DNA of 64,000 nt from an uncultured Acidobacteriota bacterium (GTDB lineage Bacteria > Acidobacteriota > Thermoanaerobaculia > Gp7-AA8). A program made the position numbers and the translations under genes. The notes beneath the pieces are model-generated. The model was not told where the DNA came from, did not search any database, and worked only from the letters and a program-made list of their open reading frames with translations. This document shows, one piece after another, positions 1-64,000 of the stretch (the stretch's first letter is position 1; each line of letters opens with the position of its first letter). Location: the NCBI GenBank assembly GCA_963822445.1, contig CAWGHO010000002.1, forward strand, positions 1,728,001 to 1,792,000, read 5' to 3'.

Positions 1-941
1 GGCGACTGGGAGATGTAGTTGCGCAGGTCGGATTTCGCGGTGTTCGGTGCCGAGGCTCCGTAGAACTCGACCGGATCGAGATCGAAGCCGTCGGAAACGA
101 GCAGCAGATTGCGCGGTACGTGGCGGCGGTAGGAGCTCAGCCACGCCATCAGCGACTCGCGGAAGTTCCCGATCAGGCGGATTTCCTGTTCGACGTACGG
201 AATGATCTTGTTCGAGCCGATGGCCTGGGGCCCTTCCACTGAGCCGTCGAATTCGCGGCGCGCCTCGGGATTGATGCTGGTGCCTGCCGACGACTGACCT
301 GGCTGACCGGTCGGATACTCGAGGATGACAGGCTGCTGCTTGTTTCTTCCCTTCAACGACTCGAGGCTGCCGAGCATGCCGATGTCGCGCTGATAGTCGC
401 GGCGGTGCGCGGCGAGCTGATTGTGGCCGCCCGAGGCTGCGACCTTTTCCAGCGCCGCACGGATCGCAGCCGCGTCGCGGGACCCGCGAACCAGCGCGGT
501 GGGAATCGGGTTCGCGAACACGACGTCGACGGTGCCCATCTGCACGAGGTGATCGACGTGTTTCATCATTTCGCGAGCCGCGCTGACGCGGCCCGTCCCG
601 TTCGCGAGGGTCGTCTCGAAGTAGATGACGTTCTGCCACACCGGACGTCCGTCATCAGCTGCCGCGGCGGCAGGAGCCGGTGCCGACGTATCGATCGCCC
701 CGACGATCCGTTGCGAGCGCAGATAGTCGACGCCGACCACCGCCCGCTCCACTCCGTCTTCGATGACCACGAAATCGCTCGGCTTCAGGCCGGAGGGCAG
801 GTTCCCGCTCGCGTCGCGCACGTCGGCGACCACTTCAATCGCGGTGACGAATACTTGTTCCCCGCCCCCTTGCGGCAACGGTTGCTGCTGCGCCGAAAGG
901 GCGACTGCGGTAGTGAGAAGAAGAGCCAGGATCGTGCGCAT
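1..941 (-). CDS. Secreted VWA-related (acidobacterial-type) protein, paralog B'; runs off the window edge
   Basis: Not in the ORF track; manual translation from ATG at 941 gives MRTILALLLTTAVALSAQQQPLPQGGGEQVFVTAIEVVADVRD...WQNVIYFETTLANG...RNLLLVSDGFD, highly similar to the 1177-2886 and 2898-4562 proteins; signal-peptide-like N-terminus. Confidence 0.85.
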   Translation of the reverse strand, partial: MRTILALLLTTAVALSAQQQPLPQGGGEQVFVTAIEVVADVRDASGNLPSGLKPSDFVVIEDGVERAVVGVDYLRSQRIVGAIDTSAPAPAAAAADDGRPVWQNVIYFETTLANGTGRVSAAREMMKHVDHLVQMGTVDVVFANPIPTALVRGSRDAAAIRAALEKVAASGGHNQLAAHRRDYQRDIGMLGSLESLKGRNKQQPVILEYPTGQPGQSSAGTSINPEARREFDGSVEGPQAIGSNKIIPYVEQEIRLIGNFRESLMAWLSSYRRHVPRNLLLVSDGFDLDPVEFYGASAPNTAKSDLRNYISQS

Positions 942-956
942 TTGGAAAGACCTTTC

Positions 957-1058
957 TTAGGTGGGGATGTCGAGGCGGGTGCCGCCGCCGGCGCGAGGCG
1001 GTTCCTGAGCCCCCGCAGCGAATGCAGCTGCGAGCAGAGGGAACCCGGTTGTACGCAT
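957..1058 (-). pseudogene. 33-codon internally deleted remnant of a fourth VWA-related paralog (A')
   Basis: Translates MRTTGFPLLAAAFAAGAQEPPRAGGGTRLDIPT*, i.e. the N-terminus of 2898-4562 (MRTIGSLFLAAAFAASGQELPQAGG) joined to its C-terminus (GSTRLQIPT). Confidence 0.8.
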
Positions 1059-1176
1059 TCCCTTATTGTGTCACGCGCTCTCGGGGACGAGCGGTTGTTC
1101 CGCAGGGGAAAGCGGCGGTTTCCGTTGCGCTTTTGTTACGAGGTCGTGCGCACTTCGTTCAGCTCGCTTCGCGTCG

Positions 1177-2886
1177 TCACGACGCCGGTGCGCCGGGGAG
1201 CGTCACCCGAGTGCTGCCCCAGACCCCGGTCGTCGTTTCCTCGATGACCAGAATCAGTGCAGTGGCCTTTGCCGGCAGGTCGAGCGGCGTGCGGAATCGG
1301 AAGACGCCTTCGGTCAGGTCGTAGTCGGAAACCGCCCGATTCACGACGATGGCCTCCTTGCCGAGCTGCACCGCCAGCGTGATCCGGAACTGCCCTTTCG
1401 CGCCCGGCGGCAGGAGCCGTTTGACGAGATCGACGTTCGTGAGCGCGCGAAGCGTTCCGCTCTTCTTCGGTCCTGTCGTCGCGGTCCATTCCACCGTCGA
1501 CTCCATCGAGAGGTCGCCGGTGTACGTCGCCGTCTTCAAGAGACCGACGGCGCGCGTTTCGGCCATCGACTCGGGAGTGGCAGAGGTGGCGTAGTGCGCG
1601 GTCCGCACTTTCAGGTTCTTGTCGCGCGCCCGGACCTCGATCTTCCTCGTCTTTCCGTCCGGTTTGCGATCGACCTGATAGGTGAGCTTCACCCGATCGT
1701 CGAGCGACTCCAGCACGCCGCCGAGATGGGCGCTGTTCGAGACGACTTTGCCGCCGGTGCTCTCGGCGATCGCGTTCAGCGGATCGAGCGGCCGGATCAG
1801 AAACGCCTTGGTCGTGCCGCCCTGCTGCCTGTTCAGCGAAGCGTGCACGCGGCCGATCGCGGAGACGGTGGCGTCGTCGACCCAGCCGTCGGCGTTGTTG
1901 TCGCTGGGGATGCTCACCGTGGTCCACGCTGCCGCCGCAAGCGTCTGGGCCATGCGTTCCGCCGAATCGCCCAGCGTGGATTGAGAAACGTAGGCCCGCA
2001 AGTCCATCTGCGCCGAGTTCGTGGATGACGCGGCGTAGAACTCGACCGGATCGAGATCGTAGCCGTCGGTGACGACGAGCAGGTTGCGCGGAACGTGGCG
2101 GCGATAGGAGCTGAGCCAGGTCATGAGCGACTCGCGGAACGAGTTGATCAGCCGGATTTCATGGTCGATGTAGGGGCGGACGCTGTTCGAGTCGAGCGTG
2201 TTGAGCTGCGGCGCGCCCGAGCTGTCGAACTCGCCGCGCAGACGGCTGGTCGAACCGCTCTTGCCCATATCCATCGTCACTTGTGAGCCCTCGAGCTGTT
2301 TGGCCCGGGACTTCAGCGCCGAGACGCTGCTCAGGTTCATCACGTCGCGCATGTAATCGCGGCGGTGTGCGGCGAGCTGGTTGATGCCTGGCGACGTCGC
2401 CACTTTCTCGAGCGCCGCGCGGATGGCAGCCGCATCGCGAGAGTTGCGAACGAGCGCCACCGGAATCGGATTCGCGAACACGACGTCGACAGTCCCCATC
2501 TGGATGAGCGTATCGACGTGATTCATCATCTGGCGCGCCGCGCCCACGCGACCCTGTCCGTTCGCGAGCGTGGTCTCGAAGTAGATGACGTTCTGCCACG
2601 GCCGCGAGGACTCCCCCTGCGGTGCGGCGGGTGCTGACGTGTCGATGCTGCCGACGATGCGCTCGGCGCGCAGGTAGTCGAGTCCCACGACCGTCCGCTC
2701 CACACCGTCTTCGATCACCACGAAATCGCCCGGCTTCAGTCCCGCCGGGAGCTTTCCGTTTGCATCCCGAACGTCGGCGACGACGTCGATCGCGGTGACG
2801 AAAACCTGTTCGCCGCCGGCCTGCGGCGGTTGTTGCGCGGACGTCGTGAGGGCGAGAGCGAGAAAAACGGCAACGGTCGTGCGCAT
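1177..2886 (-). CDS. Secreted VWA-related protein, paralog B (569 aa)
   Basis: Start moved to ATG 2886 (MRTTVAVFLALALTTSAQQ); V-D-V-x-D...GL...DF...EDG N-terminal motif, LLVVTDG, AESTGG, Y...PDGKTRKIEVR...KVR typical of the acidobacterial VWFA-related family. Confidence 0.85.
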   Translation of the reverse strand: MRTTVAVFLALALTTSAQQPPQAGGEQVFVTAIDVVADVRDANGKLPAGLKPGDFVVIEDGVERTVVGLDYLRAERIVGSIDTSAPAAPQGESSRPWQNVIYFETTLANGQGRVGAARQMMNHVDTLIQMGTVDVVFANPIPVALVRNSRDAAAIRAALEKVATSPGINQLAAHRRDYMRDVMNLSSVSALKSRAKQLEGSQVTMDMGKSGSTSRLRGEFDSSGAPQLNTLDSNSVRPYIDHEIRLINSFRESLMTWLSSYRRHVPRNLLVVTDGYDLDPVEFYAASSTNSAQMDLRAYVSQSTLGDSAERMAQTLAAAAWTTVSIPSDNNADGWVDDATVSAIGRVHASLNRQQGGTTKAFLIRPLDPLNAIAESTGGKVVSNSAHLGGVLESLDDRVKLTYQVDRKPDGKTRKIEVRARDKNLKVRTAHYATSATPESMAETRAVGLLKTATYTGDLSMESTVEWTATTGPKKSGTLRALTNVDLVKRLLPPGAKGQFRITLAVQLGKEAIVVNRAVSDYDLTEGVFRFRTPLDLPAKATALILVIEETTTGVWGSTRVTLPGAPAS

Positions 2887-2897
2887 TGTTAGTCCTC

Positions 2898-4562
2898 TCA
2901 GGACTTCGGAGTTGTGGCGGTGGGGATCTGCAGACGCGTACTTCCCCAGACGCCCGTTGTGATTTCTTCGATGACCAGAACGATCATCGAGGCATTCGAC
3001 GGAACATCGATCGGAGTGCGGAACCTGAATGGCTTGCCGGCGAGCACGTAGTCGGAGACGGACCGGTTCACGACGATAGAATCCCTCCCGACCTGCACGG
3101 CCATGGTGATGCGGAACTGCGCTTTTGCGCCGGGAGGAAGCAGGCGCCGGATCAGATCGACGTCCGTGACCGCGCGCAGCGTGCCGTTCTTCTGGCCTGC
3201 CGAAGCCGGTCCCCATTCGATGGAGCCTTCGGTTTTCAGATCGCCGAGGTAGCTCGAGGGTTTGAGCAGACCGAGGGCTCGGGTCTGGGCCATGTCCTCG
3301 GCTGTTGCCGACGTCGCGAAACGTGCCGCGCGCACTTTCAGGTTCGGCCGGCGCGATCGAACCTCGATCTTCCGCGCCTTTCCATCCGGCTTCCGGTCGA
3401 CCTGGTAGGTGAGCTTCACCCGGTCGTCCAGGCCTTCCAGGGCATCGCCGATCTGCGCACTGTTCGCCACGATCTTCCCGCCTGTGGCTTCGGAGACGGC
3501 ATGAAGCGGATCGAGCGGTCGGATCAGGAACGCTTTCGGATTGGTGGTCGGGTGCGCCGAAATCGACGCGTGGACACGGCCGATCGCGGACACGGTCGCG
3601 TCGTCGACCCAGCCATCGGAGCTGTTGTCGCTGGGGATGCTCAACGTCGTCCAGGCGCCGGACGCCAGCGACCGGGCCAGCCGTTCGGACGTGTTCCCGA
3701 GCGTCGACTGGGAGACATAGCTTCGCAATTCCATCTGTTCCTGCGGCGGCAGCGACTTGCCGTAGAACTCGACGGGATCGAGATCGAAACCGTCGGTCAT
3801 CAGGATCAGATTGCGCGGAGTGTGGCGGCGGTAGGAACTGAGCCAGGCCACCAGCGAATCCCGGAAGTCGGAGATCATCACGATCTCCTGCTGGATGTAG
3901 GGAAGGGCGTTGCTCGGGCCGACAGTGAACTCGTTTTTAGGGGTAGCGCGCCCTGATGCGCCACTCAGCACCTGCAGACCGCTGAGCGCTGCGATGTCGC
4001 GGAGATAGTCGCGGCGATGGACGGCCAGCTGATTCGAGCCGGGGGAGCTCGCGACTTTCTCGAGAGCTCTGCGAATCGCCGCGGCGTCGCGCGAGCCCCG
4101 GACCAGCGCGACGGGAGTGGGGTTGGCAAAGACGACATCGACGGTGCCCATCTGCACGAGGGCATCGATGTGTTTCATCATTTCCTTTGCCGCGGTCATC
4201 CGTCCCGTGCCATTGGCCAGCGACGTTTCGAAATAGATGACGTTCTGCCAGAGCGTGCGCTCCCTCGCCGGCTCCGGTGTGGCCGGAGTTGCCGCCGTCG
4301 TTGTCTCGGGGGTCGTGTCGATCGCTCCGGCGATGCGTTCGCGGCGGAGATAGTCGAGGCCGACCACGGTCCGCTCCACGCCGTCTTCGACGATGACGAA
4401 ATCGGTCGGTTTGAGATCAGCCGGCAACGCGCCCTTCGCGTCGCGAACGTCGGCAACGACTTCGATTGCCGTGACATAAACCTGTTCTCCACCGGCCTGG
4501 GGCAGTTCCTGCCCGGACGCGGCAAATGCTGCTGCGAGGAAAAGCGACCCGATTGTGCGCAT
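2898..4562 (-). CDS. Secreted VWA-related protein, paralog A (554 aa)
   Basis: ORF track; signal peptide and the same motifs as the neighbouring paralogs (LMTDG, EATGG, PDGKARKIEVR). Confidence 0.85.
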   Translation of the reverse strand: MRTIGSLFLAAAFAASGQELPQAGGEQVYVTAIEVVADVRDAKGALPADLKPTDFVIVEDGVERTVVGLDYLRRERIAGAIDTTPETTTAATPATPEPARERTLWQNVIYFETSLANGTGRMTAAKEMMKHIDALVQMGTVDVVFANPTPVALVRGSRDAAAIRRALEKVASSPGSNQLAVHRRDYLRDIAALSGLQVLSGASGRATPKNEFTVGPSNALPYIQQEIVMISDFRDSLVAWLSSYRRHTPRNLILMTDGFDLDPVEFYGKSLPPQEQMELRSYVSQSTLGNTSERLARSLASGAWTTLSIPSDNSSDGWVDDATVSAIGRVHASISAHPTTNPKAFLIRPLDPLHAVSEATGGKIVANSAQIGDALEGLDDRVKLTYQVDRKPDGKARKIEVRSRRPNLKVRAARFATSATAEDMAQTRALGLLKPSSYLGDLKTEGSIEWGPASAGQKNGTLRAVTDVDLIRRLLPPGAKAQFRITMAVQVGRDSIVVNRSVSDYVLAGKPFRFRTPIDVPSNASMIVLVIEEITTGVWGSTRLQIPTATTPKS

Positions 4563-4716
4563 CCGCCTATTGTTTCACGCGGATCGCGGCGGCCACGTCC
4601 GTGCGCCTCGACACCGTTGCATTTTGGTCACGACATCCCCGCGCGAGCGGGCTGAGTTTCTGGCATGGTCTAATCATTCGTTTCAGGCGCGGGTGTTGAA
4701 CGCATTGGGAGCCACC

Positions 4717-5712
4717 ATGAGAAAGCTCGTCGTCGTCGCATTTGCAGCGGTCATCGCCTTCCCCCTGTTCGCCACCGACCCCGCCGCGGAACAGCTTGCA
4801 CGCGGCCGCAGCGCGCTCGTGAAACGGGACTACGAGCGTGCCGCCGAGATCCTTCGGAACGGGATCGCCTCTGCGAAGAGCATCGCCAAGCCGGATGAGA
4901 AGAACGAGGCTCTGGCCGCGCTTCACTTCTATGCAGCGGTGGCGACGTACCACTCCGGCCGCGAGTCAGCCGCGCGGTCGCATCTCACCGACTTCTTCGA
5001 ATATCAACCGAATGCGACCCGGCTCGATCCGAAGCGGTTCGAGGCCGGGTTCATCACGTTGTTCAACCAGGTTCGCACCGGCCGCAGGCAGGCCGGGACG
5101 GTGAGCTTCGACTACCTCTATCCGAACTACGAGAAGATCGTCGCCGGGGAGTGGGAGCCCGTTCGCGGCTGGCGCAACACGCCCGCTTTCGCCTTCCTCG
5201 CTACGCCCGAAGAGAAGAAGACCTGGGACGACATCCTCGATCCCGCGCTTCGCGACTCGTTCGTCGTCGATTTCTGGAAGCGCCGCGATCCGACCCCGGC
5301 CGATGACCGCAACGAGTATCGCGAGGAGTTCGAGAAGCGAGCCGCCTTCGCCGACTACTACTTCGGCTCCCTCGACGTTCGTGGCTCGCTCTCCGACCGC
5401 GGCAAGGTTTTCGTCCTCCTCGGACGCCCCGGCGCCATCGAAGCCCGCGGATTCCTGCCGAGCGACGGCCGCCTCTCCCTCGCCGAGAATCTCGATTACG
5501 GCGATGTCGCGCTCGAGATCTGGCGTTATCCCCGGACGGCGCTCCCGGTCGAGGTCCCGACCGCCGGCGTTGCCTATCTGTTCGTCACCCACCGCCGCAT
5601 CGGCGATCATCTCCTTCACGGGCTCAGCGGCATGAACCAGCGCGCCCTGCTGCTCGCCGCGGAGACGCCGCACAAGAAGACGGCCGCGGCCCAGGCGGCA
5701 GCGGCCCGATAA
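4717..5712 (+). CDS. GWxTD domain-containing secreted protein with N-terminal helical-repeat region
   Basis: Start ATG 4717 (MRKLVVVAFAAVIAFPLFA); FWKRRDPTP...NEYREEFEKR.AFAD..F....GSLSDRGKVFVLLGRP matches the GWxTD pattern, with GSLSD in place of GWxTD. Confidence 0.8.
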   Translation: MRKLVVVAFAAVIAFPLFATDPAAEQLARGRSALVKRDYERAAEILRNGIASAKSIAKPDEKNEALAALHFYAAVATYHSGRESAARSHLTDFFEYQPNATRLDPKRFEAGFITLFNQVRTGRRQAGTVSFDYLYPNYEKIVAGEWEPVRGWRNTPAFAFLATPEEKKTWDDILDPALRDSFVVDFWKRRDPTPADDRNEYREEFEKRAAFADYYFGSLDVRGSLSDRGKVFVLLGRPGAIEARGFLPSDGRLSLAENLDYGDVALEIWRYPRTALPVEVPTAGVAYLFVTHRRIGDHLLHGLSGMNQRALLLAAETPHKKTAAAQAAAAR

Positions 5713-5738
5713 CGACCCTGAGGCGTGCCAGCGGGAAG

Positions 5739-5766
5739 AAAGGCGGCTCCGGCCGCCTTTTCGTTT
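5739..5766 (+). terminator. Probable intrinsic terminator
   Basis: Hairpin aaggcggc-tccg-gccgcctt followed by a T-rich tract after the GWxTD gene. Confidence 0.6.
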
Positions 5767-5898
5767 GTCCGTGGCCTGCTTTCCGAGGGGTCCGGAGGCG
5801 GGAATTCCTTTCCCCCTCAATGAGTTGAACCCGATCCACGCCAATTGACTGTTCTGTGATCGGTGTGTTACCTAGCAGCGTTTCTTGGGAGGAATGTC

Positions 5899-6216
5899 GT
5901 GTACGCCATCATCAAATCCGGTGGAAAGCAGTATCGAGTTGCCGAAGGCGATCGCCTTCAGCTCGAGCGTGACGTGCTCGGCAATGCCGATCAGGAAAAG
6001 GTCACGTTCAGCGACGTTCTGATGGTCGGCGGCGACGAGACCAAGGTCGGGGACCCGAACGTCAAGGGCGCCTCGGTCCTCGCGACCGTCCTCAACGAGA
6101 ATCGCGGCGAGAAGATCATCGTCTTCAAGAAGAAGCGCCGCAAGCACCACACGAAGCGGAAGCACGGCCACCGTCAGGATCTGGTCGAAGTCCGCATCGA
6201 CAGCATCAAGCTCTAG
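5899..6216 (+). CDS. rplU: 50S ribosomal protein L21
   Basis: GTG start after GGAGG; [13 protein letters not shown]...[11 protein letters not shown]...GHRQ signature. Confidence 0.97.
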
Positions 6217-6227
6217 GGAGATCGCAA

Positions 6228-6491
6228 ATGGCTCATAAAAAAGGTCAAGGTTCTTCGCGCAACGGTCGCGATTCACAGCCGAAGATGCTCGGTGTCAAGC
6301 GGTTTGCCGGGCAGTTCGTGACCGGTGGATCGATTCTCGTCCGCCAGCGCGGCACGAAGTTCTACCCGGGCGTCAACGTCGGCATCGGGCGCGACCACAC
6401 CCTCTTCGCGAAGATCGACGGCATCGTCGACTTCAAGGACAAGGGCGAGCGCGGCCGTTTCGTGAGCGTCACCCCGGCCGCCACCGAGTAA
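6228..6491 (+). CDS. rpmA: 50S ribosomal protein L27
   Basis: [16 protein letters not shown]...ILVRQRGTK signature. Confidence 0.98.
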
Positions 6492-6496
6492 GCGCA

Positions 6497-6565
6497 CTCT
6501 GGACTGCGGCGGCAGGGCCGCCGCTCTCATTCGCGGCAGCGACGAGCTGCCGCGTTTTCTTTTTT
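6497..6565 (+). repeat. REP-like palindrome half plus terminator hairpin
   Basis: ctggactgcggcggcagggccgccgctct resembles the arms at 44698-44793; followed by cgcggcagc-N5-gctgccgcg and a T-tract. Confidence 0.6.
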
Positions 6566-6599
6566 ACGGCATACCCTTAGCAGTGGGAAGTGAGTTGAG

Positions 6600-7631
6600 A
6601 TGTTCATCGATCAGGCAACCATTCGCGTGAAAGCCGGAGACGGCGGACACGGGTGCGTGGCCTTCCGCCGCGAGAAATTCGTTCCCAAGGGCGGCCCATC
6701 CGGCGGTGACGGCGGCACGGGCGGATCCGTCTGGATCGTCGCCTCCCGGCGTCTGAACACCCTCTACCACCTCAAGTTCCAGCGCGAGTGGAAAGCCGGC
6801 CGTGGCGAACACGGAATGGGCTCGAACTGCTCCGGCGAACAGGGGGGAGACGTCACCATCGAGCTTCCGATCGGCTCCGTCGTTCGCGACCAGGAAAGCG
6901 GCGATGTCATCGCCGACCTTTCCTACGACGGCGAGCGCGTGCTCGTCGCGAAAGGTGGCCGCGGCGGCTGGGGCAATCAGCACTTCGCGACGGCTACCCG
7001 CCAGGCGCCCCGTTTCGCGCAGGACGGCAATCCTGGCGAAGAGCGCGAGCTCTTCATCGAGCTGAAGCTCATCGCCGACGTCGGTCTGGTCGGATTGCCG
7101 AACGCCGGCAAGTCCACGCTCATCTCCGTGATCAGCGCGGCCAAGCCGAAGATCGCCGACTATCCGTTCACCACTCTCGTTCCGAATCTCGGCGTGGTCA
7201 AAGCCGACGATACGCAGACCTTCGTCGTCGCGGACATCCCCGGCCTCATCGAAGGCGCGCACGAAGGCCACGGCCTCGGCGATCAGTTTCTGCGCCACGT
7301 CGAGCGCTGCGCGGTGCTGGTGCATCTCGTCGATCTCTCCACGAACGAGACGCCCGACGTCGACGCCGAAGTCATCGCCCGCGAGCTCGGATTGCACTCG
7401 CAGACCCTCGCCGAAAAGCCGCGCATCATCGTCGGCTCGAAGATCGACTCCGCCGTTCCCGGGAACTCCGAGAAGCTTCGCGCGTACGCGCAGAAGAACG
7501 GGTTCCAGTATCACGAGATCTCCGCGGTCGTCGGCGACGGCGTTCGCGAACTCGTTCGCCTGCTTGCGCGATTCGTGCGTGAACAGCAGGTGCGCGAGGA
7601 GGCACTGGCCGCCCCCTCGCCGACAGCATGA
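6600..7631 (+). CDS. obgE: GTPase ObgE/CgtA
   Basis: MFIDQATIRVKAGDGG..FRREKFVPKGGP glycine-rich domain; GLPNAGKST, DIPG motifs; rplU-rpmA-obg synteny. Confidence 0.97.
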   Translation: MFIDQATIRVKAGDGGHGCVAFRREKFVPKGGPSGGDGGTGGSVWIVASRRLNTLYHLKFQREWKAGRGEHGMGSNCSGEQGGDVTIELPIGSVVRDQESGDVIADLSYDGERVLVAKGGRGGWGNQHFATATRQAPRFAQDGNPGEERELFIELKLIADVGLVGLPNAGKSTLISVISAAKPKIADYPFTTLVPNLGVVKADDTQTFVVADIPGLIEGAHEGHGLGDQFLRHVERCAVLVHLVDLSTNETPDVDAEVIARELGLHSQTLAEKPRIIVGSKIDSAVPGNSEKLRAYAQKNGFQYHEISAVVGDGVRELVRLLARFVREQQVREEALAAPSPTA

Positions 7632-8245
7632 ACATCGGAATCTGCGGCGGCACCTTCGATCCTTTTCACTGCGGCCATCTCGAACCGATCCTCGCGGCGC
7701 GGCAGACGATGCGCTGGGATCGCGTGCTGTACATCCCCGCTTTCATCCAGCCTTTCAAACAGGACCGCGCCACCGCGTCGCCGTTTCACCGGTTCGCCAT
7801 GATCGTGCTCGGCACCGAGGAACATGAAGAGCTGCACGTGTCGCCGCGGGAGCTGGAGCGCGGATCGGTTTCCTACACGGTCGATACCTTGAAAGAGCTT
7901 CGCGAGGAGCATCCGGACGCGACGCTGGACTGGATCATCGGAGACGACAACCTGGCCAAGCTGCTGGAGTGGAAGTCGCTCGACACGATCTTCACCCTCG
8001 CGAACTTCGCCGTGCTGACGCGCGGTGGCCAGGAAGTGTTGCCCGTCCTCCAGCCGCGCGTCACAGAGCCACAGAACCGTACAACCCACGGCGCGATCGT
8101 GTTCGCGGAAAACGCGATGGTGCCGGTTTCATCCACCGAGATCCGCAGGCGCATCGGCGACGGCGATACGATCGACGGTCTGGTCCCGCCGCGCGTCTCG
8201 CATTACATTCACCACTACGGACTGTACCGAAAGGGTCAAACGTGA
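7628..8245 (+). CDS. nadD: Nicotinate-nucleotide adenylyltransferase
   Basis: GGTFDPFHCGH, SYTVDTL, IIGDD, VSSTEIR motifs. Confidence 0.95.
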   Translation: MNIGICGGTFDPFHCGHLEPILAARQTMRWDRVLYIPAFIQPFKQDRATASPFHRFAMIVLGTEEHEELHVSPRELERGSVSYTVDTLKELREEHPDATLDWIIGDDNLAKLLEWKSLDTIFTLANFAVLTRGGQEVLPVLQPRVTEPQNRTTHGAIVFAENAMVPVSSTEIRRRIGDGDTIDGLVPPRVSHYIHHYGLYRKGQT

Positions 8246-8637
8246 GCGACTCCTCGATTGAAAGCCGCGTGCGCCTGGCAGTGGCGGCGGCGCTCGACAA
8301 GAAAGCATCGGACCTCGACGTTCTCGCGGTCGGCGATCTCACTTCGATCGCGGACTACTTCATCCTTGCTTCCGCGACCAACGAGCGGCAGGCGGCGGCC
8401 ATCGCCGATGCCGTCACGGACCGTCTTCGCGAGGAGATGAACGTCAAGCCGCTGCTGGTCGAGGGGACGACCCCAGGCCGCTGGGTCCTGATCGACTTCG
8501 GCGACTTCATCGTGCATATCTTCACCGAGGATGTCCGCCGCTTTTATGGGTTGGAGCGGCTTTGGGGCGATGCGCCGAACGTGACGGCGGACTTCACCGG
8601 AGAAGCCGACCGCCGTGGCCTCAAGAAAACAAGCTAA
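8242..8637 (+). CDS. rsfS: Ribosome silencing factor
   Basis: GTG 8242 overlaps the nadD stop; DKKA.D...DYFILAS...WVLIDFGDFIVHIF...FYGLERLW. Confidence 0.95.
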   Translation: MSDSSIESRVRLAVAAALDKKASDLDVLAVGDLTSIADYFILASATNERQAAAIADAVTDRLREEMNVKPLLVEGTTPGRWVLIDFGDFIVHIFTEDVRRFYGLERLWGDAPNVTADFTGEADRRGLKKTS

Positions 8638-9565
8638 TCCGCGGCTGAAGGACTTCTTCCGCACGCGCAACGCGGCGATGCGGAACGTGCTCGAGACCGC
8701 CGAAAAAGTCCTCGACCACGACGTCAGCATCCTCATCCTCGGCGAATCCGGATCCGGCAAGGACTACCTCGCCGAATCCATCCACGCCTGCAGCAACCGC
8801 CGGAACGAGCCGTTCGTCCACATCGAGTGCGCGGGCATCCCCGCCGAGCTTTTCGAGAGCGAGCTGTTCGGACACGAGAAGGGGACCTTCACCGACGCGC
8901 ACACGCGCAAGCTCGGCAAGCTCGAGGTCGCGGGTCGGGGCACGGTCTACTTTGACGAGATCTCCGCGCTCACGCCGCAACTGCAGGCCAAGCTGCTTCG
9001 CGCGTTTCAGGAACGGCGGTTCACGCGACTCGGTGGAAACACGCCGTTGCCGTTCGAGGCGCGCGTCATTTCGTCTTCGAATGCCGACCTTCCCGCGCTC
9101 CTCGCATCCGGCGAATTGCGCCGCGACTTCTACTACCGCATCAACGTCGTGACCGTGACCCTGCCGCCCTTGCGCGATCGTCGCGAGGATGTCGCATCAC
9201 TGGCGAAGCGCTTCCTCAAACGCGCCGCGCGCAAGTTTCGGGGATTCGATGACGCCGCGCGGAATCTGATCGAGAGCAGTGCCTGGCCGGGCAACGTTCG
9301 CGAGCTTCGCAACGTCATCGAGCGCGCGGCGCTGCTCGAAGAAAGCGATGAGATCACCGCGGCCTCGCTCCCCATCGGCGTGTCGGCCGATCTCGTCACG
9401 ACTGCCGCGCGCGCGGCGTGGACGTTGGACGAGCTCGAAGCGCATTACATCCGCGAAGTGCTGAAGATGACCGGCGAGAATTACTCCAAAGCCGCGGAGA
9501 TCCTGGGCATCAATCGCAAGACGTTGCTCGAGAAGCGGCGCAAGTACGGGCTCGGCCAGCCATGA
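8615..9565 (+). CDS. Sigma-54 enhancer-binding protein (AAA+ plus Fis HTH) with no sensory domain
   Basis: GESGSGKD Walker A, ESELFGHEKGTFTDA, FDEI Walker B, WPGNVRELRN, C-terminal NYSKAAEILGINRKTL. Confidence 0.9.
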   Translation: MASRKQANPRLKDFFRTRNAAMRNVLETAEKVLDHDVSILILGESGSGKDYLAESIHACSNRRNEPFVHIECAGIPAELFESELFGHEKGTFTDAHTRKLGKLEVAGRGTVYFDEISALTPQLQAKLLRAFQERRFTRLGGNTPLPFEARVISSSNADLPALLASGELRRDFYYRINVVTVTLPPLRDRREDVASLAKRFLKRAARKFRGFDDAARNLIESSAWPGNVRELRNVIERAALLEESDEITAASLPIGVSADLVTTAARAAWTLDELEAHYIREVLKMTGENYSKAAEILGINRKTLLEKRRKYGLGQP

Positions 9566-10032
9566 AATTTAGGTTCATATGGGGCGGTTCCCATGCCGAC
9601 GTTGAGCTCGGCGAAGCAGCGGAACGCTATCTCTCCCGGATCAAACATTTCTTTCCGGTAGAGGTCGTCGAAGTCGCTTCCGAGCGCGGTAGACAACGTC
9701 AAAGTGATGTGGCTATCATGCGCGCTCAATCCGCGCGCCTGCTCTCTGCAATCCCCGAACGCGGGTTCACGGTGGTCCTCGACGAACGAGGGCAAACGCT
9801 TGATTCTTTGAAGTTTGCAAGATGGATCGAGAGGCTGACGATCGACAGCCCGCACGGCGTGAATTTCGTCGTCGGGGGCGACGTCGGGTTCGACGAAACG
9901 GTGCGCAAACGGGCCGACAAGCTCCTCGCGCTCTCGCCGATGACCCTCCCGCACCAGTTCGCGCGCGTCATCCTGCTGGAACAGGTCTATCGGGCCTGCA
10001 CGTTGATGCGCAACATTCCCTACCACAAGTAA
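9562..10032 (+). CDS. rlmH: 23S rRNA pseudouridine-1915 N3-methyltransferase
   Basis: ATG 9562 (ATGA overlap); LDERG...FVVGG..G...LSPMTLPHQFARVILLEQVYRA...PYHK SPOUT signature. Confidence 0.95.
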   Translation: MKFRFIWGGSHADVELGEAAERYLSRIKHFFPVEVVEVASERGRQRQSDVAIMRAQSARLLSAIPERGFTVVLDERGQTLDSLKFARWIERLTIDSPHGVNFVVGGDVGFDETVRKRADKLLALSPMTLPHQFARVILLEQVYRACTLMRNIPYHK

Positions 10033-10056
10033 ACGAGGCATCCCCAGGCAGGAACC

Positions 10057-10440
10057 ATGGCGAAAACGATGGCGAAAACGAAAACCAAAGCGAATCCTTA
10101 TCAGGCCCAGGAGGATGCGCTTCGCATCAAGCAGCGCGAGCTGCTCGACTCCTACAATCGCGACAAGGCCGCCGGCAACGCCCTTCCCGACGACGGCATC
10201 CAGGATCTGGCCGACAAAGCCGCCAGCGCCTACTCCAAAGAGCTCAACTTCTCCCTCTCCGACGGCGAGCGCCAGCTCCTCATGCAGATCGACGAAGCAT
10301 TCGTCCGCATGAAGGACGGCTCGTACGGCACCTGCACGAACTGCAACACCGTGATCGGCGAGAAGCGCCTCCAGGCCGTTCCCTGGACGCCCTACTGCAT
10401 CGACTGCCAGGAGCTGCAGGAAAAGGGGATGTTGCAGTAG
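10057..10440 (+). CDS. dksA: DksA/TraR family C4 zinc-finger protein
   Basis: DLADKA coiled-coil tip motif, YGTCTNC...RLQAVPWTPYCIDC. Confidence 0.85.
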   Translation: MAKTMAKTKTKANPYQAQEDALRIKQRELLDSYNRDKAAGNALPDDGIQDLADKAASAYSKELNFSLSDGERQLLMQIDEAFVRMKDGSYGTCTNCNTVIGEKRLQAVPWTPYCIDCQELQEKGMLQ

Positions 10441-10464
10441 TCCCTCACTGCTTCGCAGTTCCTC

Positions 10465-10494
10465 AAAGGAGCGCTTCGGCGCTCCTTTTTGTTT
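10465..10494 (+). terminator. Intrinsic terminator
   Basis: aaaggagcgc-ttcg-gcgctccttttt hairpin with T-tract. Confidence 0.8.
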
Positions 10495-10585
10495 GAAATG
10501 CAGAATGCAGAATGCAGAATGCAGAAAACGGAGCAGGATCTAGCCCGCTAACTTTCTGCATTTTGCATTCTGCATTCTGCATTTC
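10495..10585. repeat. Inverted repeat built from 7-bp units (AATGCAG)n
   Basis: gaaatgcagaatgcagaatgcagaatgcagaa...ttctgcattttgcattctgcattctgcatttc. Confidence 0.85.
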
Positions 10586-10590
10586 CACTC

Positions 10591-11976
10591 ATGCCCAAAC
10601 GCCTCGAAACGGTTCTCTCCGCGATCGCGGATGGCAAGCCCCCTCGGGTCATGCTCGTCGGCGGCTCGTCCGAATTTCTTTCCGAACAGGCCTTCCACCA
10701 GATTCGCGACGCCATCGCGGCGAAGAACCCGTCGATCAACGTCGAGCCTTACGAGCCGGGAAGCGAGCTCGCGGTGATTCTCGATTCGTATCGCACGATG
10801 TCACTCTTCGGCGGCTCGCGCCTCTTGATCGTGCCCGAGGTCAACGCGTTCGTTTCGGCGAAAGAGATTGCGTCGCTGTACGAGAAAGCCGTCGCCGACT
10901 GGAAGACAGCGAAGACCGATCGCAAGCGCGCCACCAGCTCCGCGAAACTCCTTCACGTCCTCGGCCTCGCCGGCGTCGATCTCGAAATGACCGACCGCCA
11001 GATCGCCGACGCGCTCGGGGTCTCGCTGGAAGCCACGATCACCGACATGCTCCAGTTCTGCCGCGCCACCGGCAAGAAAGCGGGACGCGGCGAAGATGAT
11101 GCCGCGCTGCTGATGGAAGCGATCGTGCGCGGCGGTGCGCCGGGAACGATTCTGCTGATGCGCACCGGCGAGGTTCCGCGCGACTCCGCGACCATCGACC
11201 TGATCGACAAGCATGGCGCGGTCATCGTTGCCGACCTCAATCGCGAGGGATTCGCGGCCGCCTTCGATGCGGCGATCGCCAATGTCGCCGCCGAAGCGAG
11301 CGTGAAGTTCGACGCGAACGGCGTCGCGCGGATGCGGCAGAAGCTCGGCATCGAGCGGATCCTCGCCGACAAGTTTTCCAAGGAAGTGCCGGAGATCCGC
11401 ATCGCTGTTTCCGAGGCGGAGCGGCTGGCGACGCTGGTGGGAAGTGGGGGACGGGTAACCGCGGAGCTCGTCGAGCGCGAGATCGCGGCGGTGGAAGGCG
11501 GCGCGCGGTACGAGCTCGGGTCGCTGTTTACCGAGGGGAAGATCATCGAGGCCGTGGCCAAGCTTCGTGAGCTCGTTGCCCAGGCGCGGCGCGAGGATCC
11601 CAAGTCATCGATCGAGATCCACTACGGCCGCTATCTCTTTCCGCTCGCCGACGAGATCCGGCAGATGATCGGCATCCACTCCTGGGCGCGCATGCAGAAC
11701 GTGAATCTCAAGGCGTCGATGAACTACAACCGCTTCAAGGACACCATCGCCGACAAGCTCGGCGACTACCTGAAGACCTACGGCCTCGTGCGCCAGCGCC
11801 CCCACCCCTTTCCACTGCACAAAAAATGGGAAGCCGCGCGGACGTACAGCGAGGCCGATCTGTTCCGTGCGCTGAACGAGGTGGCCGACCTGGAGATCAA
11901 GCGCAAGTCGGGCGGGTTGCCGGTGGATGTAGGGATCGAGACGTTTCTCCTTTCGAGGTTGCGGTCCGCTTCATAG
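10591..11976 (+). CDS. holA: DNA polymerase III delta subunit-like protein, long form
   Basis: N-terminal TMSLFGGSRLLIV motif; C-terminal HPF...K..EAAR.YS..DL..AL..VADLE...KSG typical of HolA. Confidence 0.7.
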   Translation: MPKRLETVLSAIADGKPPRVMLVGGSSEFLSEQAFHQIRDAIAAKNPSINVEPYEPGSELAVILDSYRTMSLFGGSRLLIVPEVNAFVSAKEIASLYEKAVADWKTAKTDRKRATSSAKLLHVLGLAGVDLEMTDRQIADALGVSLEATITDMLQFCRATGKKAGRGEDDAALLMEAIVRGGAPGTILLMRTGEVPRDSATIDLIDKHGAVIVADLNREGFAAAFDAAIANVAAEASVKFDANGVARMRQKLGIERILADKFSKEVPEIRIAVSEAERLATLVGSGGRVTAELVEREIAAVEGGARYELGSLFTEGKIIEAVAKLRELVAQARREDPKSSIEIHYGRYLFPLADEIRQMIGIHSWARMQNVNLKASMNYNRFKDTIADKLGDYLKTYGLVRQRPHPFPLHKKWEAARTYSEADLFRALNEVADLEIKRKSGGLPVDVGIETFLLSRLRSAS

Positions 11977-12086
11977 TTCATCCCGCGCGCAGACGCGGGA
12001 TCAATGGCGCAACCTGGACCGACCGTCCCTTCAGCCGACAGCAGCGCAACCTGCTCCGCTGATCCCGCGTCTTCGCGCGGGATAAA
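11977..12086. repeat. REP/BIME-like inverted repeat (family 1)
   Basis: atcccgcgcgcagacgcgggatc ... gatcccgcgtcttcgcgcgggat; second copy at 58255-58396. Confidence 0.85.
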
Positions 12087-12096
12087 CTGGAGCACC

Positions 12097-13296
12097 ATGA
12101 AGAACGTCGACCGCAAAGCCTGGCGCGCGCTGTTCGCGGCGCAACTCGGCTGGATGCTCGACGCCATGGATTTTCTCCTCTTCACCTTCGCTCTCCTTCC
12201 CATTCAAAAAGAATTCGGCCTCACCAAAACCCAGGTCACGATTCCGATCGTCGTCGCGCTCATCGCCAGCGCCATCGGCGGCATCGCCTTCGGCCGCATC
12301 GCCGATCGCATCGGCCGCGTGCGGGCCATGACCTTCAGCATCCTGCTCTACTCCGGCGCGACCGCGGGCATGGCCACCGCGCAGAATCTCTGGCAGCTCG
12401 TCGCCTGGCGCGTGCTGGTGGGATTGGGCATGGGCGGCGAATGGTCGTGCGGCTCGGTGCTGGTCGCGGAGACGTGGCCGGCCAAGCATCGCGCGAAGGC
12501 GATGGGCATCATGCAGTCCGGCTGGGCCATCGGCGCACTGTTCGCCGCCGGCCTCTCTGCGCTGGTGCTGGAGCGTTACGGCTGGCGCGTTCTCTTTCTC
12601 ATCGGCGCCGCGCCGGCGGTCGTCGCATTCATCATCCGCCGCACTGTCGAGGAGCCGCCGCTGTGGCAGGAAACGAAGCGCGAGCCTTCGCGATGGGGCG
12701 AGATGTTCGCGCCGCAATACCGGCGGCGCACCTTCCTGGCGACGCTCGTCGCATCGTGTGTTCTCGTCGCTTACTGGGGCGTGACGTCGTGGCTGCCGGC
12801 CTTTCTCGCGTCGCCGATCAGTGAAGGGGGCGCGGGTCTGACCATCACCAAGTCGGCGACGTGGCTGATCGTCCTCCAGCTCGGCGCATTCCTCGGCTAC
12901 GTGAGCTTCGGCTGGATCGCCGACAAGATCGGACGGCGTCCCGCGTTCACGCTCTTCATGATCGGCGCGACCGCGGTGGTCCCGATCTTCGCATTCGGCG
13001 CGCGCTCGCCGATGACCCTGCTGCTCATCGGACCGCTGGTCGGCTACTTCGCGCACGGCTACTTCTCGCTGTTCGGGGCGATGCTCGCCGAGCTGTTTCC
13101 GACGCGCATCCGCGCGAGCGCGCAGGGCTTCTGCTACAACGCCGGACGGCTCGTGTCCGCGGCCGCGCCCTACGCGATCGGTGCCGCGGCCACGAAGCAC
13201 GGTCTCGGATTCTCCATCGCCGCCGACGCGGTGTTCTTCGCCCTTGGCGCGTTCCTGATCTGGCTGCTGCCGGAAACGAAGGGCACCGAGTTGTGA
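12097..13296 (+). CDS. MFS transporter (aromatic acid/sialate-like group)
   Basis: Start ATG 12097; GWMLDAMD, GRIADRIGR, GLGMGGEW, ELFPTRIRA; 12 hydrophobic segments. Confidence 0.9.
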   Translation: MKNVDRKAWRALFAAQLGWMLDAMDFLLFTFALLPIQKEFGLTKTQVTIPIVVALIASAIGGIAFGRIADRIGRVRAMTFSILLYSGATAGMATAQNLWQLVAWRVLVGLGMGGEWSCGSVLVAETWPAKHRAKAMGIMQSGWAIGALFAAGLSALVLERYGWRVLFLIGAAPAVVAFIIRRTVEEPPLWQETKREPSRWGEMFAPQYRRRTFLATLVASCVLVAYWGVTSWLPAFLASPISEGGAGLTITKSATWLIVLQLGAFLGYVSFGWIADKIGRRPAFTLFMIGATAVVPIFAFGARSPMTLLLIGPLVGYFAHGYFSLFGAMLAELFPTRIRASAQGFCYNAGRLVSAAAPYAIGAAATKHGLGFSIAADAVFFALGAFLIWLLPETKGTEL

Positions 13297-13985
13297 TCGA
13301 CCTCTCCGCCGACCTCGGCGAAGGCTCGCCCGGCGAAGACGACATCTGGCCGCTGATCAGCTCCGCGAACGTGGCCTGCGGCGGCCACGTCGGCGACGAG
13401 GAATCGATGCAACACGCGGCCACGCGCGCGGCTCGCCATGACGTCCGCCTCGGCGCGCATCCCTCGTATCCCGATCGCGAGAACTTCGGCCGCGTGTCGA
13501 TGGAGATCAGTCCGCATGATCTGCACGCCTCGCTCGTCGCGCAAATCTCTGCGCTGCGCGCGTTCGCGCTCGTCCAACACGTGAAGCCGCACGGCGCGCT
13601 GTACAACGACGCGCATGGGAATCGCGCGCTGGCGGACGTGATCGTCGGCGCGATTCGCGAGGTCGACTCGGCAATCGCGCTCGTCGCGCCGGATCATTCG
13701 CAGATGGCCGCGGCGGCCCGCGCGGCAGGAACGGTGGTGATTCGCGAGGCCTTTGCGGATCGGCGTTATGAACCCGATGGCTCCCTGGTGTCGCGCAAAA
13801 TCGCCGGCGCGACGTTGTCGGTGGACGAGGCGGCCGAGCAGGCCGCGCTGCTCGTTCGCGAAGGAGTGGTCGTGGCCCGCGATGGCTCGCGGGTGGAGAT
13901 CGCCTTCGACACGATTTGCATCCACGCGGACATGCGGGGAGCGGTCGAACGCCTTCGGGCGATCCGCCGGAGGGTCGGTGTTTGA
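13293..13985 (+). CDS. pxpA: 5-oxoprolinase subunit A (LamB/YcsF family)
   Basis: GTG 13293; IDLSADLGE, SANVACGGH, GAHPSYPD, HVKPHGALYN, EAFADR, TICIH. Confidence 0.92.
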   Translation: MIDLSADLGEGSPGEDDIWPLISSANVACGGHVGDEESMQHAATRAARHDVRLGAHPSYPDRENFGRVSMEISPHDLHASLVAQISALRAFALVQHVKPHGALYNDAHGNRALADVIVGAIREVDSAIALVAPDHSQMAAAARAAGTVVIREAFADRRYEPDGSLVSRKIAGATLSVDEAAEQAALLVREGVVVARDGSRVEIAFDTICIHADMRGAVERLRAIRRRVGV

Positions 13986-14070
13986 CCATTGACCCACCGG
14001 AAGGGTCAGGATCTACGCCGTCAAATCGCGCAAGTCGTTGAAACTACGTAGACCTACGGTTCAAGATCGA

Positions 14071-14086
14071 TGGCAGTGATCTCGCA
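14071..14086 (+). promoter_or_regulatory. Putative sigma-54 -24/-12 promoter
   Basis: TGGCAGTGATCTCGCA = GG-N10-GC, 38 nt upstream of the M43 protease ATG; IHF-like caagtcgttgaaa at 14031-14043. Confidence 0.5.
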
Positions 14087-14124
14087 CGCGCAGGAACCCT
14101 CGTCAATCTGAAAAAGGAGCAACA

Positions 14125-14964
14125 ATGAAGCTGAGACTCTCTCTCTTGATGTGTGTATTGCTGGTGGCGGTGCCGATGTTCGCCGGCCAGCCGGAACGTT
14201 GCGGAACCAAGCAACCGGGACTCGAAGAGGTCGACGCGATCGAGCGTGCGATCGCCAAAGGCCAGAAGGGCAAGACCTCCGCGGTCATCGACGTCTGGGT
14301 CCACGTGATCAGCGCCGGCGAGGGCTTCGCCAATGGCGATGTGCCTGACGGCATGATCCGCGACCAGATCCGCGTGCTGAACGAGTCGTACAACGGCCGC
14401 ACCGGCGGCGCGAACACCGGTTTCGGTTTCGACCTGGTTGGTGTCACCCGCACCGTGAACCCGACCTGGTTCTCGCAGTTCGCCACGAACTTCGCGGTCG
14501 AGTTGGAAGCGAAGACCGCCCTCAAGCGTGGTGGCAACGGAACGCTGAACATCTACACCGTCGACGGCGGCCCGTATCTGGGCTGGGCGTACTTCCCCCA
14601 GATCGTCAACGATCCGACGTACCGCAATCTCGACGGCGTCGTGCTCGATTGGCGCTCTCTGCCGGGCGGTACGTTCGCGATCTACAGCGAAGGGGACACC
14701 GGCTCGCACGAAGTCGGTCACTGGCTCGCGCTGTACCACACGTTCGACGGCAAGTGCGGCGTGAAGGGCGACTACGTTGCCGACACCGCGCCGGAATTCA
14801 GCCCGGCCTTCAACTGCCCGGTCGGCCGCGATAGCTGCATCGGCCAGCCCGGTCTCGACCCGATCACGAACTTCATGGATTACACCCAGGACTCGTGCAT
14901 GTACGAGTTCACCGCCGGCCAGGCCGCCCGCATGCAGGCCGCCTGGGCCGCGTTCCGCGACTGA
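14125..14964 (+). CDS. Secreted zinc metalloprotease, M43 (pappalysin/ulilysin-like)
   Basis: Signal peptide, RCGT cysteine switch, HEVGHWLALYHTF, NFMDYT Met-turn. Confidence 0.93.
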   Translation: MKLRLSLLMCVLLVAVPMFAGQPERCGTKQPGLEEVDAIERAIAKGQKGKTSAVIDVWVHVISAGEGFANGDVPDGMIRDQIRVLNESYNGRTGGANTGFGFDLVGVTRTVNPTWFSQFATNFAVELEAKTALKRGGNGTLNIYTVDGGPYLGWAYFPQIVNDPTYRNLDGVVLDWRSLPGGTFAIYSEGDTGSHEVGHWLALYHTFDGKCGVKGDYVADTAPEFSPAFNCPVGRDSCIGQPGLDPITNFMDYTQDSCMYEFTAGQAARMQAAWAAFRD

Positions 14965-14965
14965 G

Positions 14966-15015
14966 CTCTCGCCTTCCCTCTCCCCGCGCCGCGGGGAGAG
15001 GGTCAGGGTGAGGAG
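14966..15015. repeat. REP-like palindrome
   Basis: ccctctccccgcgccgcggggagaggg core with flanking arms. Confidence 0.7.
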
Positions 15016-15079
15016 CGCGCGGAATTGACAAATAACCCGCCTCTCGGCGACCATCGCCGTCCCTTCCCGCGATCATTGG

Positions 15080-15155
15080 TGTGGTGTAGCTCAGTTGGTA
15101 GAGCGCCGGATTGTTAATCCGGTGGTCGGAGGTTCGAGCCCTCCCGCCACAGCCA
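15080..15155 (+). tRNA. tRNA-Asn(GTT)
   Basis: 76 nt cloverleaf: acceptor tgtggtg/cgccaca, anticodon arm ccgga-ttgttaa-tccgg, TTCGAG T-loop, G73, encoded CCA; TTGACA at 15025. Confidence 0.96.
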
Positions 15156-15178
15156 ATTTCCTCTCCAGCACCACAAGC

Positions 15179-15208
15179 CGTCAGAAATGAACACCAGCGG
15201 CGCTCATT
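15179..15208 (+). promoter_or_regulatory. Putative ECF promoter, copy 1
   Basis: CGTCAGAAA-N14-GCTCATT, 6 nt before ATG 15215 (leaderless-like spacing). Confidence 0.7.
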
Positions 15209-15214
15209 CTCTGC

Positions 15215-16222
15215 ATGAGAATTTTGTGGCTTTCGCTCGCTCTAGCCAATTCGCTCGCCGCATCGACGGCACTCGCGGACGTCATCACCATCGAGGTTGA
15301 TGGCAGTTCGCTGACGCACGCGCATGGCATCAATGATCTCGACCGCATCGTCGGGTTCCATCATCGCTCCGAGACCGGGACCACCCACTACGCATTCGTG
15401 CGCGAGGCCAGTGGCACGTTCTCCAGCGCCGGCCCGGACCACCCTTCGTTTCCCTGTCCGCCGCTCTGCGACAACGTGAAAGCGCACTCGATCAACAATG
15501 CCGGTGACATCGCTGGCACCTATGGTTCCGGTCTGAACCATTCCTTCATTCGCACCGCGGCGGGTGAGATCACGACGTTCGACGTCGAGGACAGCGCGAA
15601 CACGTTCGCCGACGGGATCAACGAGTCGCTGCAGGTTTCCGGATACTTCGACGACGCTGTCTGTCCGGCCGAGCCGCTGCCCTGTTCGCACGGCTTCATT
15701 CGCAACCCGAACGGCGAGCTCATCATCTTCGACGTGCCCGGAAGCACGGGTACGTTCCCCGGCAAGATCAACAATGCGGGCGACGTCACCGGCTCGTACA
15801 ACGACCTCGAAGGCAATGGGCGCGGATTCATACGGCTGGCGAACAGCCAGACGTTCATCACCTTCGACGTACCGGGTTCCGTCGGTACCGAGGCTCAGGC
15901 GATCAACGACGCCGGGACGGTGACGGGGGCCTACATATCGTTCAACCCGGACATCGGTTACCGGCGGCACGGGTTCGTGCGGTCGGCACTCGGGTTCACG
16001 ACGGTCGACGTGCCCGGCGCGCACGCGACCATCCCCTCGGGAATCAACAACGACGGCGACCTAGTCGGCACGTACGACGTCCTGACCGCCGACGGACGTG
16101 TCACGCGAGGGTTCGTCATCACCGCCGACGACGCTGTCTCCCAGATTCCGACGTTATCCGCCTGGATGGGCATCGCATTGTTGCTGTCCCTGATCGCACT
16201 CGCGGTTTATCGGATCGTCTGA
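15215..16222 (+). CDS. Surface protein with HAF-like extracellular repeats and an IPTL-CTERM sorting signal
   Basis: Signal peptide; about six (A/P)xxINxxGx(I/V)xG...HGFIR...FDVPG repeats; C-terminal IPTLSAWMGIALLLSLIALAVYRIV. Confidence 0.85.
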   Translation: MRILWLSLALANSLAASTALADVITIEVDGSSLTHAHGINDLDRIVGFHHRSETGTTHYAFVREASGTFSSAGPDHPSFPCPPLCDNVKAHSINNAGDIAGTYGSGLNHSFIRTAAGEITTFDVEDSANTFADGINESLQVSGYFDDAVCPAEPLPCSHGFIRNPNGELIIFDVPGSTGTFPGKINNAGDVTGSYNDLEGNGRGFIRLANSQTFITFDVPGSVGTEAQAINDAGTVTGAYISFNPDIGYRRHGFVRSALGFTTVDVPGAHATIPSGINNDGDLVGTYDVLTADGRVTRGFVITADDAVSQIPTLSAWMGIALLLSLIALAVYRIV

Positions 16223-16237
16223 CCCTCCTCGCGGTCG

Positions 16238-16344
16238 GGCGGTAGGCGGTAGGCGGTAGGCGGGGGAACGAAGCGCTCGTAGTAGGGCGCGGGTTCCTGC
16301 CTACCGCCTACCGCAAGGCGCGCAGCGCCGTACCGCCTACCGCC
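16238..16344. repeat. Inverted repeat built from 7-bp units (GGCGGTA)n
   Basis: ggcggtaggcggtaggcggtaggcgg ... cctaccgcctaccgc ... taccgcctaccgcc. Confidence 0.8.
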
Positions 16345-16375
16345 CTACGTCCGTAGCGCCTTTTTTCATGGGTGA

Positions 16376-16405
16376 CGTCAGAAAGTGGCAGCATTCACGC
16401 TCCTT
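16376..16405 (+). promoter_or_regulatory. Putative ECF promoter, copy 2 (giant-protein operon)
   Basis: CGTCAGAAA-N14-GCTCCTT. Confidence 0.7.
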
Positions 16406-16477
16406 CCCGTCGAGGTCCGAACAATGAAGAAGTCCAAACAACGACATCCACACCAAAAGAGAGAAGGAGAAGAAGCA

Positions 16478-16900
16478 ATGTCCAGCAATCCCGTGGTCCC
16501 GGTCTCGATCTTCAATGCGAACACGACTTCGGTGAACGTCACCGTCAACAACGGTACGCAGTTCACCGTCGACGGCGCGAAGGCGCCGACCTTCTCGCCC
16601 GCTTTCAACAACAGCGCCTGTAGCTTCGCCACGAATCCGTCGGGCAACACGTTCGGCGTCACGGGGACGAACTTCGTCGACATCACCCCCGTCGGGTCGA
16701 ACCAGCCGATCCAGTTCCAGATCAACATCTCCAGCAGCATCCAGGTCACTTCGCTGCAGCTCTACATGTTCTGGGCGAGCCAGACCACCGCCGGCTGGGT
16801 CCTGCTGAACAACGGGCAGATCATCGCCATGGACACGCTCTCCGGCGGCGGCTCGTCGAGCTCGCCGAGCTCGTCGCGGACCACCGCGAAGCGCTACTGA
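16478..16900 (+). CDS. Hypothetical 140-aa beta-rich protein (small subunit 1)
   Basis: ATG after strong AAGGAG; paralog of 33094-33474 (FNANT..VNV, ITPVG.NQP, SLQLY.FW, LLNNGQ..AM). Confidence 0.85.
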   Translation: MSSNPVVPVSIFNANTTSVNVTVNNGTQFTVDGAKAPTFSPAFNNSACSFATNPSGNTFGVTGTNFVDITPVGSNQPIQFQINISSSIQVTSLQLYMFWASQTTAGWVLLNNGQIIAMDTLSGGGSSSSPSSSRTTAKRY

Positions 16901-16927
16901 GCCGCACCGCCGCGCCCCGAGATCCTC

Positions 16928-19900
16928 ATGAACGGCGGGACACCTTTGCAGGAGATCGCACCCGGTCTGTATGTGATCGGTGTCTCGCCGTCGTCTCCCT
17001 CGTTCTCCTCGCCGCCGGCGACGACGTACGCGTACTACCTCACGCAGGCGGTGCCGTCGCCGGCGGACCCCGCACCCACGCTCGACGACACCTGGACGGA
17101 TGCGGATTACAGCGGCTGGTATCTCTTCCTGATCGACCCCATCGTCGATGCCACGAAGTTCGTTGACGAGGCCCGCTCGCAACTGCCGGCGCTCACCGCG
17201 TCGCCGTCGCAACTGCCGATCGGGATCATCTGGATGCCCGATCCGTCGGACTTCGGCGCCGCGCAGGGACTCGTTCTCTACTCGCCCGCGGGTCAGCCGG
17301 ACCTGCGGACGCTCGGGCCGGGAAGCCCGCCGCCGGTCGCGTTCACCTGGGGAGCGCTGACGCTCACGATCGGCGGCGCGCGTTTCTCGCTGGATACGGC
17401 GGCGAATGCGATCACGATCAGCAGTCCGTCGGGCTCGGCGATCTCGTTGTCGTTCTGTCCGCAGGGCGGCACCGTCCTTCCGTACTCCAACGTACCGGCG
17501 ACGCCGTGGCTCGTCTCGATTCCGCTCACCGGGGACGCCGCGGGCACGCTGGGAATGACGGCAGCGCTGGAGCTCGGCTATCTGGTCGAGACGTTCGGCT
17601 GCGGCTTCCGCTACATCACCGAGTCGAGCGATGACGCGGGGCTGTATTACACGTTCGTTCCTCCCGCTGCGCCGTCGCTCGACGGGACGTTTCTCGGTTT
17701 CGCGCTGCAGTTGCATCCGCTGTTGCCTTGCGACCCCGCGGCGACGCGCCTCGCGTTCGATCTCGCCGGTTCGCCGCCGAACGAATATCAGACGGCGAGC
17801 GCGAACGTCGTGGCGCCGTACTTCCTCACGACGAATGGTGGGTCGTTCAACCTCGTGCCATATGACGTCTCCGCGGACGCGACCCTCGCGCCGCCGGGCT
17901 TCGCATTCTGTCTCGCACCCGGTTCGTCGCCGTCGCCCCAGCTCTACCTCGCGCCGTCGGGCACGTTTCAGGTCTCGTCGTTCAGCTCACCGGGCGAAAC
18001 GGGTGCGCAGTGGCTCTGCGGACTCACGGCGCAGGAGTACCTTCAGATCGAGACGAACGATCTGGTTGCGTTCATCGCGGGCATGCCCGCGTACGCGCCG
18101 GGAGCGGGCAGCGGCCCCGCGGCCGGCCACGGTCCTACGCTCGACGCGACGTTCACCACGTCGTGGCTGCAGTTTCCCGTCGCCTCGTCGATCGGCTCGC
18201 GCTCGTACTTCGGCATGCCCAGCGCATCGATCTATTACGCCGGAATCGGCGACTCGTTCGGCACGCCCGTCGTGTCGAAGCTCGTCACGTTCGCGGACAG
18301 CGCCACCTTTCCGATCGTTCCGTACGGAGGCATCTACGCCAGCGTCGAAGCGGGCGGTGGAGTCCCGGTCTTCAACGCCGGCGTCAGTCCCGTTGCGTTC
18401 GCGAGCTTTGAGTCGCTCGTGCTGAGCAGCGAGAGGCACCTGCGAGCGACGGCCGGCACTCCCGGTCCCGTGTTCACGGTCTCTTCGGCGAACGGTCTGA
18501 CGTCGGCCGGCGAGATCGGCTCGCCGCCGCCGGCGGGCACCGCGCTCACGCCGCAGGGTTTCGTCGTCCAGTTGAATGCCGGCGGAACGTGGGCCCAGCT
18601 GGATCTGGCGTTGAGCCCGGAGACGGCCGGACAGTATCTGAGCTTCAACGGAACGCCCACCGTCGTCGAGCCCGCGATCGCGAACGTCGTTCTGCAGACG
18701 GAGCTCTTCCTCGTCGTCACGAATCCCGCGAGCGTTGGCAACTTCAGCAACGAGATCAGCGTCGGAGGATTCAACTTCACGCTCGGCATCCAGCCGTCGT
18801 CGCCGCATGCGGATGACGGCACGCTGCTGATCTTCAAGTTCAACACGACCGCATCGCTGGCACAGCTCGCGGAGCGCACGGATCTCTGGGCGGACACGGC
18901 GACCTTCGTAACGGACGTCGCCGCCGCACAGCAGCAGATCCGCGAGGCCATCGAAGTGGCGCGGAACTATCAACGCGGCGCGGGCGCCAGTCCTTCGTCG
19001 GGCAATCCGTTCGCGTACTTCCTTTCGATCCTCGACGTCCCGGGCTGGACCGGCATCCTCGCGCTGAACTGCGCGATCGACGGCAACGGGATGCCCGAGG
19101 ATTTCCAGATGCTCCTCGGGGGAATCCAGGGGCAGTTGCGCGCCCACCATCTCGGAGTCGAGCGCAATCGCGTGACCCAGGATCCCGATGGCGGCGCGAG
19201 CCTGCAGCAGAGCTCTCTGTTCGGCGTCATCCACTACGCCAGTCCATCGTCGGCAGCCTCGCCGGCGGAATCGCCGGCGCCGCTCGCCTACGGAGTGGAA
19301 ACGCTCACGGTCGTCTTCCAGAACTCGCAGATCACGCAGTTCAACGTCGTCGTCGGGCTGACGATCAACGAGCTGTTCGGACGCGAGACCGCGCTCGTCG
19401 TCACGTCGCTCTCGCCGCCTCCGCGGAACACGCTCGAGATCGCGGGGCAATACCAGGTCACCGGTTCCATCGGCGTCGTCACGTTCCAGACGGACCAGGC
19501 GTTCATCTACGACTTCCCCGTGCCGGCCGGCGCGGCGCGCGTGCTGGATCACGTCCTGTTCGACAGCGCATCGCTCGTTCCTGTTTCGTCGGTGCCGCTG
19601 TCGGGCGGCGGGACGCAGATGACGGCTCAGTTCTCACTGGCCGGCGGGATCTGGTTCAGCGCCCAGCCGTTCCCGGGCTCTGGAGACTTCGATCTTTTCT
19701 CATACGGCAACGGCGTCGCGGCGGACGGCGGACTGTCGTTCACGAACATGACCATGCAGATCGTCTTCACCCTCGACTCTGCGGGCGCGATGGTCCCCGG
19801 CAGCCAGACCGTGACGTTCGTGCCGTCGCTCCTCACGATCCTGCCGTCGCCGGGCGCCATCCGCTCCGGCAGCCTGCTCGGTGCGCTGCCATTGCAGCTC

Positions 19901-20506
19901 TCGCAATTCCTGGAGTCGCCGGCGGGGATGACGACATCCTCCCTCGGCGCAAACGTCGTGAACTGCCTGCAGCTCGAAGGACAGCCGTCGAGCAGCTCGC
20001 CGCCGCTGTCGCCTTCCGAGTCGTTGCCGGCATCGCCGCCGGCCGTGTCGCCCGCGACCTCGCCGTACGTCACCGTCGCGCCGACGTTCGCGCTCGAGTA
20101 CGACCTCCCGCTCGGTTCCCTCGGCTCGCTCTCCGGTCCGAACGCCGGCCTGATGGCGAAGCTCTTTCTCGGGTGGGGGCCGTCGACGGTCATGCCCGGC
20201 AGTGACGCGGCCGCGGTGTTCGTGCAACTGCCGCAGCTCTCCGCCGGTCTCGGCGGCGGCTTCAATCTCCAGGGAATCCTGAAGACCGTCTTCGGCGACG
20301 CGAACCTGCTCGCGGTCGACGTCGACGGACTGCCGGTGTACGCGCTGCTCTTCAACAACGTGCAGCTCAGCGTGCTCGGTTACGCCTTCCCTCCCGGCGT
20401 GATCGTCGATTTCCTCCTCTTCGCCGGGCAGGCCTCGCAGAACGTGAACACCAACACCAGCAACCTCGCCTGGTTTCTCGGCGTGCTGCCACAGGGGTCG
20501 CCGTAA
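16928..20506 (+). CDS. Giant hypothetical protein 1 (1192 aa; Ser-Pro-rich, Lys-poor, no signal peptide)
   Basis: Long ORF with host-like codon usage; stop overlaps the next start (TAATG). Confidence 0.9.
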   Translation: MNGGTPLQEIAPGLYVIGVSPSSPSFSSPPATTYAYYLTQAVPSPADPAPTLDDTWTDADYSGWYLFLIDPIVDATKFVDEARSQLPALTASPSQLPIGIIWMPDPSDFGAAQGLVLYSPAGQPDLRTLGPGSPPPVAFTWGALTLTIGGARFSLDTAANAITISSPSGSAISLSFCPQGGTVLPYSNVPATPWLVSIPLTGDAAGTLGMTAALELGYLVETFGCGFRYITESSDDAGLYYTFVPPAAPSLDGTFLGFALQLHPLLPCDPAATRLAFDLAGSPPNEYQTASANVVAPYFLTTNGGSFNLVPYDVSADATLAPPGFAFCLAPGSSPSPQLYLAPSGTFQVSSFSSPGETGAQWLCGLTAQEYLQIETNDLVAFIAGMPAYAPGAGSGPAAGHGPTLDATFTTSWLQFPVASSIGSRSYFGMPSASIYYAGIGDSFGTPVVSKLVTFADSATFPIVPYGGIYASVEAGGGVPVFNAGVSPVAFASFESLVLSSERHLRATAGTPGPVFTVSSANGLTSAGEIGSPPPAGTALTPQGFVVQLNAGGTWAQLDLALSPETAGQYLSFNGTPTVVEPAIANVVLQTELFLVVTNPASVGNFSNEISVGGFNFTLGIQPSSPHADDGTLLIFKFNTTASLAQLAERTDLWADTATFVTDVAAAQQQIREAIEVARNYQRGAGASPSSGNPFAYFLSILDVPGWTGILALNCAIDGNGMPEDFQMLLGGIQGQLRAHHLGVERNRVTQDPDGGASLQQSSLFGVIHYASPSSAASPAESPAPLAYGVETLTVVFQNSQITQFNVVVGLTINELFGRETALVVTSLSPPPRNTLEIAGQYQVTGSIGVVTFQTDQAFIYDFPVPAGAARVLDHVLFDSASLVPVSSVPLSGGGTQMTAQFSLAGGIWFSAQPFPGSGDFDLFSYGNGVAADGGLSFTNMTMQIVFTLDSAGAMVPGSQTVTFVPSLLTILPSPGAIRSGSLLGALPLQLSQFLESPAGMTTSSLGANVVNCLQLEGQPSSSSPPLSPSESLPASPPAVSPATSPYVTVAPTFALEYDLPLGSLGSLSGPNAGLMAKLFLGWGPSTVMPGSDAAAVFVQLPQLSAGLGGGFNLQGILKTVFGDANLLAVDVDGLPVYALLFNNVQLSVLGYAFPPGVIVDFLLFAGQASQNVNTNTSNLAWFLGVLPQGSP

Positions 20507-20844
20507 TGAGCTCTCCTCTCGATGTCAACGGCGTGATCGCGTGGCTGAACGGGACGTTCGGCCTGTCCATGCCGGTGCTGCCGTTTTCCGCGCCCTGGCT
20601 CGCGCCGTTCGCCGGCCTCTGGAATCTGCTCGTGCCGGGATCGCTGCCAAAGCCGGGCGATCCCTTCCCCTGGACGATCCCCGTGTCGGGCACGTGGACC
20701 GTGCCCGTCGGCGGCACGTTCGTGCTCGAGAACATCACCATCGTCGTCGCCGCCGGGCCGGCGACGAAGGGATTCCTCGCGCGCGTGAAGCGCGCCCTCA
20801 CCCGCCCGAAGACCAAACGAAAGCGAGCCAACCCGGCGCCGTGA
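20506..20844 (+). CDS. Hypothetical 112-aa protein, hydrophobic/Pro-rich with a basic C-terminal tail
   Basis: Translational coupling to the upstream gene; GC3-rich codons. Confidence 0.7.
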   Translation: MSSPLDVNGVIAWLNGTFGLSMPVLPFSAPWLAPFAGLWNLLVPGSLPKPGDPFPWTIPVSGTWTVPVGGTFVLENITIVVAAGPATKGFLARVKRALTRPKTKRKRANPAP

Positions 20845-20899
20845 ACGGCGTCTCGCACTGCTACGTCCACCGCCTTCATTTCACTCGCGAACAAGGAGA

Positions 20900-21358
20900 A
20901 TGATCATGCCCTCACCAACCCCTCCCGGCACCAGCGTTTCCGTCTCGGCGACCCTGCAGTTCTCGGGTCAGGACGTCGTCATCAGCAGCGGCGACATCTC
21001 CAATGCCTCCCAGGCGCTCTCGAACCTCGTTTTCTCGCTCACGGCACCGGTCACCCTCGGTTCGTTCGACAACTTCATCGATGCGCTGCACGCCGACCTC
21101 GGCGTGCCGCTCACGTCCTCCGAGATCACCAGCGCGATCGATGAGATCCCGAGCTCGCCGGCCGTGCTCGGTGCGATCAAGAACGACCTGCTGGCGATCG
21201 TGAGCACGCCGCTCATCCTCAACACGCTCAACGTCAACACTGCCGCCGGGGCGTATTCGGTCGGCGTTTCGTTCCCGGTGCACATCCCGATCACGAGCTT
21301 CCTCTCGTTCAACGGCATCGGCGTCCTCGTCTCCTACCAGTCGGCCAGTCCCGCATAG
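20900..21358 (+). CDS. Hypothetical 152-aa protein
   Basis: AAGGAG ribosome-binding site (start 20900 or 20906); ends SASPA; 7 nt before the next gene. Confidence 0.85.
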   Translation: MIMPSPTPPGTSVSVSATLQFSGQDVVISSGDISNASQALSNLVFSLTAPVTLGSFDNFIDALHADLGVPLTSSEITSAIDEIPSSPAVLGAIKNDLLAIVSTPLILNTLNVNTAAGAYSVGVSFPVHIPITSFLSFNGIGVLVSYQSASPA

Positions 21359-21365
21359 GCGAACG

Positions 21366-24300
21366 ATGAGCACCGACGTCATTCTGCAGCTCAGCGGCAC
21401 CCTCTTCGGCGTCGATCTCGACGCCGAAGTGGTGGTGGCGGGAGGTCCGCTCTCCTTCCGCCTGGCGCCCGCGCAGCCGATTCCGTTCGAGGAGATCTGG
21501 AACGCGATCGACACCGAGCTGCAGAACATCGCCGGCTTCAGCCTGCCGGACATCGCCGGCGGTCCGTGGGGCGGACTGTTCGGCGCGGGCGGTACGGTGA
21601 TGCCGACGCTGTGGATCGCGCCTTCCGGTCCGGGCCCTGCCGCGGGCACGTATCTCCAGCTCGATTTCTCGGAGCCGATCCAGATCGGCGGAACGTTCTC
21701 GACGCCCATCGGCACGATCACCATCGAGCCGAACTTCCAGGTCTGGAGTCTCTACTTCGGCTACGACCAGGCCACAGGGCCGGGCCTGGCCATTCGCGCG
21801 AAGATCTCGACGTCGAGCGCCGGCAGCGCCGCCACTTCCGACAAGGCGCAGATCGTCAGCTATCCGTTTCCCGTGCCGGTGCAGCCGTCCTCGAACGGGT
21901 TCCAGGTGAACTACCTCGGGCTCGGACAGCGCATCGGGCCCACCGTCAACGTCACCGGAGACGATCCGCTCGCCGCGATCTTCCAGCAGTTGGAGACGGA
22001 GCTCGTCGGCACCGATCCGCGGACGATCCTCACGACGCTCGCGAATGATTTCTACCAGCCGGATCGCGACTGGTTCATTGCCGCGGACATCTCCCTGCGT
22101 GGGTTCCGCGTGCGGATCCTCTTCAACGATCCGGTGCTTTACGGGCTGGAGATCACGGTCAGCTCGTCTCCGCCAACGTTCTTTTCCGGCCTGCTCTTCG
22201 AGATCCTCTACCAGAAGCTCGGCCCGAATCTCGGCGTTTACTACGGTGCGCTCACGCTGCCGATGGCTATGCGCCGCATCGTGCTCGACGGCGTGATCCT
22301 GATCCTTCCGGGCTTCTCGATCTGGGTCTACACCAACGGCGACTTCCGCGTGAACGTCGGCTGGCCCGTCGGCACGAGCTCGATCGGCGTGCAGGTCGGT
22401 CCGCTCATCGGCTGGGGCGGTTTCTATTTCGCGAAGCTGAGCAGCGGAGACAATCCGGGCGCGCAGCCGAGCGTCGATTACAACCCCATCCTCGCGTTCG
22501 GTCTCGGCGTAACGCTGTCGCTCAACGAGAGCTTCAACGCCAGCATCTTCAGCGCGACGATCTCCGTCTCGCTCTCGGCCACGTTCCAGGGATTGCTCGC
22601 GTGGGAGGCTGGCAACTCGATCTCCGGTCCACCCGATCACTACTGGTTTGCCGGCACCGCGGGGTTGTCGGTGCTCATCCAGGGAACGGTCGACTTCGCG
22701 ATCATCAAGGCATCGGTCACGATCAGTTTCACAGCGAACCTCGGCGTCGCCTTCGAGACCGGTTACCAGACCCTCGTCGCGGTCTCGGCGTCGGTCTCCG
22801 TCTCCGTCTCCATTCACGTCATCTTCTTCACGATTCACCTCTCGTTCAGCACGACCGTGAGCACGCAGTGGGTGATCGGCAGCGGCACCGGCATCGCGTC
22901 GGTCAACGGTCCGCAGGCGCCCGGCCTCGCCATCACTGGCGGCTTCGGGGCGCCCGATCCCGTGCACGTGGAAGCGCTCCGCTCGGCGCGGCTACTCATG
23001 GATCGCATGGCGGCAACGCCGCGGCGCGCCGCGAGCCCCACGGATCCAGTCACGCGGCTCGATGAAGCGAGCCGCATCGCCGCGGTGTCGCCCATCTCGA
23101 TCCCGGTGCAGTTCGTTCTCCAGCCGACAGTCGTCTACGACAGTCCTCCTTCGTTCAACGTCATCGCGTCGTTGCTGCTCGAGTCTCCCGGGCCCGGCTC
23201 ATCGCCACCGGCGTCGCCGGCGATGGGAACGCCGTTCGAGAGATTGATCGTGGCGATGGTGGACTGGCTTCTGGCCATGTTTCCGACGGGCACGCTCAGC
23301 GAGCGTTTCGCACAGGTCGTGTCGGCCCTCGGGTCAGGCAATGAAGCGCCGTTCGACGGAGACTGGACCGCGTTTCAGTCGAGTCTTCAGACGTTCCTGC
23401 AGAGTGCCCTCACGTTCGACGTTACCGCCGCGGGAAGCGACTCGCCGTCCGGCGGCATCGACAGCGTGGCCGTCTTTCCGATGCTGTACGGCCTCCAGCT
23501 CGCGTACGTCGACGAGAACGGTGACCCGCAGACGATCGACTTCGACACCTTCAATCCGACTCCCGCGGATTACCCCACCGCGGTGAGCCTGTACTTCGCC
23601 GACTCGCAGTGGAGCGGCAGTCCGGCCGGCAACGGCGGATTCACTTCCCCGTCGCTGAGCATGGCCACGTTCACGCTCGCCGACTACTTCCTCATGCAGG
23701 CGCGCAATGCCGCGAACGCGCTGTACACCGCGGCCACGGCGTACGAGCAGAACGCGACGAACGTTTTCCTCGCGCAAGTCGATGCATTGCGCGCCGGCGG
23801 TGGCTCGCAATGGGACCTCGTCGACGCCACCACCGAGCACGCGGCGGACCTCGTCGGCGGGAACGAGCTCGAAACGCTGCTTCAGCAATTCGACTACGCG
23901 TCCGCCGCGGGGATGGGCTCGCGATTCCTTCTCAACGGACTGCAACTGCCGGTGCCGGCCGACGTGCCGCCCGATCCGACGTTCGAGAACATGAAGAGCG
24001 TTCCGACGGCGGGCCTGTACATCCTCACCGGGCAGCAGTACGCAATCGCGCAGGGCGCGACCACGGCAACCGGGACGTTGAGTCTCGATCCCTCCGCCCC
24101 TTCCGGCTGGATCACGTTCGACGGCGGTTCCACCGGCGCCGTTTCGACGATCGAGCTTCCGTCGTCGATTCCGCCGTCGCCGCTGCCGCAGTGGCAGACG
24201 GGGACACAGAGCCCGTCCGCCGGCACTGCCGTATTCAACGCGCTGCCCGCGGTCACGTCGCATCCGCTGTACGTCTCGCTGAAGAACCAGATCGCGTGGG

Positions 24301-27300
24301 ACGCGAGCGGCATGGCGCAGACGATTCTCGCGCTCCCTGCGCAAGTGAAGCAGCTCCTCGCCGGCGGCGTGCAGCTCCAGATCACCGCCGATCCGCCGGC
24401 GAGCACGAGCTCCGGGTCGCCGGTGGCCGCGCCGCCGCTCATTGCCGCGACTCCGGCGCTGCTCATCCGCATCACGCTGACGCAGGTGCCGTCGAACAGC
24501 ACGAACAGCGTGGCGCCCGGCTCGCCGACGGGATCGTCGCCGCAAGCGGAGCCGCAGCAGTATCTGCCGAACATCTACCAGGTCACCGGGGCCGACGAAG
24601 AGACGCGCGACCGGATCTTCGCGGCGCTGCAATCGGGTCTTTCGGGCGCGTCAATCTCGCTGCTCTATCCCACGTCGGGCAACTCGCCCGGGCCGTCGGG
24701 ACTCGTCTCCGAGGGACTGGGCATCGACGTGATGCTCGTCAAGACGAATCTCTCGACGCTGAACCAGGTCGGCGACGTCGTCATGGCTTTCCGCAAGTCC
24801 GCGGCGACGATGAACGACGACGCATCCTCAGCCACGGTCACCGAGGTGGTCGGGTTCCTCGAGTTGCTCTGGCAGGTGAGCGTTGTCAACGCGCCCGGAT
24901 TCTTCCTCTTCTATGAGAACGACCAGGGCCAGGACCTGCCGTCCTCGCTCTTCTCTTCGGCGGGTACGCAAGGTGGCGGGACGGCGCAGTTCGACGTGCT
25001 CGTGCAGTTCGCGGCGGTGCCCGCGGAGACGGTCAGCGTGCCGCAGTACGCGAGCTGCATCTTCATCGAGGCGCAGAGCGGAAGCGATCCGCTGTACGCC
25101 GGCGTGCTCGATGCGGATGGAGCGCCGCTGCCGCAATGGTTCCCCACGATGCCGCCGGGCAACGTCGGCTTCACCGTGGAATGGGAGCCGCCGGTGACCA
25201 GTCCGAACGATCTCGTGCCGGTGGGTGAGCTCTATCACCTCCTGCAGTACCAGGTGCAGGGAAGCGGCGGCTACATGGAGTCGGTGTGGAGCCTGCCGGT
25301 CGGCCCGATGCAGAACAACGGCGTATTCGCGTCGGCGTCGTCGCCGGAGCTCTGGCAGTACCTCACCAACGTACCGGTGTATCTCGCTTACGGCACGTCG
25401 CCGGCCGAGGCGCCGAGTCCATATGCGATCGTGGGAACGACGGTCGGCGTCGATCTGCGCATCGCCGATGTCTATGGCGATGTGTTGCCGTCGACGTACG
25501 ACGCCACCTTTGCTCCGCTTTATCAGGATGCGCTGATCTCCATCGCGCAGTGGCCCGGCCTGTACGTGCAGTACCGCTTTGTCGCGTCGAGCGGCAACGG
25601 GCAGGCGGTGCTCGAGATCACCGCGACGTTCGATCCCGATTCGGTCGTGCCGCCGGCGGCGTCACCAGCCTCGCCGCAGGGCTCGTTCAACGTGCAGCAG
25701 CAGTGGCAGACCGCGCTGTCGCGTTACGACCTGATCCTGTATCAGCTCGCGGATCCGAATGTCACCGTGTCCGTTGCCACGAGCGTGGCGGGCGGCCCGG
25801 TCGGCGATCCCACTGCGATCGCATCGTCGCTGTACGAGTTTGCTGTCGCCATCGAAGAAGAGATCGCGGTGGCGATGTCGTCGCCGGACGCGGCCTCACA
25901 GGTGACGCGCGTGATCTCGATCGACGTCCCGTTCGCAGCCGTCGTCGCGCAGACCGTCGACATCTTCCAGGTCGGCGTGACGATGACGTTCGCGCGCCAC
26001 GCGGCACTCGTCGATCCGATCGCCGCGGCGAACCTGCCGGGAGCGGTCAGCGTCGCGTACGACGTCCCGGCCGATCTCACTGGTGACGCGGCGTCGCCGA
26101 ACGTCACCCTTTTCGCCCAGGACTTCGAGGCGGCCTTCGCGGGCTTCGACGGTGCCTCCGGCGAGCTCAAGCTCGCGCAACGCTCCGGCGTCTCCACCGG
26201 CTCCTCGGCACCGGTCAGCGAATCGCTCTGGGCGGTGCGCTTCAGCGCCACCGACGGCATTGCACTGTCGATGCAGCCGGGCCTCGCGTACTTCGCGCTG
26301 CAGCCGCTGTCGACCGAGCCGCTCAGCGGTGTGGCCGCGGGCCAGACCTGGTCGAACGTAGACATCGATGCATGGGCACAGCAGTTCCTCGCCGCATACG
26401 ACGCGTTTCTCTCGCCGCAGATGGCGGTGGCGATCGCCGTGCTCGACGCGCAGGACGAAACGAGTGCCTATGAGTCGCTCACCACGACGAAGCAGCAGCT
26501 CGCGAACACGGTTCCCCTCGGCCTGACGCAGATCCTCGCGGCGCAGGCAGGGCTCGGCGATCTGACCGCCGCGCAGACGCGGCTGACGAACGCGATGCTC
26601 ACGCAGCTCGGCAGCGCATTCTCTGTCAGCACGATCGTGCAGGTGCCGGCGACGGTGAGTGTGGCGGCGATGGCCGAGAGTCCCGATCAGACTTCGCAGC
26701 CACCGCAGGTCTACGGCGCTCTCGTTCCGGTCACGGCTGCCAATTCGTCGACGGCATCGACCTACTCGTTCTCTCCGGGAGAAGTCGTGCTCGCGCCGGG
26801 ATCGCAGTGGATGACGTCCCTGCTCACCGTCGCGCAGCCCGGCGAACAGTCGTCGCTTTCGATCGGACTGGCGTATCAGATCAGCTATCTCCAGCACGAC
26901 TTCCTCGGCAACGAAGCGGAGCTCGGCTACACACCCTCGTCGTGGCTCAAGTTCGTCGTGCCCGCCGTGCCGTTGCTCCAGCTTCCGATCACAGCAGCGG
27001 CGGACATCCCGATTCCGCTGATCTTCGAGCCGTCCGCGCCTTCGCTCGTGGTGCAGAGCGCGACCGAGGCTCCTCCGGGATCGCCGGTCAGCCCGAACGA
27101 CATCCAGGGCGAGATCGGGCAGATGCTGCAGTGGAACTACGCCGTCGACATGGCCCTCGCGCTCGAGGCGCAGGACGAGCTCCATTTCGACGTCACGTAC
27201 AACGTTCCCGCCGCACCGAGCGTGCTGACGGCGATGACCGCAACCTCGACCGCGCCGCTGGCGGGCCTGTTCAACGCACTGGCCGAGTTCAGGCAGTGGT

Positions 27301-28295
27301 ATGCCGCGAACTCGCCCGGCTTCGGGCAGATCATCGGTGGAGTCCTGCCGTCGACCGGCAATCCTCCGGGCTCGCCGAGCGTCGCGCGTACGCTCATCGA
27401 CGGCTTCGTGAGTGCGGCGGGCAACGTCGCCTCCGCATGGGCCGCGCTTTATGCACCGCCCGCCTTCCTCGCGGAGTTCGCCGAGGAACAGCCGATCGTC
27501 GACAGCTTCTACCTCACCACCGGCGGCACGACGACGATGCAGCTCTTCGGACAAACGTCGTCGCAGGCGAATCCGCAGTACTGGCCGTCGCTGACGTTCG
27601 CGGACGGCACCACCTGGACGCCCGATGGCGCGGATGCCGTTCCGACGGGCTCGGGCGAAGTCTGGTGGGTGGTCTCGAAGACATTCGCGAGCGTTCCCGA
27701 TCTCTCCACGCTCACGATCGAAATGGGACCGCTGAACATGCTCGATCGGCAGACAGCGATCCTCTCGTCGTACGTGGTGCGCAATGCGACCCTCGCCGGA
27801 CAAGGCGCGAGTCCCGTCTTCGTCTACACGACGCAGGAAGTCACATTTCCGTCCGCGCTGGTCCCGCTGATCAGCCGTGCTTCGATGCCGGTGCTGGAGC
27901 CGGCGGCGACGCTCGCCGACACGCTGACCGACGTTCTCGCTCCGATTGCCGCGCCGGGCGCGCTCCTTGGTACGTACGCGCGGATCGCCGTGAGCTACGC
28001 ATACGCGATCGCCGAGCAGCCGAGCGGTACGCCGCTCATGGTCACGACGGCGGTGCTGCTCGTCGACGACGTCGACCTTGCGGCCAGTCCCGGCGCTCCC
28101 GCGACCATCGCCGCATCGATGGCCGGCCTGATCGAGTCGTGGCACCAGACCTTCGCACCGCCTTCGACCGGCGCGCTGCTGACGCTCGCGCTGACCCTCT
28201 TCGCCAGTGCGCAGCAGTACCCGATCATCGAGATCGATCAGATCCCCATCGACGTGAGCGCCGTGGATCACGCCTGGTGGCAGGGAGGAACATGA
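21366..28295 (+). CDS. Giant hypothetical protein 2 (2309 aa; amphipathic beta-strand N-terminal region, Ser-Pro-rich loops)
   Basis: Longest ORF in the window; no signal peptide; ATGA overlap with the downstream glycosyltransferase. Confidence 0.92.
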   Translation: MSTDVILQLSGTLFGVDLDAEVVVAGGPLSFRLAPAQPIPFEEIWNAIDTELQNIAGFSLPDIAGGPWGGLFGAGGTVMPTLWIAPSGPGPAAGTYLQLDFSEPIQIGGTFSTPIGTITIEPNFQVWSLYFGYDQATGPGLAIRAKISTSSAGSAATSDKAQIVSYPFPVPVQPSSNGFQVNYLGLGQRIGPTVNVTGDDPLAAIFQQLETELVGTDPRTILTTLANDFYQPDRDWFIAADISLRGFRVRILFNDPVLYGLEITVSSSPPTFFSGLLFEILYQKLGPNLGVYYGALTLPMAMRRIVLDGVILILPGFSIWVYTNGDFRVNVGWPVGTSSIGVQVGPLIGWGGFYFAKLSSGDNPGAQPSVDYNPILAFGLGVTLSLNESFNASIFSATISVSLSATFQGLLAWEAGNSISGPPDHYWFAGTAGLSVLIQGTVDFAIIKASVTISFTANLGVAFETGYQTLVAVSASVSVSVSIHVIFFTIHLSFSTTVSTQWVIGSGTGIASVNGPQAPGLAITGGFGAPDPVHVEALRSARLLMDRMAATPRRAASPTDPVTRLDEASRIAAVSPISIPVQFVLQPTVVYDSPPSFNVIASLLLESPGPGSSPPASPAMGTPFERLIVAMVDWLLAMFPTGTLSERFAQVVSALGSGNEAPFDGDWTAFQSSLQTFLQSALTFDVTAAGSDSPSGGIDSVAVFPMLYGLQLAYVDENGDPQTIDFDTFNPTPADYPTAVSLYFADSQWSGSPAGNGGFTSPSLSMATFTLADYFLMQARNAANALYTAATAYEQNATNVFLAQVDALRAGGGSQWDLVDATTEHAADLVGGNELETLLQQFDYASAAGMGSRFLLNGLQLPVPADVPPDPTFENMKSVPTAGLYILTGQQYAIAQGATTATGTLSLDPSAPSGWITFDGGSTGAVSTIELPSSIPPSPLPQWQTGTQSPSAGTAVFNALPAVTSHPLYVSLKNQIAWDASGMAQTILALPAQVKQLLAGGVQLQITADPPASTSSGSPVAAPPLIAATPALLIRITLTQVPSNSTNSVAPGSPTGSSPQAEPQQYLPNIYQVTGADEETRDRIFAALQSGLSGASISLLYPTSGNSPGPSGLVSEGLGIDVMLVKTNLSTLNQVGDVVMAFRKSAATMNDDASSATVTEVVGFLELLWQVSVVNAPGFFLFYENDQGQDLPSSLFSSAGTQGGGTAQFDVLVQFAAVPAETVSVPQYASCIFIEAQSGSDPLYAGVLDADGAPLPQWFPTMPPGNVGFTVEWEPPVTSPNDLVPVGELYHLLQYQVQGSGGYMESVWSLPVGPMQNNGVFASASSPELWQYLTNVPVYLAYGTSPAEAPSPYAIVGTTVGVDLRIADVYGDVLPSTYDATFAPLYQDALISIAQWPGLYVQYRFVASSGNGQAVLEITATFDPDSVVPPAASPASPQGSFNVQQQWQTALSRYDLILYQLADPNVTVSVATSVAGGPVGDPTAIASSLYEFAVAIEEEIAVAMSSPDAASQVTRVISIDVPFAAVVAQTVDIFQVGVTMTFARHAALVDPIAAANLPGAVSVAYDVPADLTGDAASPNVTLFAQDFEAAFAGFDGASGELKLAQRSGVSTGSSAPVSESLWAVRFSATDGIALSMQPGLAYFALQPLSTEPLSGVAAGQTWSNVDIDAWAQQFLAAYDAFLSPQMAVAIAVLDAQDETSAYESLTTTKQQLANTVPLGLTQILAAQAGLGDLTAAQTRLTNAMLTQLGSAFSVSTIVQVPATVSVAAMAESPDQTSQPPQVYGALVPVTAANSSTASTYSFSPGEVVLAPGSQWMTSLLTVAQPGEQSSLSIGLAYQISYLQHDFLGNEAELGYTPSSWLKFVVPAVPLLQLPITAAADIPIPLIFEPSAPSLVVQSATEAPPGSPVSPNDIQGEIGQMLQWNYAVDMALALEAQDELHFDVTYNVPAAPSVLTAMTATSTAPLAGLFNALAEFRQWYAANSPGFGQIIGGVLPSTGNPPGSPSVARTLIDGFVSAAGNVASAWAALYAPPAFLAEFAEEQPIVDSFYLTTGGTTTMQLFGQTSSQANPQYWPSLTFADGTTWTPDGADAVPTGSGEVWWVVSKTFASVPDLSTLTIEMGPLNMLDRQTAILSSYVVRNATLAGQGASPVFVYTTQEVTFPSALVPLISRASMPVLEPAATLADTLTDVLAPIAAPGALLGTYARIAVSYAYAIAEQPSGTPLMVTTAVLLVDDVDLAASPGAPATIAASMAGLIESWHQTFAPPSTGALLTLALTLFASAQQYPIIEIDQIPIDVSAVDHAWWQGGT

Positions 28296-31252
28296 GCGAG
28301 GGCGGCCTTCCCGTCACACTGGCCGGCTTCCGCAATTTCCACGAGGGGAAGTCGATCGTCGTGTGCGGGTGCGGGTCATCGCTGTCGGCATTCACGCGGC
28401 CCGAGCGCTTCGTCACGATCGGCGTGAACGACGTCGGCCGTCTCTTTCAGCCCGATTACCTGGTCGTGCTCAATCCGCGGCAGCAGTTCACCGGCGATCG
28501 CTTCCGCCACGTCGAGGAAAGCCGGGCCAAAGCGATCTTCACGCAGCTCGATCTCCGGCTCCGTCACCCGCACGTCGTCCGCTTTCGCCTCGGAAAGCGC
28601 GGAGGCACGGAGCCCGTCGATCCCAACGTGCTGCACTACACGCGCAACTCGCCGTACGTCGCGCTTTGCCTGGCGATGCACATGGGAGCGAAGCGGATCG
28701 GTCTGATCGGCGTCGATTTCACCGACCATCACTTTTTCGGGCGGACCGGACGTCATTCACTGGCGCGCGAGCTGCCGCAGATCGACTCCGAATACCGGCG
28801 CCTCGGCGAGGTCGCCAGGCGGCTCGGCATCGAGGTCTTCAACCTCAGCGAATCGAGCCGGATCACGGCCTTTCCGAAGATCTCCGCCGATGCCTTCGCG
28901 CGACTCGACGCGCCGCCGTTGCGCATCGTCTCTTACGCAACGACACCCGTCGCCGGCGTTCCGCCCGTGCTCGCGAGGTGCATCGCCGAGCGGACGCCGC
29001 ATGAGGGCCGTGCCGTATGGGCCCGCGCGGGCTACGGCAACGGCGTCGTGTTCGACGGCGACGTCGAGTACACCCGCTCCTCGCGCCAGGCGAACGCGCT
29101 GCTCGACGCCGCGGACGTCGTGATCGTGCACAACGGCAAGGTCGATGCGCGTCACGTCGCGCTGATCGACAGCAAGCCGGTCGTCACGCTCGCGCACAAC
29201 TACAAGTGGAACGTGGACGAGACGTTCGTCCAGCGCGGAATGCCCGGGCTGGTCGTCGCGCAGTACCAGGCGACGCTCCCGGAGTTCGCATTGTGGACGC
29301 CGGTGCCGAATCCGATTCCGTTCTGGGAACCGGCCTACGCGGCGGGCGAGAAGGGTCCGCGGATCACCATCGCCTTCACGCCGTCCGGAAAACACGAGCG
29401 CTATCCGGAAGACCATCACCTGTACTGGCACGCGAAGGGATATCGCTCGACGATGGCCGTTCTCGAGCGGCTCGCCGCGCGGCGCGGCATCGCCCTCGAG
29501 GTCATTCGAAACGCGCAGATCTCGCACGCGCGCTCGATGGAGATGAAGCGCCGCGCGCACATCGTGATCGACGAGTGCGTGACCGGCAGCTATCACCGCA
29601 ACAGTCTCGAGGGACTGGCCGCCGGCGCCGTCGTCGTGAACGGCGTGGGACGCCTGGCCGGCGTGGCCGAATTGCTCCGTGACGTGAGCGGATCCGAAGA
29701 AGTGCCGTTCGTCGCCGCGGGTCTCGACGACCTGGAGGCTGTTCTCGAGAAGCTGATAGCGCGCGGCGCCGCCGCGCTTGCCGAGGAAGGTGCTCGCGGC
29801 CGGCGATGGCTCGAAGCGCATTGGGATTTCGGGCGGCAGTGGAGCCGCTTCTGGCAGCCCGCGATCGAGACTGCGCTGCAGCAGCGCGGTGTGGTGCAGG
29901 CCTCCGGCCTGCCTTCCGGCGGTGAGAAAGAGGCAGGCTGGAAGCCCGCACCACACGGACACGGGATCGTCATTCCATTCGGCGGGCGCGACCGGCTGCC
30001 GCTGCTCGAGCGCACGCTCCTCGCGGTCGCCGCGAGCGGCGCCAGCGAAGTGATCGTCGTCGAAATGGCGGAAGACGAGCCCTGCGCGCGCGACGCGGTC
30101 GCCGCCGCCGGTTTCCAGCACGTCTTCATCCGCGACGTCTTTCATAAGACGCGTGCCATGAACGCCGGCGCGGCGCGCATCACCAGCGAACGTTTCTTCT
30201 GGCTCGACGCCGACATCGTCGCGACTCCGCCGTTCTTCGCGAATGCCGTCGCCGAAATGGACGAGCGGAAACTCGATTGCCTCGTGCCCTGGACCACGGT
30301 CGGTTACCTGACCGGCGAGGACACGGCAGCCGTTCTGGCCGAATCGAAGTCCGTCGACGAATGCAAACCGCAGACGACGTACCGCTCTCCGCGCGCGAGC
30401 CGCGGCGGCGTCGTCCTGGTGCGCACGTCGTTCGTGCGCGAGTACGGCGGGATGTGCGAAGAGTTCCGGGGATGGGGAGCGGAAGACGATGCGTGGTTTG
30501 CGAAAGCGAGATGCCTCGGCACCGCCGACGTCACCCGCCGCCGCGACCAGCACGTGTACCACCTTCATCACGAGAACAGCGGCGGCGCCCGTCCCGGCGC
30601 GGCGCTCGCTCTGAATCCGCATTACCGGCGCAACGTCGCGTTGTTTCGTGAGGTGCGATCGCTTCGCACGCGCGAGCGTTTCCTGCAACGGTTTCCCGCC
30701 GTGCCCCTTCGCGCCGAGGGAGATCCGCCCTGGGGCGGCGAGGCGGCTCGGCCCGCGGAACCTCGCGCGACGGCCGTGCTTCCGGCCGGCCGCCAGGGGC
30801 CGCGGCTGAACCTTGGCTGTTGCGACGATGTGCGCCGTGGGTTCGTGAACGTCGACCGCGTCGCCGGCAGGGGAGTCGATGCCGTCGTCGACCTCGCGGA
30901 ACCGTGGCCCTGGAACAGCGATTCGGTCGACGAGATCCGCGCCTGGGACATCATCGAGCACCTCCCCGACAAGGTGCGCACCATGAACGAAATGTGGCGC
31001 GTGCTACGGCCCGGCGCGACGGCCGAGATCGCCGTCCCCACCACCGACGGCCCGGGCGCGTTTCAGGATCCGACGCACGTCTCGTTCTGGAACCGGCGCA
31101 GCTTTCTCTACTACGAGCACGGCAATCCGTATCGCGAGCGGTTCGCGCGCAGCTACGGCATCGAGGCGCGGTTTCGCGTGCGCTCCGAGCGGACCGAGAG
31201 CTCTGTCGATGGCCCGCGGCTGCACATCGTGCTGGAGGCGGTGAAGCCATGA
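28292..31252 (+). CDS. Four-domain fusion: Maf/DUF115-like + GT-B-like + GT2/GT7C + class I SAM methyltransferase (986 aa)
   Basis: ATG 28292 after GGAGG; VVCGCGSSL..TIGVND..PDY..MGAKRIGLIGVDF; IVIDE...SLEGLAAGAVVV; IVIPF..WLDADI..GGMCEEFRGWGAEDD; LNLGC..NVD..IIEHL..EMWRVLRPG. Confidence 0.85.
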   Translation: MSEGGLPVTLAGFRNFHEGKSIVVCGCGSSLSAFTRPERFVTIGVNDVGRLFQPDYLVVLNPRQQFTGDRFRHVEESRAKAIFTQLDLRLRHPHVVRFRLGKRGGTEPVDPNVLHYTRNSPYVALCLAMHMGAKRIGLIGVDFTDHHFFGRTGRHSLARELPQIDSEYRRLGEVARRLGIEVFNLSESSRITAFPKISADAFARLDAPPLRIVSYATTPVAGVPPVLARCIAERTPHEGRAVWARAGYGNGVVFDGDVEYTRSSRQANALLDAADVVIVHNGKVDARHVALIDSKPVVTLAHNYKWNVDETFVQRGMPGLVVAQYQATLPEFALWTPVPNPIPFWEPAYAAGEKGPRITIAFTPSGKHERYPEDHHLYWHAKGYRSTMAVLERLAARRGIALEVIRNAQISHARSMEMKRRAHIVIDECVTGSYHRNSLEGLAAGAVVVNGVGRLAGVAELLRDVSGSEEVPFVAAGLDDLEAVLEKLIARGAAALAEEGARGRRWLEAHWDFGRQWSRFWQPAIETALQQRGVVQASGLPSGGEKEAGWKPAPHGHGIVIPFGGRDRLPLLERTLLAVAASGASEVIVVEMAEDEPCARDAVAAAGFQHVFIRDVFHKTRAMNAGAARITSERFFWLDADIVATPPFFANAVAEMDERKLDCLVPWTTVGYLTGEDTAAVLAESKSVDECKPQTTYRSPRASRGGVVLVRTSFVREYGGMCEEFRGWGAEDDAWFAKARCLGTADVTRRRDQHVYHLHHENSGGARPGAALALNPHYRRNVALFREVRSLRTRERFLQRFPAVPLRAEGDPPWGGEAARPAEPRATAVLPAGRQGPRLNLGCCDDVRRGFVNVDRVAGRGVDAVVDLAEPWPWNSDSVDEIRAWDIIEHLPDKVRTMNEMWRVLRPGATAEIAVPTTDGPGAFQDPTHVSFWNRRSFLYYEHGNPYRERFARSYGIEARFRVRSERTESSVDGPRLHIVLEAVKP
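29889..29956. repeat. Palindromic element inserted in-frame in the glycosyltransferase gene (family 2)
   Basis: gtgtggtgcaggcctccggcctgcc...ggcaggctggaagcccgcaccacac; homologous to the intergenic element at 49049-49115. Confidence 0.8.
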
Positions 31253-32649
31253 CCGTGCGCTCCTTCGCCGTCGTGATTCCTTCGGCGAACGCCGCAAAGC
31301 TGATCGAGTGCGTGCGGGCGATCCGGCGGCACGAGCCGTCCCTCGATCCGTCCCGCATCATCGTCGTCGACGACGGCGCGCGGGCAGGCGCCGGGTCCGA
31401 GCTGCCGGATGTACGCTGGGTCGAAGGGGTGCGGCCGTTCGTCTTCGCGACCAACGCCAACCTCGGAATCGCAGCCGCGGGCGGTGACGATGTCGTTCTG
31501 CTCAACGACGACGCGCGTCTGGTCACGTCCGGAGGGTTTACCGCCCTCGCCGCGCATGTCGATCGCCAGCCGTCCCTCGGCCTCGTGGCCGCCGCCGTCC
31601 GCGGTGCGGTGGGCAATCGCGCGCAGCGGCCGCGCGCCTCCGGCGGACTGAGAGCCGAGCGCTCGAAACTCTGCTTCGTTTGCGTGTACATCCCGCGCTC
31701 CGTGTACGGCGCCGTCGGCCCGCTCGACGAGCGCTTCGTCGGCTACGGCTACGAGGACGACGACTATTCGCTCCGCGTAAGAGAGCGCGGCTTCGAGCTC
31801 GGCATCGCCGATGACTGCGTCGTCGAACATGATGGAGGCGCCACCTTCCGCACGTGCCTCGATTACGTCGAGCTCGAGCAGCTCAATCGCCGGCTGTATC
31901 TCGAGAAACAGGATCGTCTTCGCGGAGCCGAACGCTTCGTCCTGGCCATGCGCGTGAAGAACGGCGTGCCCTTTGTCGGCGAGGCCATCGAGCGGGCGAT
32001 GTCGCTCTGCGATCGCGCCCTCATCTTCGACGATCATTCCGATGACGGCACGGCCGCAATCTGCCGCGCACTCGGACCGCGCGTCACCGTCGTCGAGTCG
32101 CCGTTCGAAGGTCTCGACGAGGCCCGCGACAAGAACGAAATGCTTCGTCTTCTCCGGTGGGAGCTGCCGGACTGGGTGCTCTGGATCGACGCCGATGAGG
32201 TACTGGAGCGCAGCGGCCCTCAGCTCCTGCGCGAGGCCACGCGCCGCGATCCGTTTGCGGCCGCCTTCGCGCTGCGCGTCGCGTACGTCTGGGACGATCC
32301 GGAGCAGGTCCGTGTCGACGGCATCTTCGGGCGCTTCCATCGCGAGTCGCTGTTCCGCATGCGCGGGCAGTCCGTGGAACGCCTTCAGTTTCGGGAGCGC
32401 GGTTCGGGGCCGAACCTCCATTGCGGCAACGTGCCGATGAATCTCGCCGGCCATCGCCGCCGTCTGGGCGTGCGTCTCAGGCACTACGGCTACATGACCG
32501 CCGAGCAGCGGCAGAGGAAGTACGACTGGTACGTGCACGTCGATCCCGACAACGCTGCGGAAGATCACTATCGGCACATTGCCGGAGAGCGCGGGGCGCG
32601 CTACGCACCCGGGCCGCCGCGATTCGTGCGATGGACGGAAGGACGGTGA
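31249..32649 (+). CDS. Tandem two-domain GT2 glycosyltransferase (466 aa)
   Basis: ATG 31249 (ATGA overlap); VVIPS..IIVVDDG..LLNDD..LDERFVGYGYEDDD; second domain FDDHSDDGT..WVLWIDADE..HYGY. Confidence 0.88.
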   Translation: MTVRSFAVVIPSANAAKLIECVRAIRRHEPSLDPSRIIVVDDGARAGAGSELPDVRWVEGVRPFVFATNANLGIAAAGGDDVVLLNDDARLVTSGGFTALAAHVDRQPSLGLVAAAVRGAVGNRAQRPRASGGLRAERSKLCFVCVYIPRSVYGAVGPLDERFVGYGYEDDDYSLRVRERGFELGIADDCVVEHDGGATFRTCLDYVELEQLNRRLYLEKQDRLRGAERFVLAMRVKNGVPFVGEAIERAMSLCDRALIFDDHSDDGTAAICRALGPRVTVVESPFEGLDEARDKNEMLRLLRWELPDWVLWIDADEVLERSGPQLLREATRRDPFAAAFALRVAYVWDDPEQVRVDGIFGRFHRESLFRMRGQSVERLQFRERGSGPNLHCGNVPMNLAGHRRRLGVRLRHYGYMTAEQRQRKYDWYVHVDPDNAAEDHYRHIAGERGARYAPGPPRFVRWTEGR

Positions 32650-32653
32650 GCAG

Positions 32654-33073
32654 GTGACCGCCAACCCCATTCAACTGAATCACACCCTCACGATTCTGCA
32701 TCCGCTGGTCCCGGCGGCGACCGAAGCCTTCGAGCCGGCGGTCGAGGGCGTGGCCTCGCCCCCTCCCCTGACGAGCGCGGTGCTTTTCAACGCCACCACC
32801 GAGGCCGTCAACTCCATCAGCGTCGGCGCGGTCGTGTCTCCGCCGGCCGGCCTGCCCGGCTTCAGCTCCAGCCAGGCCCCGTCTTCGTGCACCTGCAGAC
32901 TTTCGCAGGGCGAAACCTCGCTTCAGGTCACGTTCGCGAACGGTGTGGCCTGGTCGTCGACGCTCCTCGTCGGCTCGTACGGCGGCACGGTTTCCATCTG
33001 GTGCTTCGAGAACGGATTCGTGCTCACCACCGCCTCCAATCAGCTCGCGCAGATCAGCTTCTGGTCGGAATGA
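32654..33073 (+). CDS. Hypothetical 139-aa beta-rich protein (possible distant small-subunit paralog)
   Basis: GTG 4 nt after the upstream stop; LFNATTEAVN resembles FNANT..VN; ASPPP and VSPP motifs. Confidence 0.7.
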   Translation: MTANPIQLNHTLTILHPLVPAATEAFEPAVEGVASPPPLTSAVLFNATTEAVNSISVGAVVSPPAGLPGFSSSQAPSSCTCRLSQGETSLQVTFANGVAWSSTLLVGSYGGTVSIWCFENGFVLTTASNQLAQISFWSE

Positions 33074-33093
33074 AGAAGAAAGGAACGGGGACG

Positions 33094-33474
33094 ATGACAG
33101 TCGCGGTGTCGGTCTTCAACGCCAACACGGATCAGGTGAACGTGAACATCAACAACTCCTCCTCGGGCTTCAGCATCAACGGCACCACGGCGGCGCTCTC
33201 GTTCTACCCGATGACGCCCACCGCCTCTGACGCGCCCACGTTCGGAAGCCGGCCCGGGCCGAACGTGCTGGGGCCCGGGTCGAACTCACTTGCGATCACG
33301 CCCGTGGGAGTCAATCAGCCCGGACTCTTCACGCTTCAGATCCCGACCACGCAGCAGATCATCTCGCTGCAGCTTTACGTCTTCTGGGACTCGGCGACGA
33401 CGATCGGCTACGCGCTGCTCAACAACGGCCAGGTGCTGGCGATGGAAAACCAGCCGTACGGGAGCCCGTCATGA
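33094..33474 (+). CDS. Hypothetical 126-aa beta-rich protein (small subunit 2)
   Basis: Clear paralog of 16478-16900; alternative coupled start at 33070; ends YGSPS. Confidence 0.85.
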   Translation: MTVAVSVFNANTDQVNVNINNSSSGFSINGTTAALSFYPMTPTASDAPTFGSRPGPNVLGPGSNSLAITPVGVNQPGLFTLQIPTTQQIISLQLYVFWDSATTIGYALLNNGQVLAMENQPYGSPS

Positions 33475-34844
33475 AACGGGCCGCACTGTCCGCTCTGCTG
33501 ATGCTGATCGCGGCGCATGGCCATGCGCAGACGTGCAATCCGGCTCAGGACGACTGTACCGTCGCGCAGGCGCTCGACCATTACCGCGCGCAACCGCTCG
33601 CGGCGGCGATCGAAAGCGGCGTGCACGCCGCCAACCTTCCGGCGTCGCCATCCGCCGGCGGCATTCACAACACCTATCAGGATTTCCTCAGCCTCTTCGG
33701 CTTCGCCATCGAAAGCGTGACCGAGGAGGACAACGGGCAGGTCATGGTCGTGCGTTTCAATCCACTCCGCGCGGGACGCACGCTCCTCGGCGCGACCCTC
33801 ACGATCATCGAGCCTGCCGTCGGGCAGGTCGTGCAGCGGGCCATCCCCGAGGACGTACGCGCGGCGACGGTGTCCGGCCTGGACCAGAGCCTCGGCGAGA
33901 CGGATGACGTTACGTACTCGCTTTCGTGGTCGCCTGCATCACCCGACTGTCCCGCCGCCGAGCGAAGCGCATGTTGGGGACGTTCGCCGGCCGCCTATCG
34001 CGAGCTGATCGCAACCGTCGCCGCCGCGCACGTGCAGGAGCTCGAGCCGGCGCTCGCGGCGGCGGCCTCCGACCTGTTGCGGTACTTCCCCGGCTCCGCG
34101 GGCTCGCTCTTCGATCAGCCACTCTCTCGCGCCACCGATCGCGAGGCCTTGCTCGCCGGCCTGCGCGATCTCGCCGCGAGTGAACGAACGACGGCGCCTG
34201 TCGCGGCGACAGCGTTGCCGCGCCTCATCGACCAGCAGCCGCAGTTCGCGCTCACGACCAGCTACCGCATGCCCGGCCGCCTCGGCGGCCCTCGTCATTT
34301 CGAAGCCGCGTTCGAATTCCATTCCGGGCTGCGGAACGTCAACGGGTTGCGCCGGCGATGCCACGCCGTCGCCCGGGACAAACGCGCGGCCTGTCTCAAT
34401 GCCGCCATCACCGCGTTCGCGACGAAGGACGCCGTCGTCCACGATTTCGTCGTCCGCGCCACTGCGCGGCGCACGCTTGCCTATCGCGTCGACGACCTCT
34501 GGCTCGATCAGCCGGTCGAGGGCTTCACGCCCATCGATCTCGGGCCGGCGACATCCTTCCGCATCCGCGCGCAGGCCGGGCGGCAGTTCGCGACGCCGCT
34601 GACGGAGCAGCACATCCGCGCGGACTGGTCGCTCGAAGGGACGTTCAATGGCAGCGATGCCACGCGTCCTGCGAATCGATGGGTCTCGACGCTCACCCTC
34701 GCCGTCCCGGCCGGCGCCAGCATGACCATTCCGGTCTCGCTCACGTATGCGAGCGAGGCCGAGCTGCTCGGCGCGCAGACCGATCGCATCGGCGCGCACC
34801 TCGGCCTCACCTGGCGTCTGCCGCGTGCTCTCTCGGGGCAATGA
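33471..34844 (+). CDS. Secreted hypothetical protein with C-terminal amphipathic beta-strands (possible outer-membrane protein)
   Basis: Signal peptide MKRAALSALLMLIAAHGHA; three Cys pairs; ends IGAHLGLTWRLP. Confidence 0.75.
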   Translation: MKRAALSALLMLIAAHGHAQTCNPAQDDCTVAQALDHYRAQPLAAAIESGVHAANLPASPSAGGIHNTYQDFLSLFGFAIESVTEEDNGQVMVVRFNPLRAGRTLLGATLTIIEPAVGQVVQRAIPEDVRAATVSGLDQSLGETDDVTYSLSWSPASPDCPAAERSACWGRSPAAYRELIATVAAAHVQELEPALAAAASDLLRYFPGSAGSLFDQPLSRATDREALLAGLRDLAASERTTAPVAATALPRLIDQQPQFALTTSYRMPGRLGGPRHFEAAFEFHSGLRNVNGLRRRCHAVARDKRAACLNAAITAFATKDAVVHDFVVRATARRTLAYRVDDLWLDQPVEGFTPIDLGPATSFRIRAQAGRQFATPLTEQHIRADWSLEGTFNGSDATRPANRWVSTLTLAVPAGASMTIPVSLTYASEAELLGAQTDRIGAHLGLTWRLPRALSGQ

Positions 34845-34949
34845 CGCTCATGACAGGTAGGGAAATGGTCCTCAGCAGGCTCACCCAAACAGGAACAGGA
34901 ACGGCTCGCCCGCGGTGTCCTGTCCTCACGTTCTCCGGATCGGGAGCCC

Positions 34950-35447
34950 ATGTGCTCCGCGATCGGATTCTCCGACGAAATCCTTGCCGCATTGCTTCCG
35001 GTCGCGATCCGGATGGCCACGCGCTGGTGCGCATCCGCCGACGACGCGCAGGACATCGCGCAGGACGCGATGCTCCGCCTGATGCGTCAGAACCGGCCGC
35101 CTGAGAACGTCGCGGCCTGGCTGTTCGTCGTGACGCGACGTCTTTCGCACTTGCGCTGGCAGCGCGAGCGCACGCGCGCGGAGGCGGAAGCCGCGTTCGC
35201 GATGAGCGGTCTGCCGGACCTGCACCTGGAAGTGCGCATTCACGCCGACTCGGTGCTCTCGCAACTGACCCCGAAGGAGCGTGCACTGCTGCTCTTCGTC
35301 GTCGAGGGCTGGCGCACGAACGACATCGCCAGCGCCTTCGGCTGCTCTCCCGGAAACATCGGGACGATGGTCGCGCGTGCGCGGACGAGGGCCAAGGCAA
35401 TCAGTACGGGGAAGCCGCGAAGAAAACATTCATCCCGAAAGCGATAG
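34950..35447 (+). CDS. ECF-type sigma-70 factor
   Basis: DDAQDIAQDAMLRL and AAWLFVVTRR (region 2); LTPKERALL...EGWRTNDIASAFGCSPGNIGTMVARAR (region 4 HTH). Confidence 0.88.
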   Translation: MCSAIGFSDEILAALLPVAIRMATRWCASADDAQDIAQDAMLRLMRQNRPPENVAAWLFVVTRRLSHLRWQRERTRAEAEAAFAMSGLPDLHLEVRIHADSVLSQLTPKERALLLFVVEGWRTNDIASAFGCSPGNIGTMVARARTRAKAISTGKPRRKHSSRKR

Positions 35448-35450
35448 GGA

Positions 35451-35480
35451 CGTCAGAAAAGGATCGCGTGGCGGCTCCTT
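35451..35480 (+). promoter_or_regulatory. Putative ECF promoter, copy 3
   Basis: CGTCAGAAA-N14-GCTCCTT immediately after the sigma gene. Confidence 0.7.
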
Positions 35481-35622
35481 TCGTTTTGAAGTCAGCTCGG
35501 TTGGGTCCGAGAGCTTCTAACAGAGAAAAGGGAGGTGATTCCCGAGTCCGGAACACGTGTGCGCAGCACCGCGGGCGCAGTCGAGTAGCGCAGTCAGATT
35601 TCTGAAAAGAGAGGAGAGATCC

Positions 35623-36381
35623 ATGGATGGATTCCGGTGGTGGTGCGCTGTCGCGGCGGCGCTGTTCGCCGCGAACGGTGTTGCGGCGAGCGGCGACATC
35701 GTGCAGGTCGTCGTGGTCGATTTGCCGAACTGGATCACGCACATCATCGCCGAGGACGACGGGACCAACCCGTCGAACAACATCATTCCCGTTTCCGATT
35801 GCACGTCGGGCTCGTTCGGGGCCATTCGCCTTCCCCCGGGCGGAAGCGCGATCGCCCGCCACATCGGCCCCTTGTGCGCGCTCGCCGGCGGGGCGGGCGT
35901 TTATCCCGTCGAGAATCCCGGCAGCATCGAATCGCAGCTCGTCTTCACGGAACCGGAGAGCGGCGCGCAGTCGACTCTGATCGTGCCGGCGCTCTCCGAT
36001 CCGTTGATGGCGCGCGGCGACACCGCGCGGATCAGCCGGATCTCGAACGGGAACGGTCAGCAGACGTACCTGGTCGTGTTCGGCGATCCCGGCCCGCTGA
36101 CGCTGCACGTGCTCAACGGCGAACAGCAGCAGGTCGGGATCGAATTCGTCGACGCGCCGCAGTTCCTTCATCCGTTCGCCGTGTTGTTTTACCCATTGCA
36201 GACGCCGGTGGACATCGGCTCGATCGTCGTCATCGAAGGCGACACCAGAACACCGAGCCGTGTCATCCCCAACCGCACGTATCACGGCTTCGCAACGGTG
36301 GCCGGGCCGGATGGCCGCACGCAGGTGATCCGCACCTGGAACCGCCCGCCGGAAGAGCCGGAAGCATCAGCCGACAGGTAG
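35623..36381 (+). CDS. Secreted hypothetical protein (252 aa)
   Basis: ATG after GAGGAG; signal-peptide-like N-terminus; beta-rich. Confidence 0.75.
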   Translation: MDGFRWWCAVAAALFAANGVAASGDIVQVVVVDLPNWITHIIAEDDGTNPSNNIIPVSDCTSGSFGAIRLPPGGSAIARHIGPLCALAGGAGVYPVENPGSIESQLVFTEPESGAQSTLIVPALSDPLMARGDTARISRISNGNGQQTYLVVFGDPGPLTLHVLNGEQQQVGIEFVDAPQFLHPFAVLFYPLQTPVDIGSIVVIEGDTRTPSRVIPNRTYHGFATVAGPDGRTQVIRTWNRPPEEPEASADR

Positions 36382-36404
36382 ACAGACAACGAAAAGGAGA
36401 AAGC

Positions 36405-36656
36405 ATGGCCATCACCATCATTCGTAATCAGACACGCGGCGTTCTGGAGCTTTGGGACGCCGGGAAGAAGCTCAAGACCATTCCGGTGGGAGGTTCCCTC
36501 CAACAGGTCCCCATCACCATCACGCAGGTCACGAGATCAGGGGTCATCCTCGCCAGAAAGAAGGGCGGGTTCGCGAACGACGACTCCTACGTGGCGACGT
36601 ACGCCAACAATTCGGTCGTGTTCACCGGTAACACGAGCGTGGTGACGTTCACATAG
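36405..36656 (+). CDS. Hypothetical 83-aa basic beta-rich protein
   Basis: ATG after AAAAGGAG; MAITIIRNQTRGVLELWD...; followed by a hairpin at 36670-36699. Confidence 0.75.
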   Translation: MAITIIRNQTRGVLELWDAGKKLKTIPVGGSLQQVPITITQVTRSGVILARKKGGFANDDSYVATYANNSVVFTGNTSVVTFT

Positions 36657-36756
36657 TCGCGGCTCGATCGAGGGAGGCGGACTTTCACCCGCCTCCCTCC
36701 CGGATCAGGGCTCGATGACGAAGTTGTTAATCCGGTGGTCGGAGTTCGAGCTCGCC

Positions 36757-39700
36757 CTACCTCAGCGCCGCCCGCGCCGCCTCCGGAGTCGCCCGCTCGT
36801 TGGCCTCGAACTCGGTCAACTCTCGGCGCGCTCGCTCGGCCAGCTCTCCCATGCGCACCTGCTCGTAGCAGAGGGCGCGCATCTGCAGGATCTCCTTGAA
36901 CCAGGCGGTGTGCGGCTCGAGCGCGCGGAGGGCACCGATCGTCTGTCCGTTGCACTGTCCGTCCGCCCACGTTCGCGCGACGTAAGCGACGCGGCGTACT
37001 TCCTCGAGTTGATAGGCCGCGTAGGGAACGGAAAGCGCTGCCAGCACGGGCGAGTGTTGCGTTTCGGTGGTGATCGCCGCGGCGACGGTGATCGTCGACT
37101 CCATGACGCCGCGCAGTGGCCACGGATCGTCGCGATACGCCATGAGCGCCCTTGCGATCAGATCGAGCGCCTCGCCCGAGCGTCCCTGGCGATAGCGAAG
37201 CATGCCGACGATCGCGTCGGCTTCGACCGGCTGCCACGCGCGCAACTCGTTTGCGAACTCCTCGGCGCGCGAATCGCCGGAAAGCGCGAGCACATGCGCG
37301 ACCGACGCGAGCTGCCGCGAGTTCACGGGGGTCCACGGCGCCGATTTCCAGGCAGCTGCCGCGCTGCCGAACTCCGACGCGCCATACATCAGCGCGAACT
37401 CGCTGCGTGCGCCGGCGGATGGCAGGTAGGCGATCGACGCGCGGTTTGCGTCGACGACATTCCAGTCCACCGCGCCACGAAGCCATCGCGGCCGGGTGCC
37501 ACGAGCATTGCGCGCTGCCGCGGCGATGTCCGCGGTTCCGAACGAGTCGCGTCCCAGCGATCGCGCGAATCCGAACTCGATGACCGGGCGATCGTCGGTA
37601 TTCAGTTGCGGCGCGTCCTTGCCCAACGCCGACGCCACATCCTCGTTCGCGATGAAGTGCGCGAGCACCCCCTCGGCCGACTCGACCCGCCACGCGGAAT
37701 GCGTCGCGGCGCGGAACGGCTCCTGCGCGAGACGGCGGCGGATTCCGTCGACGTCAACCTGTAGAGGCTCGCGGGACGCCAGCAGCACGATGTCGCCGGG
37801 ATTCGTCGTCCAGGTCTGCACGTGAGGAAAGACCGTGGTGAGTGTCGCGTATACCGTGCGCGCGGTCTGCTCGTCGATCGAGTACGTCTGCAACCATTGC
37901 GCGAAAACGCCGCCTCGCTCCAGGCGCGCCGCCGCGGCTTCGTAGAACTCGCGGGTGTACAGACTGGCGACGCCGGCGCGATACGGATTGGAAGGCTCGG
38001 AAAAGATGATGTCGTAGCGGGCGCGCGACACCAGCAGCGTCTCGCGTGCGTCGCCCGTCGCGACGTGCACTTTCGCGTTGTCGAGCGCACCGCGATTCAC
38101 AGCCGCGAACTCGCGCGCCATGCGAACGACCGCGGGCTCGAGCTCGACGACGTCCACGCGCTTCATCGACGGGATCGCTCCGAGCCAGCCGGCGGTGGTG
38201 CCGGTGCCGAGGCCTACGATCATTGCCGTTCGCGGATCGGGATGGAGCAGCGCCGCGATCATGCCCGCCATCACCTGCGTCCCCGCGTCGCGTCGCGCGG
38301 AACCGTCGGATTTGCCGTTCACGATCAGGCCGAGATCGTCGTCGCGCATGAGGGCGATGCTGCTCTCGCGGCCTTCAGCCTCCGCGACCAGCGTGCGCCG
38401 GACGGAGTTCATCCAGCCGCGCGCGTCCGCGGCGCTCGTCGTCTTCGGCGCGCGTCCCGCGCCAATCCCGGAGTGCCGCCAGACCGCGCTCGGTCCCGTC
38501 GCGAACAACACCGCGACGGCCGCGCCGCCGACGAGCGTCGTGTACGCGAGCTGCGACGTCCGCTGCGCTCGCCAGGCGAACACCACCGCCAGCCCGACCA
38601 GCATTGCGACGGACAGCCGCCAGCAACCGGTCGCGGTCAGCCGCGGGATGAGAACGAAGCCGCCGGCGAGTGATCCTACGATTGCCCCGGCGGTGTTCCA
38701 CGCGTACGCGGAGCCGACGTCGCGGCCGACGTCTTCTCTTCCATGCCCGAGGAGTGCGATCAGCAATGGGAACTGCACGCCGGCGACGATCGCCGCGGGC
38801 AGCACCACGATCGCGGTGACGGTTGCCCAGCCCGCGATCTGTGCGCCGAAGGTCGAGACGTCGCGCAGAGCGAGAGCGAGCAGCGCGATGCGATCGCCGA
38901 TCGCGAACGGCACGCCGACCGCCAGCGCTTCTGCGGCGAGCGCGATCCCGAGGCCGCCCGAAGTCGCGAGCGCCGCGCCGCCCCAGCGCGCGTAAAGAAC
39001 GCCGCCGATGCCGATTCCCGCCAGCGCCATCGCCAGCACGAGCGCGAACATGAACGTCGTGCCGCCGAGAAGCGGCGAGAGCATGCGGTACCAGACCAGC
39101 TCCATGAGCAGGAACACGAAGCCGGTCATGGCCGCGGCGGCGCAGACCACATTCCGTCGCAGCAAGGGACTCTTCGCACGACGAGTGCTCTTCTCCGGCA
39201 CGACCTCCGCCTCGACGCTCGCCGGTCGACTGCAGAAAGCGACGACACCGATGGCGAGGTTGATTGCCGCCGCCGCGAAGAGCGTCCCGCGGTTGCCATA
39301 GCGCTCGAGCAGAATGAACGCGGCGATGACCGCGCCCGTCACGGCGCCGGCGGTGTTCATCGCGTAGAGCAAGGCGACGCTGCGCCGGCCGGAATCACCA
39401 GCGATGCTGCGCGCGGCCGCGGGCAACGTTCCGCCCATGAGAAACGTCGGCAGACCGAGGACCAGCGCGGCGAGAACGAATCGCAGTGCGATCGAGCCGC
39501 CCGAGCCGACGTACGCGATGCGCACGAAGTCGATCAGGAGCGGCGTGAGCGCGGCGGCGATCGCGATCCCGATCTCCAGCAGGCCGTAGAAGCGGAGTGG
39601 ATGCGGGTGCGTGTCGGACTTCTTGCCGAGCACCGCCGCGCCGGCGCCGAGGCCGGCCATGAAGATGGCCAGGACGGCGGCGGCGGCGAGCGTCGACGTG

Positions 39701-39801
39701 CCGAAGACGAGCCGCAGCTCGCGCATCCAGACGGTCTGATAAACGAGGGCGCACAGGCCGGAGACGAACAGCAGCGAGGCGACTGCCGAGGTTTTCTGCA
39801 T
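36757..39801 (-). CDS. Fused membrane (MFS-like)/spermidine-synthase-domain protein
   Basis: SGLCALVYQTVWMR, LMGGTLP, LYAMNTAGA membrane repeats; VNGKSD, VGLGTGTTA, VELEP, DIIFSEPSNP. Confidence 0.9.
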   Translation of the reverse strand: MQKTSAVASLLFVSGLCALVYQTVWMRELRLVFGTSTLAAAAVLAIFMAGLGAGAAVLGKKSDTHPHPLRFYGLLEIGIAIAAALTPLLIDFVRIAYVGSGGSIALRFVLAALVLGLPTFLMGGTLPAAARSIAGDSGRRSVALLYAMNTAGAVTGAVIAAFILLERYGNRGTLFAAAAINLAIGVVAFCSRPASVEAEVVPEKSTRRAKSPLLRRNVVCAAAAMTGFVFLLMELVWYRMLSPLLGGTTFMFALVLAMALAGIGIGGVLYARWGGAALATSGGLGIALAAEALAVGVPFAIGDRIALLALALRDVSTFGAQIAGWATVTAIVVLPAAIVAGVQFPLLIALLGHGREDVGRDVGSAYAWNTAGAIVGSLAGGFVLIPRLTATGCWRLSVAMLVGLAVVFAWRAQRTSQLAYTTLVGGAAVAVLFATGPSAVWRHSGIGAGRAPKTTSAADARGWMNSVRRTLVAEAEGRESSIALMRDDDLGLIVNGKSDGSARRDAGTQVMAGMIAALLHPDPRTAMIVGLGTGTTAGWLGAIPSMKRVDVVELEPAVVRMAREFAAVNRGALDNAKVHVATGDARETLLVSRARYDIIFSEPSNPYRAGVASLYTREFYEAAAARLERGGVFAQWLQTYSIDEQTARTVYATLTTVFPHVQTWTTNPGDIVLLASREPLQVDVDGIRRRLAQEPFRAATHSAWRVESAEGVLAHFIANEDVASALGKDAPQLNTDDRPVIEFGFARSLGRDSFGTADIAAAARNARGTRPRWLRGAVDWNVVDANRASIAYLPSAGARSEFALMYGASEFGSAAAAWKSAPWTPVNSRQLASVAHVLALSGDSRAEEFANELRAWQPVEADAIVGMLRYRQGRSGEALDLIARALMAYRDDPWPLRGVMESTITVAAAITTETQHSPVLAALSVPYAAYQLEEVRRVAYVARTWADGQCNGQTIGALRALEPHTAWFKEILQMRALCYEQVRMGELAERARRELTEFEANERATPEAARAALR

Positions 39802-39850
39802 CCCCTCAACGTACGACCGAAGGAGAGAGGGGACTGTGACGCGTGGGCCG

Positions 39851-40294
39851 TCAGCGCACCGTCGCGCTCATGATCGTGTAGATCTCGCGGTAGCGGCGCT
39901 CGCCGGCCTCGAAGTCGACCTCCGCCCGGATGTTCAGCGGTTCCGACGGACTGAGTCCGCGCGTCGATGAGACCGCTTCGGCCAGGACCGAGAACGTCTT
40001 CGATCCGCCGGGCGGGATGACGTCGTTGAACGTCCGCACGACCGGCAGGATCTCGTAGTCCATCATCGACGGCGAGGACAGGCGGATCCTCCGCACGCGG
40101 ACCTCGACCTTCGCGGGATTGTTCACCGTGACGTCGAAGGAAGCCTGCGCGGTGCGGCTCGATCCGAACATCAGCGGCGCGCGCAGATTCACACCCACCT
40201 CAGCCTGGGCAACGTCGGCGGGTCGCACCGCCTGAGTACTGCTCGCGCAGGCGGCGAGCATCACGATGAGAAGGGCAATCAGGAAAACGCGCAT
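39851..40294 (-). CDS. Hypothetical lipoprotein (LEA/WHy-like beta-sandwich possible)
   Basis: MRVFLIALLIVMLAA-C lipobox; VTVNNP motif. Confidence 0.7.
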   Translation of the reverse strand: MRVFLIALLIVMLAACASSTQAVRPADVAQAEVGVNLRAPLMFGSSRTAQASFDVTVNNPAKVEVRVRRIRLSSPSMMDYEILPVVRTFNDVIPPGGSKTFSVLAEAVSSTRGLSPSEPLNIRAEVDFEAGERRYREIYTIMSATVR

Positions 40295-40332
40295 GGCGCT
40301 TTTTGCCTGCAACGTGCGTGCGCATGGCCTTC

Positions 40333-42075
40333 TTACGTGATTCCCACCCCCGAGAAGGCGTCGCTCACGGCCTGCACCTTCACGTCCTTATCCGCATCGT
40401 TGCGGAAGAGCGACCGTGCCCACTGCTCGACGGCGCGGCGGCTCGCGGCGAAGTCCGACGTTCGGGACAGGCTCTGGGTGAGGGCCAGGTAGAACATCGC
40501 CGCGACCTGGGAGGCGGTGAAGAGGAACTGGCCGCCGCGGCGCGTGGTGAGAATCGTGTGCGCGGCCTTGTTGTGGATGCCGCTGTTCCAGTGCACGCCG
40601 CCCCAGTCTCCCTCGCGCGTCTCCGGCAGGCGGCGATAGTCGTTCATGTGCGCCGGCTGATTGTGCTTGGTGGGATCGGCGAGATTGCGAATGGGCAGGC
40701 CCGTTTCGGTGAGGTCCTCGCCGAGGCGCCAGTCCCACTTGGCGAGGTTGGTCTGGTTGATGTTCGAGACGATGATTCCGAAGATGTCCGAGTAGGACTC
40801 GTTCAGCGCGCCCGACTGACCGCGATATTCGAGTCGCGAGGTCTTGTCGGTCAGGCCGTGGAAGATCTCGTGCGCGACGACGTCCTTCGCCGCGGCGTAA
40901 CTGCGCAGCCGCGTGCCGACCTTGCGCTGGCCGTACACCATCTGTTTTCCGACCCAGGCGGCGTTCTTCCACTCCTGCGTTCCGGGGCGGTCGACGCAAT
41001 TGATGGTCGAGATCACCGGGCCGCCGGCGTTGTCGAGACCGTTGCGGCGCAGCACCTTCGCCAGGAAGTCGACGACCTCCGTCGCGTTCGCGTGCGCGCT
41101 GATCGCGGCAGGACTCCACGGTTTGGGCGGCTGATTGCTCACCACCGTGCCGGGAAGGCGGCCGAACTCCGCGTTGATGTTGCGGAAACTGAAGTCGAAC
41201 GTGGTCACGTTGCGCGTCGTGTCGCGCAGCACGAAGCCGGGGCCGTTCGCGGCGCACTCGATCTCGCGCAACGCTTTCAGTTCGTCCGCCGCTTTTTTCA
41301 CCAGGGACTGCGTGCGCGGCAGCTCGTCGACCAGCTCGCCCGAGTGCGCGTCGGTCACGTAATCGTAGAGCTGCGGGATCGGGTAGTTCACCTCACTCTT
41401 CTTCTCGACGTTCTCGGTGATGTAGACGAGGCGCCAGCGGCTGACTTCGCGGTCGTAGTAGAAGTTGAGGCGCGGGATGGCGGTGAGGCGATTCTGCTGA
41501 TAGCCCGCCGCTTTGCGCACGGTGTCGAGCGCGTCGGCCGGCGACACGCGCGCGACCGGATCGATGTTCACCGGCTCGGCCAGCGACGAATCGAGCGCGA
41601 CCAGTGCGTTCTGATCGTCCAGCTCGACGGTGATGATCGAGCCGTAGACCGGCACCTTGTGAAAGTGCTGGCGGAACTTCACCGTGGTCGTTCCGGTGAG
41701 CGGCATCGTCTCGGTTCCGATCGATTTGTACTCGCCCGGCTCGCCGCTGACTTCACCGGGCATGAACGAAGGCAGGGCCTCGCTGGCGAAGGCGCGGGAG
41801 AGGTGTTGCCGCGCCGCGGTTTCCTTGTCCACACCGCTGAGACTCATCTCCGGGACGGGTGAGAAGTCGGCGGCGGCGGCCGTGGCCAGTGCGGCCATGG
41901 CCGGCCCCGAGGCCGTCTCATCGCGATGCATGGCGAAGGGACGCAAGCCCGTATTCGACGGCGGCGGTCCGGTCAGCGCGGCCACTTCCACCGTTGCCGC
42001 GGCGCGTTTGGTGGAGCTTTTCCGGCTGCTGCTCTTCTTCTTCGTTCCTCGTGAGGCCTTGCGCGTCGATGCCAT
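40333..42075 (-). CDS. M4 family (thermolysin-like) metallopeptidase with propeptide
   Basis: NAAW, VVAHEIFHG, ALNESYSDIFG, GGVHWNSGIHN; FTP/PepSY-like propeptide. Confidence 0.92.
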   Translation of the reverse strand: MASTRKASRGTKKKSSSRKSSTKRAAATVEVAALTGPPPSNTGLRPFAMHRDETASGPAMAALATAAAADFSPVPEMSLSGVDKETAARQHLSRAFASEALPSFMPGEVSGEPGEYKSIGTETMPLTGTTTVKFRQHFHKVPVYGSIITVELDDQNALVALDSSLAEPVNIDPVARVSPADALDTVRKAAGYQQNRLTAIPRLNFYYDREVSRWRLVYITENVEKKSEVNYPIPQLYDYVTDAHSGELVDELPRTQSLVKKAADELKALREIECAANGPGFVLRDTTRNVTTFDFSFRNINAEFGRLPGTVVSNQPPKPWSPAAISAHANATEVVDFLAKVLRRNGLDNAGGPVISTINCVDRPGTQEWKNAAWVGKQMVYGQRKVGTRLRSYAAAKDVVAHEIFHGLTDKTSRLEYRGQSGALNESYSDIFGIIVSNINQTNLAKWDWRLGEDLTETGLPIRNLADPTKHNQPAHMNDYRRLPETREGDWGGVHWNSGIHNKAAHTILTTRRGGQFLFTASQVAAMFYLALTQSLSRTSDFAASRRAVEQWARSLFRNDADKDVKVQAVSDAFSGVGIT

Positions 42076-42156
42076 GAGTTCCCTCCGTCTAATGGAGGGT
42101 ACACGGGGCGGATTTTCCTACCCAGCCCGTGCCGCCACCTGTTTTTCCGGCGAATA

Positions 42157-42185
42157 TTGACGCTCCCGGACCCGTTCACTACACT
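42157..42185 (+). promoter_or_regulatory. Sigma-70 promoter of tRNA-Cys
   Basis: TTGACG-N17-TACACT. Confidence 0.75.
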
Positions 42186-42203
42186 CGCCAATCCTCCCGG
42201 TGA

Positions 42204-42277
<74 letters not shown>

Positions 42278-42278
<1 letters not shown>

Positions 42279-43059
42279 TATTTCCCACCCCTCCAGGCTT
42301 CCACTTCGCGGCGACCGTCGAGTCCCACGGCTGGTATCAGCTCGCGCCGTCTCGCTGGTCCCGCGAGGAGCAGGTCCTGCGGCGCAAAGAGCGCTTCGGC
42401 AACCGCACCGTCGATCTGGCGATCACCTTTCGCGACGGTGCGCTGCACGTCACCGGCGCGCCTCCTTCCGCGGAGCTGAAGGCGCGGATCGACAGGATGT
42501 TCCAGCTGAACGTCGACGTCGCGGAGTTCGTGGCGCTTGCGCGAGCATCCCCCCATCACGCCTGGGTCGAGGCCGCGGGCTTCGGCCGGTTGCTTTGCGG
42601 TGCGACGGTCTGGGAAGACGCGGTGAAGATCATCTGCACGACCAACACGATTGGCGGCAGACGGTGCGGATGGTGGAACTGCTCGTGACGAACTGCGGGC
42701 GCGGCGGCGCGTTTCCGTCGCAGAAGGACATCGCCCACTTCACGGAGCTGGAGCTGAAGGAAGACTGCCGCCTCGGCTATCGAGCGAAATCGATTCGTGC
42801 GTTGGCGGAGGTCCACGTCGCCGCCGGCGCCGACTACAAGACCTACCTCCAACTCCCCGGCATCGGCCCGTACGGCGCGGCGCACCTTCTGGCGATGGAC
42901 GGCCACCACGATTACATCGCCGTCGATACGGAATTCCGAAGGCACGTGCGCGAGACCTATCACCGCGGCAAGCAGGTCAGCGACGCGGCGATGCTGCGGC
43001 GCTACGCGAAATGGGGGCGGTGGAAGTACCTCGCGTACTGGTCGGAGCTGCACCGGTGA
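42278..43059 (+). pseudogene. HhH-GPD (AlkA/Ogg-like) DNA glycosylase; frameshifted, no clear start codon
   Basis: Frame 1: SHGWYQLAP...GRLLCGATVWEDAVKIICTTNT; frame 2 continues WRQTVRMV...LGYRAK...LPGIGPYGAAHLL...VDT; one base missing near 42650. Confidence 0.75.
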
Positions 43060-43060
43060 G

Positions 43061-43092
43061 CCTGTCCTGAGCGAGCGAAGCGAGTCGAATGG
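43061..43092. repeat. REP-like element
   Basis: cctgtcctgagcgagcgaagcgagtcgaatgg immediately after the stop; resembles a common intergenic repeat but is single-copy in this window. Confidence 0.45.
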
Positions 43093-43259
43093 ATGGCCGC
43101 CGCTTTGCAGCCGGGTGCGCGCGAGGACAAGTAGTGTACTCCGCTCGGAACGAGAGTGAAATATTGACCGCGCGGCGTGCCGTTTGGATAATCACTCCGA
43201 GCACGTAGATCGTAAGCTGCTTGATTTTGCAATAGTTTACGTGCGGAGGGAGAGAGCGC

Positions 43260-43613
43260 GTGGACGACAAGATCAAGCAGCTTCTGCAGGACCTCGGCAC
43301 GGCGATCAACGAATCGATCTCGGGCTCGGAAGACGTCAACCAGCACATCCAGCGGATCCGCGACGAGGGTTATGACCTCTATGTCGTGCTCGACGCGACC
43401 ATCGGTCTGAACAAACAGGACGCCGACGGCGACGACGATTCCACCGCCGTGACGACCGTCAGCGAGCCGCCGAAGGAAGTGCAGTTCCGCATCAACGTGA
43501 ACGACCTGGCGCTGCTCCGCGCCCTCGGCATCGACCCAACCCGCAAGGTGCGCTCCGCTCGACGCGTCGAACAGATTGCGCAAAGCAATGTCCAGCACAC
43601 CAGCGACGACTGA
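43260..43613 (+). CDS. Hypothetical acidic protein (117 aa)
   Basis: GTG after GGAGG; good codon usage; overlaps the rlmN start. Confidence 0.75.
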   Translation: MDDKIKQLLQDLGTAINESISGSEDVNQHIQRIRDEGYDLYVVLDATIGLNKQDADGDDDSTAVTTVSEPPKEVQFRINVNDLALLRALGIDPTRKVRSARRVEQIAQSNVQHTSDD

Positions 43614-44689
43614 GCGTCCGAATCTTTACGACCTCGAACCGAAAGCGCTCGAAGAGGCGCTCGGCCTGATCGTTTCCCCACCGTTCCGTTTCAAGCAGAT
43701 CGAAGAATGGATGCACGTGCGCGGCGTCGACTCGTTCGAGTCGATGACCAACATTCCCAAAGACGTCCGCGCCGCTTTGTCCGAGCGATTCACGCTCTCG
43801 CTGCCGCAGGTGCTGACGCGCACCGATCCCGCGCCTGACGGCAGCCAGAAATATCTGTTCAGCCTTGCCGACGCGAATCGCATCGAATCGGTCTACATGC
43901 CGATGGGTGATCGCACGAGTATCTGCCTTTCGTCGCAAGCCGGATGCGCGGTCGGTTGCACGTTCTGCGTGACCGGCTTCTTCGGCGCGGGACGCAATCT
44001 CACGCCGTCGGAGATGCTCGGGCAGTTCTTCACCATCCAGCACGAGAAGCAGATTCCCGCCGAGCAGATGAACGTCGTGTTCATGGGCATGGGCGAGCCG
44101 CTGTTGAACTTCGACAACGTCGTGACGACGCTGGAGGCGCTGTATCGCAACATGTCGCCGCGGCGGATCACGCTGTCGACATCGGGGATCATTCCGGGCA
44201 TCGAGGCGCTGGCGAGGCTCGAGCGGCGGCCGAATCTAGCGATCTCCATCAACGCGCCCGATCGCAAGCGCCGCGAGGAGATCATGCCCATCACCTCGAA
44301 GTATCCGCTCGACGAGTTGATGGCCGCGCTGAGGAGGTTCCCGCTGGAGAAGCACCGCGACATCACCATCGAATACGTGCTGCTCGCCGGCTACAACGAC
44401 TCGCCGCAGGACGCCGTTGCGTTGGCGAAGCTGATCCGCGGCCTGCACGCGAAGGTGAACGCGATCCCCTTCAACGAGGATGCGAACCTGCCGAAGTGGA
44501 TGAAGCGGCCCAAGGACGCGCGAGATCGACCGCTTCGTCGACACGCTTGTGAAGCACGGCGTGCGGGTCACGGTGCGGCGCTCGAAAGGGCGGGACATCG
44601 CGGCGGCCTGCGGCCAGTTGCGCGGGAAAGAGATCGCGAAGTCTCGCGCTACCGCCGGCTTGGAAGTTCATCCTTCGCGGGCGCGGTAG
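43588..44689 (+). CDS. rlmN: 23S rRNA A2503 C2-methyltransferase RlmN, with an apparent frameshift at about 44521
   Basis: CLSSQAGCAVGCTFC, MGMGEP, IEYVLL, NAIPFN; C-terminal VRRSKGRDIAAACGQL lies in the next frame after one extra base. Confidence 0.9.
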
Positions 44690-44697
44690 GTCTCGCT

Positions 44698-44793
44698 TCT
44701 GGACTGCGGCAGCAGAGCTGCCGCTCTTCCTTGCGCGAGCCGCAGCTCGCGCTGCGGTAAGTGAGAGCGGCGGCTGGGCCGCCGCAGTCCAGA
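44698..44793. repeat. REP-like inverted repeat between convergent genes
   Basis: tctggactgcggcagcagagctgccgctct ... agagcggcggctgggccgccgcagtccaga. Confidence 0.75.
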
Positions 44794-44804
44794 GAAGAGC
44801 GCCG

Positions 44805-45581
44805 CTACGGCCGGACGGCCTCTGCGTACAGCATCGGAATCCGAAACCGCAACGGGCTCGCGGCGTTGAGCTGCTCTTCGAGCCGCGCGTAAACGGCGTC
44901 GTCGTCGACCACCGTCCGCCATCCGTCGACGAAGAACTGCACGAGGTTGTGTTTGAACATGGCCGTGCCGCTGGCGAACTTCAGATAGAACTCGCTCTCC
45001 ACGACTTTGGTCATGGTGAAGCCGGCATCAGTCAGCAACTTCTCGACGCCAGCGCGCGTGCCGCGATGCTTTTCCTGCTTCGTGATCTCGGCAGCGCGCT
45101 CGGGGGCCGCGGCGCGGAAAAGGTCGTAGAGCTCGGCCATGTGGCCGGTGAGGTTCGTGGTCAGCACGATGCGTCCGCCGGGCTTCGAAACGCGGAAGCA
45201 TTCCTTTGCAACTGCCGGCGGATCGTCGAAGTTGTTGATGCCGAGGTTCGAGGTGATGAGGTCGAAGGCTTCGTTGTCGAAGGGCATGGCCGCACCGTCG
45301 GCCGCGTGCAACTCGACGTTGGTGAGGCCGTAGAAATCGCGCTTTCGGATCGCCCGGGCGATGGCCTGTTCCCACGGATCGATGCCGGTGAAGTGCGAGG
45401 AAGGTCCATGCACGTGCGCGAGCTCGAACAGCGGAAAGCCGGTCGCGCAACCGACGTCGAGGCCGCGGACGTTCGGGCGAAGCTCGAGGTTGTCGATCAG
45501 CAATGCGCCGAAGCGCGAGCTCCAGAACGAGACCTCATCGAAAACCGTGTCAGCGAAATCGGGGTGGAGATGACGGCTCAT
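44805..45581 (-). CDS. Class I SAM-dependent methyltransferase (258 aa)
   Basis: ATG 45581 coupled to the thpR stop; LDVGCATG, GIDP, FDLITSN, RVSKPGG. Confidence 0.88.
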   Translation of the reverse strand: MSRHLHPDFADTVFDEVSFWSSRFGALLIDNLELRPNVRGLDVGCATGFPLFELAHVHGPSSHFTGIDPWEQAIARAIRKRDFYGLTNVELHAADGAAMPFDNEAFDLITSNLGINNFDDPPAVAKECFRVSKPGGRIVLTTNLTGHMAELYDLFRAAAPERAAEITKQEKHRGTRAGVEKLLTDAGFTMTKVVESEFYLKFASGTAMFKHNLVQFFVDGWRTVVDDDAVYARLEEQLNAASPLRFRIPMLYAEAVRP

Positions 45582-46132
45582 GCCAAAGCGAATGATGCCT
45601 GAGCCGTGTGGATCGCGCCTTTCGGACTGAGCTGGCTGGAAAAGAGCGTGACCTGATCGACCACGAACGGCACCGAGCGATAGTCGCGAAAGGAGCGGCA
45701 GAACAGATCGATCGACGCCGGCGGCCAGGGATCGCGCACGCGCAGCAGCGTGAGATGCGGCTTGAACTCCACGCCGTCGAGCGCGACGCCCTGCTTCGTG
45801 ACGACGTTGCGTACGACATGGGCGATCTCGACGAACTTCGACTCCGGCTCGAGGCCCACCCAGCCCACGCGCGCGTGCCGCGGGTTCGGGAAGAAGCCAC
45901 ATCCGAACAGCGTCGCTTCGAACTTCGCGGTTTTCGCCAGCGCCTCGCGCAAGGGTCCGTCGACCTGGTCGATGATCGAGTCTTTCTGTTCGCCGAGAAA
46001 CGCCAGGGTCAGATGCTGGGTCTCGGGCCGGACCCACGACGCCGCCGGCAATCGCGGCTTGAATTGCGAGGCACGGTCGTTGAGGTCGCGGAGGACCTCC
46101 GACGGGAAGCTCGTAGCAATGAAGAGCCGCAT
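45578..46132 (-). CDS. thpR: RNA 2',3'-cyclic phosphodiesterase (2H family)
   Basis: MRLFIA, two HLTL motifs. Confidence 0.92.
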   Translation of the reverse strand: MRLFIATSFPSEVLRDLNDRASQFKPRLPAASWVRPETQHLTLAFLGEQKDSIIDQVDGPLREALAKTAKFEATLFGCGFFPNPRHARVGWVGLEPESKFVEIAHVVRNVVTKQGVALDGVEFKPHLTLLRVRDPWPPASIDLFCRSFRDYRSVPFVVDQVTLFSSQLSPKGAIHTAQASFALA

Positions 46133-46156
46133 TGGACGTACGGACGAGCAAGCATC

Positions 46157-47554
46157 TTACGCCTTTCGGTCGGCCTGCCCCGCAAGAAATTCGGGCGTGA
46201 AAATTTCGGCGATCTTCTCTTCGGGCACGAGGTTTTTCTCGCGCAGAAGGTCGGGAATGCGCCGTCCGGTCTTCGCCGATTCCTTCGCCAGTTCCGCCGC
46301 GGCGGCGTATCCGATCAGCGGATTGAGCGCCGTGGCCAGCGAAGGGGAGCTGATGTAGTACGCCTCGCAGCGCTCGCGGTTGGCGCCGATGCCGCGCACG
46401 CACTTTTCGATGAAGACCGGCAGGTAGTTCTTGAGAATCTCGATGGAGAAGGTGATCTCGAATGCCATGAGCGGCATCATCACGTTCAGCTCGAGCTGCC
46501 CCGCCTGCGACGCGTACGCAACCGCGGTGTCAGCGCCGATGATGTGGAAGAGCACCTGGTTCATGCACTCCAGCATCGAGGGATTCACTTTGCCGGGCAT
46601 GATCGACGAGCCGGGTTGCACGGACGGCAGAGTGATCTCGGCGAGTCCGGTCATCGGGCCCGAGGAGAGCAAGCGCAGGTCGTTGGTGATGCGCGTCAGC
46701 TCCAGAGCGAGATTGCGCAACGCCGCCGATACCGCGACGACCGGCAACTGCGACTGCATGGCCTCACGCAGATCGTCGTTCGACGACAGCTCGAGCCCGG
46801 TCGCTTCGCTGAGATGCTTCACGATCGCGAATCGATATCCGACCGGTGCGTTCATGCCCGTCCCCGCTGCCGTTCCGCCGATGCCGAGGACGCGGAGCTC
46901 TTCGCCGGCGTTGCGCAGCAGCCGCGTCGAGCGGCGCATGGCCGACGCGTAGGCTTGGAACTCCTGGCCGAGCGTCACCGGAACCGCGTCGGCGAGATGC
47001 GTGCGGCCGGACTTGATGACGTCCGCGAACTCGTCGCCCTTCGCCGCGAGTGCAGCGCTCAGCGCGTCGAGTTGCGGATGCAGTTGATCGAGCAGCAGAA
47101 GCGTTGCGATGCGGATGGCAGTCGGGAACACGTCGTTCGTCGACTGGGCCATGTTGACGTGATCGTTCGGATGCACGGGCGTGTAGCTGCCGAGTGTGCC
47201 GCCGAGGGCGACGTTGGCGAGGTTGGCGATGACCTCGTTGCAGTTCATGTTGAACGACGTGCCCGCGCCGGCCTGGAAGACGTCGACGACGAAGTGTTTC
47301 CGGTGGGCGTTGAAGTCGCTCAGGATGCGGTCGCAGGCGTCGATGATCGCGTTGGCGCGCTCCTCGTCGATCGCCCCGAGCTCGAGATTCGCGACCGCGG
47401 CGGATCGTTTCAGAAGGATGAACGCGCGGATGAAGGTGGGATGCTCGCGCAGGCCGCTGATCGGGTAATTCTCGACCGCGCGCTGCGTTTGCGCGCCGTA
47501 CAGCGCGCCGTCAGGAACGTGGACTTCGCCGAGGGTGTCTTTTTCAGTTCTCAC
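46157..47554 (-). CDS. aspA: Aspartate ammonia-lyase (fumarase class II superfamily)
   Basis: GTG 47554; RTEKDTLG, YGAQTQRA, GAGTSFNMN, QSTNDVFPT, GSSIMPGKVNP. Confidence 0.85.
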   Translation of the reverse strand: MRTEKDTLGEVHVPDGALYGAQTQRAVENYPISGLREHPTFIRAFILLKRSAAVANLELGAIDEERANAIIDACDRILSDFNAHRKHFVVDVFQAGAGTSFNMNCNEVIANLANVALGGTLGSYTPVHPNDHVNMAQSTNDVFPTAIRIATLLLLDQLHPQLDALSAALAAKGDEFADVIKSGRTHLADAVPVTLGQEFQAYASAMRRSTRLLRNAGEELRVLGIGGTAAGTGMNAPVGYRFAIVKHLSEATGLELSSNDDLREAMQSQLPVVAVSAALRNLALELTRITNDLRLLSSGPMTGLAEITLPSVQPGSSIMPGKVNPSMLECMNQVLFHIIGADTAVAYASQAGQLELNVMMPLMAFEITFSIEILKNYLPVFIEKCVRGIGANRERCEAYYISSPSLATALNPLIGYAAAAELAKESAKTGRRIPDLLREKNLVPEEKIAEIFTPEFLAGQADRKA

Positions 47555-48126
47555 TAGGCTTTCAATGCTGCAAGCCTGGTGCGCGACTCGTCGAAAACTT
47601 CCTGGTGCAGTGACCGCCCGTGCGAGTCCATCGTCACGATGGCCATGAAGTCCTCCACCCACAGATGCCAGATCGCCTCGGGGGACCCGAGATCCATCCA
47701 GTCGACGCCGTCGACGCGCTTGATCGACGCGGCGCACACCTGCGCGGCGCCGCCGATCGCGTGAAGGTAGACCGCGCCGTACTCCTTGCACGCGGCCAGC
47801 GTCTTGGGACCCATGCCCCCTTTGCCGATCACGCCGCGGATCCTGTAATCGCGGATCACCTCGTGCTGGTAGGGCTCCTCGCGAGAGGACGTCGTCGGGC
47901 CGGCGGCTTTGCAGACCCACTGATCGCCTTCCTTCACCATCACCGGACCGCAGTGGTAGATGATCTGCCCTTCCAGGTCGACCGGCGGTTTCACTCCTTC
48001 GTGAATGCGATGGTGGACGGCATCGCGGCCGGTGTAGAGGCGTCCGGTGATGGCCACCGTGTCGCCCACATTCAGCGAGCGGATCGTGGCTTCGTCGATC
48101 GGAGTGTTGAGTTTCACGAGCGCCAT
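47554..48126 (-). CDS. Class I fumarate hydratase beta subunit (two-subunit Fe-S type)
   Basis: ATG 48126; TGRDAVH, IYHCGP, AGPTTSSR, IGKGGMG, DSHG. Confidence 0.9.
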   Translation of the reverse strand: MALVKLNTPIDEATIRSLNVGDTVAITGRLYTGRDAVHHRIHEGVKPPVDLEGQIIYHCGPVMVKEGDQWVCKAAGPTTSSREEPYQHEVIRDYRIRGVIGKGGMGPKTLAACKEYGAVYLHAIGGAAQVCAASIKRVDGVDWMDLGSPEAIWHLWVEDFMAIVTMDSHGRSLHQEVFDESRTRLAALKA

Positions 48127-49034
48127 CAGTACAGCCACTCCGTCACGTTTCCGGTCGCGTTGATGTTCGCGCCGCGGCGGCGGAAGGCCCAGCACATGTA
48201 GGCGATGGAGACGAAGAACGAGGCCGGCAGTCGATTGAGCTTGCCGATCTTGCAGGCCAGGAGGGTGGTCTTGCCGCCGAAGCCCATCGGGCCGATGCCC
48301 GATTGATTCGCTTTTTCGACGACGCGCGCTTCGAGCGCGGCCAGCTCGGGATCGGGATTGCTGTCGTCCATCGTCCGCAGCAGTTGATGCTTGGCCTCGC
48401 CGTAGCCGGTGCCGCGGTCGCCGCCGATGCAGACGCCGAGGATGCCCGGGCCGCAGCCCTGGCCCTGGGCGTTGAGGATGCAGTCGAGGATGGCGTTCTC
48501 CACGCCTTTGAGATCGCGGCCGCCAAGGTCGGGGTGGGGGAGCGAGTACTGCGCGTTCATGTTCTCGCAGCCGCCGCCCTTGAGCATGAGCTTCACTTCG
48601 ACGTAGGGCTTGCGCCACTGATGGAAGTGAAAGACCGGCGAGCCGGGTCCGGTGTTGTCGCCTGTGTTCTTGCCGGTCACGCTGTCGACGCTGTTCTGGC
48701 GCAGATAGCCCTTCTTCGTCGCGGCGCGCACGGCGTCAGTGGCGATCTCCTCGAACTCGATCTGGTCATAGCCGACCGGCGTGTGCACGTAGAAGAGGAT
48801 CGTGCCCGTGTCCTGGCAGAGCGGCAGCGAGCTGTCGCGCGCGAGCACGATGTTGCAGCCGATCACGTCGAGCGCGACGTCGGCGTTCGAGCCCTTCTCC
48901 TCCTGCTTCCGCGCGCCGGTCACCGCGGTGACGACGTCGTCCGGAAGCTGGGTGGACGTGCGGCGGATCAGCTCGAGGATGCTTTCGAAGAGGCTTGCCT
49001 GGGGGGTGGGGCTTTCGATGGGTTGAACGCTCAT
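48126..49034 (-). CDS. Class I fumarate hydratase alpha subunit
   Basis: PLCQDTG, KGGGCEN, GIGPMGFGG, CWAFRR. Confidence 0.9.
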   Translation of the reverse strand: MSVQPIESPTPQASLFESILELIRRTSTQLPDDVVTAVTGARKQEEKGSNADVALDVIGCNIVLARDSSLPLCQDTGTILFYVHTPVGYDQIEFEEIATDAVRAATKKGYLRQNSVDSVTGKNTGDNTGPGSPVFHFHQWRKPYVEVKLMLKGGGCENMNAQYSLPHPDLGGRDLKGVENAILDCILNAQGQGCGPGILGVCIGGDRGTGYGEAKHQLLRTMDDSNPDPELAALEARVVEKANQSGIGPMGFGGKTTLLACKIGKLNRLPASFFVSIAYMCWAFRRRGANINATGNVTEWLY

Positions 49035-49048
49035 GGGGTTACTCCGTC

Positions 49049-49115
49049 GTGTAGTGTGGGCCTCCGGCCTACTTCTGGGTGGGGGACCAAGGTAGGCCGG
49101 AGGCCCACACTACAC
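49049..49115. repeat. Palindromic element (family 2), intergenic copy
   Basis: gtgtagtgtgggcctccggcctac / gtaggccggaggcccacactacac, perfect 24-bp arms. Confidence 0.9.
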
Positions 49116-49122
49116 CGGGAGT

Positions 49123-49773
49123 TTATCCCGGTGCCAGCGCGAACCACCCCGCCACCCCGTGCGCCACGGCCAGCGGCCAGACCCTCCGCCATTTCCAGTA
49201 AACCAGCGCGAAGATGATGCCCAACGGGAGGATCGTCAGTGGTGCGATCGGTCCCTGGTAGGCGTGACAGACGAGACGGATGACGGCGCTGAGCGTCACA
49301 CCGAAAGCCATGCCGTTGTGCTCCGTCGCCCGGACGTTGTACGCGACCTCGAACGTCTCCTCGTAAAGCGGATCGATGGCCAGGAGCAGCAGCACCGCCG
49401 GCCATGTCGCTCGCGCAACGGGTGTCGTGGCATCGCCGGGATCACTGCCGGCGATGGCGATGAACAGCAGGTTGATGCCGGCGATGATCGTCGTGGCGAC
49501 GATGTACAGCGCGACGCCGCTGATGGTCAGCGGCATCGACACCTGCAACCCGAAATCGCGAAGCTTCCAGCCGCGCGCGCGAAGGATGAAGATCGCCAGC
49601 GCGCCGCCGATCAGCTCGAGAGCGACGATCGTGTAGAGCCGCCGGTCATCGAAGAGCAGGATCGTTTCGCGTCGAACGAGACCGTGAATGCTGATCGCCG
49701 CGAACGGGCCGAAGCAGATCAGGTTGATCAGCACGAGCTCCGCGCGCGGTGACAGTCGCTGAAGGATCGCCAT
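49123..49773 (-). CDS. CPBP (Abi/CAAX) intramembrane metalloprotease
   Basis: Multiple TM segments; PLYEE, HAYQG, LAVAHG motifs. Confidence 0.8.
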   Translation of the reverse strand: MAILQRLSPRAELVLINLICFGPFAAISIHGLVRRETILLFDDRRLYTIVALELIGGALAIFILRARGWKLRDFGLQVSMPLTISGVALYIVATTIIAGINLLFIAIAGSDPGDATTPVARATWPAVLLLLAIDPLYEETFEVAYNVRATEHNGMAFGVTLSAVIRLVCHAYQGPIAPLTILPLGIIFALVYWKWRRVWPLAVAHGVAGWFALAPG

Positions 49774-49840
49774 CGCGCGCGGAGTATGACGCGCGTCTTG
49801 CACGCCTCGGAATGGCGGGCAAATTTTACCGGTTAGCTGA

Positions 49841-49861
49841 TGTGAGTCCGATTGACTCAAT
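49841..49861 (+). promoter_or_regulatory. HAIR-like operator upstream of clpB
   Basis: tgTGAGT-N7-ACTCAAt versus HspR consensus CTTGAGT-N7-ACTCAAG; 13 nt before the ATG. Confidence 0.7.
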
Positions 49862-49874
49862 GTGAGGTAAACCG

Positions 49875-52493
49875 ATGAATTTCAACAAGCTAACAGTCAA
49901 AGCCCAGGAAGCGGTGGTCGAGGCCCAGAACCTCGCCCGCGGCGCAGGCAACCCCGAAGTCACCCCCGAGCACCTGCTGCTCGAGCTCGTCCGGCAGGAC
50001 GGCGGGATCGTCTCCCCGATCCTGAACAAGCTCGGCGTTGCGCCGGGGACGATCGAGGCGGAAGTCGCGGCCGAGGTCGCCAAATACTCAAAAGTCGGCG
50101 GCGCGTCGGCGGAGCCGATGGTCTCCAGCTCCCTCCGCAAGGTCTTCGACTCGGCCTTCTCCTCGGCCGAAACCTTCAACGACGAGTACGTCTCCACCGA
50201 GCACCTGCTACTCGCGATCTCGGACAACAAGAACACCACCGCGTCCCAGATCCTCCGGCGTCACGGCATCGTCCCCGACGCAGTGCTCAAGGCCCTGCAG
50301 TCCGTCCGCGGAACGCAGCGCGTCACCGACCAGAATCCGGAAGACAAATACCAGGCCCTCGAAAAGTACGCCAAGGACCTGACCGCGCTCGCGCGCCGCG
50401 GCAAGCTCGATCCCGTCATCGGCCGCGATGAAGAGATCCGCCGAGTGATCCAGGTGCTGTCCCGCCGCACGAAGAACAATCCCGTGCTGATCGGCGAGCC
50501 GGGCGTCGGCAAGACCGCGATCGTCGAAGGGCTCGCGCGGCGCATTGTTGCCGGTGATGTCCCCGAGGGTCTCAAGAACAAGCGCGTGGTCTCGCTCGAC
50601 CTTGGCGCACTCATCGCCGGCGCGAAATACCGCGGTGAATTCGAGGATCGGCTGAAGGCGGTCATCAAGGAAGTCGAAGAGAGCGAAGGCGCGATCGTCC
50701 TGTTCATCGACGAGCTGCACACGCTCGTCGGCGCCGGCGCCGCGGAAGGGGCGATGGACGCGTCGAACCTGCTCAAGCCTGCGCTGGCTCGCGGCGAATT
50801 GCGCGCGGTCGGTGCGACCACGCTCAACGAATACCAGAAGCACATCGAGAAGGACGCCGCGCTGGAGCGCCGCTTCCAGCCGGTCTACGTCGGCGAGCCG
50901 ACGGTCGAGGACACGATCGCCATCCTTCGCGGTTTGAAGGAGCGGTACGAGATCCATCACAAGGTGGCCATTCAGGATTCGGCGATCGTCGCCGCGGCCA
51001 CGCTTTCCCATCGCTACATCACCGATCGCTTCCTTCCGGACAAAGCGATCGACCTCATCGACGAAGCCGCGTCGCGTCTGCGCATCGAGCTCACCTCGAT
51101 GCCCCAGGAAATCGACGAGCTCACCCGCCGCCTGACCCAACTGCAGATCGAAGAGCAGGCGTTGCAGAAGGAGAAGGACAACCCGGTCACGAAGGCGCGG
51201 CTGGACCACGTCCGCTCGGAGATCGCCGAGCTGCAGGAAAAGATCTCCGGCCTCAAGTCGCAGTGGGACGCGGAGAAGTCGGTCATCAATGACATCAATG
51301 AGTTGAAGAAGAAGCTCGACGACGTGCGCGAGGAGGCGACGCGCCTGGAGCGCGAGGGCGATCTCAATCGCGTCGCTGAGCTGCGTTACGGACAGATCCC
51401 GCAGATGCAGCAGCAGGTTGAAAAGCACACGGCGAAGCTCGCCGAGATGCAGAAGGGCGGCGCGCTGCTGCGCGAAGAGGTGACCGAGGAGGACATCGCC
51501 GAGATCGTGTCGAAGTGGACCGGCGTACCGGTCACCAAGATGCTCGAGTCGGAGATTCAGAAGCTCGTGAAGATGGAGGACAACCTCCGCAAACGGGTCA
51601 TCGGACAGGATGAAGCGGTCACGGCTGTCGCGAACGCAGTCCGCCGCTCACGCGCGGGCCTCAAGGATCCGAACCGGCCCATCGGCTCGTTCATCTTCAT
51701 GGGCCCCACCGGCGTCGGCAAAACCGAACTTGCCCGTGCACTCGCGGAGTTCCTCTTCGACGACGAGAACTCGATGGTCCGCATCGACATGTCGGAGTAC
51801 GGCGAGCGTCACGCGGTCGCACGTCTGATCGGAGCGCCTCCCGGATACGTCGGCTACGAGGAGGGCGGCCAGCTGACTGAAGCGATCCGCCGTCGTCCGT
51901 ACGCGGTGGTGTTGTTCGACGAGATCGAGAAGGCGCATCCGGAAGTGTTCAACGTGTTCCTGCAGATCCTCGACGACGGCCGTCTGACCGATTCGAAGGG
52001 GCGCCAGGTCGATTTCAAGAACACGGTGATCATCATGACGTCCAACGTCGGCTCGCAGTTCATCCACGATTTCTCCAAGGGCGAGATGGCCGAGGAGCAG
52101 ATGCGGCGGATGGTCGAAGGGGAGTTGCACCAGCGCTTCAAACCGGAGTTCCTGAACCGCATCGACGACGTCATCGTCTTCCACTCCCTCGACCTCGGCC
52201 AGATCAAGCAGATCATCGGCATTCAACTGAGGAAGCTGGCGAAGCTGATCGAAGAGCGCGGCCTCGCGATCGAGATCAGCGACGCGGCGAAGGAGCGGAT
52301 TGCCGAGGAGGGCTACGACCCCGCGTTCGGTGCGCGGCCGCTCAAGCGCGCCTTGCAGCGGCTGATCATCGACCCGCTGGCGATCCGTCTGCTGGAAGGG
52401 CAGTTCAAGCCGGGGGACACGGTGTTCGTGAACACGACGCCGGACGGGAAGCTGGAGTTGTCGCTCGAGCCGGAGGCGGCCAGCGTGAACTAG
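49875..52493 (+). CDS. clpB: ATP-dependent chaperone ClpB
   Basis: Two AAA+ modules ([16 protein letters not shown]), coiled-coil M-domain, GARPL; 872 aa. Confidence 0.97.
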
Positions 52494-52705
52494 CCGGCAC
52501 GGCCGGCTGCGCTGATCGCTGCGCCTTGCGCCGGCCCGAAGCCGAATAGTTGCCGATCGCGCCGGTCGTGCCGCAAGGCGGAGCAACCAGCGCTGGCGGC
52601 CGTGCCGCCCCATGAAATCCCCAGAACTTCCCCGAGACTCCAGCGCCTCCCGGAACGATCATTCCTCGCATGACGAGGTGCTACGATTTCGCCCTTCGCG
52701 ACAAT

Positions 52706-54814
52706 ATGGCTCTCCGCGCCCTGATCGCACTGGCGGTGATCGTTTCGTGCGCCTCCGTCAGCGGCGCGGCTGAACCGTGGCGCGCGGTCGCGACACCGCC
52801 GAAGCCCGGACTTCCGCGCGTCGAAGTCGAATGCGGGTATCCGGGCGGCTACGTCTCCTCCGCCAATACGCCCATCCGCCTGCGGGCCCGGACCGGCGTG
52901 GATGCCTTCGACGGCTACATCGGATTTCACATCAGGGCGGAGGGGCGGCAGACGATGGACGTTCCGGTGATCGCTCGGGCGGTCCTTGCACCGAATTCCG
53001 ACTGGACCTTTTCGACGTGGATCGACGTGCGCGGTACCGAAGAAGGATTGCGGCGTCTCAGCAGCCGCGAGCTGTTCATCGAATGGCGAAATCACCGTAG
53101 CGAAACGGTCGCTTTCCAGGGGATAGGCAAGCCGCCATGGAGTCTTCCGCGGCCGCTGCGCATCTCCGGCGAGGGTGAAGTCGTTGCCAGCGACGTCTAT
53201 CTCGGCGAAACGTCGGTCGTTCTTCCTCCCACCGTTCTATCTGCGGAGCCGATCTGGTACTCCGGTTTCTCGTCGGTCATCGTTTCGACGCAAACCTGGC
53301 TGACGCTCCCCCAGCGCGTCCGCGAAGCGATCTTCCGCTCCGCCATTCGCGTGCATTTCTTCGGTGTTCCCGCGGCCATGCCTGTGATGACGCCGGTCGA
53401 TCGCGCGCTTCTCCCGATCGATCTCCTGCCGCCGCCCGGTGGTCCGGTCGCGGCGCCCTGGCCGTATGTGGGCGACGCCGCCGGGGGTCCGCTCACGTGG
53501 CGAGCGAAGGCCGGCGCGCGCGTCGTCGGATCACCGTCGCTTCCGTACCTCGTCGTGAATGCCGTCGCCGTCTTCGCCGCAAGCGAGGACGCGTTGCGCA
53601 TCCCCATTCCAACGTTCGCGTATCCCGCGCAAGGCGATTACCTCGATCCCCTGGTCTGGCGCACAGGGTTCATGCGGCCCGCGGAGGTCCTGCGCGAGTA
53701 TCGCCCGTTGTTGCTCGTCATTCTGGTCGTGATGATCAGCATCGCCGGTTGGCTGGCGATGCTGCGCGCGGGCAGGACGCTGATTGTGGCCGCGTCGGCG
53801 CTGGTGCTGCTCTCACTGCTGGTCATCGGCGTTCGCGAATGGATCCGTCCGCGGGAAGGACTGCACGTTTACTCGAGCCTCACCCTGGCGGCTCCGGGCG
53901 TGGTCGACATCCGCACCGCGCGCCGGGACTACGGCGTGGCGCCGCGCGCCGTTCCGGAAGCGGACCTCGCCGGATACGCCGGACGCGTGACGCGGCGGAT
54001 CAGCTGGCATTCCGGGGAACTGCGCACCAGCGATACCCCTCCCGGCCTCGGAACGCTCCTCGGCGGCCAGTGGCGCAGCTCACTGCGGCACTCCATCCGC
54101 CGCGAACTGGCGACCCCGGCTTCGATCCGCACCGTCTCATACACGGCGGACGAATACGTGGTCGACTTCGCGTCGGACCGCCCCGTCAACTACGTCGCGG
54201 CGCAATGGACGTGGAAGGGAACGAGGCGCGAAGGCGTCGTCCGCGTCGGCTCGATCTCCCGCGGCCGTGCCGTCGTGCGCGACCGCCGCGAAGTCTGGCC
54301 GAGCATCTGGTGGTGGACGTGGATGGCGCAGGAAGTGCCGGCGAGCGCGACGCCCGAGGACTCGATGACGGGCGCGTCGCGGGTCGTGCTCTTCAACGTG
54401 AAGCGCGATGCGACGACGGTCATCCGATCCATCGATTCATCCACGGCGGTGACCGCGCCTCCGTATCGAATCGCCGCCGATCTTCATCAGGATCGCGGCC
54501 GCACACGTTCGGTGGCGATGGTCCTTCCCGGCCCGACACCCGAGCGCGCGCGAGTGCGCCTGATCCTCAGCCAGATCAGCCCCAATTCTCTGCGGCAGAT
54601 CGACGCGATCACGCTGGAGGGGCCGGCGGGATCGGCGGCGTTCGACCGGAGCACCATGAAGACGGGCCGCGGCCTCGCGGAGATCCGCGCGGAAGAGCTG
54701 CGGCGCATCGCGCCAGTGGGCGGAGTCGTGAAGTTGATCATCGATCCCGGGACGTCCGCGGCCGAGCTCTCTCGGACCAGGGCCACCCTGCTGGTATTGG
54801 AGGAGAAGCAATGA
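52706..54814 (+). CDS. Hypothetical membrane-anchored exported protein (about 700 aa)
   Basis: Signal peptide and two central TM helices; ATGA-coupled to the ABC ATPase. Confidence 0.75.
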   Translation: MALRALIALAVIVSCASVSGAAEPWRAVATPPKPGLPRVEVECGYPGGYVSSANTPIRLRARTGVDAFDGYIGFHIRAEGRQTMDVPVIARAVLAPNSDWTFSTWIDVRGTEEGLRRLSSRELFIEWRNHRSETVAFQGIGKPPWSLPRPLRISGEGEVVASDVYLGETSVVLPPTVLSAEPIWYSGFSSVIVSTQTWLTLPQRVREAIFRSAIRVHFFGVPAAMPVMTPVDRALLPIDLLPPPGGPVAAPWPYVGDAAGGPLTWRAKAGARVVGSPSLPYLVVNAVAVFAASEDALRIPIPTFAYPAQGDYLDPLVWRTGFMRPAEVLREYRPLLLVILVVMISIAGWLAMLRAGRTLIVAASALVLLSLLVIGVREWIRPREGLHVYSSLTLAAPGVVDIRTARRDYGVAPRAVPEADLAGYAGRVTRRISWHSGELRTSDTPPGLGTLLGGQWRSSLRHSIRRELATPASIRTVSYTADEYVVDFASDRPVNYVAAQWTWKGTRREGVVRVGSISRGRAVVRDRREVWPSIWWWTWMAQEVPASATPEDSMTGASRVVLFNVKRDATTVIRSIDSSTAVTAPPYRIAADLHQDRGRTRSVAMVLPGPTPERARVRLILSQISPNSLRQIDAITLEGPAGSAAFDRSTMKTGRGLAEIRAEELRRIAPVGGVVKLIIDPGTSAAELSRTRATLLVLEEKQ

Positions 54815-55743
54815 GCGAACGAGCCATCGTGGCCGCAAACCTCCTGAAGCGGTACGGCGACGTGACCGCCCTTCGCGACACCTCGTTCGAAGTGACGCGC
54901 GGAACGATCACCGGCTTCATCGGCCGCAACGGCGCGGGCAAGACCACGACGCTGAAGATCCTCTCCACGCTGATGCGCGCCGACGACGGCAAGTGCGAGA
55001 TCTTCGGCACCGACGTCCGCACCGCGCGCTACGACCTGCGCCATCGCATCGGATTTCTTCCGGACATCTTCGAGCTACCGGTCTCGCTGAGCCTGCGCGA
55101 GTATCTCGACATCTTCGCGGAGCTGTACGGAATCGCGCGCACGGACCGGCAGAAGCGGGTCAACGCGGCATTGCAGCTGACGCGGAGCGAAGACCTCGCC
55201 GATCGGCGTCTGCACGCGCTCTCCCGCGGCGAACAACAGCGGGTGGGACTGGCGCGCGCGCTGATCCACAATCCCGATCTCCTGCTGCTCGATGAGCCGG
55301 CGGCCGGTCTCGATCCTCACGCGCGCGTCGAGCTCAAGGAACTGCTTCGATTGCTGCGCGAGCGCGGCAAGACGGTCTTTCTCTCGTCGCACGTACTCGC
55401 CGACCTCGAGGAAATCTGCGACGACCTGGTCGTGATCAAGAACGGCAACGTGATCTTCTCCGGATCGGTGGGAGGTTTCCGCCGTCAGATGCGCGCGACT
55501 TCGCGCTGGCGGATCTCCACGGTCAGCGGCCCGATCACCATGCCTCCGAGCGGCTCCGCGCAGGTCGTCGCGGCGAGTAACGGGACCATGGAAGTGGAAG
55601 GCGATTTATCGCCGGCCGAACGTGCGCGGTGGATTGCGAATCTCGTCGCGCAGGGGATCGCCGTCTGCGAGTTGAGTCCGCAGCAGAGCACCCTCGAGCA
55701 GGAGTTCGCCAAAGCGGTCGAAGAAGAAGAGGCGACGGCATGA
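54811..55743 (+). CDS. ABC transporter ATP-binding protein (ABC-2 exporter type)
   Basis: GRNGAGKTT, LSRGEQQR, LLLDEP, SSH. Confidence 0.93.
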   Translation: MSERAIVAANLLKRYGDVTALRDTSFEVTRGTITGFIGRNGAGKTTTLKILSTLMRADDGKCEIFGTDVRTARYDLRHRIGFLPDIFELPVSLSLREYLDIFAELYGIARTDRQKRVNAALQLTRSEDLADRRLHALSRGEQQRVGLARALIHNPDLLLLDEPAAGLDPHARVELKELLRLLRERGKTVFLSSHVLADLEEICDDLVVIKNGNVIFSGSVGGFRRQMRATSRWRISTVSGPITMPPSGSAQVVAASNGTMEVEGDLSPAERARWIANLVAQGIAVCELSPQQSTLEQEFAKAVEEEEATA

Positions 55744-56396
55744 GAGCACTCCTGCGGTACGCGATTCTGAAGACCTCGCGCGAGCAGCTCCTGCCGGCAC
55801 TGCTGTTCGCGCCGGCGGTGGTGTTCCTCGCGCCGCTGATCGGCATAGCCGGATACAACCTGATGCGGGGAGAGGCGGTCTACCCGATGGCCCTCGACAG
55901 ACGCCTCGGCGCGCGCGGCTCGGCGGCGATGATGCTGGAAGTCGTCCTGCTTCTGACGTCAGTCATCGGCGGCGTCGCTGCCTTCCGCATGTTCCGCAGC
56001 GAAGTGAGCGCCAGAACGCTGGGCTTTTTCTACCTCGCAACCCCGCCGCGGATGGTGTCGCTGGCCATGACGCTGTATGGCGCGGTGGTCGGAACGGCGG
56101 CTTATCTGATCGCCGTGGCGATGGTCTCGATCGCGAGCGGGGTCGCGCCGCACAACTTCGGTCGAACGCTCACCATCGCCGTGATCACCTCCGCGTTCAG
56201 CAGTGCCCTCGGCTCGCTGACGCTGGCGATCTCCGACGACTTCACGATGCTCGTGCCGGTGTGCGCGGGCGGTCTGGCCGTTTCCGCCGCGCTGTCGAAA
56301 TGGAACAGCGCGGCCACACTCGGCGCGGCGATCGTCGGCATCGCTCTGGTCATGGCCATTTCTCAGATCGTGTGGGGGCGCCGATGCGTGGTTTAG
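55740..56396 (+). CDS. ABC-2-type permease-like membrane protein
   Basis: ATGA overlap; about six TM helices. Confidence 0.75.
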   Translation: MRALLRYAILKTSREQLLPALLFAPAVVFLAPLIGIAGYNLMRGEAVYPMALDRRLGARGSAAMMLEVVLLLTSVIGGVAAFRMFRSEVSARTLGFFYLATPPRMVSLAMTLYGAVVGTAAYLIAVAMVSIASGVAPHNFGRTLTIAVITSAFSSALGSLTLAISDDFTMLVPVCAGGLAVSAALSKWNSAATLGAAIVGIALVMAISQIVWGRRCVV

Positions 56397-57169
56397 CTCT
56401 GGCCCGATACCACGTGCTTTCCAGGCTCCGCTCGTCGTCGGGCCTGTTCGCGACCGCTCTTGCGCTCGCCGCATTGCCTCTGCTGGTGTTTGGAGCCGTG
56501 CACACGAGTGCAACCGAGGACTGGCGGGAGATCGAAATGGCCCTGCCGCTTCGGGCGGCCGGCCTTCACGCCGTTTACTTCTGGCATTTGCTCGTCCTCG
56601 TCTGTGCCTGCGAACTGTTCGGCACGCCGAAGCAGACGCGGGACGGAATCCGGCGCGCCGATCTGACGGAGACCGCGCCCATCACACCGGCTGAGCGGTT
56701 TTTCGGTGATGCGGCCGGGATCTTCCAGTGCGTCGCGGCGATTCATCTCTGCGCATTGCCGCTGCTCGCTTTGGCGGTGGTTCTCAGTCCGCTGCCGTCG
56801 ACGCGGTTTTTCTGGCTGGAAGGGATCGTTCTGGCGGGCATGGTTTTCGGCAGCGCCGCCGCGTCCTGGAAACTGCGGTCGACGGGCAAGTGGATGCGCA
56901 CGCGCACGCCGCGGAGCGTGGCCCTGTTCTTCATCCTCCTGCTGGGAGTGCTCATGATGAACACGCGGTGGAAGGCCTTCGTCGAAGCGTTCCCCAACGC
57001 CATGGTTCAACCGACGACTTTGTACTGGACAGAGGTGCGGGCCGCGGTGGTCAACATGCCGATGCTGATTGGCTCGCTGGCCGTTCTGTACTTCGGCTAC
57101 ATCCTCTACTACACGCTCAGCTCGATCCGGGCCATCGATCGAGGCGAGGAGAGAACTCATGCTCTGTAA
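56384..57169 (+). CDS. ABC-2-type permease-like membrane protein
   Basis: ATG 56384; about six TM helices; operon position. Confidence 0.72.
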   Translation: MRGLALARYHVLSRLRSSSGLFATALALAALPLLVFGAVHTSATEDWREIEMALPLRAAGLHAVYFWHLLVLVCACELFGTPKQTRDGIRRADLTETAPITPAERFFGDAAGIFQCVAAIHLCALPLLALAVVLSPLPSTRFFWLEGIVLAGMVFGSAAASWKLRSTGKWMRTRTPRSVALFFILLLGVLMMNTRWKAFVEAFPNAMVQPTTLYWTEVRAAVVNMPMLIGSLAVLYFGYILYYTLSSIRAIDRGEERTHAL

Positions 57170-58253
57170 TCTCTGCGGCCGGGACAACCGCGATGCCGCG
57201 AAGTTCTGCGACCGCTGCGGCGGCTCGCTCGACGCCACGGTCACTCGCACGGGCGTCGATCCCGAGCTCGACGCGATCCGCAAGGCGTTCGACGACCGGT
57301 TCACCGTCGAATCGCTCCTGGGCCGCGGCGGAATGGGAAGCGTGTTCAAAGCGCGCGAGCTGACGCTCGACCGTTACGTCGCGCTCAAGATCGTTCCCGA
57401 CGTGCGGCGGCATGACGCGAAGTTCGTCGATCGCTTCCGCCAGGAGGCGCGCATCGCCGCGCGACTCCGCCACCCCCGCATCGTCTCCGTCCACGAGGTC
57501 GGCACGCTCGGCGGCTTCCCCTACTTCTCGATGGACTTCATCGAGGGAAGCACGCTGCGCTCGGTGATCGCCCGTCGCGGGCCTCTGCCGGCCGAGGATG
57601 CGATCTCGGTGACGGTGGAGATCTGCCGGGCGGTCGGACACGCGCATTCGAAAGGGGTCATCCACCGCGACCTCAAGCCCGAGAACGTGATGATCGACAC
57701 GGAAGGCGACGTGTTCGTGATGGATTTCGGCCTGGCCCGCGCCACGGAGGAACCAGGACTCACGCAGAGCGGCGTGATCATGGGCACTCCGTTCTACATG
57801 AGCCCCGAGCAGCTGAACGGCGAGAAGCTCGACGAGCGCAGCGACGTGTATTCGATCGGCCTGATCCTCTATCACTGCCTGACCGGCGAGGATCTGTTCG
57901 CGGCGGACGGCCTTCCGGCCATCCTCGCCAAACACGCAAGTCTGGCGGCCTCCGGCATCGCGAACCACCCGCGCATCCCGGTCAACCTTCAGGAGGTCAT
58001 CGTGTCCATGCTCGAGGAGGACCGCACCATGCGCAGCCGATCGGTGAAGGAAGTGCTGGAGAGACTGACCCTCCGGAAGATCGTCGCCCTCGGCCTGGCA
58101 GCGACGCAGCAGAGCGACCCCGACCTGCCGACGGTTCAATTCGATGACATGCGGCCGCAGGCGCTGCCGGTGGCGTTCGAGGATCCGGTGTTCAGCGCGA
58201 TGGCGGAGCGGAGGAAGACGAGGTTGCGGTCGTTGCTGGACGATATCAGTTGA
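57159..58253 (+). CDS. Hanks-type Ser/Thr protein kinase with an N-terminal zinc ribbon; soluble
   Basis: CNLC..CDRC; GRGGMG, VALK, HRDLKPEN, DFG, GTPFYMSPE. Confidence 0.93.
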   Translation: MLCNLCGRDNRDAAKFCDRCGGSLDATVTRTGVDPELDAIRKAFDDRFTVESLLGRGGMGSVFKARELTLDRYVALKIVPDVRRHDAKFVDRFRQEARIAARLRHPRIVSVHEVGTLGGFPYFSMDFIEGSTLRSVIARRGPLPAEDAISVTVEICRAVGHAHSKGVIHRDLKPENVMIDTEGDVFVMDFGLARATEEPGLTQSGVIMGTPFYMSPEQLNGEKLDERSDVYSIGLILYHCLTGEDLFAADGLPAILAKHASLAASGIANHPRIPVNLQEVIVSMLEEDRTMRSRSVKEVLERLTLRKIVALGLAATQQSDPDLPTVQFDDMRPQALPVAFEDPVFSAMAERRKTRLRSLLDDIS

Positions 58254-58254
58254 A

Positions 58255-58396
58255 TTTATCCCGCGCGCAGACGCGGGATCTCTCCGTGCACTGACGCGAG
58301 CTCCGCCGTGATCGCAACTGGCGGAGCTGCGGTGATCGACGATCGGTCAGTTCTTCGCGGTGTGACCGGAGATCCCGCGTCTGCGCGCGGGATAAA
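58255..58396. repeat. REP/BIME-like inverted repeat (family 1)
   Basis: tttatcccgcgcgcagacgcgggatctc / gagatcccgcgtctgcgcgcgggataaa, perfect arms. Confidence 0.9.
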
Positions 58397-58407
58397 CTTC
58401 AGAAACC

Positions 58408-59055
58408 GTGATTACCTTCGATCGCTTCGAGTTCGATCTCGAGCGCCGCGCTCTGCTCGACGGTGGTGTAGCAGTCCATCTCTCGCCGAAAGCCTTCACC
58501 CTCCTCGGGGTGCTCATCGACAACAGTCCGCGTGCGGTCTCGAAGAAGGCGCTGAGTGACGCGGTGTGGCCGCAGACCTTCGTCGAGGAGAGCAATCTCG
58601 CCAGTCTCGTCGCCGAAGTCCGCACAGCCCTCGGCGACGACGCGCGTCAACCCCGTTTCGTTCGCACGGTCCACGGGTTCGGTTACGCGTTCAGCGCCGA
58701 ACTGCAGAAGGCGGCGCCGCGGCAACGCGTGGCCGTGCTGCAGATCGGAAGCGAAGAGTTTCCGCTGTTCGAAGGCGAGAACATCCTCGGCCGCGATCCT
58801 TCCGCGCCGGTGCAGATCGATCACAACACGGTCTCGCGGCGGCACGCGTCGATCACGGTCAAGGGTGAAACGGCCCTGCTCGAGGATCTGTCGAGCAAGA
58901 ACGGGACGTTTCTGGCGGGGAACGAAGCGCGGATCGCGGGTCCCGTCACGCTCGAGGACGGCGACACCTTCGCGCTCGGCGACGTGCGGATCTCGTTCAG
59001 AAGACGAACGGGTCTGGGCTCGACGGTGACGATGGGCGGTGATCACGGCACGTAG
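58408..59055 (+). CDS. Winged-helix (OmpR C-terminal) plus FHA domain regulator
   Basis: LSPKAF.LL...VW....VEESNL...R.ALGD...TVHGFGY; LGR, VSRRHA, DLSSKNGT FHA motifs. Confidence 0.9.
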   Translation: MITFDRFEFDLERRALLDGGVAVHLSPKAFTLLGVLIDNSPRAVSKKALSDAVWPQTFVEESNLASLVAEVRTALGDDARQPRFVRTVHGFGYAFSAELQKAAPRQRVAVLQIGSEEFPLFEGENILGRDPSAPVQIDHNTVSRRHASITVKGETALLEDLSSKNGTFLAGNEARIAGPVTLEDGDTFALGDVRISFRRRTGLGSTVTMGGDHGT

Positions 59056-60665
59056 TACAGCCTCATTGACTTGCCGACGCGCCGGACCGGCTCGTAGCGC
59101 GTCAGCCATTCGATGCGATCGGGAAAGAAGCTGGCCGGCGTTTCGCCGATGGCGATCCAGCCGGAGACGGGATGATCGGGCAGCGGGTCGTGAGCGATGC
59201 CGTGATGCTGGAGCGCCGCCCCGGTCGAGTAACGGATCCAGACGCGCTCGATCTTCAACTCGCGCATGACCTTTTCGAGGCGGAGCACGTCCTGCCCCCA
59301 GTCGAGATTGCTGTCCGTGGCGATGCGCCACGGCTTTCCGTCCGCCGCTTCGTTGAACCAGGGCAGGTAATCGGGATGCTGCGTCGCGACACCGAGGAAG
59401 AGCCAGGCCAGGAGTGCGGTCATTCCGAGTTGCGCGAAAGGACCGCGCGCGCGCCGCCAGAGCTCGACGGTCGCGAATCCGGCGATGACCGCAAGCGAGG
59501 CGTACATCGGCAAGACGTGACGCACGCCGATGTTGATCGAGCCGGTCATGGCCACGAGGAGGATCACCATCGGAATCAATGCGTGCTCGATTCCGCGGCG
59601 CGCGCGGAAGGCGAGGAACGCGCCGACGAGCGTGAGGAGGAGAAACGGGATCGGCGTTTTGAAGAAGACGACCACCGGGAAGTAGTGCCACCAGCCCTTG
59701 GTGCCGGTCTGGCCGAGGAAGTTGGTGAAGTGGCCGTCCTTGTCGTGTTGCTTGAGGATGCCGATGCCGACCGGCAGCGCCGGCGCGGGGATGGGCACGT
59801 TGTCGGAGAAGGCCCGGACCGCGGCGCGCGCCGGCTCGGGCACCATCATCTGCACGAAGAAGGATGCGCCGGGGAAGACTTTCGAGATGGGGCGGAAATC
59901 GAATTGGTAGCCGGCCCAGGTGACGAGGAAGGCTACGAGAGCCACGGCGGGGAGCGGGCGTCCCGCCCGCACCGGCGGCGCATCGTGCGCCGCCGTAAGT
60001 ACCGCCGGGCGCGACGCCCGGCGGGTGCGCGCGAGACGCGCGCTCCCCAGCAGCACCAGCGCAGTCGCGGGAAAGAACACGAGAAATGAGAATTTCGCGA
60101 GGACGCCGGCGCCGATCGCGGCGCCGAGGAGTGCGCCGCGTTTGACCGTGGGCGATTCGAGAAAGCGATCGAGTGCCAGCAATGCCAGGGGCAAGGTCGC
60201 TGTCGCGGCCATGTCCGTGGTGATCACGCCGGCGTGGCCGAGGATGGGCGGGAGGTTCGTGAACAGCGCCGTGGCCCAGATTGCCGCGGCCTGACCGAAC
60301 GCGCGGCGGGCCTGTTCGGCGACGGCGAGAATCGCGACGATCAACAGCAATAGATTGCCGATGCGTGCGCGCGCGAGATTCTTCAGATAGCGATCGCCGT
60401 GATACAGCAGGAAGTGTCCGCGGGCCGTGTCGCCGCTGGCCGGCGGATCGGGGAGGCCGGCCATGCGCAATGGCAGCGCGCTGAGCACGCGCGCGAGCGG
60501 CGGATGTCCGAGATCGGTGTAGCTGCCGCTCAGCCACATCCAGCCCGCCGCGAGGTGCACCGGCTCGTCATTGGTCGCGTTGAGCTTGCGATGGGTCGAG
60601 GCGACGCGCACGACGGCGAGGAGCGTCAGCAGCGCGATCGCGGCGATGTAGATCGATCGCTTCAT
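59043..60665 (-). CDS. ArnT/PMT-like (GT-C) membrane glycosyltransferase (540 aa)
   Basis: ATG 60665; TNDEPVH, HPPL, TTD, KFS, GVRH, DSNLDWGQD. Confidence 0.85.
   Translation of the reverse strand: MKRSIYIAAIALLTLLAVVRVASTHRKLNATNDEPVHLAAGWMWLSGSYTDLGHPPLARVLSALPLRMAGLPDPPASGDTARGHFLLYHGDRYLKNLARARIGNLLLLIVAILAVAEQARRAFGQAAAIWATALFTNLPPILGHAGVITTDMAATATLPLALLALDRFLESPTVKRGALLGAAIGAGVLAKFSFLVFFPATALVLLGSARLARTRRASRPAVLTAAHDAPPVRAGRPLPAVALVAFLVTWAGYQFDFRPISKVFPGASFFVQMMVPEPARAAVRAFSDNVPIPAPALPVGIGILKQHDKDGHFTNFLGQTGTKGWWHYFPVVVFFKTPIPFLLLTLVGAFLAFRARRGIEHALIPMVILLVAMTGSINIGVRHVLPMYASLAVIAGFATVELWRRARGPFAQLGMTALLAWLFLGVATQHPDYLPWFNEAADGKPWRIATDSNLDWGQDVLRLEKVMRELKIERVWIRYSTGAALQHHGIAHDPLPDHPVSGWIAIGETPASFFPDRIEWLTRYEPVRRVGKSMRLYYVP
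59949..60048. repeat. Palindromic element in-frame within the GT-C gene
   Basis: ggggagcgggcgtcccgcccgcac ... gtgcgcgcgagacgcgcgctcccc arms enclosing two internal hairpins. Confidence 0.7.
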
Positions 60666-62260
60666 GGCACGTAGTAAAGACGGATCGACTTCCCGACCCG
60701 TTGGTACGGCCTCCCTCGCAGCCAGAGAAAGCCGCCGTCCGGGGCGATCATCCGGTACATGTGCTCGCTCACCGCGACCCATCCCTGCGCGGGCACCCAG
60801 GGCTCGATGTCGTAGGACGGCGGAAACCCGAGCTTGTCGAAATCGTGCAGGCCCGCGGCGAAGATCCCGATCTTGTCCACCTTCTTTTCCCGCAGGACCT
60901 CGCGCAGGCGGAGCATGTCCTGCCCCCAGTCGATAGTGCTGTCGACGAAGAGACGGCCCGGTTGCCGTCCGGCGAGCTCGTTGAAGTAGGGGAAGTAGTC
61001 GGGATGAGCGATGACCGACGCGCCGGTCTGCCACACCAGCAGGGCGATGGCGGCGATGCGCATGCGCCCGCCGCGCTCGAGCATGGCCATCGCGGCCGCG
61101 GCCGCGGCGATGGACATCGGGATGTAGATCGGCAGAACGTAGCGAATGCCGAGGTCGAATGCGGCGGGCATGGTGGTGATGAGGATGGCCACGGTCGCGG
61201 CGATGCCAATCGCGAAGACCCTTCCGCGCGCGACGAAGAAGCCGATCAGTATCAGGATCAGCGTCGCCAGCGTGGTCTTGAAGAGCGTGACCGTGGGGAA
61301 ATACCACCACCAGCCGTGCTCCGTTTTCCTGCCGAACGCGTAGGAGAGATGCCCGCGCGCTTCGAGGTTGGCCAGGCTGGCGATGCCCAGCGCGAAATGC
61401 GGCGCCGGTATCGGCGTCGTCGTGTCGAGCGACGACAGCAGCCGGGCGATTCCGGTTTCCGGCGCGGGCTTGTCCATCTTGTACGACTTCAGCGAGCCGT
61501 ACGTGAATCCGTAGGTTCCCCACAACGCGATGAGCGTGGTGATCACCGCCAGTGGCAATGCGACGAGGACGCGGCGCCAGGAGCGGCGCACTTCCGCATC
61601 GGAAACGAAGTGCACGAGATAAACGGCGACACAGGCCGCGGCGGCGAAGAGCACGTTCGAGAACTTCAGTCCGATCGACAGGCCGTAGGCCGCGCCGGCG
61701 ATCAGAGCTCGCGCCGCGGTCGGCTTTTCCATCCATCGCGAGAATGCGAGCAGGACCAGCGCGACCCCGGCCACGCAGGCCACGTCGAGATTGGCTATGC
61801 CGGTGTAGCCGAGGATCACCGGCTGGGTGGTGAAAAGCAGCGTGGTCATCGCGCCGCCCGCGCGGCCGAGCTCGCGCCGGGCCAGACGCCACGTTGCGAA
61901 TGCGGCGATGAGGAAGAACGCGACGTTGCCGATGCGCGCGAGAACCAGGCTGGTCTTGTAGTGGCCCGACGAGTAGAAGAGCCAGCGCATGGTCTCGATC
62001 CATTCGCGGTTGGTGTCGAACTTCGCGCCGCCGAGATGGAGCAGGGCGCCGAACACCAGGCGGGGCAGCGGCGGATTCTCGAGCTGCCACGTGTAGTTGC
62101 CGGTCTGCACGAGCTGGATTCCAGCGGTGACGTGCAGCGGCTCGTCGGTCGTCACCGAGAAGACGGTGAGCGTCGAAATGATCCGGAGGGCGGCCACCGC
62201 GATCAGCAGACACGACACGAGATCGGCGTGCGTCGCCAGCCACATTTCTGCCGGGCGCAT
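60662..62260 (-). CDS. ArnT/PMT-like (GT-C) membrane glycosyltransferase, paralog
   Basis: TTDEPLH, NPPL, KFS, GIRY, DSTIDWGQD; start uncertain (62260 or 62299). Confidence 0.85.
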   Translation of the reverse strand: MRPAEMWLATHADLVSCLLIAVAALRIISTLTVFSVTTDEPLHVTAGIQLVQTGNYTWQLENPPLPRLVFGALLHLGGAKFDTNREWIETMRWLFYSSGHYKTSLVLARIGNVAFFLIAAFATWRLARRELGRAGGAMTTLLFTTQPVILGYTGIANLDVACVAGVALVLLAFSRWMEKPTAARALIAGAAYGLSIGLKFSNVLFAAAACVAVYLVHFVSDAEVRRSWRRVLVALPLAVITTLIALWGTYGFTYGSLKSYKMDKPAPETGIARLLSSLDTTTPIPAPHFALGIASLANLEARGHLSYAFGRKTEHGWWWYFPTVTLFKTTLATLILILIGFFVARGRVFAIGIAATVAILITTMPAAFDLGIRYVLPIYIPMSIAAAAAAMAMLERGGRMRIAAIALLVWQTGASVIAHPDYFPYFNELAGRQPGRLFVDSTIDWGQDMLRLREVLREKKVDKIGIFAAGLHDFDKLGFPPSYDIEPWVPAQGWVAVSEHMYRMIAPDGGFLWLRGRPYQRVGKSIRLYYVP

Positions 62261-62297
62261 CTTTTGCCTGACTCTTTCGCCGAAGGAGAGCTGTTCC

Positions 62298-62597
62298 ATG
62301 CGTAAGCTGATTCTGGTCTTTCTTTGCGTGATCCTGGCGGCCGCGTGCAATCGCGACCGGGTCGAGAATACTGACACTGCCGGCACCGGTACGGCCACGG
62401 CGCCCGCGGTGGACGAGACGACCACGACCATGAGTGGCACCTCGGACACGGCCCCGATTCAGGCCGTCGGGACGACGGAAGTGACCCCGACCGACACGAG
62501 CTCCACCATCGTTACACCCACGACGACAACCGCCGGGATCACCTCGCCGACGGAAACCAGTTCCACCGTGGCCACGACGACCACCCGGAATCCGTAG
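62298..62597 (+). CDS. Thr-rich small lipoprotein
   Basis: AAGGAG ribosome-binding site; MRKLILVFLCVILAAA-C lipobox; low-complexity Thr/Ser mature part. Confidence 0.8.
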   Translation: MRKLILVFLCVILAAACNRDRVENTDTAGTGTATAPAVDETTTTMSGTSDTAPIQAVGTTEVTPTDTSSTIVTPTTTTAGITSPTETSSTVATTTTRNP

Positions 62598-62598
62598 C

Positions 62599-63069
62599 AT
62601 GCGCGTCGCCGCCGCGATTTTTCTTCTGATGCTGGCCGCCTGTGGCCGCGATGAAACGGTGAAGATGACCGAGAGCACTCCCTCGCAATCGACCACCGCT
62701 TCGAGCAAGCCGCAGGATCGCCCGCCCGAGCCGAATGCGCTCAATCCTGTCGTTCCCGTCGAGAGGGACGAGCCCTCGAGCAAGGTCAAGCCGGCGCTTG
62801 CGACGCAGGAGGTTCATCTCATCGAGTACGCGATCCACATGCCGGCCACGCTCAGCGCGGGCAAGGTCGCGTTCAACGTCGAGAACGGCGGCAAGGAAGA
62901 TCACGCGTTCGAGATCGAAGGCAACGGCATCGAAGAGAAGACGCAGATTCTGAAGCGCGGCAATAGCGAATCGCTGGAAATCGATCTGCGGCCGGGCACG
63001 TACACGGTGTACTGCCCGGTCAAGGATCACGCGAAGCGGGGCATGAAGACGACGATCACCGTGCGCTGA
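62599..63069 (+). CDS. Cupredoxin-domain lipoprotein
   Basis: LAA-C lipobox; H...YCPVKDHAKRGM type-1 copper ligand pattern. Confidence 0.85.
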   Translation: MRVAAAIFLLMLAACGRDETVKMTESTPSQSTTASSKPQDRPPEPNALNPVVPVERDEPSSKVKPALATQEVHLIEYAIHMPATLSAGKVAFNVENGGKEDHAFEIEGNGIEEKTQILKRGNSESLEIDLRPGTYTVYCPVKDHAKRGMKTTITVR

Positions 63070-64000
63070 CTACCAGTAGCCGTTTTCGGGCGCGAACATG
63101 ACCTCGTAAACCTTGCGCGCCCAGCTCCGCTTGCCGAACTCCACCCGCCCTTCCTGCTGCAACCATTCTTTGATGGGCAGCGTGAATCCGGTCTTCCGCC
63201 GCCCCCGAACCGCAACGGGTAAGGCAGGCCGCGGCGCGTTCGCGAGAATCTGCTTGCCCCGCTCGCGTCGCGTGACCAGCACCGGCGCGAGCTTGCGCAG
63301 CAGATGCGCGTCGACGAGCGGCACGCGCACCTCGAGGGAATGGGCCATCGACGCCCAGTCCATGTCCCGCAACAGCTGATTGCGCAGATAGAGCGAGGAC
63401 TCCAGCGCGGCGACGCGCGCGTACGGCGTCCCCGGATCGGGTGTGACCGCGCGCTCGATGATGCCGAGGATGTTCAGGCGCTCCAGACCTTCGCGAGCGA
63501 TGTCTTCGCCGAGGACGGAGGGCAGCTCGGTGGTGAGAAAGCGGCCGCGCTTCACGAGATACGCACCGGCGTACGAGCCGCCGTAGCGGACGATCTCCCC
63601 CATCTTCGGGCTGATGTGACGGCTGCGCTTCGCGAGGAACGCGTTCAGGCGATGCACGCCCGCGCCGAGGCCGGGGATGCGCGAGAGCGGCGCGGTGATG
63701 GGCATCCAGCGGGGGATGTCGCGGAAGGAGGTGTAGCCGCCGAACAACTCGTCGCCGCCGGTGCCGGACAGCGCGACTTTCAGCCCGAGCTCCGCCGCGG
63801 CCTTGCTGATGAAGTAGCTGTTGAGGCCATCGACGGTCGGCTGATCCATGGCCGCGAAGATGCGGGGGAGCTCGGCGCGGAAAACGTCGCGGCTCAGATC
63901 GCGAATGGTGTGGCGGACGTCGTATTGCCGCGCGACGAGCGACGCCAGCGGGGCCTCGTCGTTGTCGCGTCCGCGGTACTCCTCGAAGCGCAGGGTCATG
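63070..64000 (-). CDS. asnB: Asparagine synthase (glutamine-hydrolysing) family amidotransferase, C-terminal part
   Basis: LSGTGGDELFGGY, LLRDMDWASMAHSLEVRVPLVD, KTGF; the 5' end lies beyond the window. Confidence 0.88.
   Translation of the reverse strand, partial: MTLRFEEYRGRDNDEAPLASLVARQYDVRHTIRDLSRDVFRAELPRIFAAMDQPTVDGLNSYFISKAAAELGLKVALSGTGGDELFGGYTSFRDIPRWMPITAPLSRIPGLGAGVHRLNAFLAKRSRHISPKMGEIVRYGGSYAGAYLVKRGRFLTTELPSVLGEDIAREGLERLNILGIIERAVTPDPGTPYARVAALESSLYLRNQLLRDMDWASMAHSLEVRVPLVDAHLLRKLAPVLVTRRERGKQILANAPRPALPVAVRGRRKTGFTLPIKEWLQQEGRVEFGKRSWARKVYEVMFAPENGYW

Follow-up and report, generated by a model that had tools for sequence, protein, structure and literature searches.

The window, a 64,000-base stretch of the source genome, carries on its plus strand three presumed transcription units (gene A; genes B to K followed by a sigma gene; genes M and N), and a copy of the same bipartite motif directly precedes the first gene of each, on the coding strand (Table 1). 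Gene A starts at the first possible start codon of its frame and encodes a protein with a signal-peptide-like N-terminal sequence, internal repeats of 276-nt period (repeat family D3) and a C-terminus made of the letters IPTL, a hydrophobic tail and a basic end. The label 'IPTL-CTERM' given to it in the original prediction rests on those literal letters and the tail; an NCBIfam scan at E≤10 did not recover the sorting-signal model and returned only midcut_by_XrtH (15.5 bits, cut-off 45) and HAF_rpt (12.3 bits, cut-off 22.65). All family matches of A are sub-threshold, including DUF3466 (18.2 bits, cut-off 25.1). The gene is followed by a hairpin with a minimum free energy of -91.1 kcal/mol (z -4.8; a stability that none of 200 shuffles reached), which a simple terminator scan did not flag, and by a T6 run that ends 10 nt before motif copy 2. 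Given this terminator-like hairpin and T6 run just upstream, unit 2 would need its own promoter at copy 2.

Table 1. Features of the locus, numbered from the first base of the window, and the two motif copies at orthologous places in L001
Feature	Position	Strand	Description or basis
tRNA-Asn (GTT)	15080..15155	+	ARAGORN; Rfam 72.3 bits; 24 nt upstream of copy 1
Motif copy 1, CGTCAGAAA-N14-GCTCATT	15179..15208	+	candidate -35/-10 pair, before gene A
Gene A, 335 aa	15215..16222	+	translation
Terminator-like end of unit A	16237..16366	+	GC-rich hairpin 16237-16345, then short stem, T6 run 16361-16366
Motif copy 2, CGTCAGAAA-N14-GCTCCTT	16376..16405	+	candidate promoter of B-to-K (and sigma) operon
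Gene B, 140 aa, first cassette gene	16478..16900	+	all-beta small protein, J paralogue
Gene C, 1192 aa	16928-20506	+	conserved cassette core
Gene D	20506-20844	+	conserved cassette core
Gene E	20900-21358	+	conserved cassette core
Gene F, 2309 aa	21366-28295	+	conserved cassette core
Gene G, 986 aa	28292-31252	+	GT2 and methyltransferase domains (Pfam)
Gene H, 466 aa	31249-32649	+	two GT2 domains (Pfam)
Gene I	32654-33073	+	no family match
Gene J, B paralogue	33070-33474	+	no family match
Gene K, 457 aa	33471-34844	+	signal-peptide-like N-terminus; no family match
Sigma gene leader, conserved intergenic	34845..34949	+	shares conserved blocks with L001 21881-21989 on alignment
Leader element GGTAGGGA-N16-CTCACC	34856-34885	+	distinct from main motif
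ECF-type sigma gene, 165 aa	34950..35447	+	Pfam, NCBIfam and PDB profile matches
Motif copy 3, CGTCAGAAA-N14-GCTCCTT	35451..35480	+	candidate promoter of M-N
Gene M, 252 aa	35623-36381	+	signal-peptide-like; translation
Gene N, 83 aa	36405-36656	+	translation
GC-rich hairpin, likely end of unit 3	36669..36699		between convergent genes; region minimum free energy -50.4 kcal/mol, z -3.1
MFS/spermidine-synthase-like gene	36757-39801	-	Pfam/NCBIfam; convergent with N
L001 motif copy, orthologous to copy 2	L001 4917-4946	+	before B homologue (first cassette gene)
L001 motif copy, orthologous to copy 3	L001 22473-22502	+	abuts sigma stop codon, before M homologue

The second unit is a tightly packed giant-protein cassette. 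Genes C to F form the core of a widespread cassette that matches no known family: none of the four has a Pfam, NCBIfam, PADLOC or PHROGs match, and C and F match no PDB sequence, although C has 766 homologous representatives at E≤1e-3 and F has 144 homologues. The gene B family occurs as one to three tandem copies upstream of C in many loci; its AlphaFold2 model (pLDDT 86.3 from a 29-sequence alignment) found no PDB fold at E≤0.001. For comparison we used 50 loci from other genomes of many phyla that carry the same cassette. By tblastn, G is present in 17 of these and H in 2, while A and K have no homologue in any. The products of M and N lack Pfam and NCBIfam family matches, all of their Atlas look-alikes are unnamed, and their fold model (pLDDT 32) is unusable.

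The gene at 34950-35447 encodes an ECF (group 4) sigma-70 factor. No other gene of the locus encodes a sigma or a DNA-binding protein, and a Pfam scan of 43 window genes found no second sigma. Its protein matches Sigma70_r2 (34.3 bits, residues 14-74) and Sigma70_r4_2 (38.1 bits, residues 101-146). The other two Pfam matches at E≤0.01, PhyR sigma-like and GerE, overlap the region-4 stretch, and the models for region 1.1 and region 3 gave no match. The general ECF model TIGR02937 scores 49.3 bits (cut-off 42.9), and the family profile matched 11 PDB sequences, 9 of them sigma factors and most of these deposited as ECF, with 5uxx (7.6e-10) and SigL 6dv9 (3.4e-9) as the best. Among the 25 NCBIfam matches listed of 43, no subfamily or equivalog model reached its cut-off, the best being NF058625 (49.7 bits, cut-off 130), and the protein matched no named ECF subgroup there. 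The clade is rare, with 16 proteins found among 5.8 billion. Pfam and NCBIfam scans of K, M and N, and of the L001 genes x3 and M (the L001 locus is described below), detected no anti-sigma domain; K and M have signal-peptide-like N-termini and lack a cytoplasmic domain. A co-transcribed anti-sigma was an original ECF hallmark, and is described in a section of PMC8103513 as no longer a defining feature.

An exact pattern search for CGTCAGAAA-N14-GCTC(C/A)TT returned exactly three matches in the window, all intergenic and on the plus strand, at the three places named in the original prediction. As it had stated, the 14-nt spacers are unrelated in sequence, copy 1 lies 6 nt upstream of the gene A start codon, and further copies are lacking: allowing up to 3 mismatches added none. 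None of 100 dinucleotide-preserving shuffles of the window contained any match. Weak copies are not in excess: at 1 mismatch, the 10-base core GTCAGA-N16-GCTC was found 9 times against 7.8 expected. Copy 2 lies 72 nt upstream of the gene B ATG, which has a strong Shine-Dalgarno sequence, and copy 3 starts 3 nt past the sigma stop codon and 142 nt upstream of the gene M ATG.

Independent evidence comes from the comparison loci. The only one of the 50 in which tblastn found a homologue of the window sigma (47-48% identity) is L001, 27 kb of a Thermoanaerobaculia MAG, and L001 alone carries the motif, again on the coding strand. Three copies are present there with the invariant core CGTCAGA-N16-GCTC, two of them at places orthologous to window copies. 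The window-derived pattern with at most 2 mismatches matched L001 twice (4917 and 22473), against 0.01 expected and with 0 of 100 shuffles reaching at least 2 matches. In 1.12 Mb the core occurs seven times: three times in the window, three in L001 and once elsewhere. Within the 600 nt before the cassette the best score is 19.4 bits in L001, and at most 8.5 bits in the other 38 testable loci. In the reciprocal comparison, a weight matrix built solely from the L001 sites ranked the window sites on top (24.4, 24.4 and 21.1 bits; background at most 16.1). The third L001 site, at 1614, is weak by the window-only matrix, its 15.2 bits falling within the background (up to 19.4). Across all six sites the spacing is identical and lies inside the 14-17 bp ECF range, every site is intergenic and on the plus strand, the boxes read CGTCAGA(A/T)(A/T/G) and GCTC(C/A), and the general form is CGTCAGAaa-N14-GCTCcTt. 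Both genomes retain the boxes, whereas the sequence between and around them has changed, so that selection is acting on the two boxes.

Motif and sigma thus occur together in 2 of 2 sigma-bearing loci, with one comparison genome, and the motif precedes the cassette in 0 of 38 testable sigma-less loci. The genes exclusive to the two motif-bearing loci are sigma and M, the M homologue of L001 being 51% identical and the only one among the 50 loci. Among cassette relatives, L001 is moreover the closest (F 54% identical), so the co-occurrence of motif and sigma amounts to one evolutionary event. The original prediction had read the motif as the likely ECF promoter, and this comparison supports it: only L001 has the sigma homologue, and it has the motif at matching places. 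The presumed DNA-reading parts of sigma are near-identical in both genomes (WLFVVTRRL; FGCSxGN(I/V)GxMVARAR). The proposal that surface protein A and the genes downstream of sigma belong to the system holds for M, a conserved extra member in L001, but A and N are not conserved there. The boundaries drawn earlier between the units are plausible in view of the hairpin and T6 run between A and copy 2 and the hairpin after N.

The 105-nt leader of the sigma gene contains no copy of the main motif. Instead, it holds a different conserved element, GGTAGGGA-N16-CTCACC, which the original prediction had missed. This element occurs once in the window and once in L001, has two blocks at fixed spacing in both genomes, and has poor scores, 1.05 and -5.05 bits, on the motif matrix. 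It is a candidate input promoter. Autoregulated ECF sigmas usually have their own promoter directly upstream of the sigma gene. A leader fold that sequesters the Shine-Dalgarno sequence was not supported by folding.

We propose, with a probability of roughly 0.7, that the motif is the target promoter of the sigma encoded at 34950-35447 and stands at the head of A, of the operon from B to K with sigma, and of M-N. Fixed spacing combined with unrelated spacers is a signature of bipartite sigma recognition, and recognition specifically by this sigma is suggested because the only related genome with the sigma also has the motif at matching places. We infer that the sigma reads the motif, in which orientation it does so, and where transcription would start. 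Domain 4 would read the CGTCAGA box as the -35 element and domain 2 the GCTC box as the -10. In standard promoter geometry the -10 box spans -12 to -7 relative to the start; placing CTCATT of copy 1 there predicts +1 at ~15215, the A of the gene A ATG. No Shine-Dalgarno sequence lies between copy 1 and this ATG, and from the copy 1 geometry the gene A mRNA is probably leaderless. Copy 2 would drive an 18.5-kb operon from B to K that may extend into the sigma gene. A scan of 32500-37000 found no terminator-like site, so none lies between K, sigma and M, and read-through from copy 2 into sigma, and with it positive feedback, is possible. Copy 3 would direct transcription of M-N immediately past the sigma gene. 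In the apparent absence of an anti-sigma gene, the activity of sigma would depend on its amount. The separate conserved element before its gene would be the likely entry of the inducing signal.

The motif could be a real cis-regulatory signal with another reader, either a different sigma whose gene lies elsewhere in the two genomes or a regulator that binds DNA, with the local sigma reading GGTAGGGA-N16-CTCACC. We consider this unlikely. It would fit the classical ECF promoter place, directly upstream of sigma, holding a different two-block element of fixed spacing in both genomes, as well as the absence of AAC and CGT from the main motif (PMC8103513), and the 64 kb and 27 kb covered are a small part of each genome. 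However, each locus has the upstream element just once, before sigma and no other gene, which leaves no regulon in view; the genes exclusive to the two loci are sigma and M, whose product has a signal-peptide-like N-terminus; and the main motif abuts (L001) or nearly abuts (window) the sigma stop codon. A dimeric regulator would favour a palindrome, but the upstream box has no conserved one, TGACGTCA being present in 2 of 6 sites. Action in RNA rather than as a promoter, for example as an anti-Shine-Dalgarno box or as a site at which read-through transcripts are processed or bound by a protein, is very unlikely. GCUCCUU can pair with the Shine-Dalgarno sequence AAGGAG and does pair with the downstream one in minimum-energy folds of the leaders of window gene B and L001 site a, and copy 3 and its L001 counterpart Lc lie in a possible intercistronic stretch of operon RNA. 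Yet in five of the six leaders the fold is no stabler than in shuffles (z -0.24 to +0.35), the box pairs with different partners in different leaders, and CGUCAGA has no consistent partner. Moreover, copy 1 precedes a gene without a Shine-Dalgarno sequence, copy 2 lies just past a hairpin and T6 run, no Rfam family matches the motif, and a constant distance across freely varying spacers is untypical of RNA structure.

We give hardly any weight to a minus-strand promoter, GAGC-N16-TCTGACG, that would yield RNAs antisense to sigma, gene A and the tRNA. The reverse reading also has two boxes and a 16-nt spacer, every copy closely follows the 3' end of a plus-strand gene or tRNA, and TCTGA resembles the reported -10 of E. 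coli sigma-E. Nevertheless, no minus-strand gene of coding-type composition exists in 15.2-36.7 kb, a plus-strand start codon follows within 150 nt of all six copies, and the geometry of copy 1 fits a forward leaderless start. Almost negligible is the prospect that the copies arose by chance or are functionless remnants of a duplication or mobile element. Copy 1 does adjoin a tRNA gene, a common insertion site, and the spacers of sites a and c in L001 are partly the same (CCTC..CTCACG), a hint of duplication; against this stand the empty shuffles, the conservation of the boxes in two genomes despite diverged spacers and flanks, and the lack in the window of an att-like repeat of the tRNA-Asn 3' end and of long direct repeats around the copies.

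The target-promoter reading resembles canonical ECF pairs (B. subtilis sigma-W, -X, -M and -V; E. coli sigma-E) in its small sigma with domains 2 and 4 only, in a two-box promoter of fixed spacing within the 14 to 17 bp that parts of PMC5758882 report for ECF spacers, and in targets clustered at the sigma gene, where positive feedback is possible (PMC5758882, PMC8103513). It differs in that no anti-sigma gene is adjacent and the sigma gene comes last, not first, in its presumed target operon, with no motif copy directly upstream. The candidate promoter is also non-canonical: the boxes are CGTCAGA and GCTC, and the hallmarks AAC (-35) and CGT (-10) given in portions of PMC5758882 and PMC8103513 are absent from both.

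In regulatory logic, one sigma for several operons of one large cluster, a close likeness is to HrpL and the hrp-box. HrpL (ECF32) is a dedicated ECF sigma without an anti-sigma, is itself controlled through expression from a different kind of promoter, and activates several operons of the type III secretion cluster, as outlined in part of PMC8999054. No HrpL model was among the 25 NCBIfam matches listed of 43 for our sigma, and alignment of the two sigma leaders revealed by eye no conserved sigma-54 GG-N10-GC signature common to both. The HrpL targets form a large cell-surface machinery, whereas the cassette here matches no known family, and the feedback of HrpL is reported as negative, in contrast to the positive feedback proposed here. 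ECF248 (Casas-Pastor et al. 2021), one of the ECF groups for which no regulator is known, likewise has no anti-sigma and has family-2 glycosyltransferases nearby (PMC7826278). It is 98% Bacteroidetes and has a four-helix membrane glycosyltransferase at position -1, a place taken here by K and in L001 by an unrelated 126-aa protein.

More tentatively, and with considerable doubt, leader, sigma, promoter and M might together be a portable switch of a rare anti-sigma-less ECF clade, captured by a multi-phylum giant-protein cassette. It would then work as a delayed, self-locking commitment switch, with sigma at the far end of its own 18.5-kb operon, triggered through the separate conserved leader element and using a promoter code, CGTCAGA-N16-GCTC, off the AAC/CGT rule. 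If this is true, expressing one sigma would offer an easy means of switching on, and thereby studying, a cassette of unassigned function.

A pattern search of the 64-kb window with CGTCAGAAA-N14-GCTC(C/A)TT returned exactly three matches, all on the + strand (see table), and none of 100 dinucleotide-preserving shuffles contained any match. The three copies lie where the original prediction placed them, including the one 6 nt before the ATG of gene A, and they are separated internally by 14-nt spacers of mutually unrelated sequence, as it had stated. Its claim that the window holds no further copies stands even at ≤3 mismatches. A 10-base core with 1 mismatch occurred at background level in the window (9 seen, 7.8 expected).

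Motif copies and associated features in the window and in L001, the related Thermoanaerobaculia MAG locus
Feature	Coordinates	Strand	Context
Copy 1	window 15179-15208	+	24 nt past tRNA-Asn, 6 nt ahead of gene A
Gene A		+	335 aa; signal-peptide-like start, internal repeats, C-terminal IPTL and hydrophobic tail
Hairpin	window 16237-16345		between gene A and copy 2; -91.1 kcal/mol, z -4.8
Copy 2	window 16376-16405	+	ahead of genes B, C, D, E, F, G, H, I, J, K
Copy 3	window 35451-35480	+	begins 3 nt past the stop codon of sigma gene L; M and N follow
L001 site a	L001 1614-1643	+	3 mismatches; ahead of a three-gene unit of exported-looking proteins
L001 site	L001 4917-4946	+	5 nt past the preceding gene, 43 nt before the ATG of the B homologue
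L001 site	L001 22473-22502	+	abuts the sigma stop codon, 148 nt before the M homologue

Between 15.2 and 36.7 kb, every gene is encoded on the + strand. Neighbouring genes from B to K overlap or lie no more than 55 nt apart, and a gap of 105 nt separates K from L (34950-35447). The hairpin that precedes copy 2 is unusually long and very stable, being made of GGCGGTA / TACCGCC repeats; a short stem and then a T6 run follow it, the latter ending 10 nt short of the motif. At the other end of the locus, a GC-rich hairpin 3' of N faces a convergent gene. No terminator-like sites were found at 32.5-37 kb by a simple terminator scan. A simple sigma-70 promoter scan detected no promoter-like sites in either of the two regions scanned, and the terminator scan of these two regions gave a single terminator-like site, on the minus strand. 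An Rfam search matched just the two tRNAs. Insertion of the locus as an island at tRNA-Asn was considered and rejected: the tRNA 3' end is not repeated, direct repeats are uninformative, and there is no clear composition shift.

The product of gene L is an ECF-type sigma factor. Its only domains are Sigma70_r2 and Sigma70_r4_2, it scores above the TIGR02937 cut-off, and solved ECF sigmas are among the matches of its family profile. None of the named NCBIfam subfamily models reached its cut-off for L among the best 25 of 43 matches, and assignment to ECF248 was rejected on genomic context. The clade is rare: a search at E≤1e-3 gave 16 proteins, of which the closest apart from L itself is 60% identical, and 14 homologues are metagenomic. 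Pfam detected no other sigma factor among the 43 window genes scanned, the flanks of the locus are housekeeping genes, and family searches revealed no evident anti-sigma factor at the window locus or in L001. ECFs that lack an anti-sigma and are controlled through their own expression are known, with HrpL as the model (PMC8999054). Elsewhere in the window we noted a sigma-54 activator without a receiver domain (8615-9565), a Ser/Thr protein kinase (57069-58253) and an OmpR-type DNA-binding domain fused to FHA (58408-59055); no link between these three and the locus was found.

We then compared the window with 50 loci that share its giant-protein cassette, which were retrieved with an alignment of F homologues from species-representative genomes; the source genome is not among them. 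By tblastn with fourteen window proteins, C was found in 46 of the 50 loci, G in 17 and B in 13. The sigma factor and M were each found in a single locus, L001 in both cases. By blastp the two M proteins are 51% and the two sigmas 49% identical; the overall identity of the sigmas is 47%, with their presumed DNA-reading segments almost exactly shared. The comparison of motif and sigma spans the 64-kb window and the 27 kb of L001, the nearest relative and single comparison genome.

The window-derived pattern, at ≤3 mismatches, gave 13 matches in the 50 loci (1.056 Mb): four in L001 and nine spread across eight of the remaining 49 loci. At ≤2 mismatches L001 has two matches against 0.01 expected, and none of 100 shuffles contained two. 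The L001 sites at 4917-4946 and 22473-22502 occupy positions orthologous to window copies. The unit behind site a encodes endonuclease/exonuclease/phosphatase-family, FGE-sulfatase-like and CarboxypepD_reg-domain proteins, and the fourth match (26496; 3 mismatches), inside a minus-strand ORF, is probably due to chance. Upstream of site a, about ten tandem 21-nt units (1393-1608; consensus AACAGATCGACCGGTTCCCCG) end 5 nt before it; this array could be a simple repeat or a set of binding sites for a regulator.

All six sites, three from each locus, have CGTCAGA-N16-GCTC in common, and they account for six of its seven occurrences on both strands of 1.12 Mb. Because this core was chosen after inspection of L001, the 50-locus scan, the L001 shuffles, the matrices and the upstream scores serve as the a priori tests. 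Trained solely on the three L001 sites, a matrix scored the window sites at 24.4, 24.4 and 21.1 bits, with all background at ≤16.1. With the window-only matrix, L001 22473 was the top foreign match (23.6 bits), L001 4917 was tied with one background match (19.4 bits), and L001 1614 fell inside the background (15.2 bits). When the 600 nt ahead of the first cassette gene were compared, L001 scored 19.4 bits and 38 other loci scored ≤8.5 bits, among them L037, a second Thermoanaerobaculia MAG, and several further Acidobacteriota; seven loci with short upstream sequence and four without a C match were left out. In alignments of the orthologous intergenic regions of window and L001, the boxes are conserved and the spacers and flanks divergent. 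The M leaders (window 35481-35622; L001 22503-22650; ~140 nt) share the short blocks GGGTCCGAG and GGAGGT..CCCGA; the fold of the L001 leader is more stable than those of shuffles (z -2.4), and that of the window leader is not.

These data support the view that the motif looks like a sigma-specific promoter, because its boxes are evenly spaced around a spacer of unconstrained sequence, it has one orientation and a position just before genes, a terminator-like structure lies immediately 5' of copy 2, and it is co-inherited with the sigma gene. Among the genes of both loci, the local ECF sigma is the sole candidate reader. The original prediction of an ECF promoter is strengthened by comparative evidence, short of proof. 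In the standard geometry, the -10 hexamer lies at -12 to -7. With CTCMTT as this hexamer, transcription would start at 15215, 16412 and 35487. The first of these positions is the A of the gene A ATG. Since gene A has neither a Shine-Dalgarno sequence nor an earlier in-frame start codon, its mRNA is predicted from the sequence to be leaderless. Whether counted as 14 or 16, the motif spacer fits the 14-17 bp reported for ECF promoters (PMC5758882). The AAC/CGT hallmark of ECF promoters, as given in PMC5758882 and PMC8103513, is absent from both boxes, and the promoter would therefore be non-canonical. For GTCAGAAA together with sigma, a full-text literature search listed only unrelated papers, and the available part of the supplement text of PMC7826278, whose motif logos are given as figures, contains none of GTCAGA, CAGAAA, TCAGAA and GCTC.

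The main alternative is that the local sigma reads a different element, in its own leader, and that another factor reads the motif. This proposal is based on the conservation of the 105-nt sigma leader (34845-34949), which shares blocks with L001 21884-21983: GGTAGGGA-N16-CTCACC (listed also as AGGTAGGGA-N16-CTCACC), TCGCCCGC, TCCTGYCCTCACG and TCGGGAGCYCATG. Each locus has a single copy of the element, which is distinct from the main motif. We considered it as a weak motif copy and rejected this, as its spacing is equal but its scores are 1.05 (rank 261 of 127,942) and -5.05 bits (rank 754 of 53,994). A hairpin that would hide the Shine-Dalgarno sequence of the sigma gene was also dropped. 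RNAalifold, run on two sequences, formed it between GGCTCACC and GGGAGCC and included one compensatory pair; the single-sequence folds did not beat shuffles (z 0.25 and -0.08), nor does the L001 minimum-energy fold contain the hairpin. The leader element is a candidate input promoter for the sigma gene.

An action of the motif at the RNA level, for example as an anti-Shine-Dalgarno element, is not supported, given that five of six leaders fold no better than shuffles, pairing partners are inconsistent and Rfam gives no match. That the motif is a promoter of the reverse strand is improbable, though compatible with the sequence; because the region has no minus-strand gene, antisense RNA would then be the sole product. 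Given the shuffle results and the conservation across genomes, neither chance occurrence nor remnants of repeats are a tenable explanation.

The cassette behind copy 2 (16478-31252) has a core made up of B-family small proteins, C (1192 aa), D, E, F (2309 aa) and G, and is present in at least 50 genomes. Their many phyla include Acidobacteriota, Gemmatimonadota, Proteobacteria (with Erwinia, Brenneria, Raoultella and Xanthomonas), Actinomycetota, Bacteroidota and Planctomycetota. For F, 144 homologues from many phyla were found, and for C 766 representative homologues; more distant relatives of both are 3000-4000 aa long and carry LysM domains. By Pfam, G and H are glycosyltransferases, G with an additional methyltransferase part. 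No Pfam, NCBIfam, PADLOC or PHROGs match was obtained for C, D, E, F, I, J, K, M or N, and C and F matched no PDB sequence. The Atlas look-alikes of M are all unnamed, and its AlphaFold2 model, built without an alignment, was unusable (pLDDT 32). B (16478-16900) and J (33070-33474) belong to one family of 120-160 aa with an N-terminal (V/I)FNA...VxVNxG motif, present in one to three tandem copies ahead of C (loci L001-L037). AlphaFold2 confidently predicts an all-beta sandwich for B (pLDDT 86.3), and this model had no match among PDB folds at E≤0.001.

Predicting the promoter of an ECF sigma from motifs repeated around its gene is an established approach, and the finding of such a sigma with its predicted target promoter is therefore of a known kind. 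Judged from sequence, its unusual traits would be the non-canonical boxes, the lack of an evident anti-sigma, a sigma gene that comes last in the operon it would drive, and a target mRNA that is probably leaderless. The motif defines a small predicted regulon of three units over ~21.5 kb, and the candidate non-canonical sigma/promoter pair could serve as an orthogonal expression part. Its main use would be as a first regulatory handle on a widespread cassette that encodes the B family, the 1192-aa and 2309-aa proteins and glycosyltransferases.

Follow-up and report, generated by a model that had tools for sequence, protein, structure and literature searches.

The Ser-Pro (SP) dipeptide is over-represented in two large proteins, B and E, of a ten-gene operon from an uncultured Acidobacteriota bacterium, and across homologous loci this excess accompanies a multidomain glycosyltransferase gene lying beside the conserved core of the operon. 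Because relatives have SP sites only where such a gene adjoins, Ser-Pro is likely to be a sugar-attachment signal; with a probability of roughly 0.6, judged from sequence comparison, we read [Gly/Ala]-Ser-Pro as an acceptor motif for cytoplasmic O-glycosylation. The window, i.e. the whole stretch of DNA that was analysed, is 64,000 nucleotides long, and the features discussed are as follows (all on the + strand).

16478..34844, +, operon A to J, ten genes in one tightly packed operon
16478..16900, +, A, 140-aa small protein, paralog of I (47% identity)
16928..20506, +, B, beta-rich protein of 1192 aa, 29 SP, candidate glycosylation substrate
20498..20503, +, C-terminal Ser-Pro of B (residues 1191-1192)
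20506..20844, +, C, core protein of 112 aa, C-terminal tail basic
20900..21358, +, D, core protein of 152 aa, C-terminus ...QSASPA
21344..21349, +, SP at the C-terminus of D, residues 149-150
21366..28295, +, E, giant protein of 2309 aa, 33 SP, main candidate substrate
21897..22892, +, N-terminal signature domain of E (residues ~178-509), the most conserved part of E
23214..27377, +, eleven conserved SP positions in E (residues 617, 949, 1053, 1058, 1279, 1345, 1433, 1577, 1906, 1909 and 2003)
28292..31252, +, F, 986-aa soluble multidomain transferase
28292..28936, +, N-terminal domain of F, Maf/sialyltransferase-like, followed by a middle part of no family
~29966..30661, +, GT2 / Glyco_transf_7C domain of F (Pfam/PHROG matches)
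~30797..31141, +, methyltransferase domain of F (Pfam/PHROG matches)
31249..32649, +, G, soluble protein of 466 aa, two GT2 domains
32654..33073, +, H, 139-aa small protein, family-less
33070..33474, +, I, 126-134-aa paralog of A with C-terminus YGSPS
33471..34844, +, J, 457-aa protein, last gene of the tight cluster

Operon layout and Ser-Pro counts in the window

The B-C-D-E core is an uncharacterised multi-protein assembly, conserved in at least nine phyla with a patchy spread across bacteria. E has 144 homologs at E ≤ 1e-3, and its N-terminal domain is common to LysM proteins of 3000-4000 aa. Orthologs of D lie immediately upstream of E, those of C (whose start overlaps the B stop) between B and D, those of B upstream of E in most loci and those of A/I upstream of B in many. 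Among the remaining genes, A is without a Pfam, NCBIfam or PHROG match and H has weak orthologs in a few loci. J, which overlaps I by 4 bases and has a signal-peptide-like N-terminus by inspection, matched no Pfam, NCBIfam or PHROG family and, with zero tblastn matches among the fetched loci, was seen in this window alone. The window holds no phage genes, and the N-terminal domain of E was unmatched in 50,697 phage records.

For B, 29 SP were observed against 11.6 expected from composition (observed/expected 2.5), and for E 33 against 18.4 (1.8); these counts agree exactly with the approximate hand counts of the first-pass annotation, and the SP tracts it quoted, together with the C-termini QGSP, SASPA and YGSPS, were all found in the translations. 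None of 2000 whole-protein shuffles reached the observed count for either protein. When residues were shuffled only within 10-residue blocks, the excess persisted (B, 29 vs 17.9, p = 0.0015; E, 33 vs 22.5, p = 0.0095), while PS showed no excess under the same shuffling (p = 0.52 and 0.19, respectively) and TP was at or below expectation (B, 6 vs 8.4; E, 8 vs 15.1). Of the three dipeptides SP alone was enriched, and the comparison with PS and TP against composition that the first-pass annotation had proposed came out in its favour. Over 3192 GC3-filtered ORFs of the same genome the SP observed/expected ratio was 1.03, and among 2549 ORFs of at least 200 aa B ranked 2nd and E 16th by SP z-score. 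The codon pairs encoding SP were varied, TCG-CCG being commonest in line with overall codon usage, and the excess is therefore not a DNA repeat.

The further suggestion that the motif marks every non-enzymatic protein of the operon was overstated. No excess was observed for A (2 vs 1.3 expected), C (1 vs 0.9), D (3 vs 2.0), H (2 vs 1.5) or I (1 vs 1.1), with shuffle p values of 0.30-0.73; J carried 4 against 1.7 (p = 0.07). The two transferases, correctly described as having few SP, were at expectation (F, 2 vs 2.8; G, 1 vs 0.8).

Ser-Pro sites and the adjoining transferase gene across loci

To compare loci, GT+ was assigned to the 23 in which a multidomain glycosyltransferase gene adjoins the core, in 22 of them immediately after E. 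GT- status covers up to 10 kb on each side of the locus, with Pfam searches on ORFs of at least 180 aa; six-frame tblastn of these loci with seven glycosyltransferase queries gave zero matches. SP observed/expected in E was 1.39-2.72 in the 23 GT+ loci and 0.19-1.32 in 22 GT- loci, without overlap (Mann-Whitney p = 1e-8, phylogeny ignored), and in B 1.50-2.53 in 20 GT+ loci and 0.17-1.56 in 20 GT- loci. PS and TP did not differ between the two sets, and GC ranges overlapped (GT+, 0.53-0.74; GT-, 0.38-0.75). Among the 20 X-Pro dipeptides, SP alone separated SP-rich from SP-poor homologs (E, 1.87 vs 0.84; B, 2.0 vs 0.85), TP being ~1.0 in both. Of 1829 sites, 27% had Gly (a 3.3-fold enrichment) and 20% Ala immediately before SP, and Gly and Pro were enriched at positions +2 to +5.

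The sites are also conserved by position. The alignment of E has 13 columns at which SP occurs in 31-51 of the 56 SP-rich homologs, compared with 1-2 of the 17 that are SP-poor; 11 of the 13 are kept in the E of the window. Thr seldom replaces Ser at these columns (12 of 139 non-Ser cells). At the B tail, SP was found within the last 8 residues in 11 of 20 GT+ sequences, the window included, and in 0 of 20 GT- sequences. The last 6 residues of D contain SP in the window and in 13 of 19 GT+ loci, against 0 of 8 GT- rows (5 distinct sequences). Among the small proteins the motif is supported only at this C-terminus of D; the C-terminal SP of I is unconserved among A/I orthologs.

In a tree of the E N-terminal domain (48 rows), GT+ loci all fell in one clade (SH-aLRT 99), so that the main association of transferase and SP is a single event. 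Two GT- lineages are nested in this clade, Puniceibacterium/Loktanella and Microbulbifer; the sister of each is GT+, with support 99. In both, the SP excess is gone (0.67, 0.68 and 1.09), and of the 13 conserved sites Microbulbifer keeps 4 against 11 in its enterobacterial sisters, and Puniceibacterium 0 against 9 in a GT+ relative. The comparison with transferase-less loci that the first-pass annotation had proposed accordingly came out in its favour: SP excess and conserved sites are absent there, including the two lineages that lost the gene. As independent contrasts, 3 of 3 pointed in the same direction (n = 3, sign test p = 0.25).

A single origin also leaves room for a structural explanation, in which SP is a loop or linker element that arose once in the ancestor of a clade that also carries the transferase gene, the GT-less sublineages having remodelled their loops for other causes and the transferases acting on a lipid, small molecule or polysaccharide. 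The single clade, the small number of contrasts and the placement of SP sites in fast-turnover, indel-rich variable loops are all compatible with this. So too are L080 and L049, which belong to a distant clade with E-like proteins of 3000 aa and carry a different GT2+GT1 gene directly after E, yet show no SP excess (7 vs 17.0 and 4 vs 14.8 expected); because of these two, a transferase adjoining E is not always paired with SP. A structural role would, however, accept Thr, Asp or Asn before Pro, and also PS, yet SP alone differs and Thr is rare. Moreover, in both nested lineages that lost the transferase 9-13 of the 13 sites have disappeared as well, the SP tails of B and D, where little structural role is expected, obey the same rule, and F and G are soluble proteins whose translation is coupled to that of E. 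On balance we regard the structural explanation as unlikely.

For the location of the sites, AF2 models of B (pLDDT 83.4, pTM 0.75) and of residues 1-1150 of E (pLDDT 78.6) were used. SP serines were in coil at 28 of 29 sites in B and at 16 of 16 in the modelled part of E, compared with 103 of 193 other serines; over both models this amounts to 44 of 45 SP serines, in loops of lower confidence. The conserved SP sites of E inside the modelled part are in coil, and across the alignment these sites lie in indel-rich, weakly conserved stretches. These models bear on a further possibility, that SP forms helix N-caps (Ser as N-cap, Pro at N1) in a helix-rich protein. Some SP in the E alignment consensus stand before helix-like sequence, and 5 of 45 mapped sites precede a helix in the models, but 40 of 45 have no following helix, positions +2 to +5 are enriched in the helix-breaking Gly and Pro, the equally good caps Thr, Asp and Asn do not replace Ser, and the link with the transferase is left unexplained; the helix-cap explanation is disfavoured and we give it next to no weight.

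A fold search with the B model gave no clear match. The model of the E N-terminal domain consists of long antiparallel strands and resembles a membrane beta-barrel; VIA-align returned 70 chains at Z ≥ 8 (best 5dl5_A, Z 13.0, rmsd 7.0, 229 residues aligned), and the matches listed, 50 of the 70, were all porins, Omp85-type or TonB-dependent barrels.

The transferases F and G

The start of F and the stop of E share 4 bases, as do F and G at their junction; neither F nor G contains a hydrophobic segment. The N-terminal domain of F, 52-75% identical across 21 loci, matched PF01973 at 18.5 bits, under the Pfam cut-off of 34.6, with a weak match to the same family in 20 of 22 orthologs, and matched the phage alpha-2,3-sialyltransferase family phrog_4603 at E = 3.4e-8. 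G matched PF00535 at 59.9 bits in two stretches and has orthologs in L024 and L026. Both F and G match phage glycosyltransferase families (PHROG).

No single transferase domain is shared by all SP-rich loci: most have the Maf-like N-terminal domain with varied partners, and two, L012 and L022, have GT2 alone, each with a ~890-aa double-GT2 gene from the end of E. A priming enzyme common to all of them is therefore not apparent, and because L012 and L022 are SP-rich without a Maf-like domain, that domain need not be what reads S-P. The earlier Maf-type label thus keeps a weak similarity behind it, but the match is below threshold and the domain is missing from these two SP-rich loci.

Since S-P is the minimal motif of proline-directed kinases, and Ser specificity would be compatible with such enzymes, phosphorylation was also considered. 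There is no kinase or phosphatase domain in the operon, a scan of genes downstream of E in 13 GT+ loci gave none either, and the sole Pkinase match seen was in L034, an SP-poor locus. Because nothing kinase-like tracks the motif, this alternative, raised in the first-pass annotation, gained no support; it would also leave the tracking of motif and transferase unexplained, and we hold it to be very improbable.

Known systems and a proposed glycosylation route

Several known systems resemble parts of this arrangement. Maf (motility-associated factor) flagellin O-glycosyltransferases, PF01973 MptE-like, are the enzymes to which the N-terminal domain of F is weakly alike. Maf enzymes are soluble, cytoplasmic proteins that O-glycosylate Ser/Thr in exposed subunit loops before assembly or export, with genes adjoining that of the substrate and with no known sequon (PMC11339370). 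Here, in contrast, the candidate substrates are proteins other than flagellins, the Maf-like domain is part of a fusion with GT2 and methyltransferase domains, and strict Ser-Pro is conserved. General O-oligosaccharyltransferases (PglL/PglO, PglS) modify serines in Ala/Pro/Ser-rich low-complexity sequence. The sequon WPAAASAP, given for PglL in PMC11339370, resembles the SP context found here. Those membrane enzymes, however, act in the periplasm, en bloc from a lipid carrier and on secreted proteins, whereas the transferases F and G are soluble and, on inspection of the translations, B, D and E have no signal-peptide-like N-terminus.

In phage virion glycosylation (mycobacteriophage capsid and tail-tube), glycosyltransferase genes adjoin structural genes, as they do here, and the C-terminal tails of mycobacteriophage virion subunits are glycosylated. 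F and G match phage families, yet their surroundings are not those of a phage. Two phage glycosyltransferases are linked to capsid glycosylation in the abstract of PMC11256854.

The arrangement here may also be set against the serine-rich-repeat adhesins of Gram-positive cocci. There, several dedicated enzymes, GtfA/GtfB and accessory transferases, O-glycosylate a single very large protein encoded beside them, at many of its serines, in the cytoplasm and before its export. That system uses GT4-type enzymes and a long Ser-X repeat, whereas the Ser-Pro found here are isolated and lie in loops of a folded beta-rich protein, and the SecA2/SecY2 export genes of the adhesin locus were not found here by domain search. 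The same dipeptide is a modification signal in the Ser-Hyp/Ser-Pro glycomodules of plant hydroxyproline-rich glycoproteins and in S/T-P kinase motifs; these are eukaryotic secretory-pathway or kinase systems, the likeness is in the motif only, and Pfam/NCBIfam searches found no prolyl hydroxylase in the operon. Nor did domain searches find sugar-nucleotide synthesis genes there, a point against the glycosylation reading.

The SP loops might instead serve for docking or recognition, recruiting the transferase or binding its glycan, with the modified residue elsewhere in B, D or E. This predicts the same co-occurrence and conservation, and the computed data are silent on which atom is modified. 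A strictly conserved Ser as the motif's sole hydroxyl residue, preceded by Gly/Ala and lying in exposed coil or terminal tails, is nevertheless acceptor-like, and docking through ~30 copies per protein is hard to picture; we consider docking quite improbable. The original proposal, S-P as the acceptor signal of the co-encoded transferases, was favoured by both of its computable tests, although the motif is not in every structural protein.

For the preferred reading, O-glycosylation at [Gly/Ala]-Ser-Pro, the most likely route is the following, in which we infer sugar attachment itself, the priming domain, the identity of the glycan and the destination of the assembly. One branch of the B-C-D-E family has gained a soluble multidomain glycosyltransferase gene directly after E, its version in the window being F (Maf/sialyltransferase-like, GT2 and methyltransferase) followed by G (two GT2). 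Ser-Pro is conserved in this branch alone, preferably as [Gly/Ala]-Ser-Pro in Pro/Ser/Ala/Gly-rich surroundings, at fixed sites in exposed variable loops of E and B and in the extreme C-terminal tails of B and D, which would be the acceptor positions. F and G would O-glycosylate these serines in the cytoplasm, ahead of formation of the assembly or exit from the cell. The +1 proline may hold the loop extended, a conformation that the priming transferase would recognise, and the further transferase and methyltransferase domains would then make a short methylated glycan.

Organization of the operon and distribution of its core

The operon at 16478-34844 comprises ten genes (A-J), all on the + strand and separated by intergenic gaps of -4 to 55 bases. 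B-C-D-E form the conserved core, and F and G encode predicted transferases.

Genes of the operon (coordinates within the window)
A: + strand, 140 aa, paralog of I (47% identity)
B: + strand, 1192 aa, core
C: 20506-20844, + strand, 112 aa, core
D: + strand, 152 aa, core
E: + strand, 2309 aa, core
F: + strand, 986 aa, predicted transferase
G: + strand, 466 aa, predicted transferase
H: + strand, 139 aa
I: + strand, 126-134 aa, paralog of A
J: 33471-34844, + strand, 457 aa, signal-peptide-like N-terminus by inspection

No family in Pfam, NCBIfam or PHROG was matched by A-E or H-J. By inspection, C is hydrophobic-looking and carries a strongly basic C-terminal tail, KRALTRPKTKRKRANPAP in the window; Arg/Lys-rich C-terminal tails were also seen in several C orthologs. 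For J, the final gene, no relative was found in the 79 fetched loci. Upstream, the operon is flanked by housekeeping genes (L21, L27, Obg, NadD, a sigma-54 activator, DksA, an MFS transporter and an M43 peptidase), and downstream by an ECF sigma factor gene. The latter, together with an unnamed gene, occupies 34950-36381, a position that is kept in the closest locus (L026:22008-23409; 48% and 47% identity). An ECF-type sigma factor gene also lies upstream in locus L029, and sigma-54 activator genes were found near three loci (8615-9565 in the window, L014:604-2481 and L068:411-2672). A sigma-54 promoter consensus was matched 18 times against 18.4 expected, with no match upstream of A in the window, and a scan for sigma-70 promoters and terminators gave nothing beyond chance. 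Among sequencing runs, no RNA run was listed for the locus, only soil metagenomes with small DNA shares.

Among 5.8 billion clustered proteins, 144 homologs of E were identified at E<=1e-3, which were unnamed or annotated as 'hypothetical' or 'LysM'; a word-index search with B returned only four homologs. The fetched loci, 50 out of species genomes and 29 out of metagenomes, were searched by tblastn, which placed B, usually C, and D directly upstream of E in most. Judged by record titles, the core family is present in Acidobacteriota, Gemmatimonadota, Actinomycetota, Bacteroidota, Chlorobiota, Calditrichota, Verrucomicrobiota, Planctomycetota and Pseudomonadota (Erwinia, Brenneria, Raoultella, Microbulbifer, Xanthomonas hortorum, Azospirillum, Mangrovicella and Puniceibacterium). 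The N-terminal domain of E had no match in phage records, and in plasmid records it had 8, to proteins labelled hypothetical, LysM or Ig-like domain. One plasmid, pBRH02 of Mycetohabitans rhizoxinica (L084, 389-15968), carries four genes annotated as hypothetical (252, 1178, 1114 and 2614 aa), of which the last encodes a LysM protein with the E N-domain, in a layout resembling B...E. In the ESM Atlas, the E N-domain scored 0.92 with unnamed clusters and 0.86 with DUF6603, a lead only, and the best score for A was 0.81. Sequence searches of the PDB with profiles of B, E residues 1-1150 and the F N-domain gave a best E=0.28, and hhalign detected no homology between B and E (probability 0.1).

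Ser-Pro excess in the giant proteins and its location

Based on hand counts of Ser-Pro (SP) dipeptides, the first-pass annotation had proposed that SP is a glycosylation sequon for the co-encoded glycosyltransferases (GTs). The hand counts proved exact: B contains 29 SP (11.6 expected from composition) and E contains 33 (18.4 expected), and neither count was reached in any of 2000 shuffles per protein. When shuffling was confined to 10-residue blocks, the excess persisted (p=0.0015 for B and 0.0095 for E), which that of Pro-Ser (PS) did not; PS was mildly raised (18 in B and 26 in E, p about 0.04), an effect that vanished under local shuffling, and Thr-Pro (TP) in both proteins was at expectation or less. 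For the 6.0-Mb genome as a whole, represented by 3192 GC3-filtered ORFs, the ratio of observed to expected SP (obs/exp) was 1.03, and among 2549 ORFs ranked by SP, B came 2nd and E 16th. F and G were at SP expectation, in agreement with the first-pass annotation. Its further claim that the motif marks every non-enzymatic protein of the operon did not hold, because SP is not enriched in A, C, D, H or I, and in J only marginally so (4 SP against 1.7 expected). A composition artefact was ruled out by the local shuffles, the PS and TP controls and the overlapping GC ranges of the loci compared. A DNA repeat was likewise ruled out, the SP sites being spread over many different codon pairs.

When E homologs were divided into SP-rich and SP-poor classes, SP alone among the 20 X-Pro dipeptides separated the two groups (obs/exp 1.87 versus 0.84 for E, and 2.0 versus 0.85 for B), with TP at about 1.0 in both. 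Position -1, examined at 1829 SP sites from the SP-rich homologs of E, was Gly in 27% (3.3-fold enriched) and Ala in 20%, and the surroundings were abundant in Pro, Ser, Ala and Gly. The E alignment contains 13 SP columns, each filled in 31-51 of the 56 SP-rich homologs but in only 1-2 of the 17 SP-poor ones; 11 of the 13 are present in the window's E, and Thr rarely substitutes for Ser at these conserved sites. In B, SP positions are less fixed, with three columns reaching 50%.

For structural placement of the sites, AlphaFold2 models were used. The model of B, built from a 51-sequence alignment, is mostly beta (pLDDT 83.4, pTM 0.75), and in it 28 of 29 SP serines fall in predicted coil, often straight after a strand and several of them in low-confidence loops. 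In the model of E residues 1-1150 (pLDDT 78.6, pTM 0.47) all 16 SP serines are in predicted coil. Of the serines outside SP, 103 of 193 were in coil. Along its sequence, the window's E carries its SP sites in indel-rich, poorly conserved stretches: conservation flanking the sites was 0.41 versus 0.52 overall, and 29 of the 33 fell under the conservation median. Were the SP serines helix N-caps, they should stand ahead of helices; this reading fails because only 5 of 45 mapped sites do so, which rules it out for the other 40.

Foldseek with the B model found nothing more specific than large beta proteins of a generic type (TM <=0.14, probability <=0.54), and VIA-align with B residues 723-976 returned small barrels at Z <=5.9. 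The predicted fold of B is not thereby shown to be new, as the searches used the whole-B model rather than singly folded domains. The most conserved domain of E (residues 178-509; 21897-22892 in the window) was modelled as long antiparallel strands, six of them of ~20 residues, plus shorter ones. Its best VIA-align match was 5dl5_A (Z 13.0, rmsd 7.0, 229 residues aligned), and 70 chains had Z>=8, of which the best 50 were all porins, Omp85-type or TonB-dependent barrels; the matches have rmsd values of 5-10 A, and Z below about 13 may mean only a common arrangement in repetitive folds. The first hydrophobic window occurs at residue 579 in B and at residue 305 in E, with none in D; the absence of any such window before residue 305 means that E has no N-terminal signal peptide for outer-membrane export. 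The E N-domain is also common to LysM-repeat proteins of 3000-4000 aa, and relatives occur in the single-membrane Actinomycetota and Bacillota. Because of the high rmsd, the missing N-terminal hydrophobic segment and the single-membrane relatives, the modelled domain is called only a porin-like beta domain.

Transferase genes and their co-inheritance with the motif

F consists of four parts: an N-domain, a middle part without family assignment, a GT2/Glyco_transf_7C domain and a methyltransferase. The N-domain matched PF01973 (MptE-like/Maf) at 18.1-18.5 bits, missing the cut-off of 34.6 and covering profile positions 146-167 only; 20 of 22 orthologous domains matched the same family weakly (best E 4e-4). 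The phage alpha-2,3-sialyltransferase family phrog_4603 was matched as well (E=3.4e-8), and the domain's profile had no match among PDB sequences. This suggests that the F N-domain may be remotely kin to Maf/MptE-like PF01973. A flagellin family was matched by none of the ten operon proteins, so a Maf-type reading has no co-encoded flagellin substrate. As for a CMP-nonulosonic acid donor, the NeuB-type synthase family PF03102 was hit twice in part (41.9 and 32.6 bits against a cut-off of 22.1), a signal that does not discriminate, since 9 of 14 control genomes gave hits too. F passed the cut-offs for both GT2 PF00535 (residues 559-670; 26.8 versus 23.3 bits) and Glyco_transf_7C (29.6 versus 23), and G contains two GT2 domains (PF00535, 59.9 bits over two stretches). 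Neither F nor G has a 19-residue window at Kyte-Doolittle 1.6, which predicts soluble proteins lacking a signal peptide or membrane span. No part of the locus is better conserved than the N-domain of F (28292-28936 in the window, 200 aa), with 52-75% identity over 21 loci. Among 1.84 billion proteins its family has 256 representatives at E<=1e-30, a number that grows to 2950 at E<=1e-3; the closer set is mostly N-terminal in proteins of 500-1900 aa and includes stand-alone forms of ~200 aa. The family is large and is therefore not exclusive to this operon system.

Close homologs of E typically contain 26-42 SP against 14-20 expected, with PS near expectation, and a more distant set has no SP excess. 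In SP-rich loci a gene for a multidomain transferase, some 900-1300 aa long, lies directly 3' of E, except on an Azospirillum plasmid, where it is divergent and upstream. Three architectures were seen: an F-like N-domain followed by the family-less middle and GT2, with or without methyltransferase; an F-like N-domain with Glyco_trans_1_2 and GT2; and, in loci L012 and L022, a double-GT2 protein of ~890 aa without the F-like N-domain. L012 (Gemmatimonadota) also encodes, at 18198-24294 past its double-GT2 gene, three further enzymes that modify proteins: a tubulin-tyrosine-ligase-like protein, a RimK-type ATP-grasp protein and a protein-arginine deiminase.

Loci were classed as GT+ or GT- according to the presence of a GT gene beside the core. 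Pfam found a GT domain in 14 of 15 GT+ loci scanned, L011 weakly (E about 5e-4); L037 matched a methyltransferase only in Pfam and was assigned on 46% identity to F (residues 6-799), and eight further loci (L004, L006, L008, L053-L056 and L067) are GT+ by tblastn only. The flanks of 23 SP-poor loci were scanned with Pfam (ORFs >=180 aa, <=10 kb per side, E<=1e-5), and 22 of them contained no GT family. The Pfam ORF lists omitted ORFs running off locus ends, for which reason a six-frame tblastn with seven transferase queries was added; in 31 SP-poor loci this gave matches in L080 and L049 only.

SP obs/exp in GT+ and GT- loci (GT- status refers to the flanks of the core)
E: GT+ 1.39-2.72 (23 loci, median 1.87); GT- 0.19-1.32 (22 loci, median 0.78); Mann-Whitney p 1e-8, phylogeny-uncorrected
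B: GT+ 1.50-2.53 (20 loci); GT- 0.17-1.56 (20 loci); Mann-Whitney p 1e-7, phylogeny-uncorrected

If SP were the acceptor signal of the co-encoded transferases, homologous loci without them should lack it, and the SP excess was indeed absent from GT- loci, the E ranges of the 23 GT+ and 22 GT- loci being disjoint. Neither PS nor TP distinguished the two groups, whose E genes overlapped broadly in GC range. C-terminal tails behaved similarly: SP occurred in the last 8 residues of B in 11 of 20 GT+ and 0 of 20 GT- sequences, and D has an SP tail (...GSPSSP, ...TSP, ...ASPA) in 13 of 19 GT+ loci plus the window versus 0 of 8 GT- rows. Orthologs of A/I, C and H showed no C-terminal SP rule.

The exception is L080 (17672-19702) and L049 (15112-17076), where an unrelated GT2+GT1 fusion gene lies directly 3' of E and SP excess is lacking. 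These loci form a distant clade with E-like proteins of ~3000 aa; either their enzyme has another acceptor, or a transferase at this position need not act on E. Immediately upstream of B, L080 has a gene for a collagen-repeat/Kelch protein.

Phylogenetic independence was assessed on a maximum-likelihood tree of 48 E N-domain rows, from which L003, L047 and L052 were left out because the segment was partial or broken in them. A single clade (support 99) contains every GT+ locus, and two GT- lineages are nested in it: Puniceibacterium with Loktanella, whose sister group is Azospirillum plus an uncultured alphaproteobacterium (99), and Microbulbifer, sister to Erwinia/Brenneria/Raoultella (99). 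SP excess is lost in both. Microbulbifer retains 4 of the 13 SP columns of E against 11 in its GT+ enterobacterial sisters, and Puniceibacterium retains 0 against 9 in one GT+ relative. Independent GT+/GT- pairs agreed in direction in 3 of 3 cases, with L020, L030 and L033 GT- by tblastn only; the resulting p=0.25 reflects that three pairs cannot attain significance. The main association of GT gene and SP excess amounts to a single evolutionary event and two losses. A tree of 73 E homologs requires seven changes of the SP-rich/SP-poor label, with further SP-poor lineages nested in the SP-rich clade at the metagenomic homologs P0053/P0056, P0058, P0060 and P0039, the clearly SP-poor of which would be predicted to lack the transferase gene. 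Apart from L080 and L049, the transferase gene and the putative acceptor sites are co-inherited and were lost together.

A proposed cytoplasmic glycosylation system

From these sequence patterns a dedicated cytoplasmic protein O-glycosylation system is proposed, acting on an uncharacterised family of giant proteins. F and G, which are soluble and translationally coupled to E, would act in the cytoplasm on B, D and E, O-glycosylating Ser in [G/A]-S-P wherever it stands in an exposed loop or a C-terminal tail. A short, methylated glycan would then be assembled by their various transferase domains together with the methyltransferase. As for the priming domain, L012 and L022 keep SP without a Maf-like domain, and the GT2 domain is therefore at least an equal candidate. 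As regards PglL-type general O-glycosylation, which involves substrates exported by Sec/Tat and a membrane O-oligosaccharyltransferase (OTase), no OTase family was found within the operon.

In GT-less loci, genes for other protein-modifying enzymes were seen within about 1.3 kb downstream of E: a tyrosinase with a VWA protein (L027:16936-19656), a hemerythrin-domain protein followed by a multicopper oxidase (L035:17030-19494), a peptidase S10 on the opposite strand (L023:18065-19729 and L058:14195-15727), and an unnamed gene followed by two trypsin-like peptidases (L034:18076-19684). The gene position after E may be an exchangeable slot for a 'maturation enzyme'. A broader and more tentative reading, to which we give a probability of roughly 0.3, is that B-C-D-E is an undescribed, horizontally spread giant-protein assembly with a porin-like barrel as its signature domain, and that the exchangeable gene after E sets its surface chemistry. 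One large branch would use a soluble multidomain GT reading a strict [G/A]-S-P at some 30 loop positions in each giant subunit and in two subunits' C-terminal tails; elsewhere in the family a tyrosinase, a multicopper oxidase or peptidases would take its place.

The nearest functional analogues are Maf-type flagellin, serine-rich-repeat adhesin and phage virion glycosylation, and we know of no Ser-Pro sequon in any of the three. In the openly accessible main text of articles, neither a bacterial Ser-Pro O-glycosylation sequon nor anything on DUF6603 was found, and among the matches listed there for giant LysM bacterial proteins, none concerned this family by title or abstract. According to PMC11339370, cytoplasmic bacterial O-glycosyltransferases such as Maf lack a known acceptor sequon. 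For these enzymes, the lack of a known sequon limits target prediction and use in glyco-engineering; on the broader reading above, no sequon would have been defined before [G/A]-S-P for protein O-glycosylation in the bacterial cytoplasm. A short, Ser-specific motif of this kind would be directly testable with the small D protein (152 aa) and one or two enzymes, and would offer an initial experimental entry to this family, whose proteins of 1200 and 2300 aa are spread over at least nine phyla.
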